Source: Amoebophrya sp. A120 (taxonomy: Eukaryota; Protista; Dinoflagellata). From it: a stretch of DNA of 64,000 bases. Every line of letters starts with the position of its first letter. Positions within the stretch are counted from its first letter, which is position 1. Made by a program: the position numbers and the translations under genes. The notes under the pieces were generated by a model. That model ran no database searches and had not been told where the DNA came from. It saw only the letters and a program-made list of their open reading frames with translations. Positions 1 to 64,000 of this stretch are shown here, piece by piece. Where the stretch lies: NCBI GenBank assembly GCA_905178155.1, contig CAJINV010000008.1, positions 434,001-498,000 of the forward strand, in the 5' to 3' direction.

Positions 1-345
1 AAGCAGCGCCTGAAGCCTCGAAGCGGCGTCTGAAGCCTCGAGGCAGCAGCGTGCGAAGCCTCGGGTCAGCAACGTGCGAAACCTCGAGGCAACAGCGTGA
101 GAAACCTCGAGGCGGCAACGCGCGAAACCTCGAGGCAGCAGCGTGAGAAACCTCGAGGCAGCAGCGTGCGAGGCCCCGAAGCAGCAGCGCGCGACGCCTC
201 GGGGCAGCAGCGTACGAAACCCCGAGGCAGCAACGTACGAAACCTCGAAGCAGCAACGAACGCACGAAGCCACGGCGCAACAACGTACGAAACAACGCGC
301 GAAGCCCCGAAGCCGCGGGGCCCCGAAGCAGTAAAGCCTCGACGA
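1..345. repeat. Degenerate minisatellite, ~23-bp unit GAAACCTCGAGGCAGCAGCGTGC
   Basis: Repeated gaa(a/g)cc(t/c)cgaggcagca(g/a)cgt units read directly. The + strand is T-poor. Confidence 0.85.
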
Positions 346-349
346 AGCC

Positions 350-735
350 GCGCCGGCCGGTGCCGGACCATGGCCAAGCCGAGCCGGTGCGTGCCTGCCG
401 GACCATGGCCAAGCAAGGCGAGCCGGTGCCGGGCCATGAGCAGACCGAGCCGGTGCATGCCGGACCATGGATGGCAAGGCCGGGCCGGTGCGTGCCGGAC
501 CCTGGCAAGGCCAAGCCGGTGCCGGACCATGGCCGAGCCGAGCCGGACTATGCATGGCCAAGCCGAGCCGGTGCCGGACCATGCATGGCCAAGCCGAGCC
601 GGTGGGTGCCGGACGATGCATGGCCAAGCCGAGCCGGTGCCGGAGCATGCATGGCCAAGCCGAGAAGGTGCCGGACCATGGCCGAGGCGAGCCGGTGCCG
701 GGCCATTCAGCATGGCCAAGCCGAACCATGGCCAA
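350..735. repeat. Minisatellite, ~27-31-bp unit GCCAAGCCGAGCCGGTGCCGGACCATG(CATG)
   Basis: About a dozen gccgagccggtgccggaccatg-like units, related to the 22-bp repeat at 1130-2730. Confidence 0.85.
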
Positions 736-739
736 GACC

Positions 740-1130
740 CGAAGCGAAGATAAAAGCCCCGAAGCAAAGAAGCCGCGAAGCGAAGAGAGATGCCCCGAAG
801 CGAAGAGAGGCGCCCCGAAGCAAAGTAGCCCCGAGGCGAGGATAGAAGCGAAGATAGAAGCCTCGAAGCCGCAGCGAACGAAGTCTCGAAGCCGCGGCGA
901 AGCCTCGAAGCCGTAGCGAGGCCTCGAAGCCGCAGCGACGCCCCGAAGCCGCAGCAAAGCCCCGAAGCCTCAGCGACGGCTCGAAGCCGCAGCGAAGCCT
1001 AGAAGCCGCAGCGAAGCCCCGAAGACGCAGCGAAGCCTCGAAGCCGCAGCGCAGGCCGCTCGAAGCCGCAACAAAACCTCGAAGCATCGCGGCCTCGAAG
1101 TAACAACGCCGCAGCGAAGCCGCAGCGGAG
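740..1130. repeat. Degenerate minisatellite, ~19-bp unit CGAAGCCGCAGCGAAGCCT
   Basis: Many cgaagcc/gcagcgaag units, related to block 1-345. Confidence 0.8.
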
Positions 1131-2730
1131 CCAGGTCGTGGCCGCGCCGGTGCCAGATCAGGGTCGGGGGGGCCGGTTCCAGGTCGTGGCGAAGCCTGCC
1201 GGTGCCAGGTCATGGCCAAGCCGGTGCCGGGCCAATGGCCTGCCAGCCAAGCCTACCAGCCAACGCCACGTCATTCATAATTGCCGAGCCGGTGCCAGAT
1301 CTTGGCCAAGCCAATGCAAGGCCGTGGCCAAGCCGGTGCCAGATCCTTCCTGGCGAAGCCTGCCGGTGCCCGGTCGTGGCCAGGCCGGTCGGTGGCAGAT
1401 CATGGCCAAACCAAGCCTGCCGATGGATGCTTGCCAGATCATACACGGCCAAGCCTAGCCGGCCGGTGCCAGATCGGGGCATGCAAAGCCCCCCCCCCGG
1501 CCGGTGCCCGGCAGATCATGACAAAGCCGGTGCCAGATCATGGGCGAGCCTGAGCCACTCAGATCATGGCGTGGCCAAGCCGACGCCAGGTCGTCCGTGT
1601 CCAAGCCTGCCGGTGCGTGCCAGATCATGGCCCGGGTCGCTGGCGCCAGGTCGCGCGCGGTCCGAACCGCCAGGCCAAACAAGCCTGCGTGCCGGCGCCA
1701 GGCCGTGGCCAAACCGGTGCCAGATCATGCCCTCGCCTGCCACCGTCTGCCACCCTGCCCGCCGGCGCCAGATCATGGCCAGGCCGGTTCCGAGTGATTC
1801 TGGTGGCCAGGCCCGCCGGTGCCGGAACATGGCCAGCCCGCTGCCAGATCACGCCCAAGCCGGTGCCAGGAAGCGGCAAGGCCGTTGCCAGATCATGGCC
1901 ATGCCGGTGCCAGGTGGGTCGTTTCCAAGCCGGCGCCATATCATCGCCGAACCGGTGCCAGACAGGTCGCGCCCAAGCGAGCCGGTGCCAGATCATGGCC
2001 AAGCCGGTGCCAAATCATGGCCACGCCGGTGCCAGGTCGTTGCCAGGCAAGCCGGTGCCGGGTCGCGGCCAAGGCGGTGCCAGGCAGATCATGGCCAAGC
2101 CGGCGCCAGATCACGCCCAAGCCGGCCCCGGGTCGTGGCCAAGCCGGTGCCAGGTTGTAGCCGAGCCGGTGCCAGATCACACACGGCCAAGCCTGCCGGC
2201 CTTCCGGTGCCAGATCATGGCCAGGCCGGCCGGTGCCAGATCACAGCAAGGCCGGTGCTCGCCCATGCCCAAGCCGGTGCCAGGTCATGGCCAAGCCAAG
2301 CTGGTTCCGGGTCGTGGCTGAGCCGAAGCCGGTGCCAAATCATGGCCAGGCCAGCCACCAAGCCGGTGCCTGCCAGATCATGGCAAGGCCAAGCCCTTGC
2401 GCCAGATCATGGCCAAGCCGGTGCCGGATGGATCATGGCCAAGCCTGCCTGCCGGTGTCAGAGCATCGCCAAGCCGGTGCCAAATCACGGCGAAGGTAGG
2501 CGGTGCCAGATCATGGCCATGCCGGTGCCCGATCATGCCCAAGCCGGTGCCGGACCCTGGCCACGCCGGTTTCAGGCCCTGGCCAAGCCGGTGCCAGACC
2601 CTGGCCAAGCCGGTGCCCGATCATGCCCGCCCCCCGCCGCCAGATCGCGGCCCCGCCAGTGCCAGCATGCAAGATGGCGGCAAGTGCCAACCTGCCAGCC
2701 GCGCCGGTGCCGGATCGTGGCCATGCCGTT
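1130..2730. repeat. Satellite, ~22-bp unit GCCAAGCCGGTGCCAGATCATG
   Basis: Dozens of degenerate ggccaagccggtgccagatcat copies, ending at a sharp change to lower-GC unique sequence near 2810. Confidence 0.9.
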
Positions 2731-3206
2731 CTGGCGCTTTGAAAATAGCAGGCAGATGGGCCTGCCCGTGCTGAAGCGCCGACGACGGTTTTCCACAGAG
2801 AAACGCTGAGGGCTATTATTCATCTAGCGGAATACTATTAAGTCTGCAGGCTACTGGACACGGGAAGCGGGATAAGGCTAGTAACATGACACGTATACGA
2901 TCCTTCTTTTCTGCGGAATAACTACCATGGTGTCGCAAGTCCAGAAGTATTTACCGCCTCCGGTATCCAACAAAAGAAAAAAATCTTGTAGATACATACT
3001 CGAACTACCCCCATACACAGATTATCTACCATAACTCTTGGCATCAGGTGAGTATTTTCATCCCAAAAATGAAAAATATCATAGCCATGCATACAGGACC
3101 AGACGAGTGAAACTTATCGGGGACGAGCAATCCCGATGGAATCTTTGTAGAGTCGTTGCCGATGATGTTGTGCAAGTCTGGAACATACTGATCTTCTTGT
3201 ATCCTA

Positions 3207-5159
3207 TCACGAGTTACTTGTTGCCATAATTCTTGCAGTTCTTGCAACCGCGGCCGGCATGATCATGCATCGAGAATTTCCAAAAAGACGAATTTCTTTG
3301 CTGGAATATGGTGTCACGTCCACGTACTGGTCAAAAGCGTACTGGGGTGCGTGTTGGGTAGTTTTGATGGCGGCGTCCGTTCCTGCTCGGTTGGGATACA
3401 TGGTGCCATCTATGTCGCAGCCAATTTTTCCGGTGGCATTTTCGGCGTCGAATTGTAAGCGCATGTACCCAGGCGACCACTTTGGACGTCTCCGCAACCA
3501 CTCCGCGAAACTTAGCGTGGTATTCACCGTGTGGCGATTCTTGATTTTTCCCGCAATCGTGGCTTGCTGTAGCTCGAAATCATGTCCCCCGGGCTATAGA
3601 AGCGACGTGCCTGTTTTTTTCTAAGACTGCTGCTAGCCATTAGCACAAACACAAAGCGAAGCGTCTCCTTCCCTCCTGGTTGTCGTGCTTGTTCGTGCCA
3701 TGCAAAGTAAAAGAGAAAGACGGCAAGAAGCCATTAGCATGAGTTTCGTCCTGCGCTCTAGAGTGATAGATTTCATTAAATGATATCACTCGTCCAGCTC
3801 CAGAGCGGCACCACAGCAACAGAAAACTATAATTTCTATTTCCTTGCTTGGCTCTGGTGTGCGATTTATCATAATTTTCATCATAAAACGGCGTGTCTCG
3901 TAGGCAAAAAAAACATGGAAAGTTGGAGTCTCTCCTCGGAGGGAGCAGCATTCTGGCTGAAAGATCAGAAGTCGCTTCCCCTGTATACGACCGCTTGAAT
4001 ATGCTGGCTCACGCGGCGAAACGTCCGAGCCCCCTGATCGTCTGCAGGGGCGGCAGCGCACTGGATCTGCGCATCCCCCGATGCCAACGTCTTGTACGGG
4101 CCGTAAAATTTGCAGGTGCCGTTTTTCTGCAGCAAAAACCCGCCACAGAAATTCGAAGCGTATTCGCTGCATCGCTCACCGCAAACGTTGATTCGTTCCA
4201 TAATAACGACGGGGTCGACCACTGTTTGTGTTTGATTATTCCACAGATTTTGCAGATCGTCCGCACTGACCGAACTGGTCCCATCGCCGAAAATCGCGGT
4301 ATTCACCGCGCTATCAACTGTAAAAATGTCTGGGTCTGGAAGATTCTGAGATTTGTCATGCATATTTCGGATCACGCAAGTGGCGTCTGATGCAGGCAAA
4401 AGCATCACAGGTTTTGAGCACGCCTCCTGATGCCTGTCCCGCATGAGAAACTTCCTACTTGCGTGCCAAGAAGTGGACAGCTTTTGGCGCTCATGCAACA
4501 CAAATTTTTGTGTGTTCCAGAGTTTGCATCACAAGTTCCAACCCTTCCAGACCCAGACATTTTTACATTTGATACGCGCCCTCTACATACTGTTGCGAAC
4601 TGGTGTTGTACGCAAATTTGCAGGTGGCTCCTTCACGGACGCCCGTCGTCGGATTGTAGAGATACTCCTCTATGTACGAGTCCGACACAGCACGCGCTGC
4701 CGCCGCCTCCGCGGAAGCAGCCGCAAGTTCTTGGGATGTACTAGCGGTAGTTTTTCGTTGTCCAAAATTCCGCGAAGATGTTGTACTACCTGCGGAAGCT
4801 GCCGCGCTTGTCCTCTCTGCTAGTGTTTTCACAGAAACCAAAGCCTCGGATTTTTTCTGCGCAAAGCTCTGCTGGCGAGTTCCTTCTCTACGCGTTATGC
4901 TCGCCTTGGCCACCTTCGTCGCCGTGCTGGCCGTTCGTTTGCTTTTGCTGGCGGTGCCCTTGACAGCTTCACCAGTTTCCCCTCCCCGAAGAAGAACGCG
5001 CTCTCTTGCACTTTTAGCAGCTCGTGCTGCCCCAGCGGCTTGTGTACTGGTCGCTCCTCCTTTCCTGTTGTACACCATCGCAAAGCCACGGACCAGGACC
5101 GCAGTAGTGGCGCAGAGCCCAGAAGCCACGGCCCGTGTCAGAAGCCGCCGCCTTGCCAT
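3207..5159 (-). CDS. Putative secreted protein with a PAN/apple-like Cys motif (multi-exon; 3' end uncertain)
   Basis: Signal-peptide-like start MARRRLLTRAVASGLCATTAVLVRGFA. Removing the 4312-4574 element plus one CGCGC gives QQYVEGA|VNTAIFGD. CGERCSEYASNFCGGFLLQKNGTCKFY fits the PAN C-x3-C-x6-C-x2-F-x6-C spacing. ORF 3207-3527 is a probable further exon. Confidence 0.55.
4312..4574. mobile_element. Introner, family A (263 bp), TSD CGCGC
   Basis: TIR TATCAA(C/A)TGTAAAAATGTCTGGGTCTGGAAG at both ends. CGCGC at 4307-4311 and 4575-4579. Frame restored on removal. Confidence 0.93.
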
Positions 5160-6721
5160 CTCCGAAAGGCAGTGCTGCAATTCTCGAAAGCTCTCTCTAG
5201 CGGTATGCGCGCTACCGGAACCGGGCTTCCAAAATCTTGATTCGCGCTTCAACGTCCACGCGGACGCGACAGGTACGGTGGATGGGAATGAACATTGTTG
5301 ACCGCAGCTGCAAATCTGTGTTATGTTGTGAGGGCAAACCTGGATTCTTGGAATCCTTTTCCAGCCTCTTGAAATGCATCTGCTCTTGCTGCGATAATTG
5401 ACTTCTGGTTCTGATTCACTTGTTGCGTATGTTATTCGGACAGGCTCTAGTACAGAAGACACTGTCACACTGCTGCGACGAGAAACTGTCACTTTGTGTA
5501 GTTCAAGATGTAGATGCCAGCATCTACATCTTGATCTAACTATCAGTCTTTGTTCCGCCGGCCTCGCAGCAAGCTCTCCTCCTTGCTTTCCCATGGCTTA
5601 CCGTCGTAAGCTACTGCCATGCAAGCACAGGCACTGCAGGAAGACCAGAATGACATGGATGCATTGCCCTCATCCCTGAGATAGAAACAAAGCCGATGAA
5701 CAACGCATCTGTCTTCAATCTCAACCCCAAAACAAGCAGCGTAGAGGACACTCTGCTTATCGGCCTGTCAACATTTTACTTTTAAGCTCATCACGATCAG
5801 CATCCGCATACATGATTCAGTTCATCTTGATCTACAGAGGTCTTCTCAAATAAATCAAATCGAAGTCCTCTTGCCGGGCATTGTCGAATTAAATAAAGCT
5901 TAGCCTAGCTAAATTTGGTGTAAACTATTGAAACGAGAAGGTTGGTGAAAATTTGGTATCGTACAAAACATTTTAAATATCATGCTCTTTCCTGTTCTCT
6001 TCAAACAAAGCAAGTTCTTTCCTAATTTTTGTAACAGGCTTTTAATTTCCGGCTCCGCGCCTTGCTTCTACTGCGCTGCGCGAGGTGCCTTCGACCGCAA
6101 GTAGAGGCGTCGTTCTACTTCGAAGGCGCTATTGCCGATGGTGCTGCGTATAGCTGCCCCGTATTGCGAAAAATTCTAATGTCTTGAGTACTTAGCTGAA
6201 AACGAAAAGAAAATGAGTTGATGAATTAATGCTGTTCATATAAAGTGTGTTGGTGTTCTTTTGGTATTCCTATTCGTACCAAGCCGTTAGTTCTTTTGAT
6301 CAAACCTATAAAAGTGTGCGTGTTAGATTGAGGTAAACGTAAAAGTACCTAGAGTTCCGCAATCAAATCGTGCGATATTCTACAATAGCAATACAACATC
6401 GTACTAGCATTAACATTAGACAACAATGAATGGGGGACCACGAGCTGCGGAGAAACATCGTCACCCGGTTTGTAATTTGATATATCGAAGGGTAGAGGTA
6501 GAGCCTCAACCACGAGTCGGAGTTTTATTGGTCTCCACCAGAGAAGCTCGTCTAGTTTCTTTTTTTTCTACTTCTAGATGGAGCGAGTCCGATTGTACAT
6601 AAAAAAACGCGGAGAACTTCAGTCCGCCGGAGGTCATTAGGAAGTAGGCTGCGCTTGCGGCCGCCCGCATACTTTGACTTTGGGTTGAAACAGGACCCTC
6701 CACTTTACCCAGAGGGGGCAG

Positions 6722-9700
6722 CTACATAGTGCTTGCGAGTGCCGCCGCGTCCGGCGCCGGCTGCACGGCGGTCGCTTTGTCGGACAGAATCACTGCCAGC
6801 TTTGTGAGCAGCATGGTTGCCGTCTGTCGAACCTCGGTGGAGTCGCCGTAGCGCGACAGGTTGTGCAAGGCTTTGTGGCCTTATCCTAAGCAAAAACGTC
6901 CCCACCCCATAGTCAAGATGGGAATCTAGCAACACAAACCTCCAAGTTTTGGGAGCTGTGCATGACAAGTTTTCCTCTGCAGTGTAGTGCTGATTGGCAA
7001 GATAGGCTGCATGAGAAAGCCATTCTCCCATCCTGTTTACAGCATTACAAATTCCAAAACACGACTGGAAATTCCTCTCATGGAGCTGCGCATTACAAAT
7101 GTTCCTGTCATTGCGCATTTGCATGACAACTCTGGTGTGGGGACGTTTTTACTCAGGATAGGCCTCCGATCTTGTTCACCGCAATCAAATTGCTTTCGAC
7201 CTCGCACACCTTCAGGTACAGGTCCACGATCATTGGCGTTGGGCCCTGGCTCATCATGATCCGCTCCCACGGACTGCCCATCACCTTTGTCATCGCAGTC
7301 TTGTTATTGAAGGCTTGGATGATGTGCTTCGTGCAATACGTCAGCAAGTCGTACCCGCCCTGCTCCGACGCGAGCGCGACCTGTTGTTCGATGAAACAAA
7401 AACAGCTCATAGATGATATGACAGCTAGGAGCATACATCAAGAGGCTGGTTCCTTGATGTTCGCTTCACCTTCACGTCCACGATTGCATCTGCATGTCAA
7501 AAATAAATTCATGTGGTGCCGCCGCTTAGACAAGTAGAAACGCTGACTGCACTGACTGCACTGACTTGAAACAAACAAGTTCGAAAAACGAACCACCAAC
7601 ACAAGCTAGTATTTACCTTTGCGGTGAAACCGGTCGCGAGCCACGAGTTAATTACCGTTTGCAAGGCCGACCGAACCACGGCAGTGGCGCGGACATACAA
7701 GTAAAGTTTCTCGTCTCGCCCGTCGTGCAAGTCCATAAGGTCACTCGGCGCAATTTGCTGCGACAAAATGTTCTGGATCTTCATCAGCTGAAACAATGCC
7801 GCGCCCCGAATTTTGTCTGTGGCGGATAATTGAAAAAGTTGAACAAGTTGTACTTAGTAGCGTGCCATTAGTGGAAATGAGCAAAAGCTTCATCTTTTAC
7901 TTTACTTGGTAGGCTCGCGATCTATTCGGGTTCGTATTCATAAGCAGCAAAAAAGATCAACCCTTTGCTCGCCTCTTATGGCCTGCGAGTAACTGTCTGA
8001 CATATACAGCTAATGAATCCTGAGAGTAAGTCCTTTGCGAAAGCTTGAGAGAGCTTAGGCACTACAGCAAGACCAAACACCACCCGTTTTAGCGGTGAAC
8101 GACCAAGCGTAGGGAGTCGCACAGTGTGAGTGAATCCGAAAACTCACTGCTGCTGCGCTTCAGATAAGCATCACACTACCACCTCATCCGTGTGAGCAGA
8201 TCAACCTCCAAAGAGCCGCCAGTGCTGAACAACCCTCCTCATGTGCTCAACCTGACGTCAAACCGGATCCAAGAACCACAGCGCTACGAGAGGTGTCGCT
8301 GACTCTCAAACCGCCGGAGCGGAAGGAGAGGTATACCGACGCCACCGGGGGCCACAGGAAAACACGAAGTTATGCCCTGCGCCGCCAGTTGCCACCGCCT
8401 AGGCTTGGAGCCTTGCCTTTTCTTTTCTTTTATATGAGTTTTCTCCTTTCCAGCCCGGCGGGTGCTGGAAGGTGGCGCGTTTTTCTTTCTTTTACTGTTT
8501 TGCGCTCTTGAGTTTTTTTTCATTCTTTGGTCCCAATCTTGGCACCTCAAAGAATCTTGTAGGAGGTTGCGCGATAAAAGGAAGAAGGTCATTGGGGGTT
8601 TTCATCTTTGCAAAAGATCCGCCGGTCTTGCCGGCCCAAATCTGCCCATTGGCCAAACGGGAAAAAAAAAAGAACAAGCCCCACTCTCCCCCCCGATGGA
8701 CTAGATTCTTGCTTTCCTCAGAGTGGTGAGGACAGAAAGAATACTTTACGGCAACTACGAAGAAAGAAAAGTAAGAATCTCGCATAAGAAAAAGACACCG
8801 ATGGCATCTCTCAAGCAAGAGCTGGACTGCCGTTACTACCTGGCTTTCACCTAGGCATTACAGACATTCAAGCGGAACAGACATTCAAGCGGAACAGATC
8901 ACATCAAAATCACATCTTGGCGCATTTTCCATCCTATGTCGTTGTCGAACAGCAAAATCAAGACACAATCCTTGCCAGTGGTGCAGACACAATCCTGCCA
9001 GTGGTGCAGCAAAAAAGATCAAAGTTAGTACTCGATTGACTTGCCGCCCGCTGGTGCGTGTTGACGGCAAACGCTAGGGAGTACATGAGATGGCACAAGT
9101 AGCTAGAGTATTGGGACCCTGCCTTGGTTTTCGGGTCTCGTGCCTTCAACATGCGCTTGTCTTCCCGTGCAATCTCGTCGGTCAAAATCTCGGACAGCTC
9201 GACCGTTGGATCCTGGCACCTAAGCAATTTTTGTGAAGTATATGATGCGTGGACGTGGGGAAATCGAAACACAAAAAGGAACTTCTAGCGAGGAGAAACA
9301 CATATTCATATGCAGAAATGCAAAAACGAGCGGACACTAGCAATGATGTTTGCCACGGGTGGAGCTGAAGCGCATTGCTTCGATCGTTGTCGTCCGACGG
9401 TTCTTTGTTGGGAAAGAGTTTCAACATAAGTGCAATCACAGGTGCAAAAAGAATCAGTCGACAGTACTCGCAGACAGCGTCCCTGCGGTCCTCTTTCTTC
9501 TCCTCCTCCTCTGGTTTGATGGCTTCGTCCAGGGTTTTACCGCCGACAGAGCCGAGGATGTTCATAACATCCATTTTTGTGGACGTCTCCTCACCCGCGG
9601 AGCCAATACTCGGTGGCGATTTCTTTGGAGGCACCAAGCACTGACCCAAAATGTAAGCCGCCAGCGACCGTATGCTCCGCCCGAAATCCAGCTCATGAGT

Positions 9701-12700
9701 GAAGTTGAACCACCGAAAGATGAGCCCGTACCCCACGTTGGGGGAAATGCTGTCGGAGCCGTCCCTTGCGAAAGGCTGGCTCGGGTCCGGAATTACCCCG
9801 TTCGTAGCGAAATTTGATATGCCGATCAGCAGGTTCTCCTGGTGCCTGTGATGAAGAAAGTGTCACGCGATCTGTTCGAGGAACGATAATTTGAAAACCT
9901 ATTCGAGAAAAATATCCCCATGGTTTTGTGGTTTCTTTCTTGTATAATTGCCTGAGAGCAAGGCGCACCCAAAGATAATTTCGACAGGAAGTCCTGAAAT
10001 CAGATGCGAGTCGTATATTTTTAGTTATTGTACTGATTTCATGACTTTCTGCAAGTACATGATCGATCCTACTCGAACTACCGCAGGCGCAGCCTTGGGT
10101 GCCATTGATGAAAAGAAGTACTTTCTTATTCGACGCGCTATCAGATAGCGGTATCTGTATGTAAATCTAAATGCTGAAGAAAAACTGTTGTACTTGAAGA
10201 ATTTGCTGAGGAAGGACTCCTGGATCGTGTTGGAGTTCATTGGCAGCTTCAGGCTTGTCAGGATTGCGATTAACGTGAGCTGTGCGAGGTGCACTCGTGG
10301 GTATGGGAGGAGCAAAGCTCGCATCACCGGCGTTATCTGAAAGTTGTCGACTAAGTGCGTCAGGAAAAACTCGGGGGCTTCCATGGCTCCCAAGGATGCT
10401 GCCAGACCTCCTAGACGAATTGAAATGTCCCAACTCTGGTTCATTACATCGCACCTGTATTTTTATTCGAGAAATTTATTGATTTGAAGAAATTGAAGTT
10501 CAAGCTTTTCACACGAACAGGCGTTGGAAATGCAAAACAGAAATTCCCTAAATACATGTTTTGGTAACAGGTAGGGGGACCTACTTAATCTTAAGTAAAG
10601 TATGTACGTTATTCTGGCGAAGATGCTGCAGAGCAGGTCCGACTGTCGGAAGAAAGCCACGTTGAGTTTGGGTATGGTTGGTTCGTTTTCCAAATCTACC
10701 ACAGCCTTTATGCCGTCGTCGTCCTCGCCCTGGTCCCGCACAAGGCCGGCGCGCCGCACCATCGCCTCGATGTTGAGCGCCTCCACCTCGAGGAAAGTGT
10801 GCTTTTTATTGATCTCTCCACTAGCGCCACCGGTTTGCCGCGAGGTCGCGGATGAATTAGGGGCGTTTGCCCCGGTGGAACTGCTGCTGCTGCTACTCCC
10901 GCCCACCTGCACCGTGGACCCCTGGCCGCCGGCGCCTGCACTCGCGGAGGCCCCACTCGCGCTGGCGGTGGAACCCCCGGCGGCGCTGGTGCCTTCCTGT
11001 CCGACGCTGACGGACAGGTTGTCGAAGAGAACGTTACACACCCAGACCGCTAGCGTCCGCGAGAACACGTCTGGGTCCGCGTTAGACCGGCGTATTATCT
11101 GTTCATACATGTCGGGTGTAAACAACGTGCGGCCCGCCTCGCGGTGGGCTCGCAGCTTCGCGGCATTCCACTCGATCTGCTCCGAGAATCGCTTGTTGAC
11201 CGGGAGCGCGAGCAACTTTTCCACGGTCTTCAGCGTGGTGTAGGGCAGGACGTATCACACAGAAAAAAGCTGGCTGGGCATATTTGTAATGCAAAAATAA
11301 ATACACAAAAAGATCTGCGCTACATATCCGAAGCAGCATGCTATGGGGCCCCCCATGACAAGTTTTTCTGTGTATTTATTTTCGCATTACAAATATGCCC
11401 TGCCAGTTTTTTTCTTTGTGATAGGACGTCGTACTTAAACAGAAACGCGTTGTACGCGGCGACGGTGCGCAGTAGATGTATCAAATGTAAAAATGTCTGG
11501 GTCTGGAAGAATGCAACTTGTCATGCTAAATCTGAAGCATGCAAAAATCTGTGTTGCATGATGACCAAAAGTCGTCCAGTTTTGACCAAGTCGGGAGGGA
11601 GTTTCTCATGCAGGATAGGCATGAGAGAGATCGCACAGAATCTGTCATGCTAGGTCCTGCATTCCAGGCTTCATGGGTCATGGAAAACCTGCATGACAAA
11701 CCTGGCAAAATTCCAGACCCAGACATTTTTACATTTGATAAGATGGCGGTATTCACGAATGTCCGGACTCGCCAGGCTTCGCGCGAGCGCGCGCATGATG
11801 GTGTTCGCCCTGGTAGGGTTGGCCACGAAGTTCACCCAGAGCGGATAAACCTGCAGGAAGGACGCGCAGATGCGGTGCGCGTGGTGCGCCAACACCGTGT
11901 TGGGGTGGTTCTCCCAGATCAGGCATAGCATGCTGAAGATCTGGTCCATCCAATGCAGCCCAAGGTTCTCCAGAAACCAGTCGGTGTTGTACCTCGACAG
12001 TGCGCAGAGGTAAAACGTCACGAAGCGCTCCTCAAAGGACATGTCTGCGGGCAACGCGATTGAACCCACCTTGTCGAAAATCGTCTGTCGCCACCTGAAG
12101 AGAATTTTCATTATCCATTTTTTGCTTTAGTTGCTGCAGCTCTCGTTCCATCGTGCGAACGTCTTAGAGATCGCGATCGCCAACAACGAAACGAAATACT
12201 TACTTAAAAAGCAAAAACTCAAACCCTGTACTTTTTCTTTTGCGTGTATGTGCTCTAATGAATACAGACAAAAGCAGCTCAGCTTCATTGCATACGACCT
12301 CCCATACCGTACATAAGCGTACCTGTTAATCTGTGCGAACATGACTTTCGCTGTCGGCGCTGTTGCTTTCGACGCGAAATATTCTCGGCCGTCTGGGACC
12401 TGCAGCAAGAGCTGCAGTGCGATGGAAGCTACTTTTTCCGCGACCCCGGACTCGGTGTCGCGTTTAATCCAGCCGGGAGGGATAGCCTTCTGGAAGGAAC
12501 CTCCGATGTTCATGTTGACCCCCTCGCTACTGCCCTGCAGCTCAATCAGAAGCATATTTTGTTCCGTCGGCGTCGGCATGAGGGCCAGGAAGCAGAGCTC
12601 CAATATTCGGTTCTTGCAGGCAAAGGTGATCAGTTTGCCGTTCGGATCTTCCACCCCTGGTGGCAGCGCCGACGCGGGTTTCACCGAGGTGTACGCGTCA

Positions 12701-15700
12701 TACACGAGGGCCTTGAACATCTTGAGCACGCAACAAAGTATGGAATCGTACAGCCCAGCAAATGGATTTTTGGCTTTGCTGCTCTCGCTCGATTTGTTCG
12801 TTGAACTTCTGACATCCAGCTGCTGTCCGCTACTCGCAGCCTGAGGCTCCAGATTAGAGGTTGTCGTTCCGGAAGTTGAACTGCTGGCGCGCTGGTGCGC
12901 GGCGCTGGCAGCCTGTCCTGGTTGATCTGAAGCCTGGCCCGTCGTTCCGGTCGCCGACTCGGGGACCGCCGAGGTCGGTTCTTCGACCACCTCAATGGGC
13001 GGGTTTGGCAGATTGCACAGGTAATAGAGCAACGCGTAGAGGGCCTCGCAGAAGTCGGTTTCCTTGACTAAGCGGATGCGGTCGCGCACGTCAGATATTT
13101 GGACGATTTTCTCCACCAGCTGCAGTGTCATGGCCTGGATGTACACGATTTGCTCGTGCGGCCAGTCGTCTCGCGATCGCTTATGCATGGTATCCGGCGC
13201 GAAATTGATCTGGTCGATGGACTTGTGGTAGAGGAACTTTATGAGGTAGTTCAATCGTTTCGCGCGCCAAATGGCCTGCACCAGGTCCCCGGACTGGTTC
13301 AGCTCGTTGTCGAGGAGAAAATCGTGCATGAATCGCACCCCGGCTTCAATCAGTTCCCTCCCTCCACGGTGGCACATCTCCAGCACATTGTCGATTAGAA
13401 ACTCGTGCGCGTAGTCCTTCAGGCCCAGGGAACCGAGTACCCTGATGTTCTTGTAGGTCGCGATCACAATGTGCAGCATCATCCGGCGCAAAACGGGCGC
13501 GTCAGGTGTGGTACACTGCACCGCCAGGTACACGTACCCGTTCAGCGTGCCGTACTGCGCAAACGCATCGTAGATATCCTGAAAGTTGATGATGCTGTTC
13601 CCGTAGAACTCGATCCATTTTTGCACCACCTCCCGCCGGTTCTCGTGGCTGGACCGAGCCAGACCCAAAAACGGCCGGATGTCTGGCGTGGTGCGGATCA
13701 GCATTTGCAGCAAGTCGAAGTTCAAGTCCGTTGTCAACGCAGAGAACAACTTCGCGAGGAGCAGTACCCTCGCATGCGTTGCCATCGGGCTCATCATGCT
13801 ATCCACAATCTCCGGGAGCATGGCTCCCTTCAAGAGGTACATGCGACTTCGGTACTGCCCCTTCTCGACAAACTCCAGGATAATCTTGATGCTGGCGATG
13901 CAGAGCTCCTCCTTTGTGCCCCGCAGAATTTGCTTCCAGATCTTGTTCATGTCGATCTGCATCAGGATCTGGCAGGTCTCGTCGTAGGACTTTATCCCTC
14001 GGCCCTCTAAGAGACTCTCGAGCGCGCGGCAGGCCTTAATGCGGAGCGGCAGCGAAATTGCCTCGCAGATGTAGTACACACAGAGGTTTACAAATTTCTT
14101 GCGCATCGTCGCGAACGCTTTGTACTCGTAGAGTTCCGCCATCGTGGGCAGAATTTGGTTCAGGCACTCCGTCGCGACGACGAGCGCGGGGGCCGAATAG
14201 CGGTACTCTTCTATCAGCTTGTAAGCCATATCCAGCGTGTAGTCGAGCAACTTTGGTGCTTCGTCCAGCATCTTCTTCGCTTGGTGCTCGAGCAGGAAGC
14301 ACACGATGCGAACCCAGAGGAGCCGCTGATCAAAGTTGAACTGCGTGGGTTTCTCCTTAGCGGGCTCCTGCGTGCACTGCTCAGGCTCCTCCTGCTCGCT
14401 CTCGGCGTCCTTGGGATCCAGGATGCTGTCGGTTTTGTCTGTATCCAAAGCAGTTTCCGGCACCAGCGTTCCGTCCTCGTTGCGGACCATGTTTGCCGCT
14501 GCTCCGCTTGTGTTGGACGACTGCGAGGCGTTGCTGGTCCCGACATCCTTCACGACCAGGTGCGCCGGAATGGTCGCGCCCTTCGCCGCCTCTTTGGGGA
14601 GCTGGCAGTTGGTTGACAACATCTTGTCCACGTCGAAGTGCTTCGTGATTTCCCCCGTATCCGGATCGATCTTGGTCAGCATGGGCGCGGTGGGGTAGTA
14701 GTTTTCGAACAGGTTCACCAACGTGAGACATACCTTGAACTCGTTCATCAGCAGCTCCTGCGATTCCGGATTTTTTATGGTGTGAAACAGGATGAGCAGT
14801 AAGCGATACCGACCCATGCTCAAGTCCCGGTTGTAGCGCTCCACGTCCGTGGACAACCCATCCATAATGCGCTTCTTCTTCTTCTTACCCTTCCCCCCGG
14901 CGCCCAGCGCCTCAAGCGGTTTCCTCGTGACGTTGACCTCGAGAAACCGCTCGTTCCTTGATCGCCAGCCCTGCGCGAACTCGATGCAGGGATGGAAGGT
15001 AATTGCCTTGGGGCTGGACCTAGCCTGCTCCAGTACCATGTACACCAAATTGAGGAAAATGCCGTTCTTCAACTCGTTCAAGCTCGGCCCGTGCATGTGA
15101 AGTGTGATAGCCTCTTTCCTGGGTAGTCTGTCCCAGGCTGTCAACGCATTCGCGATAACCGTCGAGTCATCTAAAATCGCCTGGCAGTGCTTGAAAATCT
15201 CCGGCACCACCATGCTGGTCGACACAAACTGGGAGTTTCCGTACAACGCCAGCATAAACACACAGAAGTGCTTGTCCATGGGGGACATCAGGTTTGACCG
15301 CTCTTTCAGGAAGCGAATTACTACGGGGAGCAGGTCCACCCTGGCGAACGTGTCAAACGTCTCGTCCTTGATGATTTCGGCCTGTCGTGCCTCCAGCTGC
15401 GCCTCGCGGTCGGTCAAAAAGATTGTCATCATATCAAATGTAAAAATGTCTGGGTCTGGAAGAGTCATGCTGTTTTTGCATGACACAGAAGGTCTGGCAT
15501 GAAAGCTCTAGCATCACAGGTTTCGAGAAGCTTCCGCAATGCCGAATCCGCATGACAAATCCCCTAGTTCGCTGACAGAAAGTGGGCAGCTTTTGCTACG
15601 TATGCATGAGAGACTTTTCTGTATTCTGAAATACGCATTACAAGTTGCGTTCTTCCAGACCCAGACATTTTTACATTTGATACATCAGGTAGAGGACCCA

Positions 15701-18700
15701 TCGGATCCGGTACATGCGCTGCTCAACCTCCTCCGCGTGCTTCGCGAACCCGCCTTCCTTCTGTTCGATCTTGGTTAGCTCGTTCAAAAACTGCTCGAAC
15801 CTTCGCAATGCGTTCAGGTGGGCTTTTTTCGTGTACATGACCATCTGTACCCGTTTCCCGCCGACAAAAGCGAAGTCCACCATGATCGGGAACATCAGGT
15901 CGAAGTCCACCTTGAGCAGGTCCTCGATGTTCGTCAATAGCCCAATCAAGAAGTCGTCGAGCTGCGGAAAATTTTTGTAGTTCCCGCCACCGCACGTCGC
16001 GGCCACGAGTAGCGACATACACTTGCGGATCATATGGATGTGCCCGCGGTCGGCAAGCTCTTCCAGGAACTGGCCCCACACCACGAATTCTTTTTGGAGC
16101 AAGGTGGACCGTAACAGTTTGCTACCAGTGTACTGCTGCTCAATCAGCTGTATCTTCTTCGCCTTCTTCGGCGCAGCAGTAGTAGAGGCGGGCTCGTCTT
16201 TCTTCTGCTCTCCTGCTTGCGCCACTGAACCTCCTGTCGCCGCACCGTCGGTTTTGCTATCTGTGGCGGCTTTGTTCTCTGTTGCAGCCTCTTCACCTTC
16301 TTCCGCGTTCTCGTTTTCCTCGTCCTCATCCTCCTCGGGCTCTTCCTCCTCGTCTGGCCCCATCGCCTCGATCAGCGCTTGCTCCTCCGCGGCCTCTGCC
16401 GCAAAGTCCTCGTCGGTGAGCGTGGATACCAGAACCGTGGTTGCGATCGCGACCCGATTCACGTTCAGAGGGGCGAGCAGGTTCTGCTGCAGCATCTGCT
16501 GGAACACTTTGACGAAGTGGATGTATTGATCATGCAGGTAGTGAGCCTCGGGATCCACCAGCGCGTAGGTGAGCATGCCGCAGGCAAGTTCCGGAAATTG
16601 CAGGTACTTCTCCGCCATATTCATGCACACCACGGTTTGTCGGTGCAGCTTCGCGCGGATACATATAAGCGCCGCCTTGTTCACGATGCTTCGGCTGGTC
16701 CAGCCGAGCAAAAACGGGGCCACCTGCGACAGCATGTCCGGGAGTGGCCGCTGGTAGAAGAAGGGCGTGAAGCACGGGATCGTCAGTCCGTGCAGGATGA
16801 ATTCGCTGACACATTCGAGATACAGGTCGGTCAGAACTCGCTTCGAGCGATCAATCTTGAACAGAAGCAGGTCGACGCGCTGAAAGTAGTTTTCCACTAA
16901 ATTCACACGACCGGCCAAGTCCGCCAGTTTGGTCAGCACAAACTGCCTCGCTTGTGGCGACTGGAACTCAACCGCCTCGTGCCCACGGATGTGCGGTGGC
17001 GCCTCGTCGTCGGGCAAGTAGGTCGCTTGCAGGAAGATGTGTGTGGTCATGTAAAACAAGTACTCTTCGTGGAACGCGAATTCCGAAGGTGCAATGTTAC
17101 TGTTCTTCACCAAGCTGAACCCCGTTTTCTGCATGGACTTCTCCGCGGCGACCCGACGTTGCTTTTGGTACAAGCTCTCCTTACTCCCCGCACCCAATGC
17201 GTCCTTGCGCATGTTTTGGTCTTTGTTTTTGTTTTGGTCCATCAGGTTCGCTTCGTCGCCAGCCGAGGTGTCCTGCATGTGCTGCGAGTCCATCTCGTAC
17301 AGCTGGTCGCGTTCCAGGTTGCCGAACTTGATCTTCTTTTTTTCCTGCTGTTCGCTGTTGGGCCGCACGTGTTTTTGCGGGTACAGCATGCAGTCGAGCA
17401 CCAGCTGGAAACAGTGCGTGAAGGAGAGCAGTTGCACGGCGATGTGCTTGTCACGGATCATCACGAAGAGTATGCTGATGTACAGGCACCGATCCTCCTT
17501 GCACACGCTGTTGCACAGCTGGAAGATCGCCTCGCGGTCCTCTACGGCGATCGCGTCGACGGGCTGCATCTCCTTCACGACGTGGGTGTAGACGACGTTG
17601 CGGATACTGGCCAACACCAGGCGGGACAGCACGTCCAGCTCCTTCTGCGTGATGTCTTCGTCTTCGCGCACGGCCTTCGCCAGTTCGTAATTCTGGTCCT
17701 TGACCTTCTGCGGTCGTTCCATGAACTCCGGGTCCTCGTTATCAAATGTAAAAGTGTCTGGGTCTGGAAGAATGCAACTCGTCATGCTAAATCTGAAGCA
17801 TGCAAAAATCTGTGTTGCATGATTACCAAAAGTCGTCCAGTTTTGACCAAGTCGGGAGGGAGTTGCTCATGCAGGATAGGCATGAGAGAGATCGCACAGA
17901 ATCTGTCATGCTAGGTCCTGCATTCCAGACCTCATGGGTCATGGGAAAGCTGCATGACAAATCTGACAATCTTCCAGACCCAGACATTTTTGCACTCCAT
18001 ACTCGTCTATCAGCGACAAGTCTGCGGCCGCCATGAGGTTTTTGTACAGCAGCGCAAGCCGTTTCACGCTTCCGGGCCGGGCGTGAATGCTGGTCGCCTT
18101 CAACACGGTGAGATTGTGCACGATCACGATACTGTGCCGAAACAGCACCGGGGATTCCAGACTGTCGAACACAAAGTCGTAACTCGGCTGGTCGGCCGCG
18201 ATTTGTTCAATCACTTTCGGCAGTTTGGAGAAGGTGCAAACGAGTTTGTAGTGCCACAAAAGCTGGTTCGGGTCGGTCAACATCCGTAGGTTGGCCAAAA
18301 ATTTCGGGATATTATTTAGGATATCGCCCGTTGAGGCGTTTTTGCCGCTGGTGGAGCTCAGAATTGACAAAATAACGGCCGCGATCTCGCGGCACTCGAA
18401 CGGGATGTTGTCGTTTCCGGGCCCGTATCCCGCGATCTGAAGCGTGTTCGGAAAGGTGTTGGATTGAAAAAAAAAGCCCTGCTTCACCATGCAGTAAAGC
18501 GTGCGCAGCATGGTCTCCTCAATGCACAGCCCCGCAAACCGCTTTTCGTGGCCGACGCGGTGCTCGTGCATCGAAAGCAGAGAGTACTCCAGCTTCGAGC
18601 GCTCCACCCGCGACCAGTCGATCATGGCGCCCTCCGTTTTCTTGTCCTCGTGGCTGAAGAGTGTCGAGAAGGTTAAGAGCATGGACTCGAACAATTTCGT

Positions 18701-21700
18701 CTTCCACTTCGCGTGGTTCTCGATGAACCTCGGCGTGTCCACCAGCCTGTTGGTGCAAGCGACCAAAAATTCGATCAGCAAGAACAAGTCTAGGCTGTGC
18801 ATCACGCGATCTATTATCGTCTCGAGCTGCAGCCTCTCGGTTTCGGTGGTCATGATGTTTCCCTTGCCGCTCGAGAACCCCGCGGAACTGTAGGCCGTGC
18901 TGGTATTGTGGTTGGTGCCCGCTGTCGCGCTCGAACTTGACAACTGCGCCGTGGCGGAGAGCTGCTGGGAGCCCGACTGCCCTTCGGCTGCGCCGGCCGC
19001 CTTGCTCTTCACCACCGGCTCCTTTACGGTTTTCTCCTTGCTGGGACTGGCGCCAACCGTGCCCGCCAGGGACGACGTGGCGGTCTGCACGGAGACCGTC
19101 ATTCGGTTGTAGATGTCGACCATGATCTTTTCGTGGTCAATCCCGATGGTCGCCACGTTTCGGATGACGCGCACGAAAGCATCCAGCACATCGATGTACT
19201 CGTCCGCGGACGAGACCCCGTCGTACGTCCCGAATACGCTGCTAAAGGTTTTTCTCAGCAGCGGAACCAACGATGCGTTATTCAGCACGATGGTCGTCAA
19301 CGTGGGGATCCGGTAAGTTAACAGGTTGCTGATGATTTGCAACACTGCCAAAATTAGTTTCGACCGGTCGAAGTTCTGCAGCTTCATCGAGAAGCACTCC
19401 CCGAGCAAGTACAGGCACTGTGTGAACAACCTCGGAATCCCCTCGGTTTCGTTCAGAACCAGGCAGCGCTTCACCAGGTTGGGGTCCTTCGCCTGTTCCG
19501 CGACCGATTTGTCGTCCGCCGTGGCGGTCTGGGTCGGCAGCGCGACTTGGTCGAGATTGCAGACGTCTTTCTCGGTGATTAGATGCTGGATTCGCTCGTA
19601 CTCCCGCAGAATTGCGTCCTTCTGGTAGTACAGTTGCTGCGAAATCGTGTAGACCGCCAACATCTGCGTGTTTGGGTTGTCGGCCTGATTCAAAGCATCG
19701 AAAAGGACCCGGAGGTAGACTGGATCAAGCAGGGAGTAATACTGCGGCATGTCGCTCGTCACGTGGTGCAGCACCCCGTGCGCGTCCTTGTGTTTCAGCT
19801 GACAGTAATCCTGGAACGTCGCCGTGAGTGTGATGTACTGGACGGCTTCGGTCAAAATTCTCGTTCTCAAGTGGTGGTAGCGGTAGACCACCTCCGGCAA
19901 AAATTGTCTGGCTTCGTGGTGCAGGACTAGCTTGTCCTGGCAGCCCCAGCGCCAGAACTCGATCTTGTCCAAGTTCTTCGGCTGCTCCTGCAGGGCGTTG
20001 TGTTGCGGCATTTTCTTCGGGTTCATGCCCACGAAGAGCGACTGCGAGAGATTGGCTCGCAGGCATATGACCACATTCTCCAGTACCTGATTCCAGTTGC
20101 AGTCCTTGATGTGAACCGCCAGCGGAGTCATACCTTCGCCGCTCGCACGAACCGAAGACTTGAAGGAGTCCAGGTCCGCGTTGGTGCTTTGTTTCACCTC
20201 GGAGTAGGGGTCCACGACGTCCTCCAATTGATACACCTCCAGCACCGTGCGGTTTACCGCCGTGCACATTTTGTAGTAGATTTCTGAGCGCAGAACGTAG
20301 TTGAACATGCTGTCAGTCAGCGGCTGCGTGCCGATCTCCCGCAGCAGCTGTGATAACCCGGTGAGAACCCGCACATCCCGCGAGAGAAAGTACGCCACAC
20401 GCCGCCGCGTGGCGAGATCCGTGTGCGCGAACTCCTTCATGTCCACCAGTGGGGGTTTGTCGTCCGGGTTGTCGCTGTCCTCGAAGGACTTGTCTTCGAA
20501 CATGCCATTGTCGCTGCGCTGCACGGGCTCGTCAACAAGCGGTTTGCCGGTTTCGGGATCGGTTGTCGTGTACAGACTCCCGATTCCGAGCGGGAAAAGG
20601 CGGACGTAGAGAAACTCGAGAATGTTCAGCACCATGGACACCACGTATTCCTTGTTCATGGGTTGGGACTTCACCAAAACAGGTCCGTCTGCGTACTGCT
20701 CGCCCCATCCGAAATGGTTCCAGGACGAAAAGAACAATGAGTTGACGATCTGCAGCATCGCTAGGGTCAAGTTCAGCAGTTCCGCATCGCAGGCGGTTTG
20801 GTTCAGCAGATGTTGCTTGATCCGGTGCGCCCGCTTGGGACTGAGGTTTTCCATGTCCGCGAGAAGGTCGTCCTTCTGCAGATTGCGCTGCCGAAACTGC
20901 TCTTTCGTCACTTCGGAGTACACCTGGATGAATTTGTGCCTCAGCGCCGAGCACAGCATCAACACGTTGCTCTGTTCGAAGATGGTCTTGGACAGTTTTG
21001 GGCTGGCGTGCGCGAGCACTTGAACGAAGAAGACTAGGTTGTAGTGCCGCAGCAGCTTCGTCTCTGCGGGGAAGTTTGCGTCCTTCTCGGCTAACACGCC
21101 GAGACCGCGGTGTCGGGCCATGCGGAACTTCTCGAGCTGTAGCTGGCGGATGCGGTCCTGCTCGGCGTCCTTGGCTTTTGCGGTGTCCGCCACGACCCAC
21201 TCGCCGTCGCGCATGACGCAGGCGACCACCATGGAGAAGCAGAGAAAGTAGTTCAGCCGGAGTTCCAGCTCCTTCACGATCTGGTCCGGAAACATCAGGG
21301 TGATGTTCGTGAACGCGCGCATGCTGCGGTTCACGGTCGACATGGATTCCGAGTAGACGATCAGGTAGACAATCAAGTGCAGAAAGTTGTCACAACACGC
21401 CTGGGTCAGCTCCGCCATGTTGAACACGCAGCAGTGGTCAAAAATTGTCGCGAAGTACTCCACCTCCTCAGGGTTCACTGCAGTGCTGTTTCGCGTCACC
21501 TGATCCTCGAGCTGTTTGCAGTACTGCAAAAAGTCCGCGCACTGGATCAGATCGATGCAAACGGTTTTCTCAATCGAGAGCGCGCACAGCAACCGCGCGG
21601 CCACCAACCGGATGTCTTTGAATGGCAGGTGCAACAGCATGGACAGCAACGGCACCATCTGCATGTGCGCCAGGGCGGTCACGCCATAGGGGGTGCTAGC

Positions 21701-24700
21701 GACCATGGTCAGCAGTCTGCACATGATCCGAAAAGTTCGCAGCGCCCGGTCGTATTTTATCCTCCAGTCGCGCTTCACCTCGAGGGGCTCTTTTGTGTCA
21801 GCCTCCTCTGGTGGCTTTGTCCCATACTTCGCCTCGTAAATCTTGTAGAAGACGCAGTGCTGGTGTAACCTGGCCTTGAAATAGTCGATGAACACGTCGT
21901 GGCGAAGGATGTCCATCACTTCGGCCTCAACGTTCACCGCGTAACTTAAGATGTGGAGAAGCGAATCCAGTCCCGGCGCGACCGGGTGGACGAGCGAGAG
22001 CCCGACAGGTGTGATGGGCGTGAGCACGGATTTCACGGCCTCCGCCATCTGCTGGTTGTTCTTAAATTTGCCCGCGCCAGGACGTGTGCCTGAAGATAAG
22101 TTTCGGTTTATTCTTTTACGCAATTTTCGAACGTGCTCTGCGTTCTGAAAAAGTCTCATTCTCAACTCTAATCTCAATTTATCATTTGATGATGATGAAA
22201 CAAGACCGACTACTCTAGAAGTATGTCTGAAGCAAAACAAAAACGACGACCAGCTTGAGTTTCACTAGTACCTGGCTTTGTGGGAGATGACCCCATTTGG
22301 GCTTTGGAGCCCGTCCTTGAGTCTGCTGTTCCATCTTCGAGCATTTCTACGTCCTGGTCGTTGGCCGTCGGTATCCCCGACTGGGCGCCCACCGGATAGT
22401 CCCAGTCACGCACAAACTGCTTCGCTGTGACGTTGTTCATGCCGGTCATGTCCATCACCAGTTCCGAATCCTTGATTCCCGGCTGGTCCTTCCCCTTTGC
22501 GCGCTTCTTGTAGGGGTTGATGGGCACCAGCCCCAACGCGCTGCACACGGTTCGCGCGACGTTCGCGGCTCCCATCCCTCGGTGGTCAATGGGCAACGAG
22601 GTCAAGAAATCGCTGTGGTAGAGTTCCCCCGTCTTGTGCGTGAACGTGGGGTCGAACCGCCCTACCTCTTTCTGGTCCTCGGTCCACGTCGCCGGCTTGA
22701 ACCGGGACACCTGCCGAGCCTCGCCCGGACTCCCCACCGCCTCGTCGTAGACGCGCGGAGTCTTTCCGGTCATTTTATTCCGTCCGCTTGGACTGGCATT
22801 GCCGTCCTCGTCTTCGAGTTCGGCCGGCCCGCCGCGCTCCAGCCGGCGCTGGATGTTCTGGTAGCGCTGGAATTCCAGAGCAATCTTCCCAAGAAACCCT
22901 TGCGCGTACCACTTCGACCAGAACTTGCCACCCTGCGGGGTCCGCAACAGCAAGCTCATCAAATGCGACGTGGAGTGCAGCAAATCTTCAGACTTTTTCG
23001 CGTCCTCGAACAGTAACTGCACGAAGCCGTCGAGCTCCGAAGACAACAGCAGTTGCTCCACCAAAATTGGGTATTTGGTGATCAGCGCCGTACTTCGCAC
23101 GGCCATTTCGTACAAAACGTCCTCTTGCTCTTTGTTCGGGGATTTCCTTCGCTTTACCGCGGCTGCCTGCCACAACTTCGGGATCAGCTGCACGTTCTCC
23201 CAGAGCTCCGCGTCATTGCACGCGATCGTCAGGAAGTAGCAGGCCTCGAACGCGCGCACCTGCACTTCGAACTGGTCGTGGAAGTCGATCAACTTGAGCA
23301 GAATGACCAGCACCTCGCGGTTCGTGAACTTGTACCGCAACTCCGCCGGCGCCATGCTCATGCGGTGCAGCGTTTCGATCAGGAGCACGCGAATCTCCGG
23401 AATGTGGAAGTGGGTTTCCGCGATTTTGCTGATGAACAAGAAACACGCGCGGTCCGGCTCGATGTTGGCCGGGTCATTGTTGATGTACAGCAGGTTTGCG
23501 GTCAGCAAAATGTACTTTTCCAGCGAATTGTCAATGTTCTCGTGGTCCAGGTAGTACTGCGACATCGCCTTGAAAATCTTGCCCGCAACGTGCTGCTGCC
23601 GGGCCAGATTCGCGAGCGTCGAAAACACCACACGCCGCAGCTCTGCGGTGACGACTGACGAGGGCACCAGTTCGACGTAGAAGTCGAGAATTTTCGGTTC
23701 CTGCAGGATCGCGCCGTGGCACTCGGCAGTGCAAGAGAGGTTGTGGCGCGTATGGATTGCAAAAATGCCTGGGTCTGGAAGATTCCGGGGTTTGTGATGC
23801 ATATTTTGTATGATCCATGTAATGCATGATCTAGCATCACAGATTTTTAGAGGGCTTCCTGATGCCTATTCCGCATGAGAAATTCCCTCTCCGCGTAACA
23901 CAAACTGGACTCCTGTTGCTCGTCACGCAATACAGAACTTTTTGGAATCCAAAGACAGCATGACAAGTTGCAATCTTCCAGACCCAAACATTTGTGCAAT
24001 CCATAGAGCGAGAGCAAACACAGGTGGAAACACTCCTGGTACAGCTGCATGGAGTCCTCCGTGCCCGCCGTTGGGGCGTCCAGATGCTTGCCGGTCTCGT
24101 GCGGGTCGTTTACCCCGTAGCCCTCGATGTCGATGCCCATGCCCTTCGCGATGCGCTGATTTTCCACCACGATCGGGTCCAGCTCCTCGTCGTCGCCGAG
24201 GTCGTCGTCCTCGATCATTTCCTCCTCCAGAATGTCCTCCACCGTGTGCATGGGCGCGGCGTCCTCGAGCGGCGCCGGGACGTCCACGCGGCGGAACAGC
24301 AAAGCGAGCGGGCGCTGCTGGAACAGCGGCACGATCTCGTCCTGCCGCAGCCCGTGCACGGGCTGGTTGTTGATCGTGATCAGCGCGTGGCTCTCCGCCA
24401 TCAGACTGGATTCGTAGCGCTGCGCGGGGGTACCGTCGATCACGCCCAGAAAGATGGGTGGGTCCAGCCAACGAAGCTTTATTCCCAGGGGGGCTCGGTC
24501 CGTCTCCTTGAACGTGATCGTCGACTCGTACAGCGGCGGCGCGTGCGCCAGCTCGCGCTGTTTCGCCAGCTTGCGCATTCGCAGCTCCTGGCGCCGCTTC
24601 GCGTACTCCTCGCGGCGCTTCTTGTCGCGCTTCGCCTTCTCGTCGGCGGGTTTCGTGAACACGCCGTGGAGAAAGGTGTAGGAGTACTGCAGCGTGTCGG

Positions 24701-27700
24701 CAAGGAACGCGATCACGTGCTCGCTGTTCAACAGTCGGTGCATCTCCTGGAAGTGCGTGGTCAGGTTTGCGAGGGCGCGGTTCATCTCCAGGATCACCTG
24801 GAACTGCTCCACAAAGTACAGCCGGCCCGCGAGGTTGGTGAACAGGCGGAGCATCCCGGACTTGATCACGAAGTCCAGGCACTCCACGTGCACGCAGCAG
24901 TTCGCAAGGAACCCGATCAGGTTCCGCCGCACGAAAATCTGGTTGCCGGTCAGCAGCGGAAACATGAACGCGGTGTCCATGTCTTTGATCATTTCCGCGT
25001 CCTTGCTCCGGATCCAGTGCGCGAACATGTTGGAGGCCAGCATGGTCAAAACCTCCTGAACCGCGTCCATGCGCATCTGAATCATGCGAACCACGACTTT
25101 CGGATCGTCGATCACGAACGGCGCGAAGTAGGACAAGGCCGCGACCGTCTCCAGGCCGATCCCCGCCATTTCCACGCCGACGCCCATCTCGATGCACCGC
25201 CCGATCAGCTTCATGATCTGCCGCACTTTGGATTGCAGGTTTCCCATCGTGGGGAAGGAGAGAGCCAGCGCCTCGGGCACGACAACCGACGGGTCTGCCG
25301 GGGGCACCAGGTCGGAGACGCCCGACGTTTTCTTTTTCTTCAAGCCGAGCTTCTGGTCTGCGCGCTGCGGCTTCTTGTCCATGTGCCGCGTGACGGACTC
25401 GATCTCGTACTGCGTGGGGCGCTTATCGAAGTTCTGCACCCGGATGCGCTCGCCGGCGGGGATACTCGGCAGAGGCGCCCGGTGCGCCATCTCGCCCTGC
25501 GCAAAGTCCGCACGCGCGCACATGCTGTTGTGCACCATGACGAAGGTGCACTTACTATCCTGAGTAAAAACGTACCCACACCAGAGTTGTAATGCAAATC
25601 TGCATGCTGAAAATGTTTCTCATGCGGAGCTCCATGAGAAGCATTTTCTAGTCGTGTTTTGCAATTTGTCATGCTCCAATCAGCATGGTATGCTAGATCT
25701 GTGATGCTGCTGAGCTAGCTGAAACAGCACTATACTACGAATCCAAATTTGTCATGCAAAACAGCCAAAACTTGTGGATTTGTCTAGCCGATTCCCCATC
25801 TTGACTCTGGTGTGGGTACGTTTTTACTCAGGATACTTACTGATGTACTCCTGTACCTCGTTCAGCATGATTAAGCCCTCGCGCTCCGCGAGCTTCTTCG
25901 GGTTTTGCGGTTCGGCCTCGTCCGTGATCCCCAGCCGCTCCTCCTCCTCCTTCTCCTCGCGCACCTCCTCCATCTGCTGCCGGACCGCGCGGGCGAACTG
26001 CAGAATCACTTCGATGTTCAGGGAGCCGAGCAAGTGGCCCGCGATCGTGGTCATGAACTCCGCGTTGTTGCGGGACAAGCCGCCCTCTTGGCTGTCGCCC
26101 TCACCCTCCTTCGACAGCCACTTGGCCATGGGGTCTTTCTCCTTTTTCTGCATCCGGTCGCCGGTGACCGGGTCGAACCGCAGCTTCATCTCGTGCACCA
26201 GGTTCACGATCACGCAGAGCGCCATCAAGTACTTGTTGAAGGACAAAGCGGTGGCCGTGACTTTGGTGGTGTCCCGCGTCAGCAGCGCCTTCTTGTACTT
26301 CGAGTTCAGCTGACTGGTGTCGAAGGTCTGCTGGAACCGGCGGCAGTAGTCCATGAACAGGTTCATCAGCGGGGCGGCGTTAGACAGCAGCGGCTTCATG
26401 CCCAGGTCGTCACTCAACCGCGTCATCAGCGAATAGGAAAACACCTCCGCGAAGGCGTCGGACGCGCCCTGCACACCAAACAGCACGGTGGGGACCATGT
26501 TGTTCTGGTTCACAGCCTGCTTCAAATGCGGGAAGTACTCCCGGTCACTCGCGCAAATGCACATGACGCGCAGCACGTGCCGGTACACGAAGGAACTCGG
26601 CAGCGTGCCAACCAGGGACAGGAAGGACTCGCAATCCAAGCGGTTCGACTGCAGCTCGTCGCTGGTCAGGCTGGGGCGGTAGGCCCGTTGCAGGGCTTTC
26701 AGACCTGTCGTGCCGTAGTGGTACGCCTGGTCGATGTCGCCGGCAGGCAGGCGCAGCAACGACACAAAGAGCTGCACGCGGGTCGCCGGGAAGAGCAGTG
26801 ACCGGAGGAAGAACTTGTACTGGGTGGGACTGCTTGCGAGCTGACTGATCCCGTACACGGAACAGATCAGCAAGTCGACGCACATCTGCCCGTTGAGCCC
26901 GGAGCCCGCGAGCGTGATGAACATCAAAAACGTCTCGACCAAGTTGTACTCCACGAACTTGTCATGGTGTTTTGGGTCGGACTGGGTCAGCTCCGCGAGC
27001 AGACCGCACAGAATCGCGACCGTTCCGTAGAAATGCTCCGTGCGCTTTTCCTCCGTGGTGCTGTTGATCACGACGTGGATGATGTTCATCAGCTCCGGCA
27101 GGTTGACGATCACGCGACTGCGAAACTCCCGACTGCGCGAGATGGACAGCAACGCGGACAAGCAGCGGAACCCGACGTGCTCGTTGCTGCTCCCGATTCG
27201 GTGGAAGGAGAGGAGTAACGGAATGCTGTCCATGTTGATGGGGTCCTTCAGCAAATTCGCAATCACGCGATGCACGCCGTGCAGCATCTCCGCGAAGAAG
27301 AGCAGGATGGATTCGCCACTTGCCTTGTCGATCTGCTCGCTGTGCAAGAGGTTGTAAAGCAGCTGCGGCACGTTGTAGCTGATCAGCCGCTCCTGCACCT
27401 CCGTGTCGTGCTCGAGGGAGATCAAAGCGAAGCAGTGGATGATGCACCGGGTGATAAACGGGTCGTGCGGGGTCAACATCCCCACCTCGGACTCCTCTTT
27501 TCGTTTCTGGATCCGCGACATCTTCTTCATGCTCTCGGACACGCCCTTCTTCACCGTGGGCAGTAACTGCGCCAAAACCTCCACGTAGTTCTCCTCGATG
27601 TTTTTTTCCGCGTGCTTCCCGAGGAAGATCTCGCGGTTCGACTTGTACTCCAGGAGGTTTTGCAGACAAAACACACCCAGCTGCTTCAAGTCGACTTGAT

Positions 27701-30281
27701 TCGAGAACAGGAACGAAGAAAAGGTGTCCAACCCTCCGCTCATCCCGAGCTGCGGGCGGTAGATCTCGGAGCACGCGAAGGGGATCAGCGCCTTCAGCGA
27801 GTTCGTGACCAGGTCGACGTGCGACTCGTTCTCGCAGGCGTCGAGCAGCACGCGAATCCCGTTTTCCTGCGAGATGGACCGCTGCGCGAAGTCGTCGTCG
27901 GACAAGTAGAGCAGGGACAACAGGCAGCAGAGCCGGACGTGTTCGTTTTTCGAGGTGTTGTAGATCTCCACGAGGATCCGCAGCCCCCCCTGCAGCACGA
28001 ACTCGCGATGCGTGTCGGCGTAGTACAGAAATGCGGAGAACATCAGCGACAAATGCGGACTCAGCTCCTGCTCCTCCAGCAGTCCGCCATCCCACGAATC
28101 GATCAGCGACGCGAAGAACATCGACCTGGTCAGTTCCTGGCGGACGCTCATTTCATCCGTCAATTGCCGGCACAGGTCGCAGAAGTAGATCGCGGAGGTG
28201 AGCGACAGCTTCTTTAAAAAGTCCCGCTGCAGGTACCGCTTTTCGAACCCGCACTGCAACAGCATCAGGCCGGTCTTGTCGTCGCACTTGGACAAGTTGT
28301 GAAAGAACTGGGTCGCAAAGTCCACAAAAATTGCGTCCGCCCCCGCGCTGTCGCCCTGCGTGGTCGAGTCCAACGCGGATTTTTGCTGCGCCGCCACCTG
28401 CAGCGAGGGTTCCTTGGCCAGTTGCGCGTCGTCCACACCATGGGACACGACGTTCAGGATAGCTTCCAAATACGCCTTTTTCAGGCACGCGTTGGTGTTC
28501 GCGGCGTCCGACGCGGCGTTCGCCAGCGCGAGCATGCAGTACCGCCGGATCTCGATGTCCTCCTGCAGGTTACAGGCCAGAAACACAATATCCATGATAT
28601 CCTGCTCGGTGGGAGTCGTGGGGTGCGTCGCCGTGATCGCCGCTAAAATCTGGATGGCGTTCACGCGGATGGAGTAATGCAGCTTCTCCGTCATCGCGAT
28701 GGACACGACGTTCGACAGGAGACCGGTCGCGAGCAGCACGTGGTGGAATTTGGGCGTCAACGTCAGGTGGAGGAAGGCGCGAATCAGGTGCTGCTGAACC
28801 GCGGTGGAGTCGCTGAAAATGTGCGACTGCAGAATCGTGAAGTACCGACTCTCCACAATTTTGTCGTGCAGCTCCACGGACTCGCACAAGTTCGCGATGA
28901 TGCACAGCACGATCGGTACGAACTCGGCGTCGTTGGTCAGTGCGGCCTTGTCCAAACATTCGATCACGTCCTGCTCGAGCAACAGGTACGCATTTTCCCT
29001 CCGGAAGGAGAAATGCAGGAGAATGTCCAGGACGATGGGGATCAGCTCCTTCGGACTGGCCGGGTTGCGCGTGATCCCGATGATGATCGGCAGCACCCCG
29101 AGCTGGGGGAACCGCTCCTGCCCCTCGGGCGTGACCGTCAGCCCGCGGATCAGAGCCAGCGTGTAAAACATGATCTTGTAGTTCTCGGTATCCTGAGTAA
29201 AAACGTACCCACACCATAGTCAAGATGGGGAATCGGCTAGACAAATCCAGAAGTTTTGGCTGTTTTGCATGACAAATTTGGACTCGTATTGTAGTGCTGT
29301 TTGAGCTAGCTGAGGAGCATCGCAGATCTAGCATACCATGCTGATTGGAGCATGACAAATTGCAAAACACGACTATAAAATGCTTCTCATGGGGCTCCGC
29401 ATGAGAAACATTTTCAGCATGCAGATTTGCATTACAACTATGGGGTGGGTACGTTTTTACTCAGGATACTCGGACACGATGAAGCGCCACACCATGTTAT
29501 CAAATGTAAAAATGTCTGGGTCTGGAAAGTTGCAACTTGTAATGCTAATTCTGGATCGTGCCAGAATCTGTCTTGCATGGATGCCAAAAGCTGTCCACTT
29601 TTGACCAAGTTGAGAGGAAGTTTCTCATGCAGAATAGGCATGATAGGGATTTCGCAGAATCTGTCATGCTAGGCCCTGCATTACAGGCATCATGGGTCAT
29701 GACAAATATGCATGACAAGTCTTGCATTCTTCCAGACCCAGACATTTTTGCATTTGATACATGTCGTCCGTGCGCAAGTCGACCATCATCTGTCGGTGGA
29801 TCGGGTCCGCCGTAAAGTTAGACAACGCGAACAGGCAGTTGATGATCACTTCCTCGATGTTTTTCGCGTTTTTCAGCACGAGCACCACCCCGTTCAAAAT
29901 GTTCAGCTCGTGCAGGATCGGCCAGAACAGGTTGCTGGTCGCGAAGTTCCCGATCGCGATCAGGATGTACACGGTAACCTCCGACACCTCCTCGTACAGG
30001 ATGGGTGCTATGTGTCGTATCACCTCCTCTTGCAGCAACAGGGGAAAGGTCCCGACGTTGACGGACAAATTACTGATCGCCAAGGCGGCGTATTTTCGAC
30101 ACATGTCGTCGAGCGAGATGATCAAGGGCAGAATTGCGTCCTTCCACCCGCCGCCCTGCACGATCCGGAGCTGGTACGCCCGGTTCGAGCAGTGGTGCGC
30201 CAGTGCTTTGATCGCATGACGCTTCTCCTTCACAGATTTCAGGATCTTCAACGACGAAATCAATTCGCCGTACGAAGACAT
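6722..30281 (-). CDS. Giant Armadillo/HEAT-repeat protein (>6,000 aa by rough exon sum) with an internal PDZ-like domain; candidate Nd9-like alveolate protein
   Basis: The N-terminus has Vac8-like ARM repeats (KYAALAISNLSVN, ILIAIGNFATS, CLFALSNFTAD, CIIANLCES). ORFs 29697-30281, 25824-29171, 23847-25538, 15671-17785, 12127-15486, 11671-12111 and 10463-11224 join in frame across introners (e.g. DDM|VWRFIVSE|NYKIMFY, ISK|CTFVMVH, LLSL|HNLSC, IDE|DPEF, YLM|TIFL, RHL|LRTV, YDVL|PYTT). Probable GT-AG introns lie at 22138-22250 and ~12095-12298. The last exon reads IGGHKALHNLSRYGDSTEVRQTATMLLTKLA...STM* (TAG at 6722-6724). Exon linkage between ~7400 and ~10600 is inferred. Confidence 0.75.
6882..7160. 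mobile_element. Introner, family B (279 bp), TSD GGCCT
   Basis: TIR TATCCT(A/G)AG(C/T)AAAAACGTCCCCAC. GGCCT at 6877-6881 and 7161-7165. Removal gives NKIGG|HKALHNLS. A GC-AG register is possible. Confidence 0.93.
11253..11423. mobile_element. Introner, family C (171 bp, ~60-bp foldback TIR), TSD GGACG
   Basis: TATCACA(C/A)AGAAAAAA(G/A)CTGGC(T/A)GGGCATATTTGTAATGC..AAATAAATACACA is inverted at both ends. GGACG at 11248-11252 and 11424-11428. Frame restored. Confidence 0.93.
11479..11740. mobile_element. Introner, family A (262 bp), TSD AGATG
   Basis: Family A TIRs. AGATG at 11474-11478 and 11741-11745. Near-identical to 17740-18001. Confidence 0.95.
15432..15682. mobile_element. Introner, family A (251 bp), TSD CATCA
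   Basis: Family A TIRs. CATCA at 15427-15431 and 15683-15687. Opposite internal orientation to the 11479, 17740 and 29498 copies. Confidence 0.95.
17740..18001. mobile_element. Introner, family A (262 bp) with mismatched termini, TSD CTCGT
   Basis: Left end TATCAAATGTA, right end TGCACTCCATA. CTCGT at 17735-17739 and 18002-18006. Confidence 0.93.
23751..24005. mobile_element. Introner, family A variant (255 bp, TATGGATTGCA termini), TSD GCGCG/GAGCG
   Basis: TATGGATTGCAAAAATGCCTGGGTCTGGAAG ... CTTCCAGACCCAAACATTTGTGCAATCCATA. The TSD has one mismatch. Frame restored. Confidence 0.92.
24288..24527 (-). other. PDZ-like domain within the giant ARM protein
   Basis: ESTITFKETDRAPLGIKL...VIDGTPAQR...LITINNQPVHGLRQDEIVPLFQQRPLALLFRR shows a PLGI carboxylate loop, a G-T-P-A motif, I-x-x-I-N and a C-terminal RP-L-x-L-x-F pattern. 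Confidence 0.65.
25556..25835. mobile_element. Introner, family B (280 bp), TSD CTTAC
   Basis: TIR TATCCTGAGTAAAAACGTACCCACACCAGAGT. CTTAC at 25551-25555 and 25836-25840. Near-identical reverse complement of 29189-29468. Confidence 0.95.
29189..29468. mobile_element. Introner, family B (280 bp), TSD CTCGG
   Basis: Family B TIRs. CTCGG at 29184-29188 and 29469-29473. Frame restored. Confidence 0.95.
29498..29759. mobile_element. Introner, family A (262 bp), TSD CATGT
   Basis: Family A TIRs. CATGT at 29493-29497 and 29760-29764. Leaves an 8-codon micro-exon (VWRFIVSE) before the next element. Confidence 0.95.
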
Positions 30282-32013
30282 CCTGGGCGAAGTTTGGGTA
30301 GAAAAACGAGGTGGCTACAGGAAAAAAAAACTCCAACGCGTGCCGGAGGTACTTCTCACGTGAAACAGATCACAAGCGGAATCGGGGGCGCTCCTGAGTG
30401 TACAGTGCTAGCTCCGGGGTCGTGAACGTGGTTTTGGTTCGTGCTTCCTCGGTTTGATTCTTCAATCCTTTGGAGTGCTGACAAGAATTCCTCGTCCACG
30501 GAACTTTCTGCTTCCTACTTGCTGCACAGCCAAGTTCGAGCTGGCACTTGTTGTGTATTCGTAATGCTTACGTAACGCCGGAATTGTGTAACCACTTCTG
30601 AGGAGCGTCGCGAAAGCAGGTGGTTGTTGTCACGTGTGATCGGTGCAGCGACAGTGATACTAACATGTTACAACCACCTCTGTCCGCACCTGGTCTTCCG
30701 GGCGGCCCGCTGCGTCTCTGCTACAGCCAGCCACTTTGCCGGGGGCGACGCTGTGTACTTTTTTCTGGCTCCAACACCTTCTCCACTGTAGAAACAGTTG
30801 GTCGCGGCGTTTTTTCGTTCGTCGTCCACATTCAAAATGTCAGTCCACCACGCGCATGCACAAGGAAGAGGTGGATATTGGAGACTCATAATTGAATTAA
30901 GGTTCAAATATGTTGATGGGGTTGGAAGCGAAATATCTGTATTCTCGGGAAGGGGTACAGCCCACTACGATGAATTAAAGAAGAAAATTAATGCGACGAG
31001 AGTAAAAGCAAGTTGGGCTGTCGAGAACGAAATAAATTACATCTTCAGGTATTTTTCCTTCTTGATTTCCGAGCTCAGTGTAACAAGCGCTCTTTGACGA
31101 TAGGTGTTGAAATTCCTTCAAACGAAGAGAACTCACTGTAATATCAAAGAACGGTCCTGCGACGCAAGACAAGCAACACGGCACTCATCTCCCACTCCCA
31201 CTCGCTCCTTGCGATCATCTCTCTCTCGCTCATGTCAAATTAACTCCTCTAACAGTCCTACTCCTTCCTGATTAGTCATATCCTGCCACCAGAGCGACGC
31301 ATTTCCGACGAAAATATTTTACCTGTAACTATGTAAGGACGCGTTGTCTGTCGTTCAGCTTTCGCTTTCGGAAACAGCCAATGATCTCGATAACGACCAA
31401 CGCTCTACAAAATCTCTTCTTTCAGGGTCGAACCACTCACGGTAATTCTGTAAACAAGAACTACGGCGAAAAGCAAACATTTTACTCTCTCACATCGAAG
31501 TTCCGCTATCAAACAAGTGCATGTGGATTCCGCTCGTGAATGCATGCGTCAGAACACTGAACAGAACGAATACATCGAACAAGTTTGAAGTAAGTATAGC
31601 TTAACTATCCCAGTCGTGATCATGCCAGCCTCTGGTATCAAATGGAAGACGTGATCGAGGTTCGAACTAGCGCTCTCGAGGCGCACCCGCCTCGGGTATA
31701 GACCGAGTACTACGCCGCGGGTGCTAAATTCTGATCCGCAGATGCAGGCCGCGTTTCAGCGGCATATTTTTTACAAATGTCTGGTAAGGTAGACGTATGC
31801 GAGCTGCAGGTACCATCTTACGTGATTGGGAGTGTAATTCCATCCGTCGTCTGCCAAGCACTCCCTCGGAAAACAACGTCCCCGTCTCGTGAACCAACTC
31901 CGACCTCCTGTGGCACTGACCTCTCATTAGCCCTGGTAGTCGCCGCGCATTCGAGATCCTTCGCAAACAGCCCGTGGCGCTGCGGCAACCCCAATTATCC
32001 TTGTCTTTCTTCA

Positions 32014-32847
32014 CTAGCTATTCATGACCGACGCAGCCACCTTGGTCGCCGGCTGAAACGAGGGGGGCAACGGACGCTGGCACGGCGTCCCGTGAGGAAT
32101 CATGGCGTACAGTTCGCCCGCGCACCGCGTCATTATGCTGTCCAGGTTTCTACAGTGCTGCACTTCTTGGCGTTCTCGCTTCACACTCAGCAGCCGCTTT
32201 TCTCGCCACGCCTGCTGCTGCTCTTCTGCCGAAAGTCGGTGGTCGCTCTCCTCGTCCTCCTCCTCAGTGGTAGGGCGTCCCAGGTTTGCAAGAAGCCGGC
32301 GCTTCGTTCGCCGGAACCATTTGCGACCCTCGAGGCTGCCCCGGTGGTAAACCGCTGCGCCGGCCTCGAGCACGTGCAGCACGTAGTTCGTCACCCGAGC
32401 TTCGGATTGGTAATTGGTTTCCATCAGGTCCTTTTCGCGCACGTCTTGGTCCGAGCAGTCCAGCTGCGTGTTGATATCAGCGGCGGCGTGCTGGTTCTTG
32501 CTGCTTCGCTCCCGCGACTCCTTCCACAGCTCGTGAATGCGCGAGTCGTTTTCGTACCGGATGCCTTCGGGCAGGTCCGGTCGCAAGGTTTTGTACAGCT
32601 GCAGGTCGAAACACTGCCACTGCCGGTACTGCAGCGCAGCGTAGTAGCACTTGAACTGGGGGCTCTCCAGCTGCACCCGGGCCATCTCGAGCCGGTCCAG
32701 CCGGTCCAACTCCTTCTCGTGCCGTTTTTCCAGGATGCGGTATGCGCAGTAGGAAACACACCCGCAGTACAGTGCACCCATGTACAAATTTATCCGCGTC
32801 GCATCCAGTTTCACCTGAGCCAAGATCCCCGCACGAGGAATCGGCAT
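32014..32847 (-). CDS. Hypothetical protein, 277 aa, one N-terminal hydrophobic segment followed by a charged helical region
   Basis: GC-rich ORF between lower-GC intergenic tracts. INLYMGALYCGCVSYCAYRIL is a possible TM helix. No family recognised. Confidence 0.6.
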   Translation of the reverse strand: MPIPRAGILAQVKLDATRINLYMGALYCGCVSYCAYRILEKRHEKELDRLDRLEMARVQLESPQFKCYYAALQYRQWQCFDLQLYKTLRPDLPEGIRYENDSRIHELWKESRERSSKNQHAAADINTQLDCSDQDVREKDLMETNYQSEARVTNYVLHVLEAGAAVYHRGSLEGRKWFRRTKRRLLANLGRPTTEEEDEESDHRLSAEEQQQAWREKRLLSVKRERQEVQHCRNLDSIMTRCAGELYAMIPHGTPCQRPLPPSFQPATKVAASVMNS

Positions 32848-34124
32848 GGTGGCGAAAGAAAAGGTAAAGACAGTGAAGAAAGAAAACCTTGTCCTTCAAA
32901 ACTTTCAATTTTTTAGAGTATAAACAAAGTCAGCACGAAGGACCGAACTCTATGAAATTCTGTTATTTCAGATTCACAATACTAAGTAAGGTCAACATAC
33001 CACGGTGGAAGATATCAAGAGCCGAACACGCTGCGCTGATGACTATGATCAACCAACTTCAACGCTCACACTGTTGTTGCAATAGTTAACTTCGCAAAGA
33101 TAACTATTCCATAGAAAAGCTGCGCAGTCAGTGTAGCCTTCGCCTTCCGCTTCTTTGCATCTTCTACAGCACACTGCGTTAGTAAGTCTCGTTTACTTCT
33201 TTTTGCACAGAATGCAAGATGTATTGGCGGCCCTCGACGACGGACCTAGGCACTTCTCGTCGAGTGCGAGTAATATCATGTGTGTTCGTTTATTGCGATC
33301 GCAGGGGCTTGTCGTCGTTAGAGGCAAGAAGAAGAACTAGGATGAGGTACGAATTGAAAAAATTAATAGTAAAAAACGAGCTCATGCATTATTTTTCGTA
33401 TTATACATGTTTTCGTTCTCGCTCCACAAGTTTTTCAACTGAGATCGAGTTTTCAAACTACAGTTGTGCGTGTGATACAATGTGACAGGTTAACCCGAAA
33501 AACGTTGCTGCTGTGCGAACGCAAATGCGGGGTCAAGCGTCTATACACATTTTATTTTTCTGTGTACGATATGAATAAAACTAGATGATACGACTGCCCA
33601 GGGGATTTTCTTCTTGATCCTTAACCTAAAGTCTTTTTTATTTCCCATGTTCACTCTTTTTTTGATTTTATATATTTGCCCTGAAGACATTAAGGTGAAT
33701 GTGAATAAAGAGGGACCTCAGCGTCAGCCCTGTACAAATGTGCGTATACAACGGGTGTCCGAACGAGGAGCAGCTCTCGGGACGTTTACAAATACGAAAT
33801 CCGAAGTCGAATTGTGACATAACAGTTTGCTTTCTGGAGACCTGCCACGACTACTTGGCGCGACTGCAGCTGCAGATTCTTGTAAATCAGAAAGAGTCAT
33901 CAATTTTTCGCATGTCATCGATGCGAATTAGTTTACTAGTAAGTATTTGATAGTTTTACGATAATTGACGGGCGTGATACCGTAACGAAGGTGATTTCAT
34001 CGTCTCTCCTTGCGTCATCACAATTGTTTTCTCAGTTTTTCTTGAAAAAATTAAGTAAGACCTCCATAGCCGCACAAGCCAGTTCAACCGCGGTGGTCCG
34101 CCGGTTTCTCCGTAGTTCATACCA

Positions 34125-37100
34125 CTATCGCTTCTGCTGCTTTGCCAACTCCGCAACATCATCAAGAGATACCCCGAAGTACTTTATCGGCTGATCCTGA
34201 TCAGGCGTATTCCCTTGATTCGCATACACTTGCTGGGACGCATTCCCTGGAGTACCTCCGACACTCATCCCTGCAGTGGCGTCTGTGAATTCAAGTGTAA
34301 GGACAATGAAAACTTTCCTTCACCGTAGTACCAGTAACAATCAGGAAAGCAGTGTTATAGCTTGCAAGTACAATTATCGATGAAGTTGATGCTAATCGAA
34401 AGATAAGGCAAAAGAAACCCCCATGCATCGCGCATCAAGCAAAACAAATGTAATGTGCGCTGTACCTGCTCCCGGGGTTCCACCTTCGCTGAAGGTGCCA
34501 GGGGTTACCTCGAAGCCGGGAGACGGGGTGTAGCTGAAGTCGGAATCTCCTTGTGCGCCATGAGAGCGGCTTCCAGAAGGCAGTCCTTGGCCGCGAGCGG
34601 CATGTCGGCTGGACGAGGCGGCGCCACCAGCACCGAAGCTCGAGCCGTAGGGAGCACTGCGTTGCGCTTGGCCGCCAGAGCTGCTACTGAGAAAGCCAGC
34701 CGGGGTGTAGCTAAAAGTACCACTCGCCCCGCCGTCGGTCATGTGACCGAGCCCGCTGATTTCGCTACCCGGCGTCTGGTCGTATCTCAGTTCCGCTTTT
34801 TCCTGTTTCTGATAAAGTTCGTATACGTCGGCGAACTGCCTCGCTGTGACCCGGTTTCGCTTGTGTTCTGGATTCTCGGCGCCAGCTTCCACGGCCTCCA
34901 TGGCGAGTTGTTTTTGTTGCCTGTCCTTCTCGTACAGATCCTTATGCTTCCAGACATCCTCACCCGCTTTCAAGCCCTCCTTGTCAGCCTCCGCCAAGGC
35001 ATTCTGTTGAAAAGTTTGTCTTTATTTTTTTAGTGCGCAATGGATCAGCAATACCTAGGGCCAGGCTGTAGACGATGAACATGACATAAAACTCGCTCTC
35101 GCACAAGAAGCTTCGGCATAATCAAAGCAAACTGGCGCGGACCCGACGCCGTTCGCAATCGCAACTGCTTGTACCAAGCACTCACTTCTATCTGCTCTAG
35201 TACATGCACTGTGTTGTATCTTTAGTACTCCCTTCAACAGCAATCATAGAAAATACCGCGGTTTCTTCCTCGATTTTTGCAAATTTCTCCCAGCGCTTGC
35301 GGGCCATAGCCGCAATCTGGTATCCAGGCTGATGGTGCCGTGCGATTTTACTTCTCCCCTTCAGAAACCACTGGTAAAGGGCGTCCAGCTTTTCGAAGGG
35401 TTTCGTTATCGTCGTGTCCTCTTCATTTTCCGACAGCATATTTCCCCAAATGCGGAACCCGTCGTGGTCGACCGAAATATGTTCCACGTTCGTTTTCTGA
35501 TCATGTGATAGATTTTCATATTCACTTTTTTGTATGTTAATGTTTGCAGTAACCTATTCATATCTTCATTCATTGGCATTGATTACTACTTTAATTTTCA
35601 AGAAGAGCGAGTGCCAGTAGAAGAGAAGAGACTCAACAACTTGATGTGCTCATTGTCTTGCTCAATCTACAGTCTACTATTCACGCCGATCTAACTGCTG
35701 GCTGTTGACATCGTTTCGTTTTCGATTCTTCAAGGTTAAGGTTTAAAAAACAGCAGAAGGCCATTGCACTGATTAGACACAGCGATGAGCAATTCTCCGT
35801 TTGAGAAAATCACTTGATTAAATCATTTTTAGCAAGCGAGTATCTATAAACAGTAAAAGTCCGCATCAATTATTAATTTGTGGTACCGGATGGTGAAAAG
35901 CCCAGGCCATGACGATGTGCCCCGGATTGCGGTGGTCCCACTGGAACTTGAGTAACATTTTCTGCTCGGTCTTTGCGAGCTTCGAGAATTCCGACTTGGT
36001 CGCCTCCAGGTGGCCGTAGTTGGTCCTGGTGAACATCCTTTGCCCGTCGGATGGATTTTCCCGCTCGTGCAGAGACTTCTGCATTCGCGGGTCCCACTTG
36101 CGGTGGCCTTTGGCGTCCCGGAGCTTCTCGCACATGGGGGTAATGTACGCGTTGGAGAAGTGATCCAGATCGTTAAACACCACGTCCTGGCAGCCAACAC
36201 GGAGAACCAAGCGCTGGCCCAGGCCGGACCGGTCCACCCGGCGCACGTCCTTGTCCCACTCCTCGCGCAGGTAGAGCGGGCGCAGCCAGTGCTGCTGGTC
36301 GTTCTCGCAGCGCAGCAGGTGTTGGTTCTGAAGCAGGCTCGCGTCCGCGGGGTTCATGTCCTTCGGGGGGTGGCGCCGACGCCGCACCGTGGGGAGGTCC
36401 TCCGCGTTCAGGCCCAGCTCCGCCAACCACTCCGTGGGGAGCTGCGGCTCCGTGTCGACGCCCGAAAACTTGAAGTAGGCGAGGAGGTAGGGGTTCGTCT
36501 CCGCGTGGCGGAAGAGCACGGTGCCCTGGGGGCTGGCGGCCAGCCAGTCGTACAAGTCCTCGTTGGAGGAGGAAATGTACTGGTCGTGCACCACGTTGCG
36601 CTGCCTCTGGTGTGCGGCCAGCGCTCGCTTGCGCATGGCGGCTTGCTGCTGGATCTCGGCGTCGTCGCGCCGGGGGAGCAAGGCGGGGACCAGCGCCCCA
36701 CACGCGTTGTTGCCCGGGACTCGCCAAATGGAGTCGACGGTAGCCTCCTGGATCCTCAGCTTCGCAAACTCCAGCGAAAGTTGCTCCGACTGGTGGTGGC
36801 CGAGGACCGTCGCTTTCTTTGGCTCGCGCGCGATACGTTCTACTCTATCTATGATTTCCTGCCTGCCTAGAAGGCCCTTTGCCGTCAACCGTTTTTCTTC
36901 CTGATCCATCATTTCGTCCGTCTCCGCTTGCGTGCGTTCAACCTTGACCTCCCGTGGGAGCCGGGGCGCCATGCTGCCGAGCTTGATGGGAAAAGCCACC
37001 GGGTGACCCTTGTCATCGTTCATGGGCTGACTGGTACGGCCGTAATCCACGAGCGGGATGTGGAACGGGCGGGGCTCGAGGCCCCACGCTGCGTCGTAGT

Positions 37101-40100
37101 AGTCAATGACGTGGATGGTCGGAAATATGTCTTGCGGATTACGGGCGGAGTACGGCATGTTCCGTCTGTCACTCTGGGCAATGTTTTTCACCAAAAACAA
37201 GCACGGCTCGCCGGCTTTGTACCGGTAGGTGGTGTAGCCGTTCTTCTGTTCAAGCATGGCAGCAATGCGCTCCTGCAGAACGGTCGTATGTAGGTAGACT
37301 TGCCATCGCCACCGGGGCTGTTTTGTCGACTCTGTAGTTTTCTTTTCCGTGCCGTCGTCCTGGGCGTCCTTCATGCTGCTGTCCGCCTCCTCCGTGCTGC
37401 TGCCGCTATTCATGTATGGGCAAACCTCACCCTGCTCCTTGCCCCTCAGAAAAGGCTCCAGCGACTTCGGGTATTTCGCCTGGAAATTCGCAGCCGCATC
37501 GTCGTACGGCGCAATTTCCCCCTGCACGATCTGCCCCTTACACAGGTCGTTGCCCCCATTTGCTACCAGGTCAAAATACTGCCCGTTCGTCATACCTGTA
37601 TCAACAAAGTATAGTACAATCAGAAAATGCTTGATGATGCTCAGCAGCATACTAGATAGTCATGCTCATGCCACTGCTCGAGCTCGTCTCTGTCTGCGGT
37701 TAAAAATAAATATTTCATTTTAATACACGAACAACTACAAGTAGTGATAATCTCTCGCTATCAAACGTAGCAACAGTAGTACCTTTGAATTGCTTCCGGT
37801 TATCAGGAAGGTACCCGAATCTGAGCGCAGGGAGCAACATGTTATCGATCCACCCCGCAATCTGCTGCTGTCGCGAGTCTTTGAAGGTACCATTCCAATC
37901 TTTGTCGTCTGGAAGAGTGTGCTTCACGAATTTCTCCTTGTCGTTGACAGATCGGTAGTACCAGTCGTACATGACGTAGGGCGGATCCATGCGGTTGCGG
38001 TCGCCCTTGAATTTTCCCACAATCTGGTCCAACTGGTGGTAAGCGTAGATTCTGAAGTAGGCACTGTAGTTGAAGAACCACTGAAAAATGCTCGTGCACC
38101 GCTTCGAGTACTCGTCGTCTTCGTCCGGGGGCAGCTGAAGCCCGGGCGGGATCGTCGGTGGTTCGCTGCCAGCCGTCCGCGTGGACAGGCTCCAGTCCTT
38201 TTCTTTTTTGTCTTGCTCCTCCCCGGCCTGCTCGCTCTCGTTCTTGTTGTACTCTCCGGAGGTGGCGACGTCTTTTGAAGCGGTTTTTTCTTCGTTTCCT
38301 GGTGTGGACAAGTTCTTGATAAATTCTGTTCCTAGGTAATTGATGGCAGGTATACCCGTCTCGTAGTACAGGTAACTTGCCCAGTTGAACTGAAACAGAA
38401 TTTCCCTCGCTATGTCCTGCAGCGGTTCGCAATCTCGGAAAACGGCCTGGATGCGACGAAGCCCGTCCTTCTCGTTCGAAAATTGGATGAATCGTTTCAA
38501 GTTCTGCATCACATCGGTCTGCTCCCCCCGCTTCTGCAGATTGAACCTGTACTCCGCCATTGTTTGCGAAGGATACCCTTGCCTCGCAAGTTCTTCGGGG
38601 AGGTTCGTGTATTCGACGCCCTTAAAATATTCCGCGGCCATGTCGGCGTATCTCCAGTACTGAGGCTCGGTAAGCGGTAGGACCTCCAGGTTCGACAAAC
38701 CCGCTGTCTGCGCGCCGGAGGCGGTCTGCTGGCCAGGAGCGGGCGTTGCGTAGGCTGCGCTCATCTGCCCCATGCCGGCAGTCAGGGGCCCAGCGGTAAG
38801 GTGACCTGCCTCCTGCATAAACTCCGCCTGCGTCATGCCCCCCAGCGTTTTCCCGTTCAATTCCTCAAAGACCTGCGCGTGCGCGGTCCGGGCCTGTTCT
38901 TCTTCCTCATTCATTTTGTTTTTGTATTGGCTCCTGGCTTCCTCTCTATCCAACTGGCCGTCCCCGTGATCTCGGTTGTCCTGCAGAATTTTCTGTACAC
39001 CCGCTTTCATTTTCTCGTCCTCGTATTCGGTATTCACCCCGGCTTGCTGTTGCTCCTGCAGCTCGTGCTTGAGTTCATCCAACTTATCGTGGATTTTTGA
39101 CAGCTTCTGTCCGTAGGCGCCATCGATCCTGGGGTACAAACGTCGCATGAAATCGCGCCGCACGTCCCCCCACTCGCTGTCGTCGTCGTGGCCCTCTTCA
39201 CCCTCGCCAACACGCACTCCGAACAATTCCCCGAGGATGCGCTGAAACTGCGGCATGCCTTCCGTGATCCCCTGTGGAGGAATGTACTCGAACAGAAGCC
39301 GGGCCTTCCGCGGGCCGAGCCCCGGCAAGAAGTTCGCCAGCGCTCGCAGATTGGGACACCGCTTGAGCCGGTTGATACAGAGGCCCATCTTGCACACGAT
39401 GTCAATAATTTTGCTCTCCAGCTGGTTGTGCAGCCGCGTGAGTTCGAAGCACTCCTGCCCGGTCTTCAGCACCTTCACCTTCAGCAGTACGTTGCGTGCC
39501 GGCTGCTCGTGCCACAGGGCCAGCGCCTCCGCGAGTGGCTCCTGGGCCTGCCGGGCCATGGACAGACAGATCTTCATACCTACCGGTTTGTCGGCCGCCA
39601 GCGAGTGCCCGTCATCCTTCAAATGCTGGGCGGTGTGCTCGACCATGGGATGCGTTCCCATCAGCCGCGGCACGCGCATGTCTGCGATCACTACCTGCGG
39701 CATCCAGTCCCGGTACATGCCGAATTTGTCCTCGAAAAAAAGCTTGTCCTCTTGAAACTTGTTTCTGTTCTTCCTTTCCAGCTTCGCCTGCTCCGCGCGC
39801 TCCTTCTGCGATTTCGGGTTGACCCAGCCCACCTCGTCGCCCTCTTTCGCGTTGTCCGGAATTGGGACCCACATGTCGTCCACGGGTCGCTGCCCAATCA
39901 TAGGATCCTTGCGGATGTCCTTGTCGGCGTACTTGAATATTTCACTTGACAGCGAGACTTCGCTTCCGTCCTGGGTGAATTGAGATCGGTCGAAATAAAT
40001 GAACCGTCCTCTTTTTTTCCCGTCACTATATTCCTGCACGTTCCCCGCCAGTGCTTGGATAAATTTGTCCGGCGTACTTTCCGGGCCGTGATTCTTCGGC

Positions 40101-43100
40101 CACCAATCCTTGTACTTCTCGTTCCACAGGATCACGATACCAGGACCTGTGCCGTCGATCTTGATATCGGCAGTTTTTTGTATCACACCACGCTCGTCAC
40201 GATCGTAAAGATAGATTGGCCGAGTCAACGAAACCGTCTGCTCCTCTTGCTCACCTGAAGTGTAGGGCAGTAGGGACACTGACATTTGTTTGCAATAATA
40301 CGCACACCGCAGCGGGGGTACGACAACAACACATCATCTATCAAATATTTGTGGATGAGGCAACCTTTATTTTTGCTCCTTTGCATACCTAAACCTACCA
40401 TGTGGTCATTGCTTACATCACTTCAAATATACTGGAGCATCCAGGTTTCGATTATACCTGTTGGCTTCTTAATTTCGTTTCCGAAAGCGTCGGCTTGCAC
40501 ATCACCGTAACCGTCGGTCGTGGTGTGGATCGCCCTAATAATATCCTCGAAAACCCTCTTCCACTGTCCTAGCTGAAGCTTGCCGCGCAATACCGGTGGA
40601 CCACCGATAACCACTTGTGCGGGAAGCATTTCAATGATCAACCGGGCAAAAATGTCGCAGCCTTGCGGGAAATCCCGGGCGCTTTTCCCGATGAAAGCGT
40701 CTTTGGTTTCCGTGGAATTGATGGTAAAGACGGTCGACGTGAGGATCTCTCCGTACTCTCCCAACACAATGGCACGGAAACTTTGGCGAACCACCGCATT
40801 TTTTCCGCCCGTTTTGCCCTTTCCTTTTGCGCCCCCCGCGGCAGAATCATGCGTGGCGCTCTCGTCGGCGTAGATGGAAAGGGTTCGCACGCCTGCCGCC
40901 ATCGGGTTGTAGTGCGGACGCTGGGGATCTCGAATGAGCGCGCGGCCGTTGCTCACGTCCTCGATGACGGTTGCGCCAAACTCCTCCATCTTCTCGCGCA
41001 GCTTCGCAGTGTTCTCCGCCGAGACGTTCGCGTTGTTCTTTTGCTGCGTGTTTTCCAGCTCCTTCCGAACGTAGTCATCGTCAAGTGAGTACTCCAAAAA
41101 GGGCAGGGGGGGCTTCTGATCCAACATGCCCTCAAACTCCGCAAGCGCCTTCTGTTCGATTGCTTGCCGTGCCACATCACGAAGTTCATCCTTGAACTCG
41201 TCCCACGTCGCATCCACCAGCTCGTCGGTCAGCCGCAGGCACAGCTCGCGCCGCTCTTGCATCCACTCGTCTTTGTAGTACTCCTTGCGCCCACTGAAAA
41301 CGTCGGGGAAGAAGCACCTTTGCATCAGAGAAAAAAGCGGGTCTTCCTTGGCAATGATGTGCCCATTGTGCAGCTGCAGTTCGTCGGACGTGGAAGCGGA
41401 GATTTTCAGCTTAGACTTGTCGACACCCTCCAAGTTCGTCTTTCCCGTCCGCACCAATGCCTTGGTCACCCACCAGGGCTGATACTCCTTGTCGAATTGC
41501 TCCTTGTCGATGACCAAATTTCGGTCGCGAATTTCCTGCAACTCAAGCGCATCGATCCTGTCGTCGATTTTTCCCCCCGTTTCTCCATTAGTCAAGGCTT
41601 TCATCTTGGCTTGTTCCTTTTTTCTCAGTTTCGCCTGCAGTCCCTCTTTCTGCGCTTCCATGTATTTATTCTGTTTCACGCCGGTTTTCGGATTCTCGCA
41701 GTTACTGGCCTCGTAGCACTATCCGATGCAAAACTATCCCAGCCGTACCATACTGAGTGCAGGTGGTGGGCATGATGGTTCTCGAACAGCGTCCTGATCT
41801 GAATCTGTGAGAGGACAGATTCAATGTCCGCTGTTCTGCTTTTTGAAAAAAATCATATGCATAAGAGGCTGTACGATTAATCGACCCCCTTTTCGATACC
41901 GAAAAGGGGGGTAGAAGCGGGAATCTGACCGAGCTTACCCCCCCACGCCCCCCTTTTCGAATTCCGGGGGCTGTTTATCGCGAAACCTATCGCAAATCTG
42001 AATCCCGGCGGCACGGCGCGTTTCACGCCTTTCACCGCTTTGCTTTTTCAAAAGCGCAGCGGCAGCCACATGCGGCGCCCAGCTCCGCTGGATTGCGCGG
42101 CACGCTAGAGTGCGCAAAATACACAGCGCCGATGCTATGGAGCGAGTTCTCGTTTTTTCTTTTTCTTTTCAAAAAAAAAAACCGCAAGGGAAGCAAAGCG
42201 TAAGCGGCGCGCTTTCTGCTTCTCAAAATAAAGCCGGCTCCCGATCTCCCAAAACAAAGGGGGCGGCTTTCTTTCACAGAGTCCAGCAGCAGGACAGCTG
42301 CCCCAGAGTGAATCGTCTCCAACTTGATAGCAATCCCAGTTAGTTGTAGGCGTAGACCGTGGAGCCACTGTGCAAAAAAAGAGACGCTTCGCAGTAGCTT
42401 GGGAGCAGTTTGTAGAGCTAGACCCACTGCGGCGCAGCTCTACTGCTCAGAAACGGAGGCGGTTCGCAATGCATGATCATCCCGAAGCTTCTTCTCCTGC
42501 GAAGTTATTGGCCGCATTGCACGAAAACAGGGCTGCCACGCAATAGACCACCAGGAGGCAGCGACTTGTAACGCAGCATTGCACAACCACCCTCGGCATG
42601 TTGAAGCGACCATCTCAGCACTTCCTGCATTTGCATTTGGAAAAGCTGAGGCGGCCACTTCGACCACTGGGGCGGCACGCTCTCCGCTGCATGTTCTCCG
42701 CTGCGCGCGCGCACCAGCGCGCGCCGCGAGCTTTTTTTTCAGTTTGCGCGCGCGCGTCACGCGCTTGAAGCGATTTCTGTTGTTGCATCCGTATGCCGAA
42801 TCGCGCGCGCGCCGCGCGAGCCACAGACAAAAATTCTTTTCGTTGCTGCAGAAACTGCAACAGAAGGGAGACGCGCTGAGAATCCGCAGTAAACAAAACG
42901 AAATTTTTTTTGCCGGGGCGGGGAAGTTGCGGACTTTGATCTTTGAAGTCCGAAAAGGAAAATAGGTCGGGTCCGGAGCGACCAGGCCATGTCTGGATAC
43001 GACCCGCCAGACGATCGACCGCACCTACCCCCCCCTTTTCGGTATCGAAAAGGGGGCCCATTAATCGTACGGCCTCTAAGTAAATGCAATTTCCACCAGT

Positions 43101-46100
43101 ACGACTACGAGGATACTTTTGCAATTCATAAGTACAATCGGAACAAACTGTTGTCCGTCCGACCGTTCGCCGTCTCTTTGCTACGAGGATCGTTCCAGTG
43201 GTACAGCGGCTGTGCCCCCACACTCTGCCCCTCGTTCATCTTCTCATCGTTCAGCAAATCGAATTGCTCTATCCAAAGGAAAATGCTCGATCCCACCCCG
43301 GAAGAGACGCAAAGAATAAGAGTGGACTTCACCTTGTCACTCTCTCGTCAAAGTCCAAAGAAAAACCTTGAAGGAGGACTTCAAGACGCAGTCAGTGACC
43401 GCCTTCGTGAGGAATGATGTTGGTTTTCGTGAACCCAGTACTTAGACCTCTGAAGATGCAGACCTCACTTCCAGCAGCAGCAACCGGGTGCCGGCGACAT
43501 GGCACATTAGCCGGACGAGCTATGCCTGATCTTTTTTTCGAGGACACGAATAGGTCCTTATAAATACCGTTACAGCACATACATTTGTACAATTTTCAGT
43601 TTTACTCATCACAATCCTCTGCAGCCGCGATCGCTCAAATTGGTCTTCACAAACGCAATGCCGATATGTAAGTAAAGCGCCGGTCTTCACGATCGATAAC
43701 GTCATGCATCTTTGCAGGGGTGGGAGCCGCTTGGTTTTCTCGTGTTACTGTCTGCGATAGCCTTGTCCCACTTGTCGACTTGGTACATGGTAGTATCTTC
43801 ACCGTTCAACCATTTCAGTTTTGTCTCTTCCTCCAATTCCAGGTGGATATCTTCTGGTGTTAACTTTTCGTACAACCCGTTCATCCGCAGTCTTTCCCTG
43901 TACTGCTTTTTTTCCAGTCGTTCGCCTTTGATTTCGTTCTGGTGCAGCTTGCCTGAGTTTTTCTTCTCGCCGTCTTGTTCCTTGCCTTTGATCTTCTTGA
44001 GGTCCCGCTCGCGCACAATCCTTTTCAGCACCTTTCCTAGAAACCGGCTAATCTCATACATTTCGTCGATTCTCAAGTTTTTTCGGAGCTTGTTAGTGCG
44101 AACCTGCGCTATGTGCTTGTCCGACAAATATGCGTTTCTGAAGGCATGAACCGCTTTATTCAGCTGTGCGTTCCTGTCTTCACCGGTAAAATCAAATTTT
44201 TCCGACTTGAAGGGAGGATTGAAGTCGATGGGATATTCGAAGCGGTTCATGTCTGCAAATTTTTCTTCCTTGTGTTCGTACCAGTGGAGGAACTCCTGAA
44301 GCTCGGTCCGTGCCTCCGCAGCTGGCTGCAACAAGCTTTCGAGGTAGCTGCATGCCTTGTCGGTTCCGTACTCGTGGGCACACCTTTGGAGTTGCTGTGC
44401 GTTGTATTTCGCGACCAATTCAAGCTCAGCGAGCTGCTCTGCGAAAGCGGGTGGAATCGAGTTGAAAATCATTTCCTCAGAACTGATACAGCTGTTGTCA
44501 CTGTCGTACTGATACGTACCTGCTATTACTTAACTTGTGCTGGCACGTCGTGCCGCCGCGCACTGGCATGCAATCTTCCCCTTTGCAGTCGAATTAAAAA
44601 TTTCAAAAGCGGAACCCACGCTTCGAACATGACCTCACTACACACAGCAAACACGGTTCCGGGTGCAAGTGCAACATCGACGCTGCAGCAGCATTACATA
44701 GGGTTGTTCAAATAGACGTCTAGTACGTCTGCGTCTCACGATCAAAGGGCGAGACACTGCGACAAAGGGCGAGAGCTCCGCAGCTGGAGCTGCCTGCACT
44801 ATTTATCAAAAGCGCGCGCTTCCAATATGGGCGACACACTACAGATACTTCCGTGCTTAAATTTAATTAAAGTTCGCCCTACTTCTTTCATACAATCCTG
44901 GACAAAAACCTCGAGTCACCAGAGCGACTATGATCTCCACAGTGGCACAGCGGGGTCGCCTGACGAGAGGAAATCATTTTCAACTTGATAGGCTTCGTTG
45001 GGTCCTTGGTCATGCGGTTCAGCAGTTGGAGAGACGTTTTTTTCACGGTCCGGCGAGGCACCCACTTGTGCCAACAATGGTAGTCTAGAAAGCGCGGCAG
45101 ACCTGCTTTCAGCTCGTTCCGCATATCGCTGGGGTTCGTCTCGTGCTTGACGGCGAAGAGGTAATGCACGGTACACAGCTTGGCATGCTCGGCTTGGTGG
45201 ATATCCATCAAGAGGTCTCTCATGTCTTCATCTTTCGTGTCCAGCAGTTCCTCCATGCGCACCATCGCTGAATACCACTTTTCGTGCATGTATTTTGGGT
45301 TTTCATACGCGAGGTCGGAAGGCTTCGTGTACACAAAGGTCATCATCCGCATCAGCTGCGCGAAAACGGTACGTAGGCGTGGCTCAGCTTTAGCTAACTT
45401 CACGATAGTGTCCTCTACCTCCTGCGACAATTGTTCAATGGGCAAACGTGAGGGCAGGTCGGCGAACCGGTTTTTTGGATCGGTCCGGCAGTCTTTGTCC
45501 AGCAAAAACTGGTGCAAGCCCAAGACGGAATCAAACTTGTCGATCGTTGTGTTGCGCTGGCGGACCACCAGCGGCTTCTTAACCGCTGGATCCCCCGACG
45601 TCATAGCTCGGTGCCAATCCATCCCATACCATTGCTCGGCTGTGAAAGTGAGTGAGATGCTGATAAATGCCGACAATTTCTATAAGAATCTGTCACTAGT
45701 TGTAAGCATTTGCCCTCGGTGTGGGTTTGCAATAATATAATTTGATGGCTATATGTGAATAAGCAGCAAGACACGGGCGCAAATAGATATACGGGCGCCG
45801 AGTTCCCACGCTCGCGTCTTGTAGGTATCTGGTAGACAGAATGCGTTGGAAAACTTCGCCTCGATCTTGCCGTGTATGGAACCAAAAAACAAAGAAAATC
45901 TCAGTCGCTTGTTCGTTGGCTTCTGAAAGTCGCTGAAATGGAGTATGAGAAATTCCATATTACGGAATGCAACTCTGGAAGTAGAGGTACTCGTACTTCT
46001 TTTTCGCTTTTGTTCGAAACAAGAACATCAGAATGCATGGCGCTCATACTTCCTTGCATGGCACTCATACTACATACTCATCGTCCTTTAATAAAAGCAA

Positions 46101-49100
46101 CAGCAATCTTTCGAAGCGCGCGAAGACGAAAGCGAGTCAAGACATCTTTGTAGATTTCCCGCATAGCGTCCAGCGCTTCCGTATACCAAGTCGTCGAATG
46201 CAGCCAGAATTCCAGCGTCCTCCCCATCAGCAACGGCGAGGTGCACCAGGACCTGAGACCTTCGAACGCCCGCCACTCGTTTCCTGCCCCACGGGGATCA
46301 AATGTGTCTAGGCTGGCATCAGTTTGGTCAAACCCAAGCGCATGGATGAGGTCCCAGTGTCGCTGAATAGCGTCCATATCCGGAATCGACCGAAAGTGCG
46401 GCTCGTACCAGGTATACATGAAATTGATGTAACGAGTCAGCTTCATCTTCAAGTTACCCTCCAAAGCGAGATGCTCAGCGTTCGTAACAAAGTTACGCGG
46501 GAGCTTATTCGGCGTAATCCACACGCCACTTCGCGTTTCAAGGTCGAGGCTGACTTGCATCAAATCAGACGTTTTGCGGACACCACCTTCCGGGTTCTCA
46601 ATTCTTGCGTCCTCGATAATCTTCGTCAAGGATCTGGGGTCGCTGTCGAGCTGAAATAAAGGGAAGGCAAATTTTCTACAAGCAAACGTAAGTTGATGTA
46701 GTCCTTGTTTCCGATGAAGGTCGGTGATGTCAACATTGAGGTGGCTGCGAGTGCAGCCATGATGATTACGGCTTTGTTGTTTCATGTTCGCAACACATCA
46801 ACATTTGAGACTTGTTGTTGTTCTAACTCTAAGTCTAAGTGCACCAGTAATAAATAAGTACCGCTTTTTCCGCTTCCTGCTTCTTCGCCCCCTCGTCTTC
46901 GAATTTACCGTCCTCTGTTTGCAATTCACCCGCTGGAGTCACGCCCCCTGCCGACCCCAAAGGTGCGCTTGCGCTGTATTTGTTGTTGACGCCATCCATG
47001 AAGGGAGTGCTGGAGTTTTCATTCCAGCCAAAGTGGAATAGCAGCCCCTTGCCCTTGCCCTTCTTGCCGCCCTTCTTGCCTCCTCCTGCCGGCACGAGCG
47101 CGCCGCTCGCCGCGCCCGCGGTTCGGCCCCCCGCCGGCGTTCTCCCTGCGTCCACGTTGGCCGGTGTGATGGCGCCCCCCCCATCGATGCGAACGGTCTG
47201 CCCGGGTGTCATTCCGAGGCGTTCCCCGCCAGCCGGCGTGACAGTGCCACCCCCGTCGAAGGCGGTCAGTGTGCCGTCGCCGATTCCCGCTATCTGCGTC
47301 ATGGCGGCAATGTTGTCCCCTGGCAGACTGATTGCTCCGTCGTCCCCTCCATACAACGCAGGCGTGTTCCCCTGGTCGTAGTCCCCCATATAGACCGCGG
47401 ACATCCCACTGCTTGTGGTCTGCGCTCCAGAACCTATCCTGTGTAAAAATCTCCGTACCCCACAGCCAAGCTGGCAACTCTGCAATGTTACATACAAGTC
47501 CAGAACTTTAAGTATTCGGAGTCACGCTTCTATCTGTACCGTAATTCAGGATTATAGCAAGGACAGCAACATCACGACGAAGATGCCTGCTCATCCTGTC
47601 CTATCGTCATCCTGTTTGTACTTGTAGTTTCCAGCATTACAAATTCCGAAACACGACTGCGCATGCCTGTCAGCAGGGCCATAGACACTACAAATTTTCC
47701 TGTAGATGCAAATCTGCATCATGACAACTCTGCGGGCGGGATATAATTGTCACCCAGGATAACACCTGGCGTCTGGTTACCGCCGTCAAATCCGCGCCCT
47801 TCCGCTATGGAGTTCTCAAACGTCTTTACACTGATCGACGTCACGTGATTTTTGCCTGCTCGGTCAAGCAGAAGCAGAACCTCCTCCTCCATCAACATCG
47901 GCATGATAAAGCTAACCAGTAGCGTGTCAAGAATCTACTTGGGACGGCGCACTACATAGCATGATGGAGATCCGGAATGCAAGAAGCACAAAGTGAAAGT
48001 CCCGCCTTTTTCATCTCTTTCTCGTCTACTTGAGATATATTTTATCTTCACCAAAAATCTGGCTGCAAAACAATACGCCTATCTGTGAAGATCAGTGTAA
48101 CGTTTAAGAGAGGGTGCCATATCCGCGTTTGCCTTCCGTCGCGCCGTCTCGCGTTCGATCATCTTCTGTTCTGAGAGTTTTTCACCCGCCCAAAGCCTGT
48201 CGTACTCTTGCATAAACTCGCAGTCTTTGACATTGACTCTCCGGAATTGAATCAGGTCGTGGCAGTACTCGGGCATCTCCCTTTGCGCGGTCACCACAAA
48301 TTGGGCGTCAAAGATGGTCATCTGCGTCACTTTCCGAACGAGCTCATCGTATTCCAATATCTTCCACCAAATTTCGTTGGCCCACTCCAGGTCCTTTTGG
48401 AAGATGAAATCCAGGTCTGCTAGTTCCTGTAAGCAGTCCCTGCCGATCAATCGCCAGCCGAAGTCGTTTTTGATAGTTGCGGGCTCGTAACAGTGTCCGT
48501 CCCACTTTCCGCGCAGCATTTTGAGCACGTCTAAAACGATGTGACGAGACTTCTTCACCGAAGTGCCCGCGCGATCTTTAAGGTAGTCTGCAAAGTTTTT
48601 GGACCCACCTGCGGCCGCGGTGGTCGCGCTAGCAGGCGGCTTCTGGTTGATGATCCAGTTCGCCTCTAAGCTGAGTTCGGCTTCCGTAAACTCGACCCAC
48701 AGATCCTGGTAGGCCTTCACGCGGGCCTCGTTCGCATTCACGAGTCGTGGTTTGTCCACTTCTTGCTTCGTATTCTTGTCGAGTACCCGGTCCATCACCT
48801 TGTGACGCCGCACCTTGTCCCAGCCCTGCTCATACCTTCTCTGGTAGCGAAAGTACAGGCGTTCGGGCACGGGGAAGAGCTGCAGAATCTGGTCCGCTTG
48901 GGAGCGGTACAGCAATTTCATCGTCTGCCCCTGCTGCGCCCGCTGCACTTTAAGCCGGTTTCGCATGGCGACGGTGGGCTGCTGCAGAGCGACGCCTGCT
49001 CCCGCAGACGTCTTCATTCCACCCGTTGCACTCTTCGAGCCCATCGTCGTGGGGGGTAGCTGCGTCGGCTTTTCTACGTTCTCCCCCACCTGGGCGGCTC

Positions 49101-50074
49101 GCTCGTCTGGCGGCAGGTGATCCAATTTTCGCTGCTCCGGTACGGCATCGAGCCACATTTTGTTCGGGTCCAAAATCTCGTCCAGATCACCACCACCGAA
49201 CATTCGTTCGATGTCCAGCTTCTGGTCATCCGTGAGTTCCTGTTTTGCGCCCCGGAGCTCTGTGTCCTGCAGCCGTTGCCTCTGTAGACGCTCCTGCACG
49301 ATTTTCTTGGCTTCGCGCTCCGTGTGCTCGATCAAGCCGTCGCCGGTCTCTTCGGCGGTGAGTTGCGCGGCCCAGTACCCAGGTTTGCCTTCCCGTTCAT
49401 CCGCACGAGCTGCTCCTACTGCCCCCGGCAGGACGAAGTTACTCCTCGAGCCAGCGGCGCGACCGGCCCCGACATTCAGGAAACTGCCCGCGTTCTGTCC
49501 CGCGACACTGTCAAGCAAACTCTCCTCGACGGCTGGCGTGGCCTTCTTCAGCCGAGACAGCACTGGCGGCCCGCTCTCTTGTTCCGCGGGTCGCATGTCG
49601 ACATCCTCCCCGAGGAGACCACCCTCCGCGAACAGCCCCATTCCGTCGTCATTGCTGTCCTCCTCATCGTCAACGATGAAGTCTGATGATTTTATAAAAT
49701 CTGATGTTTTGGTGCTCCTGCACGTCTTGCATATGCATGGCAACTAATTTTATTTGCGATTATGAAACACGAGGACCAGCATAGCAGCTAGAGCTTTCGG
49801 CTTCATCAGGTGGATGAAAGCAGTTCGGGGTAGCACGTACGCAGCTAGTATAAGTTTAAGTATTTCCTAACTAAAAATCCCCACAAACAACATTTTTGAT
49901 TCTGATTTGCAGATAAGTACCGTCCATTTCCTTTTTTCGCTGCTGCTCCTCAGGATCGGAGTCGCTGAGGGCAACATCCTCGCTTTCCTCGCTGCTCCTC
50001 GGGTTCGGCGGGAGGTCGTCCCCCTCGGCTTCCACAGCCTCGGTCTCCAGGAAATCTTTCGCTTTATCCCCCAT
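34125..50074 (-). CDS. SPT6: Transcription elongation factor / histone chaperone SPT6, multi-exon and greatly expanded
   Basis: Spt6 motifs appear in order: acidic N-terminus SDSDPEE..EMD|DFIVDDEE; PVPERLY; EAELSLEANWI; AEPRLRTVF; WMQERRE..EFKDELRDVAR; YqgF-like AIVLGEYGEIL/PAQVVIGG; LSMARQAQEPL; HhH NFLPGLGPRKA; S1-like KGQIVQGEI; tandem SH2 (QGTVLFR, VFNDLDHFSNAYITPM, NPGHIVMAW, EHISVDHDGFR, FEKLDALYQWF). Last exon ends ...AKQQKR* (TAG 34125-34127). Exact exon boundaries are only partly resolved. Confidence 0.85.
41865..43076. mobile_element. Non-autonomous PIF/Harbinger-type TIR element (1,212 bp), TSD TAA, in an SPT6 intron
   Basis: ~48-bp TIR GAGGC(T/C)GTACGATTAAT..CCCCCTTTTCGATACCGAAAAGGGGGG(GG)TAG. 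TAA at 41862-41864 and 43077-43079; a 3-bp TAA/TTA TSD is the PIF/Harbinger hallmark. No transposase ORF inside. Confidence 0.85.
47435..47761. mobile_element. Decayed family-B introner (327 bp) forming a canonical GT-AG intron (47434-47765)
   Basis: Ends TATCCTGTGTAAAAAT... and ...AATTGTCACCCAGGATA. TSD diverged (GAACC/ACACC). On the minus strand CCAG|GTGTTATC...GGATAG|GTTCT gives NQTPG|SGAQT in frame. Confidence 0.8.
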
Positions 50075-51662
50075 TTGCGCTTTCTTCTAGGGGCTCAGAT
50101 CGTTTGCTACCTCCGGTTTTCTTCAGCACATGATCCTCGAGCGTGGTCGTCGTCGTCCAGAACCAGATGAACACGTCAAACTGCAAATACTACCGTCGAT
50201 GACCACACGTGAAAACTACACTGCTGAACCGCAATATGGAAAAGGATGTGGCGTCTCGTCGTCTGTCGATGGTCGTCGGAGAAAGGCTACAATGACGCCT
50301 GATCTATCAGGGAGGGAGGTGAAGTAGTCCTATCAAAGAAACTAACATTGCTAAGACTGCCACTCTTTCACTACAGAACAATATCCTTCGCAAATATTCA
50401 CAAGCTGTTTTTGGCCTAAGTACGTTTATCGGAGGAACTAATGCAGCAATCTCTAACCTGTAAATAGTCTCGTAACACAGACAATGAGTTAAAGAAGGGA
50501 ATCAACCTCAACGTCGTATATTTAATTTTCAACACACTTTTAGGCGACTTCGCGCCAGCAATAATTCGTCCCAATTTCATCTCCACGATCTCATGCAGAA
50601 GCAGAACGGTTGCATTTTATGAAATCAAAGAGCATTTATGGGAGATCGCATCATACTCATAGTACGACACCAAATAACTCATATCGGTTTCTCCGATATT
50701 TTTGGTCAACAAAAGAGGTGGTCATTTAATATTGGCGTCACAACATTCTGCTCCTCATGAAAGCAATTTTATCATGTGTTTCAGGTACCACGACAACAGG
50801 AAAATTTACAGAATGGATGGCGCAGGAAAATTCCAGTTTAAGTTCTGATTTCATCTTGCAGCCGTCCTCAAAATCTATTTCTTCATGATCTACTTCGCAT
50901 TTCATCCATTTCCTCTCTTCACGACAGTCATTGCACAACTGACTCACTCAGTGGTTCATTTCCTCGAGTGATAGATCACGTTGACTTCCAGACACGCAGA
51001 CCACAATGAAAATTGAGATCGGAAGATACAGGCGAAAATTGAGATCGGGTAAATGCACAAGGGAGCCGTTTCCAACAGTCTCTCCCGCAAATTTTTCGCA
51101 TCTTGCGGACAGAATCAATCCTGGCCGCGTCTCGAAAATTCAGCGATCGGGGTCAATCATGGTCGACGATCACCTGGGTATCTATTCCTTTTTTCACTTA
51201 GCACACTGCTCACGCAGAATGGAAAATTGAAGTGTCCATGTCTCTCTAGGGTACTATAGCAAATTGCAAACAGTTGCAGTTGTAGGGTATTTGAAGCACC
51301 GAAGCTTTTGCGTACGAAAATTTTCGCATTCCGCAGGAGCGTTCGACAGCTACTTTATTTGCGCTCATGATATCCTTTTCACACACCAAATTTTGATTTT
51401 GATATACTTCCTCGCACAAAAGATATACGTAGTCAGGTCGTGTGTGTCGGCCTGTGTGAATGCTTCAGACCTCGAAAATTGAAATGAACTAACCGGCTGC
51501 AGGTGCACAACCACGGACCGTGTCCCTCTACTCGTGTGCGTGTCCGGCAATTGCTGTTCATAGGAACAGCTTGCTTGGGTATCGTCACAGCGACGGCCAC
51601 GGCCACTTATGCAAGAAACTTTCATATGATTTTTACGCCTCAGTGGGACCATGATGCGCTCC

Positions 51663-54600
51663 TCAAACACAGAACTTCTGCCACCACGGGGAATACTGGG
51701 CGACGATCCACCACCGGTAGCCATTGTAGTGCGCGAAGATAGTTCCCTTGTACATCAGCTTGTATAGGAACCCGCCCGGCGAGAAATTGTGCAGTGCCTC
51801 GGCCCACGCCTCTACATGGTCATCGTGACGCGGCCTGGACTCGCAGGATATACGCGCACACGAAATCTCCAGGTGCTCGGTCGGCTTTATCTCAACGTGC
51901 ATGCGAGGGAGAACGAGTTCGGCCACCTTTTGCCTGAACCAGGACGATTCTCGATCCATCTGCGGCGGAAATGTATGCTACCAAAGTTTGTTGGCGCTTG
52001 CGCTTGCCGCTTGGCCAATTCGACCTTGGTTATTAGCACTTCGCTTGTGAAAGAGCAAAGTTTTCCTGTCGAATAGTATTTCACAAGTGCGTTCTCAAGG
52101 TCAAGGCGATCCCAAGGTGAAGCTCACGGTAAAATGAAAATCATATGAGTTTCGCTTTCGTCCTCTTCATGCATCACAAAAAATAAAAATTCCAAGAAAA
52201 CACATACAAGGTCTTCGACAACCAGGCCTCAGGGTTTCGGTAGCATACGGGAAACGCCCCATCGCCAAGTCCTCGAAAACACCTGGAGAGAGAAAGAAAA
52301 TAATTGCTTCAACATTCCTTTGTCTCTGCTCGGTTGACAGAATGAAAGCGATGCGCAGCGACTGGTAGCCCCGAGGGCATCCAAGGTCAACGTTAATTGT
52401 CCCATCTCTCTACACAGAAACAGGCAGGTAAGTAAGTAAGTAGCTCCACACCCAACAAACTCGGTGTCATGTACGAAGAAAAAAGATCAAGATGAACAGG
52501 ACGCGCACCCCCGTGCCCTCCCAGACTAAGACAAAAGCTTTCCAGACGAAATAAAACACATACACTTACATCAGATGTTTATACCCAGATACACCAGGAA
52601 ATCCCCCACGTTCCTTGCAAGGTAGCCCCGATGGTCATCCTTTTCGCTGTCCGGCTTGTACACCTTCTGGCGGTCCGTCCACCAACGTACTCCCAGCAAA
52701 CTTTTCTTCTGTGTGAGAGAGAAAAGAATGGCGTGCTCTAGCTGTCTGCCTTTCACTCTCTCAGTCTCAGTCTTCGTCTCACTTTAGAACGAGCGAGGAG
52801 CTGCAGAAAAAATATTCAGAACATGCACAAAACGCGATCGCTCGTCTTTGCCACCGATTCGCGCTAGCGACGAGAGTTCGTGTCTAGAAGTTACGCAGCA
52901 ACCAATCGCTGTGCCGCAGTGTTCTTTTCTCGGATATCCAGATAGTGCTTGTCATACCGCCACGCTGTGAGTAGCTCCGGATTGTCCGGTATCAAATGTA
53001 AAAATGTCTGGGTCTGGAAGATTTGGGTGTTTGTCATGTTGGAAGGCTAAGGGCAGGGCGTCCCATTCGTTTATAAACTTAAAACGGTAGCCACCTACCC
53101 AGCAAACTCTGAGTGGAATAGGCACGGGCAAAGCGATCTCTACCGAGAGACAGTCACAAGAGCTCCTGGGACGGCCGCGGGATGAGCTTTGTAGCTATCT
53201 GAGTAGGGATAACTTTGCCGGCGGACCCACCAGCGCTGAGGGATAAAAGAAAAGGTAAAAAAGCGGTAAAGTCATCTACTATGGCACAGTCCCAACTACG
53301 AAAAAACCCATCTTAAAAAAGTGAGGCAAGATTGTACGGGGTGTTTGTCGTTAAAAAAGTAAGAAAGTGGGTGTTTGTCATGCAAATTGTACATGACCCA
53401 CGATGCCTGTGATGCATTCTCTAGCATCACAGCCCTCGCGCAGGCTTTCTCATGCCTATCCTGCATGAGAAATGCCCGGTCCGGGTGGCAAAAATCTGAG
53501 CACCTTTTGCTGGCCATGCAATACAGTTTTTTGTATGATCGAGAAAGTAGCATCACAAGTCCTGTTCTTCCAGACCCAGACATTTTTACATTTGATATCC
53601 GGGAATGTGATCGGCTGATCCAGGCTCCAAAACGCCACCTGACTCGCCCGTATGGAAGCGTCAGGTTTGAAATCGACAAAGTTGAAATGATTTGTAATGC
53701 ATAAAATGGATACCAGTTGGAAGACCAATTTCCAAGCGGCGCATGACAAATCTTCGGAGCACCGGAATCCAATTTGTCATGCTGTTCGGGCACAGAAGAC
53801 TGCTTTTGTCATGCTCCTTTAGCAGCGCCATCCCAAACCCTAAATAGGCTCACAATCTGCCTCACTTGCCAGCCCGGCAAGACAGGCACTTCATGCCTTG
53901 CATTTTTTGCATGACAAATCATTTCAACTTTGTCGATTTCAAACCTGACGCTTCCATAGCCCGATCCACCATAGTATTCACGTCTGTCTTCCCAGTTTGG
54001 CCCGTGTTTGGGCTTACATGCTTGACGAGAGACACACTAGGGAGGAAGAAAACCAGCCGCGTTTTCTCCAGTCCAATTGGGTCCTTCTCATAATCATGAA
54101 TTTCGTACTGGTACTTCGGCGCCAGGAAGCTGGTGTGTTTCGTTTGTAATATTTGTCCATAAGTGAATAGATACTGATACGGTTACTCGCCACATGGTTT
54201 GATTTTGATATCAAATTTCATGGCGACCGACTGACAGGGCTTCGTCCTAATCTGAGTGTGCTCTCAGTTTACTTCTTTGAAAAAAAAACTCTTTCACTAT
54301 GACTGCTCCTCTAGAAGTAGAAATAGCTGTCACGTTAGTCGCAATAAAGAAAATTTCATGCAGCTCGTAGCAAAAAGTACTCTTTCAAGAGGGCTTTGTC
54401 CAGATGCCTCAAGCTGTCGCCCCAGAGATCGAACTTTACCGGCGGGAAGAGAATCCTATTCGGCCGGACGAGTAGCCGCATGAGCTCCGCCCACTCCCCT
54501 GCTGTGCTCCAATCGGACAAACTAGCGTAGGGGTGCGAAATGTGCATTGAAATTCAGGAGTCGGTTGTTAGGTCAAAATGAAGCTGCATGCACCAGGCAC

Positions 54601-57600
54601 CTCAAGTAAAGTAAGTATCTTGTGCAGTAGCACGTACGTATCTTGTGCAGGAGGCATACAAATACAACGCGAGAACCGGTCAGCGTAATGAAACCGCTGG
54701 CAAAAACCAACATGAAACGGGGCGCGTTGTTCGCGTCTCCCACTTTTCTTTAGTCCATAGTCCGAAGGGAAAAATAGAGAACCAGATGAATTTGAAGATG
54801 AGCGTGAACGAACTTTTACCGTGCGCGCGGCAAAATACACAACTCAAGCGGCAAATGCTGGATGCTGATGCACACATAAGTCTACAACGAGACTCGAGTA
54901 AACAGGGTGACCAGCCGATACAGGTGGTGCACGAATGCGTCCCGACTGGTCATCCAGGCAATGTTAGAGAAGTGGGATTGTCGCAGAACGTAGAGGTTCG
55001 GATCCATGGCACCAGATCCTAACTCGTGATTTACCTGCAACAGATTCCACGCGGTGGATCCCAACAGGGAGTTGTCCTTCTGCATCACGCGGGCGCTGAA
55101 CTGCATATAATCCGGGAGTTTTGGGCTCAGCTCCAAATTGTCTTGTAAAAACACCGCATAGTCAAACTGCAGGAACATCACCCCCAAGACCCACATTTGA
55201 TATATCCGCAGCCGCATGCCCGAGATGAAAAGACGCTCCTTGCGGATTCCTTAATTTCATCGTAGAGTAGTACCTAGTAGTCGTCCTTACGGTGGTCGAT
55301 AAAACGAACGCACGTCCTCAACACAGCCGACGGACGACGGAGCGATACGTTCCGCAAGTAGACAGAGGGCAATTTTTGCAAAGACAAAGAGTTTCTTCTA
55401 CTTCGTGACATAAGAGCAAGAGTTTTAGTTTACCGCAGTCGAATCTAGAACAGCCTCCCCTTGCTTTATGCTGTGCTCCTTAGGTGTTTATTTCCGCACG
55501 CCAGCGTCTTTTTTGGTGCGATATTTCGGAACTCCGCGTCCTTCCACTGTGTGTTCATTTGGAGGGCATTTTGAAATTGATGGAAGAAGGACTCCATTTT
55601 CTTCCCAGCTGGATTGCCCCCTCCTCCTTCAGCGTCCTCCGCCGCCTTTTCTTCCGCATGTTGCAGGCTTTGCGCAACAACCCCGCCCGCCGTGCGCGAC
55701 ACAGCGCTAGCACTTCCCGCAGCGTCAAACAGGTTTCCCAAAACCGGGAACAGCGAGATCCCAAGGTCCGGCAGTACCGGAAGATGGACGGACTCGCGGT
55801 CTTTCCCACACGTACTGTACGAAAGCGGTTCCTGGAAAGGGACCACCTTCGAGTTTTTGGCAAAACTTTGACACTCCTCCTTTCCCAGGTCCTGCAGCCA
55901 CGTGGGGTTGCACCGGGCCAGGAACACGTAGATATCCTCGACCTCGAGGGAGCGCAATCGCTCGATCTGCGACAGCACCACGCGGAACCGCCGACAAGAT
56001 GTCAAAATCGAGTATCCAATCTGAGAGTTTCATTTTCAATTTTGTTCTATCCCAGATCTGTCATTACGAGCACGCATACTCCTGGCGGTATAGGAATAAG
56101 TATCCTGTTCACCGCGCGCCGAATCATGCAAAATGTCAATCAACATCATTTATCGTGTCGCTTTTGGTGAAAAGCCATTGCATGATCTACAGAGGATAGC
56201 ACTCTGTGTATTACTGTACGTAGCCATCCGTTGCGCCATGGTGAATCCATCGCACAAGAAGACGTAAGTACTGGTAGGCCAAGGCGAATCGATCTTGGTT
56301 CCATGCCAAAAAGAGATGAAAAAATACTAATATACCCGAATTTTCGGTGTGATGTTGTCTTTCCCGACGTGAGGAGTGCGAACATCTTCGGCTGACGGCT
56401 TCGCGTACTCTACTTTGGCCTTTAGCTTACCGAGCGGCCTACGCAGCAAAAACTTGTCCGGTACCGGATGTCCGAGTATATCTGTTTTTGGCTCGTCAAA
56501 CCCCTCTCGTACGGCGACTTCCGACTTCCCCGCTAGGCCGCGACTCTCCTCCTTCTTGCACGTGAGTGTGCAATGGCAGTTGAGTATTTCGGCGCGTCCC
56601 TTGTGCACTGTGATCCACAGTTATCGAAATGACATCAAAGCTCAGTTGTTGCAATATCGTTTCCGTGGCACATCATCATCACAATCACTGCTGCACAAAA
56701 AGAAAAAGCATCTATCGCGCGCGACCAAAAGTAGAGCGCACTTTGCACCCCTAAGGACGAAATCACACTTCTTGAACCTCGCTTCGTTCGGAGATTGCTC
56801 AAAATACACTGGTGCAACAGACGTACATACAAACTTAAGGAAGAGGGTAAGTGGTCTAGTCTTCTCGTTAACGTATACTAGACCTCAGAAGTTCTCTCGA
56901 TTTGATAACTGTCGATCCGGCGTGTAGCGATATTGCTCGAGAGAGCTCTCGAGCTCGTCTTCCGCTTGTCCCTGCCCGTCAGCTTCTGCTTCTTCGGCGT
57001 CCTGACCAGCATCCTCCAGGGCGTCGCTGTAGCTTTCGGTCTTCGCACTGCTGCAGTCCTTGGCTTTCTTCTTGCGCTTACTCGCTCCTTATCAACTGCA
57101 AAAATGTCTGGGTCTGGAAACTTGTAATGCTGCGTTGGGAATAGTTAATGCTCTGTAATGTACAGGCAAGCATGAGAAATATTGTGCTGCGTTTTTCGCA
57201 TGACAAACTGCGTTTTTGCATGACAGGCAAAAGGGTCTCTTCTTGGACACGCATCACAGACTTTTTGGTCATGCCAGACAAGCATGACAAATCTCAAAAT
57301 CTTCCAGACCCAGACATTTTTGCATTTGATACTCCTGCTGCCAGTTCTGCAGCCGCAGCCTCCGCGTCGTCGACATCCATGTAACCTCCGGTATTTCTCC
57401 GGTACGCGCGCAGGGAGAACGGCGAGCCCCGCATCCACACATTGTAGAGGAGCACGAGGTAGAGCAGAAAGGCACACAGAAACTTCGGTCGGTCCCGCAA
57501 AACGTGGTCACAAACCTGCCCGCCGAAATCACTCGTCCCCCTCCAGGACGACCTGGGAGATGTTGAATAATCTGACAAACTAGTCGTAGTGGTGTTCCCT

Positions 57601-58052
57601 TTGTTCTGACCAAACTGCCGATCTCGGTTGCCACCGCCCTGCCTGGCCTTGCCGCCTGCTCGCTTGATTTCTTTTTCGAGGACGTGAACATCCGCATCGA
57701 CCAGTACCCAGGAGGCGCACCCAGGCGCCGGACTACGCGCGCCACTCTCCTGGTCCACACTGTTGTTGACATTGATGTCATTTTGATTTTGCTCGCCAAC
57801 CGCCCGCAGGTAAGTGGCTTTTGCCAACGAGACCCCAGCGCGCCACCTGGCGGCCGCACAGCTTCCCGCGGCAAGGCAAAACTGTTGTGCAATCGCACAG
57901 TTGCTTTCCCGCGTTTGCTCGCCAAATTCGCTGAGGGTGCTGCGCCCCTGCCCATCGTCAGCATTTTGGCCGCTATCGTCGTCGTCCAGGTCGAGGTCCC
58001 GTCTCTTGGATGATCCTCCTCCTCCGGCGCGAATGCTGCTGTTGCTCGGCAT
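51663..58052 (-). CDS. Type II membrane GT13 (GnT-I/MGAT1/POMGnT1-like) glycosyltransferase homolog, multi-exon
   Basis: TM segment KFLCAFLLYLVLLYNVWM. YQMWVLGVMFLQFDYAVFLQDNLELSPKLPDYMQFSARVMQKDNSLLGSTAWN parallels GnT-I YRWALGQVF...VVVEDDLEVAPDFFEYF...DPSLWCVSAWN. LRQSHFSNIAWM parallels YRTDFFPGLGWL. C-terminal MYKGTIFAHYNGYRWWIV parallels GYRGIVTFQFRGRRVHL. Three introners restore the frame (AAG|ASKRKK; VDR|ASQVAFWSLDQPITFP|DNPELL). Confidence 0.7.
52990..53597. mobile_element. Introner, family A (608 bp; 264 bp without the nested insert), TSD TCCGG
   Basis: Family A TIRs. TCCGG at 52985-52989 and 53598-53602. Confidence 0.93.
53039..53367. mobile_element. 329-bp insertion nested in the introner with a 15-bp duplication (SINE/retroposon-like)
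   Basis: TGGGTGTTTGTCATG at 53024-53038 and 53368-53382. A-rich right end (TTAAAAAAGTAAGAAAG). Removing the insert plus one copy leaves a normal-length family A element. Confidence 0.7.
53651..53958. mobile_element. Introner, family D (308 bp, ~50-bp TIR), TSD GCCCG
   Basis: TATGGAAGCGTCAGGTTTGAAATCGACAAAGTTGAAATGATTTGT(A/C)ATGCA is inverted at both ends. GCCCG at 53646-53650 and 53959-53963. Confidence 0.94.
57090..57331. mobile_element. Introner, family A (242 bp), TSD CTCCT
   Basis: Family A TIRs. CTCCT at 57085-57089 and 57332-57336. Frame restored. Confidence 0.93.
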
Positions 58053-59023
58053 GACATCTTAGGTCGCAAGCTAGCAGACGAAGACCGCGCTTCGCGCTCG
58101 GCTGCACCAACCGAATTTTCAACACAGCTGCACCGAAGCAGCTTCTTCAGCTCGATAGCTCCCGCACCGTCCGGAGAACAAGGGACAGCCACAGCGACAG
58201 TGCGTCCCGGTCCCTCCCCCTCGTCAGTGGGTCCGCGAGTGAACTGCAGCAAAAAAAAACACACGAAGAAAAACCAAGCTCACGAGGACATTCTGGAGGA
58301 TTGCCACACCCGCATCATCTTGTTCAACATTACTTGGTACTGAGTTACTCGTCCAGTGACTGTGTTCGGTAACAACTCGCCGCGGTTTTGTGTGGCGCGA
58401 CTTAGCAACGAGGTGAACTCGGTCCTCAGGATAAGAATACTTCATCCACTCGAAAACGAACACATATCGCTCTCAACCACCAACTCCCCTGCAAGGAGGC
58501 CGAGTGCCAGACGGGAGCCGAAGCACCGGGGCTGACGACAAAAAGCCAGAAGACATAGAGTCAAACAGGTTAGAATGCTGCACCACAACACAAATGCGTA
58601 TCTTCATGGCTTGTTCTGTGTTTTTTTTTCCAACGTTAAGATGACGCATCCTGAATGAAACTATTCAAAACACGATATCAAAAAGAAAAAGAGCGCGTCA
58701 AAAGGATACCGAAGCAATGAAGACGCTAGAAGTGGGTGGTCATTTCGTACCTCATCGAAATTATTCGAAGGCTCTTCAAACTTACTTGCACAACCTCAAG
58801 AAGAACCTCGAAAAGCCTTTACGTAACGCTATGAACATAGCATCATGAATCTTTTGCAATACTTTTGTCTTAAACTGAAATCCGATTTACCGGCAAGATG
58901 AATCGTGGCTCTTTATTCTCTAGTCGTCAACGACCGCTGGGAAATGCAAAAACGGCTCTGTCTGTGTTCTTGAGACGCCGACAAACGCGATTCAAGAAAA
59001 ACTGGCTCTGCACAATGGGCTCA

Positions 59024-61528
59024 TTATTTTTTGTCTCCGCATGTTGCCGTCTGTGACTTGGCGAGGCTCTCTTCGGTCTTCGGGTTCTCGCCGTCAGTGG
59101 CTAGCGCTCCATCTGCTGCTGCGGTATCACACACACATGGACCTACGGAATCTGTTGCACGAGCAGAAGCACCCGCTGGGGCGCCAACTTCCAGATGGAT
59201 CGTTTTGGTCTTATAACGGTGGATATTCTCGGAGTGGAGGCTACCGTTCGCAATATACTTATTTACCCCCAAATCAATTTCATCCGATTCGGATCCTGTC
59301 GCGATCAAAACGTGGTAGAACATGCGGCGTAGACGACAGGGAAAGCGTTTCCGATCCTTGGGCGGAAGGATTCGTAAAAAGACCGCTCCTCCTGGAAAGC
59401 GCCCTCCGGTCCCCTCTGCAATCAGATGCTCTTGCCGCTCCAGAAATCTTTCAAGCGATTCGGCATCGTCCTGCGGTTCCTGCTCCGCATGACAGTCATC
59501 TGCATATAACGAGGACGAAATCAATGGACCTGCTTCCCGGATCGTATGCGCCACAGTGACGACCAGAGCGGAGGAAGGACAGAAGGATCTTGATTGGCTG
59601 CTGTAAGGAACAAAACCACACTGATCCCGGACTTCGTCTTCCTCATTCAGTGTCGCAAGCACTCCCGTCTTGCAGCTCTGTTTCAATTGGTTTACCAGGT
59701 TCCGGATAGCTGGTAGTAGCTTGGACTCGTAATCCTCGTCGTACACGAGCTCACTTCGGTCGTGTGCCTCACCAAGCCGTGCGTATACGAACTCATACTT
59801 GTGGGTGCTATCATCGGTAGTTGTACTCGTGCTTCCACCTCCGTCTCCCTTGTAGTTACCGCGAAACTCACTATCGGATGCACCCCCCGCTGAACCAAAC
59901 TGCAGCCCTTTTCGAGTCGCCCGGACGCCCCGCGCGGGGCTTCCGTCGAGTGCGGAGCATGCACCACCTTTAAACGGGACGATCCGTAGCCTTGGTGGCG
60001 ACAGGCCCTGGATCTCGTGCGCATCCTTGTAGCCATGGTTCGGAAGAAACATTCCTCCGCTCGCAACCAGCTGTCTGCGTGCTGCTAGCGCAGAGCAACC
60101 TTCAGATGAAGTCCCCGCGGCGGGATAGCCTCCCGTCGTGGGACGGTAGCTCGCTCCAGCTCCTTGTTGTTCTCTTTTCCCCTCGGCAGAGATACTCATC
60201 TCCACTGCCCCGCCTTCTCGCTCGACCGTCCCTTTCTCGTCTTGCAACACGAGAACCGGCACGGTCGCCGGCGCAGCTCCACCGACAGAAGTTGCGAACG
60301 GATCCGCAGGTTTGGCCACATAAGGAGTGCTGGCTGCTCCTGCTACAGAACCTGCACTGAAAGAGCCGACAGTGGTCACGGAACAGGACGACCCCGGGCG
60401 GGTTCCGCTGTCCTCCGTAGAACAGGTCGTTGCCGTCGCAGGCCGGCCTAATGGAGGCGAAAGCGAACGACTACACGAAAGGTCATCCACGACCTCCTCT
60501 TTGCAGCTCAGCTTTTCATCTATTCCTGCTCCGCTTTGTCCTACAACGGATTTTGTAGTATTCGAAGTTGAAGTTCCAGTCCCAGGACCACGTACTGCTG
60601 TTGCTCCCGCTCTAGAGTCTACTAGGTCGACGCCGCGGTCCCGCTCCGCGTGGACCAAGTTGCGCAATCTTGCAGCTGACGAAGCCTTAGGGACGGACTC
60701 GTAGTGATCCACCTGCAGATATCGATCGAGAACATCCTCCTCCTCCTCCTCGGGAAAGAGGGGCACTGGAATGTTTCTGCCTCCGTACCGGCGCGGGAAG
60801 AAGCGATCTTGGATCTTTACGGAATTTCCTTTGGCGTCTTGTTGCACACTTCTTCGGCTCCGCCCGGCGGGACTACTCCTCGGGCGGCGCTGAAACGCAA
60901 AGGATTCAAAGTCGAGATGCTGGTGCTCGATATCGCCTGCCTTGACCGCCCTCACCGTCGGCGGGATATCTCGATCGGGTTCGTGAAAACCCAACCAGAC
61001 CGAATGCCATCCGTACCCCCGGACGCCCGGGGCGAAAAGAGCTGGCGACAAGTCCAAGCTACCCTTTTGCTTTTGCTGCACAAGAACTGGGGCGTGGTTC
61101 GCGCGAATAATGAGGCGTTGTTGTTCGTCACTCGACCCATCCAGCACGCGGTACTTCTGGCCGCCCGCACGAAAATGGTTCCGGGTAGCGTCGCGAATGC
61201 GCTGAAACACAGCCTGCCGAAGTCCCTGGTCCCAGGTCTGTGTGAAGTCAAGCACGGCCTCGTCGTCAGCCGCCCGCGGCCACGTCCGGAGATCGTCGTG
61301 CTCACGCGGTCGGGGAAGCTTTCCGACCGCTATTTGCAGCCCCGCTTCAAGAGCCTCCGCCAGTGCGCCGGCATTTGCTAACGGAATTTGCTCTTCAAGT
61401 ACAGCACGGTATCGGTACGGTTCGCGCTTCGACTTTGGCGAGATCAATGCGCAATCAACCCGACTCAACAAGATACTGCTGCCGGACAGGATGAAGTTGA
61501 AGAAGAGCTTCACTGAGATCATCTTCAT
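59024..61528 (-). CDS. Intronless hypothetical secreted protein (~834 aa)
   Basis: Long uninterrupted ORF. Signal-peptide-like MKMISVKLFFNFILSGSSILLSRVDCA, then a S/T/G/A-rich central linker. No family recognised. Confidence 0.65.
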   Translation of the reverse strand: MKMISVKLFFNFILSGSSILLSRVDCALISPKSKREPYRYRAVLEEQIPLANAGALAEALEAGLQIAVGKLPRPREHDDLRTWPRAADDEAVLDFTQTWDQGLRQAVFQRIRDATRNHFRAGGQKYRVLDGSSDEQQRLIIRANHAPVLVQQKQKGSLDLSPALFAPGVRGYGWHSVWLGFHEPDRDIPPTVRAVKAGDIEHQHLDFESFAFQRRPRSSPAGRSRRSVQQDAKGNSVKIQDRFFPRRYGGRNIPVPLFPEEEEEDVLDRYLQVDHYESVPKASSAARLRNLVHAERDRGVDLVDSRAGATAVRGPGTGTSTSNTTKSVVGQSGAGIDEKLSCKEEVVDDLSCSRSLSPPLGRPATATTCSTEDSGTRPGSSCSVTTVGSFSAGSVAGAASTPYVAKPADPFATSVGGAAPATVPVLVLQDEKGTVEREGGAVEMSISAEGKREQQGAGASYRPTTGGYPAAGTSSEGCSALAARRQLVASGGMFLPNHGYKDAHEIQGLSPPRLRIVPFKGGACSALDGSPARGVRATRKGLQFGSAGGASDSEFRGNYKGDGGGSTSTTTDDSTHKYEFVYARLGEAHDRSELVYDEDYESKLLPAIRNLVNQLKQSCKTGVLATLNEEDEVRDQCGFVPYSSQSRSFCPSSALVVTVAHTIREAGPLISSSLYADDCHAEQEPQDDAESLERFLERQEHLIAEGTGGRFPGGAVFLRILPPKDRKRFPCRLRRMFYHVLIATGSESDEIDLGVNKYIANGSLHSENIHRYKTKTIHLEVGAPAGASARATDSVGPCVCDTAAADGALATDGENPKTEESLAKSQTATCGDKK

Positions 61529-62061
61529 CTGGATCTGGCATTTGTGATACTTACAAGAACTTCTTGACCACAAAGAACTACGAAAGAGGACCTGCAACTT
61601 TCGAAAATTGATGTGGACAATTTTTGAGATCGATCGGTACGGGGGCGAATCAACGCGGGACGACTGATGCTCCTGAGCAGAATTGGTAGCAGGAAAATGT
61701 TGCCAATGAAAACCTTCGCTGCTTGTTTAAGATCGTCAGCGGTATCATGACCACCTGAAGGAGACAACTCGATGATCTGCGCATGCGGCTCAAACCAAGA
61801 CATCAAACTAAGAGCATTTCTAGCCTGAACCACATTCCGATGCACAAGGCTTTGCAAACCGAGCGAGCCGCGCGTGCACTAATCATTCTGGAAAATCAAA
61901 GGAGCAGCGTTGCGCTTATGGTGCATTGTTGTGTTTAATCTTCCACGTCTGAATTGTCCACCTGCTTTTCACTTTCTTGGAATTAGTGCGGCTTGGGCTT
62001 CCAGCACTGCTCTACTGGATCGCTGGCAGATGGAGAACCGCGTGACTCAGAAGCGCCCAGG

Positions 62062-64000
62062 TCAAATGTTACCCACGTTGACGTCAGCACCTCCAGGCAG
62101 TACGCCCGCCGCACCCCCCGCAATTGATGTAGTCGTGTGATTGTGGTACGTGCGCATCATGTTTCGCAGCGTTCGGCCGTACTTTGCGCTGAGATCTACC
62201 GGTCCGCTGCCTGCCTGAAATGGTGGGGCAGTCTGCTCCAGTTGCTCAAGAAGCGCAACGACGGGACTTCCTTTACCGGGTGTAGACGTCGCAGCGGCAC
62301 TGCTAAGGTTGGCTGATAAATGCTCAAGCAGCTGCTTGCTGCATGTGACCAGCGTGAAGAGCGCCTTTTGCTCCTCGTCGCCCTCGTGGCACAGCGCCGA
62401 AATCACATTGTAGACGTACTCCAGGTCGCACGTGAGCTGAGCTAGGCCCTTGCAACTCAGACGTGAAATCTGCAACGCGTGGGACACGATCATCCGCGCC
62501 ACTTCCTGCAACGCGGCCTGCAACCATTCTTCGACCAACCCACTGTGTTCCAGCATCGGCACCATACCGAAAAGCTGTTCGCCGACACTGGTCATGCTCT
62601 GCTGCGGCGAGAAAGAACCAGGCTGGAGCTCGATCTGCAGTCTCGCGAAATCTGAATTGCAATATGCATGCTCTTGCACCAGTCGGGTAATGACAGAAAA
62701 AGAAACAAGTAAACGCATGTTGTGCATGTTGTCCCAAAGGAACGGAAGCGCCCGAATAAATTTAAACTCACGAAGATCTACTACAACCACAATAATAATT
62801 CTTGCAGAGTCACTGAATGAAGTCAACTTTGAATGTTTTTTGAATTTGAAGAAACATTATTCTGCTGCAAGAACCGACTCCGCAATTTCGAGTGAAAATA
62901 TGACAAATACCCTCCCCATCCAGTTTTTCCCACGTCGCTTTCATTGTCGCGTAGGGTTGCAAGACGTTCTGGATGGGCGCTACACACGCGGTCACAACAA
63001 GTCCATGCGACCGGTGAATCAGCGTCTCGATCGTACTTTTCGACTGCCGCATGCCTGGGTTCCCTTCGTCCAGCCTGAAGTTCTTGAACTCGGACTGCAG
63101 CTGTTAGGTATAGGACGTGTAACAGATTTCAAACTGAGTTTTGGCTACAGAGAAACATGCTTTCTCCTGGATATTTTAAATTCTTTTTCCCGTAGAACGA
63201 AGACGAAAACACGGACTTTATCACTTGTACCTGTTTGATCCCTTCTCTACGGAACTTGAGCTCGAGCCCTCGAGCGAAGTGCGGGTAGGGTACTGCATCT
63301 TTTTGGGAGGCGAGCCGCGCCAGCAGTGGCGTCTCAAGTTCGTTGGTGATTTGCTTCTGGACATGCGTCAGCACCTTGTAGAAACCCAGGCACAGATTTA
63401 ACACAGTGGAATCGATCTGGTTCGCGTTGCTCAGCGATTTTTCAACGATGGTATTTCGGAAGATATCCCCGAGCGGCGACAGCTTTTCGCCCAGAAACTC
63501 AGCACAGCTCCAATCAATGGCCGCGACGGCGAGAAAAGGCACGCAAGCAAGTAGATAAACATCGTCCTTGACTGCGAATTTCAGCAGATTTTGCATCTGC
63601 TTCACTGCCTCCGTCTCTGCCTGCAGTAGCGCTTCGCTGGCCATTTTGTTGGCTGCACTTGACGTAGTTTCGGTACCAGCAACAACACAATCCTTGAGCC
63701 CGGGCTGGTACACGTACTTCACCTGTGGTAAGAAACTAATCCTCTGCACATGTATGATGTTCTTTTTTGTGAAAGATGAAACAGTTCTGTACTGAGTGAC
63801 ATTGTCGTACATGGAAAAATACTCCGCGCATCACACTTTTTACCGTGTCCAGCAGCAGCCAGAGCGGAAAGGCCTGGTAAACGGAGAAAACCGATGCTGG
63901 TTGCTCCTCCAAGGATGCGCTCAGTTGGTCGCACCCGTCGACATAGCTGATCCACATGCCTAGTATTCTGCTGGTGCGCCTCGTCAAAATCTCTTCCCCG
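62062..64000 (-). CDS. COG7: Conserved oligomeric Golgi complex subunit 7, 3' part (5' end lies outside the window)
   Basis: FSPQQSMTSVGEQLFGMVPMLE...EWL...LQISRLSCKGLAQLTCDLEYVYNVISAL matches the COG7 C-terminus (SPQEYITxIGxYLxxLPxxLE...WL...LQIxxL...QLxTDxxYLxNVxxAL). Upstream exons lie in 62930-64000. Confidence 0.75.

What the first reader, a model, noticed from the sequence alone, without database searches (positions are those of the whole stretch)
4312..57331. Fourteen TIR elements in four families act as precisely removed introns in coding exons
Seen: 14 elements (8 family A, 4 B, 1 C, 1 D; 171-327 bp apart from one carrying an insert). Each has TAT(C/G)...(C/G)ATA inverted ends and a 5-bp direct repeat (12 perfect, 2 imperfect). 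In all 14, deleting the element plus one repeat copy rejoins the flanking frames into sensible protein, including SPT6 and a >6,000-aa gene carrying nine of them. Established: TE-derived introners are known, and IR/DR-bounded non-canonical introners were reported in Amoebophrya (Farhat et al. 2021, recalled), so the class itself is not new. Inference: these are active non-autonomous DNA transposons removed at the RNA level; the removal mechanism and mobilising enzyme appear unresolved.
Basis: partly seen in the sequence, partly recalled or inferred. Interest (0 to 1): 0.85.

Follow-up and report, generated by a model that had tools for sequence, protein, structure and literature searches.

The report
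Amoebophrya introners cut at fixed offset
These are the already published mini-transposon introns of the marine parasite Amoebophrya A120; transcript contigs lack them cleanly, and worn-down copies point to one cut position (one base before, four after the element), likely made by a loosened spliceosome that reads the element ends instead of GT-AG.

Summary
The 14 elements are real. The window encodes a protein named Amoebophrya sp. A120, so these are the introners of Farhat et al. 2021: the class is known. Transcript-like contigs lack 8 of the 14 and the 15th, by element length + 5 where the border is shown. The public protein lacks one more; five rest on frame continuity. DNA-like contigs keep them. 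Ten copies with decayed repeats all allow one register, N|TAT...ATA-NNNN|. Four force it, one of them passing over an available GT-AG register. Both intron classes start T+2 A+3; the odd class has A at -7 in 18 of 18. Best reading: a loosened spliceosome reading the element ends (inferred, 0.55); rival: a separate Euglena-like machine. No transposase or empty site was found. The papers I read call the border variable or unknown, though their table hints at it. This scan noted the same register on two other pieces of this genome.

The parts
4312..4574 (-). Family A introner, perfect 5-bp repeat
   Evidence: frame continuity only, no RNA laid here
6882..7160 (-). Family B introner, probably in the last coding stretch of the giant gene
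   Evidence: no RNA laid here
11253..11423 (-). Family C introner (171 bp)
   Evidence: open frame; junction not displayed
11479..11740 (-). Family A introner
   Evidence: the X3 contig piece stops at 11741 and the record runs on 3041 nt
15432..15682 (-). Family A introner; intron 15428-15683 in the fixed register
   Evidence: X3 contig skips 256 = 251+5
17740..18001 (-). Family A introner
   Evidence: X3 skips 267 = 262+5
23751..24005 (-). Family A introner with imperfect repeat; transcript keeps the upstream copy at position 4
   Evidence: X3 skips 260, 0 other letters; two registers possible
25556..25835 (-). Family B introner
   Evidence: X3 skips 285 = 280+5
29189..29468 (-). Family B introner, inverted relative to 25556 and 95% alike
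   Evidence: skip inferred from record coordinates that leave exactly 24 nt for the micro-exon 29469-29492
29498..29759 (-). Family A introner
   Evidence: same inference as 29189
41720..43130 (-).
   Evidence: joint 41714>43131 skips 1416 = 1411+5 in X3, X5, X8
41865..43076 (.). Nested 1,212-bp inverted-repeat element between two TAA copies
   Evidence: no Pfam hit in three ORFs; ends recur in L009
47435..47761 (-). Family B introner, repeat with 2 mismatches; intron 47431-47762 by the public protein; a GT-AG register exists but is not used
47802..48122 (-).
   Evidence: RNA pieces stop at 48122; P0001 joins across it
52990..53597 (-). Family A introner with a ~330-bp insert between 15-bp direct repeats
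   Evidence: X8 skips 613 = 608+5
53651..53958 (-). Family D introner
   Evidence: X8 skips 313 = 308+5
57090..57331 (-). Family A introner
   Evidence: 951-aa frame needs its removal; joint not displayed
43266..43748 (-). Old non-canonical intron, unique junction (GT..GC), forces the fixed register
44451..44991 (-). Old non-canonical intron, three registers possible
45871..46166 (-). Old non-canonical intron; excludes a cut flush with the element's 5' end
51970..52248 (-). Old non-canonical intron, repeat largely gone, unique junction (GT..TT)
   Evidence: X8
52708..52937 (-). Old non-canonical intron, two registers possible
   Evidence: X8
54537..54921 (-). Old non-canonical intron without a detectable terminal hairpin
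   Evidence: X8
55211..55524 (-). Old non-canonical intron, unique junction (AT..GC)
   Evidence: X8
56618..56908 (-). Old intron predicted from the rule
   Evidence: restores the 951-aa frame; predicted 282 covered nt against 280 from X8 depth; joint not displayed
34128..50074 (-). SPT6-like gene, 3,580 aa, carrying 41720, 47435 and four older non-canonical introns
   Evidence: P0001; Pfam SH2_2, HHH_7
6722..30281 (-). Giant gene with ARM-like repeats carrying eight, probably nine, elements (3' exons approximate)

Best explanation
These are short inverted-repeat elements with 5-bp flanking repeats that sit in coding exons of Amoebophrya A120 and are absent from transcript-like contigs, likely because a loosened U2-type spliceosome cuts one base before and four bases after each element. 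Shown: the anatomy; removal of element + 5 nt; one register compatible with all ten informative junctions; removal in both orientations. Inferred: a cut-and-paste transposase encoded elsewhere made the 5-bp duplication. The element's first bases supply T+2 A+3 Y+4, the same bases that ordinary introns here carry (GTAY), with G+1 no longer needed. The A seven bases before the 3' cut would act as branch point and ruler in place of AG. Pairing of the two ends would help bring them together but is not strictly required. Because 1 + 4 = 5, any insertion with a 5-bp duplication, in either orientation and at any target, restores the original codon sequence exactly, which would explain why several families with these ends spread through exons.
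For: Removal: one 20,279-nt X3 contig skips four elements by length + 5, leaves exactly 24 nt for the micro-exon between two more, and skips two GT-AG introns, 0 other letters. X3, X5 and X8 skip 41720; X8 skips 52990 and 53651. Register: 24 junctions (22 displayed, 2 inferred) split into 8 GT-AG and 16 others, and all 16 admit N-T-A at +1..+3. Three unique RNA junctions force it. At 47435 the registers predict Ala, Val or Ser, and P0001 has Ala, although a GT-AG register giving Ser exists. Chance that ten informative intervals share one register under a uniform cut: 3e-5. All 13 ordinary introns seen start GTAY. A-7 in 18 of 18, including 4 of 4 forced junctions. Four old introns have no terminal duplex better than shuffles (z above -2), yet fit the register. 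In loci of a related genome, 154 oriented repeats show no pull to G+1 (41) or AG (15), and family A lies 22 with, 21 against, 14 unclear. Farhat Table S4: all nine commonest A120 non-canonical sites are NT-xx. The paper reports 83 of 89 spliceosomal proteins found.
Against: No lariat, snRNA or protein evidence was obtained; the spliceosome step is inference. Known spliceosomes rely on G+1 and the terminal AG (established knowledge), and a 20-58-bp stem would hide both signals until unwound. Ordinary introns here keep G+1 and AG strictly and lack A-7 (2 of 8), so the two classes are discrete, as in Euglena. Position -9 does not fit a U2 branch consensus (T in 5 of 18). For the 8 perfect-repeat introns the register was chosen by me, so their counts are by construction. 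The public annotation lists GC/GA starts and many AG ends in large A120 families (for example 44 and 79 of 331, 20 of 58 rows seen), which a fixed register does not predict unless aligners slid inside the repeat; I could not check that. All RNA support is assembled contigs of one study whose RNA label is a guess, and P0001 may rest on the same transcripts.
Confidence: 0.55

Rival explanations
1. Same elements and same fixed register, but removal by a separate machine (a structure-guided nuclease and ligase, or a second spliceosome-like particle) that reads the paired ends, as proposed for Euglena nonconventional introns.
For: Neither G+1 nor AG is needed. Young copies fold with +2 paired to -5 at probability 0.65-1.0. 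Fixed spacers outside a stem are the Euglena code (PMC12501133, abstract and discussion). U1 snRNA was not detected in A120.
Against: T+2 A+3 Y+4 are shared with ordinary introns of the same genes. Four old introns lack a terminal duplex above chance, and five of 18 keep C/G at +5 and -8 without pairing.
Confidence: 0.33
2. The cut position varies within the direct repeat, as the published figure suggests, and the apparent register is chance or an aligner effect.
For: Farhat Fig. 3 legend calls the sites variable and the border unknown. Mixed end dinucleotides in the public annotation. Only ten informative junctions here.
Against: Four forced junctions agree and six more allow the same register; P about 3e-5. 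The forced RNA junctions have a single possible alignment.
Confidence: 0.07
3. The gaps are reverse-transcriptase template-switch artefacts across a hairpin between short repeats, and real mRNA keeps the elements.
For: Hairpin plus short direct repeat is the usual setting for such artefacts (established knowledge). RNA runs hold element-exon borders from other loci (loose ends). No direct RNA reads were seen.
Against: Removal persists where the repeat (51970) or the terminal duplex (43266, 54537, 55211) has decayed. Depth inside the nested element is 0 in three RNA runs. Retention would put stops in all three frames of all 15 elements, including in SPT6.
Confidence: 0.03
4. The elements are cut out of DNA, or the assembly mixes filled and empty alleles.
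For: No long DNA read was laid. X1 contigs reach 31 or more bases into an element at only 2 of 12 displayed borders, and 414 joints were not shown.
Against: X1 contigs, flat at depth 22-27 and holding the GT-AG introns, run 23-53 nt into the elements at 12 borders with 0 other letters. The contigs that lack the elements also lack ordinary introns. Old copies with decayed ends are removed too.
Confidence: 0.02

Closest known systems
Introner elements / non-canonical introns of Amoebophrya sp. A120 (Farhat et al. 2021, PMC7789003; sections 5, 11, 12, passages and supplement rows read)
   Same: Same organism by protein match; inverted ends starting TAT, then 7 bases, then A-run; 3-5-nt direct repeats; repeated families; non-GT-AG ends; co-oriented genes. 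The public gene model already removes them.
   Different: The paper calls the border variable or unknown and gives 8-20-nt inverted repeats. Here the inverted ends run to about 58 nt, the repeat is 5 bp, and one register fits.
A120 introner families of Gozashti et al. 2025 (PMC12130899; one section, passages, 22 of 58 dataset rows)
   Same: Mostly classed as TIR DNA transposons of unknown superfamily; many per gene.
   Different: Automated calls disagree on which splice site is carried or co-opted; no fixed rule in what I read. Their integrase-like family 38 was not compared with these sequences.
Euglena nonconventional introns (PMC12501133; abstract and discussion read)
   Same: No GT-AG; paired ends at fixed spacing from the cuts; coexist with ordinary introns; suspected MITE origin.
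   Different: Spacers are 3 and 5-6 nt around CDG/CH'G with a purine starting the next exon; here 1 and 4 nt around TAT/ATA.
Fritillaria borealis non-canonical introns (review PMC11282704 section 6; passages of 10.1101/2025.08.15.670264)
   Same: MITE-derived, non-GT-AG, reported as removed by an altered spliceosome.
   Different: Favoured ends are AG-AC and AG-AT with a biased target; here the target looks free.
IS3EU/GingerRoot DNA transposons (PMC10045372; passages)
   Same: TA..TA termini.
   Different: Usually 6-bp duplications; here 5 bp, and no transposase is in hand.

Membership tests
Amoebophrya A120 introner elements | Host is A120 | tested here: met
   P0001, named A120 by its sources, equals my spliced translation at 1875 of 1875 residues
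Amoebophrya A120 introner elements | Inverted repeat beginning TAT, 7 bases, then at least 3 A | tested here: met
   14 of 15 at one end at least, read; family D lacks the A-run; definition
Amoebophrya A120 introner elements | 3-5-nt direct repeat at the borders | tested here: met
   5 bp, perfect in 12 of 15
Amoebophrya A120 introner elements | Removed from transcripts without GT-AG | tested here: met
Amoebophrya A120 introner elements | Repeated in families | tested here: met
MITE (non-autonomous TIR DNA transposon) | Terminal inverted repeats, fixed-length duplication, no coding capacity | tested here: met
   232 of 413 end pairs have a perfect 5-bp repeat, at most 6 have 3 or 4 bp; stops in all frames
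MITE (non-autonomous TIR DNA transposon) | Autonomous partner with the same ends | tested here: inconclusive
   none recognised among the 25 longest candidates in 0.6 Mb of loci; 0 hits in viral contigs; no whole genome held
MITE (non-autonomous TIR DNA transposon) | Empty sites or insertion polymorphism | tested here: inconclusive
   no fetched locus overlaps the window's exons; the wild DNA run covered only element sequence
Canonical U2 (GT-AG) intron | GT..AG ends | tested here: not met
   only 1 of 15 offers a GT-AG register and it is not the one used
Spliceosomal intron (works like) | Lariat with 2'-5' branch; U2/U5/U6 dependence | not testable with these tools
   needs lariat sequencing or snRNA blocking
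Euglena-type nonconventional intron | N3-CDG / CH'G-N5-6 code | tested here: not met
   ends are N-TAT(C/G) / (C/G)ATA-N4
IS3EU/GingerRoot | TA..TA termini | tested here: met
IS3EU/GingerRoot | 6-bp duplication | tested here: not met
   0 of 413 with a perfect 6-bp repeat

The most novel reading that the evidence does not exclude
A120 removes most of its introns by a single code, N|TA(T)S ... SAYR-NNNN|, in which a spliceosome has dropped both G+1 and the terminal AG and counts seven bases from an adenosine supplied by the transposon end. This makes every insertion of a 5-bp-duplicating transposon, in any orientation and at any site, a scarless intron, and outranks a GT-AG register when both are available.
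Probability: 0.4. Interest if true: 0.8.

Novelty: already known. Interest (0 to 1): 0.45.

Why it matters
The elements are published, but how they are spliced is open. A fixed 1 + 4 register with an invariant A at -7 turns a bag of seemingly random splice sites into one rule. It gives exact predictions for lariat mapping and minigene tests, lets gene finders model these introns, and explains why unrelated families with TAT ends and 5-bp duplications can invade exons at little cost.

Tried and rejected
No whole genome is held, so no genome-wide count. Summed X1 depth over elements is more than 1,000 times that of the flanks but is no copy number. The 2026 raw RNA run X11 covered no exon of the stretch, so raw reads could not test retention or alternative cuts; X10 and X9 gave only short pieces. 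Two of three protein searches found nothing (length limits), so no ortholog from another strain was obtained. The longest end pair with a perfect repeat (L030) spans a host-like 871-aa ORF between two short elements and was rejected as an autonomous copy; L058 has no long ORF (these ORFs were judged by eye, not scanned). No element end in viral contigs; no Rfam hit in the window. A DNA-only test of which repeat copy decays was uninformative (30 cases). The len+5 score advantage is circular, because cases were selected at +5, and is not used. C/G mismatches between the two ends in 44 of 184 elements fit end reading by a transposase as well as by splicing. snRNA alignments in the Farhat supplement are figures and could not be read. 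Roy et al. 2023 and Henriet et al. 2019 were seen only as cited in reviews.
Full report
Observation. A scan for TAT(C/G)...(C/G)ATA ends with a flanking 5-bp repeat (at most 1 mismatch, at least 13 of 20 bases inverted-identical) gave 14 hits; 20 local shuffles gave 0-3. The extra hit, 41720-43130, is a 196-bp element holding a 1,212-bp inverted-repeat element between two TAA copies. All 15 have stops in all three frames, are 38-47% GC apart from the nested one, and rejoin a minus-strand frame when element + 5 nt is deleted. Family A copies share nearly identical ends but only 78% mean column identity.

Organism. The 872-aa frame at 37718-40333 found one protein among 3,165 candidates: P0001, 3,580 aa, named Amoebophrya sp. 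A120 by its sources. It equals my spliced SPT6 translation at 1875 of 1875 residues. Farhat et al. 2021 (PMC7789003; I read sections 5, 11, 12, search passages and supplement rows) describe A120 introners whose inverted repeats start with TAT, then seven bases and an A-run, with 3-5-nt direct repeats and 29,850 copies. So the class, and very likely these copies, are published.

Removal. I laid 11000-30999 and 40400-57800. In run X3 (RNA by guess) one 20,279-nt contig lies in eight displayed pieces with 0 other letters. Seven are contiguous in the record and skip 256, 267, 260 and 285 nt (element + 5) and two GT-AG introns. Between the last two the record leaves 24 nt, the length of the micro-exon between 29189 and 29498, so those two skips are inferred. 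X3, X5 and X8 skip 1,416 nt at 41720; X8 skips 613 and 313 nt at 52990 and 53651 (15 of 25 joints shown). Depth inside the nested element is 0. X1 (kind not on record) is flat at 22-27, keeps the GT-AG introns and runs 23-53 nt into elements at 12 displayed borders; only 2 of these reach the tool's 31-base bar. Of 15 elements, 9 are thus supported by contigs, 1 by the public protein, and 5 by frames only. The RNA runs are two samples of one study; the raw-read run X11 did not cover the exons. RNA runs also hold element-exon borders from other loci, so unspliced or DNA-derived copies exist somewhere.

Register. A perfect repeat hides the cut, but decayed repeats reveal it. The 24 junctions (22 displayed, 2 inferred) are 8 GT-AG and 16 others. 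All 16 allow an intron starting one base before TAT (TAA in one) and ending four bases after the 3' end motif. Three have a single possible alignment and force this (43266, 51970, 55211); 45871 excludes a flush 5' cut; 23751, 41720, 44451, 52708 and 54537 exclude early cuts. For 47435 I tabulated the residue each register gives: Ser for cuts 0-3 (which include a GT-AG register), Ala for 4, Val for 5. P0001 has Ala. With a uniform cut over six positions, ten such intervals share a register with P about 3e-5. The rule also predicted an intron at 56618-56908 that restores a 951-aa frame and matches X8 depth (282 against 280 nt); that joint was not displayed.

Signals. In this register 18 introns have T+2 18, A+3 18, T+4 17, C/G+5 18, C/G-8 18, A-7 18, pyrimidine-6 18, A-5 16, with +1 and -1 to -4 free. 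Eight of the 18 were placed in this register by me, so only the ten decayed ones inform, and four are forced. All 13 ordinary introns seen begin GTAY and end CAG. Young copies fold with +2 paired to -5; four old ones show no terminal duplex above shuffles, and a fifth none in the whole-intron fold. Copies 25556 and 29189 are inverted relative to each other in one transcript and both are skipped, so the signals lie in the ends.

Related genome. The family A end matched 131 listed stretches in metagenome contigs, all of one assembly; 130 loci, 0.6 Mb, were read. Of 413 TAT..ATA end pairs, 232 have a perfect 5-bp repeat and 44 have 4 of 5; many of the rest are spurious pairings. Of 273 short ones, 263 could be scored and 184 oriented by a codon model trained on the window; in 154 perfect cases the repeat looks like flanking sequence (G at the future +1 in 41, AG at the future end in 15, a GT-AG register possible in 8). 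Junctions scored as coding in 162 of 227 against 482 of 1,627 random positions. Nearest-neighbour identity was 87% at the median, 98% at most, none identical among 264, so current activity is not shown here; Farhat report 97 identical pairs genome-wide. No transposase was recognised.

Mechanism. I favour a loosened U2-type spliceosome (0.55): the 5' signal overlaps that of ordinary introns, end motifs outlast both hairpin and repeat, and an invariant A a few bases from the 3' end is where a branch point with a ruler would sit (inference from established knowledge). Against it stand the loss of G+1 and AG, the poor branch consensus and the clean split between classes, which suit a separate Euglena-like machine (0.33). 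Template switching and DNA excision are unlikely for the reasons given under rivals.

What is known. Farhat's Fig. 3 legend calls the sites variable and the border unknown, yet all nine commonest A120 non-canonical sites in Table S4 are NT-xx, and the text places the commonest repeats four bases upstream of the 5' end: the register is hinted, not stated. Gozashti's dataset gives inconsistent carry/co-opt calls and includes GC/GA starts and AG ends that my rule does not predict (22 of 58 rows seen; 2 of 14 files not searched). Five searches and the passages read showed no statement of a fixed register; subscription papers and figure content were out of reach. After I had noted the register (notes 27, 51), two unreviewed notes of this scan proved to report it on other pieces of this genome; they are not independent support.

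Verdict. Real, removed from RNA, already known as a class. The fixed register, the passed-over GT-AG site and the invariant A-7 make the open question of mechanism testable. Interest 0.45.

Noticed in passing
window 41865-43076: A 1,212-bp element with ~45-bp inverted ends and a TAA duplication (PIF/Harbinger-like by recalled hallmarks) sits inside an introner; the 1.4-kb composite is still removed exactly. Its ends recur in L009.
   Followed up: partly
window 53039-53382: A ~330-bp insert between 15-bp direct repeats inside element 52990; similar sequence in L003/L004 (80%) and in runs X8 and X9, so a separate mobile repeat.
   Followed up: partly
window 1-2750: Dense GC-rich arrays of 19-, 22-, 23- and 31-bp units; possibly subtelomeric or a low-complexity gene.
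   Followed up: no
window 34128-50074: The SPT6-like protein is 3,580 aa, about twice the recalled usual length, with long low-complexity insertions; contig depth is lower over its 5' third in three runs.
   Followed up: partly
window 11479-11561 (run X11): About 160 raw RNA reads of a 2026 run carry a family A-like end at 90-95% identity joined to other flanks, with no cover of this window's exons: a retained copy or another strain.
   Followed up: no
window 12095, 22090, 40254, 37595 (ordinary introns): Several GT-AG introns sit in 5-6-base repeated borders (CAG|GT), like the duplication around the introners.
   Followed up: no
window 29469-29492, 47763-47801, 52249-52282: Micro-exons of 24-39 nt lie between neighbouring introns and are kept in transcripts or in the public protein.
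   Followed up: partly

What the first reader, a model, noticed from the sequence alone, without database searches (positions are those of the whole stretch)
25556..29468. Near-identical introners sit in opposite orientations in one gene, implying strand-symmetric splicing
Seen: 25556-25835 and 29189-29468 are both 280 bp and near-identical reverse complements, and both interrupt the same minus-strand gene with in-frame repair. Family A does the same: 15432 and 23751 face one way, while 11479, 17740 and 29498 face the other. Inference: an internal directional signal such as a branch point or polypyrimidine tract cannot define these introns. The information must lie in the symmetric TIRs, either as a stem that brings the two TSD copies together or as a sequence read at both ends. 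That points to a structure-guided, possibly non-spliceosomal removal route.
Basis: partly seen in the sequence, partly recalled or inferred. Interest (0 to 1): 0.85.

Follow-up and report, generated by a model that had tools for sequence, protein, structure and literature searches.

The report
Amoebophrya introners spliced in both orientations
Two near-identical copies of a small transposon face opposite ways inside one gene of what is likely the marine parasite Amoebophrya, and both are missing from the assembled transcript; this is a published intron class, and the removal signal likely sits in the mirror-image ends and is likely read by an altered spliceosome rather than by a separate hairpin-cutting system.

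Summary
Observation confirmed. The elements at 25556-25835 and 29189-29468 are 267/280 identical as reverse complements. One 20,279-nt transcript contig skips both, six further elements and two GT-AG introns, which gives a 5,781-codon frame. In another assembly, family copies split about evenly by orientation (40:39, 17:17, 12:8). The elements match the published Amoebophrya A120 introners (Farhat 2021). The signal does lie in the TIRs, but symmetry does not exclude directional signals, because the TIR supplies nearly the same last ~36 nt in both orientations. Either-way introners with GT/GC/GA-AG ends are already described in Polarella and Aureococcus. The cut is polar: five informative joints agree only on 1 nt before and 4 nt after the element. 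That yields N-UAU, like the GUAY of all 9 canonical introns. Two old copies with decayed stems (12/25 and 13/25 pairs) are still joined in that register. G·U is not favoured over A·C (105:111). Best reading: an altered spliceosome reads TIR-encoded ends, and the hairpin helps but is not the ruler. This scan already noted the 1+4 cut elsewhere in this genome.

The parts
25556..25835 (.). Family B introner, 280 nt, TAT...ATA, 32/32 TIR. TSD copies at 25551-25555 and 25836-25840. Inferred intron on the minus strand 25552-25836 (285 nt, 1+4 register).
   Evidence: joint 25549>25835; RNA fold z -8.96
29189..29468 (.). Family B introner, 280 nt, opposite orientation to 25556. TSD copies at 29184-29188 and 29469-29473. 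Inferred intron 29185-29469.
   Evidence: joint 29183>29469; RNA fold z -9.89
10466..30281 (-). Host gene: 5,781 codons after removing 8 introners and 2 canonical introns. One exon has weak ARM-repeat hits below cut-off; function not identified.
11479..11740 (.). Family A introner, orientation 1, 262 nt
17740..18001 (.). Family A introner, orientation 1, 262 nt; arms differ (20/25 pairs)
29498..29759 (.). Family A introner, orientation 1, 262 nt; separated from 29189 by a 24-nt exon
15432..15682 (.). Family A introner, orientation 2, 251 nt
23751..24005 (.). Family A introner, orientation 2, 255 nt. Its two TSD copies differ at one base, which limits the 5' cut to 0 or 1 nt before the TIR.
11253..11423 (.). 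Introner of a third family, 171 nt, 59-nt arm
12093..12320 (-). Canonical GTAC...CAG intron of the host gene, 228 nt (coordinates as the joint is listed; the GT-AG register lies 2 nt to the right)
22089..22270 (-). Canonical GTAC...CAG intron of the host gene, 182 nt (GT-AG register 1 nt to the right)
43270..43747 (-). Old introner in the next gene. TSD decayed, no sliding possible, joint exactly 1 nt before and 4 nt after; arms 12/25 paired.
45875..46165 (-). Old introner; joint allows -4..-1 at the 5' side, so 0+5 is excluded; arms 13/25 paired
41720..43130 (-). Old introner of 1,411 nt with a nested 1,214-nt TIR element; joint allows -2..0
44455..44990 (-). Old introner of 536 nt whose sense 3' terminal A has changed to T; joint allows -2..0
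6882..7160 (.). Third family B copy, same plus-strand orientation as 29189; splicing not tested

Best explanation
These are miniature TIR transposons with 5-bp target duplications that sit in exons in either orientation and are absent from the spliced transcript, likely because each mirror-image end carries the splice information and is likely read, with 5'-to-3' polarity, by the host's altered (reportedly U1-less) spliceosome. Shown: both orientations are removed from one transcript. The skipped piece is the element plus 5 nt. Five informative joints agree only on a cut 1 nt before TAT and 4 nt after ATA. The duplication supplies no GT-AG. Inferred: the 5' arm gives N-UAU, which fills positions +2 to +4 of the host's GUAY donor. 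The 3' arm gives a U-tract at about -19 to -15 and a (G/C)AUA whose A at -7 is a candidate branch or measuring point, with the acceptor set by distance rather than by AG. The ~30-bp hairpin probably raises efficiency by bringing the ends together but does not fix the cut. Orientation is neutral because the TIR puts the same ends in place either way.
For: Both orientations are skipped in one contig. Orientation is about even relative to the host strand: 28:26, 15:11, 10:6, 5:6 in the four largest families among 150 copies, and 40:39, 17:17, 12:8, 15:7, 6:8 among 176 assigned of 234, with equal divergence in both orientations in the 4 families tested. The register is unique over 5 of 12 element joints. 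All 9 canonical introns are GTAY...CAG. The old intron at 43266-43748 begins GTAAC and ends GATA+4. Sense +2 U deviates in 0 of 234 copies and its mirror 3' A in 5 of 234 (p 0.062), and the A is also lost at 44455. Decayed stems are still joined in register. There is no G·U excess. Farhat 2021 found 83 of 89 spliceosomal proteins in both strains, and all the major snRNAs but U1 in A120. Either-orientation introners with GT/GC/GA-AG ends exist in Polarella, and a spliceosome adapted to TIR/TSD non-canonical introns is reported for Fritillaria (review).
Against: No lariat, branch point or knock-down evidence exists here. The +1 base is not fixed to G (72 G, 71 A, 51 C, 40 T) and the last two bases are unbiased (AG in 17 of 234), which is far from any known spliceosomal acceptor. 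The 5'/3' asymmetry is not significant on its own (p 0.062), and overall arm deviation is equal (4.5% vs 4.6%). Family B shows no YURAY in its last 36 nt. The fresh copies fold a very stable terminal stem that would have to be opened. Arms match their own partner slightly better than shuffled partners in 3 of 4 families, and positions 29 and 252 of the focal pair change together. One family is 7:0 in orientation (p 0.016 uncorrected).
Confidence: 0.55

Rival explanations
1. A dedicated non-spliceosomal or second machine, like the unknown one for euglenid nonconventional introns, recognises the TIR hairpin and its conserved base (UAU/AUA plus the A/U run at 11-13), cuts 1 nt and 4 nt outside it, and ligates the exons.
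For: No GT-AG in any register for 123 of 130 copies. Terminal stems with z about -9 to -10 in both orientations. TIR positions 11-13 pair in 146, 149 and 144 of 150 copies. U1 was not found in A120. Euglenid introns have TIRs, TSD-like repeats, a fixed offset and circular products.
Against: Copies at 43270 and 45875 keep the register with 12/25 and 13/25 pairs and an unpaired predicted stem base (pairing probability at most 0.1 at positions 1-3). G·U and A·C mismatches are equal, 105:111. The 5' end matches the canonical donor at +2 to +4. TIR pairing is also explained by transposition at the DNA level.
Confidence: 0.28
2. Ordinary spliceosomal branch points lie in the interior and differ between orientations, each strand happening to offer one.
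For: Interiors are AT-richer than exons and carry a motif on both strands equally (171:171). 29189 has a YURAY at -39 in sense.
Against: 25556 has no YURAY in its last 70 nt. Orientation is even across many unrelated interiors, with no difference in divergence. Interiors diverge twice as fast as arms (8.9% vs 4.5%), although arm-based detection inflates that gap.
Confidence: 0.1
3. The joints are reverse-transcriptase skips across a strong hairpin flanked by direct repeats, or excision happens at the DNA level, so no RNA splicing of these elements occurs.
For: Hairpin plus short direct repeat is the recognised setting for template-switch artefacts (recalled). The evidence here is assembled contigs, not raw or direct-RNA reads.
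Against: Keeping any element gives a premature stop in a 5,781-codon frame. The 43265 joint has zero shared letters and a weak stem, yet occurs in 3 runs from 2 samples in the same register. The DNA-like run X1 lists no joint at the elements, and its contigs run into the element ends.
Confidence: 0.04

Closest known systems
Introner elements / non-canonical introns of Amoebophrya sp. A120 (Farhat et al. 2021, PMC7789003; read: abstract, sections 10-12, 16 and 32, passages, supplement legend passages)
   Same: IR starting TAT, 7 variable nt, then at least three A; 5-bp direct repeats; about 240 nt; no GT-AG; hairpin; RNA-supported removal; many families.
   Different: The text and legends I searched give no orientation tally and call splice positions variable or unknown. 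Here both orientations are shown removed and the register resolves to 1+4. Supplementary figures S19-S25 could not be seen and may show part of this.
Either-orientation introner-like elements of Polarella glacialis and Aureococcus anophagefferens (Roy et al. preprint 10.1101/2020.10.14.339549; read: passages)
   Same: [quoted passage not shown]
   Different: Those use GT/GC/GA and AG ends carried in the element or taken from a biased TSD, and the classes first described there lean to one orientation. Here the TSD is unbiased, AG is not used, and 5 of 6 families show no significant lean.
Euglenid nonconventional introns (PMC12501133 passages; review PMC11282704 section 6)
   Same: TIR stem set at a fixed offset from the junctions, TSD-like repeats, no GT-AG, likely MITE origin.
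   Different: Euglenid motif is CAG/CTG at +4..6 and -8..-6, with circular products; here it is UAU at +2..4 and AUA at -7..-5. Products are unknown here, and stem-decayed copies still splice.
Fritillaria borealis non-canonical introns (as described in review PMC11282704 section 6; primary paper not read)
   Same: TIR/TSD transposon-derived introns without GT-AG, reported as removed by an adapted spliceosome.
   Different: Those mostly have fixed AG-AC or AG-AT ends; here both terminal dinucleotides vary with the target site.

Membership tests
Amoebophrya A120 introner elements | Terminal inverted repeat starting TAT + 7 nt + run of at least 3 A | tested here: met
   against the definition
Amoebophrya A120 introner elements | 3-5 nt direct repeat at the exon/intron boundary | tested here: met
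   5-bp TSD perfect in 12 of 13 window elements, 4/5 in one; perfect in 256 of 346 arm-defined copies in the loci
Amoebophrya A120 introner elements | Repeated in families | tested here: met
   11 families of 3 or more among 150 copies
Amoebophrya A120 introner elements | Removed from RNA without GT-AG | tested here: met
   12 element joints in contigs; GY-AG possible in 7 of 130
Amoebophrya A120 introner elements | Host is Amoebophrya A120 | tested here: inconclusive
   No named genome was held and run names are coded. Identity is inferred from the element signature and co-oriented genes; earlier AI notes say the same but are unchecked.
Spliceosomal (U2-type) intron | GT/GC-AG ends | tested here: not met
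Spliceosomal (U2-type) intron | Donor-like +2..+4 sequence | tested here: met
   N-TAT against GTAY in 9 of 9 canonical introns
Spliceosomal (U2-type) intron | Lariat with 2'-5' branch; dependence on U2/U5/U6 | not testable with these tools
   no raw reads covered the gene
Euglenid-type nonconventional intron | Terminal stem required for removal | tested here: inconclusive
   stem predicted in fresh copies, weak in two old spliced copies, no G·U signal
Euglenid-type nonconventional intron | CAG/CTG motif at +4..6 and -8..-6 | tested here: not met
Euglenid-type nonconventional intron | Excised as a full-length circle | not testable with these tools
   contigs only
MITE (non-autonomous TIR DNA transposon) | TIR, fixed-length TSD, short, unbiased orientation | tested here: met
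MITE (non-autonomous TIR DNA transposon) | Cognate autonomous transposase | not tested
   no genome held; Farhat 2021 reported none in A120

The most novel reading that the evidence does not exclude
Amoebophrya has a second, orientation-blind RNA excision machine that reads the transposon end itself (UAU...AUA plus the A/U run, with or without the hairpin), cuts 1 nt and 4 nt outside it and rejoins the exons. Any insertion of this transposon group, at any 5-bp target and in either direction, would then be a perfect intron at birth.
Probability: 0.28. Interest if true: 0.85.

Novelty: already known. Interest (0 to 1): 0.4.

Why it matters
How Amoebophrya removes its tens of thousands of non-GT-AG introns has been open since 2021. 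This finding narrows the question: orientation and target sequence are neutral, the cut is polar at 1+4, and a perfect stem is not needed. All required information must therefore lie within about 30 symmetric terminal bases. The focal pair is a natural matched control: 95% identical, opposite orientation, same transcript. One lariat or circle assay on it would separate an AG-independent spliceosome from a second machine. The element class is published and either-orientation introners are known elsewhere, so the gain is a sharper test, not a new system.

Tried and rejected
No whole genome was held, so a genome-wide tally of the window's own assembly was not possible. I used 148 loci of assembly JACKZZ01 instead. 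These were picked by an exact 20-nt family A pattern from 15 of 64 parts of the collection. They share only element sequence with the window among the 25 longest hits, may be another strain, and have no RNA check. Host strand there is a Markov-model call: 72 of 75 right on 180-nt test pieces, and consistent in 30 of 30 multi-element loci and 35 of 37. Rows dropped: 319 candidates to 261 (TSD at least 4/5, at most 700 nt, duplicates removed) to 142 strand-called, plus 8 window copies; and 346 to 303 to 234 to 176. No match in viral contigs. No listed holder was on record as RNA. Raw RNA runs X9-X11 had no exon depth and only element-like reads, so efficiency, retention and lariats per orientation could not be measured. 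X8 did not cover the focal gene. The decayed copy at 47435-47761 gave no listed joint (21 joints were not shown). TSD co-option of splice sites was rejected. The G·U test for RNA-level pairing was null, but detection required paired arms, so power is limited. The own-arm concordance is biased by the same filter. Rfam gave no match in the window. Pfam on six exon frames gave only hits below cut-off. Paper searches and in-text finds found no orientation tally or mechanism for Amoebophrya introners. The library lacks most subscription papers, figures are not held, and bioRxiv supplements are closed.

Full report
Observation. The two elements are at the stated places. Each is 280 nt, begins TAT and ends ATA, has a 32-33 nt terminal inverted repeat, and is flanked by its own 5-bp duplication. 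They are 267 of 280 identical as reverse complements. With 35 nt trimmed from each end the interiors align 200/210 in opposite orientation and not at all in the same orientation, and the interior is not self-palindromic. The family A claim is also right: 15432 and 23751 face one way, and 11479, 17740 and 29498 the other.

Are both orientations removed? Run X3 holds a 20,279-nt contig with no differing letters in its listed pieces. It skips all 8 TIR elements between 11253 and 29759, each with 5 extra nt, and two CT..AC (GT-AG on the minus strand) introns. The loss of canonical introns marks it as cDNA. The joined frame is 5,781 codons without a stop, and keeping any one of the ten pieces gives an early stop. 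X4 and X5, from the same sample, repeat the 29189 and 29498 joints. X1 covers all 30 bins like DNA, lists no joint at the elements, and its contigs run into the element ends. The three raw RNA runs had no exon depth, so efficiency per orientation is unmeasured. The host protein is not identified beyond ARM-like hits below cut-off.

What they are. Farhat et al. 2021 (PMC7789003; sections read) describe Amoebophrya A120 introner elements: an IR of TAT, seven variable bases and at least three A; 3-5 nt direct repeats; a hairpin; no GT-AG; and U1 snRNA not detected while 83 of 89 spliceosomal proteins are present. The window fits this. The species is inferred, since no named genome was held. I found no orientation tally in that paper's text or supplement legends, and its figures were not visible. 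Gozashti 2025 filtered for same-orientation matches. Gozashti 2022 allowed both orientations but names Amoebophrya only in its reference list.

Wider tally. A pattern scan gave 148 loci of assembly JACKZZ01 that carry the same families; it may be another strain and has no RNA check. I called the host strand with a codon-position Markov model (72 of 75 right on test pieces; consistent within 30 of 30 multi-element loci). Among 142 such copies plus 8 window copies, orientation relative to the gene was 28:26, 15:11, 10:6, 5:6, 4:2 and 6:0 in the six largest families, with no inconsistent edge. In a larger set found without demanding TAT/ATA, 176 of 234 strand-called copies were assigned: 40:39, 17:17, 12:8, 15:7, 6:8 and 7:0. 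The last has p 0.016 uncorrected. Identity to the family majority did not differ by orientation in the four families tested. Orientation is therefore close to neutral. The duplication shows no position-specific bias, and GY-AG can be read in any register for only 7 of 130 copies, so splice sites are not taken from the target as in Aureococcus or Polarella.

Where the cut falls. A perfect duplication hides the cut, but 5 of the 12 element joints are informative. At 23751 the cut is 0 or 1 nt before TAT; at 41720 and 44455, 0-2 nt; at 45875, 1-4 nt; at 43270, exactly 1 nt. The only shared register is 1 nt before and 4 nt after the element. I had the 0-or-1 limit. The element is symmetric, but the cut is polar. 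It makes the intron start N-UAU, and all 9 canonical introns seen start GUAY and end CAG. The first base is not fixed to G and the last two bases are free.

Stem or sequence? Both focal copies fold a terminal stem in the sense strand (z -8.96 and -9.89), as any TIR must. Three tests asked whether the stem is what counts. First, sense-strand G·U mismatches, which keep an RNA stem, are no commoner than A·C: 105 against 111 over positions 4-25 of 150 copies. Second, two old copies with 12/25 and 13/25 arm pairs and pairing probability at most 0.1 at the three terminal bases are joined in the same register in three runs from two samples. Third, the sense 5' U never varies in 234 copies while its partner, the 3' terminal A, varies in 5 (p 0.062) and in the spliced copy at 44455. 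Results that point the other way: arms match their own partner slightly more than shuffled partners in 3 of 4 families (biased by the detection filter); positions 29 and 252 of the focal pair change together; overall deviation is equal in the two arms; and partial pairing remains in the old copies. On balance, end sequence matters more than a perfect stem, but the evidence is modest.

The last ~36 nt of the intron are nearly the same in both orientations because they are the TIR, and that is the zone where branch points and U-tracts usually lie (established knowledge). The TIR carries a U-run at about -19 to -15, paired in 146, 149 and 144 of 150 copies at TIR positions 11-13, and a (G/C)AUA at -8 to -5. 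Several family A copies read YURAY at -10, but family B does not. An interior motif occurs 171 times in sense and 171 in antisense across 164 copies. Symmetry therefore moves the signal into the ends; it does not exclude directional signals or the spliceosome. Either-orientation introners with GT/GC/GA-AG ends are described in Polarella and Aureococcus. A review reports spliceosomal removal of TIR/TSD non-canonical introns in Fritillaria, and an unknown, possibly non-spliceosomal route with circles in euglenids.

Mechanism. Most likely (0.55), the transposon inserts in either direction with a 5-bp duplication (shown by anatomy). The altered spliceosome takes N-UAU as donor and sets the acceptor 4 nt past AUA using TIR-encoded 3' signals (inferred), and the hairpin helps to bring the ends together (inferred). 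The original exon sequence is restored (shown). A dedicated second machine that reads the TIR base remains open (0.28), mainly because no known spliceosome accepts any two bases at the acceptor and U1 is reported missing. Orientation-specific interior branch points (0.10) and reverse-transcriptase or DNA-level artefacts (0.04) are less likely; the zero-overlap joint at 43265 argues against template switching.

Verdict. The system is the published A120 introner class, and this scan has already described the fixed cut on other pieces of this genome. The added value is the orientation tally and a matched sense/antisense pair for a decisive lariat test. Novelty: already known. Interest: 0.40.

Noticed in passing
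window 41864-43077: A 1,214-nt element with a 48-nt TIR of a different type is nested inside the old introner 41720-43130 and is removed with it in transcript contigs.
   Followed up: partly
window 52990-53597: Family A element of 608 nt whose profile match is broken between about 53040 and 53370, suggesting an insertion of about 330 nt.
   Followed up: no
window 47435-47761: Decayed family B copy with a 3/5 duplication; no joint was listed for it.
   Followed up: partly
window 1-2800: GC-rich arrays of 19-, 22- and 23-nt repeats, possibly subtelomeric.
   Followed up: no
window 25556-25835 and 29189-29468, positions 29 and 252: Paired TIR positions change together between the two copies, which suggests arm homogenisation or compensation; L070 carries a mixed form.
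   Followed up: partly
window 29469-29497: A 24-nt exon lies between two introners of different families; similar B-next-to-A pairs occur in L009, L027, L059 and L064.
   Followed up: no
loci L001-L148: One family is 7:0 in orientation (p 0.016 uncorrected). Removed length is a multiple of 3 in 72 of 164 copies, probably due to the modal family A length.
   Followed up: no
all element families: A shared 9-nt subterminal motif sits about 30-49 nt inside each end and also near position 120, equally on both strands; it may be a transposase or splicing-factor site.
   Followed up: partly
runs X9-X11 on window 10500-30499: Raw RNA runs with the same species label have no exon depth here but hundreds of reads 90-99% like element parts, so related elements are present in some abundant transcripts.
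   Followed up: no
window 4312-4574, 6882-7160, 53651-53958, 57090-57331: Further intact introners with perfect 5-bp duplications, not covered by my read lays.
   Followed up: no
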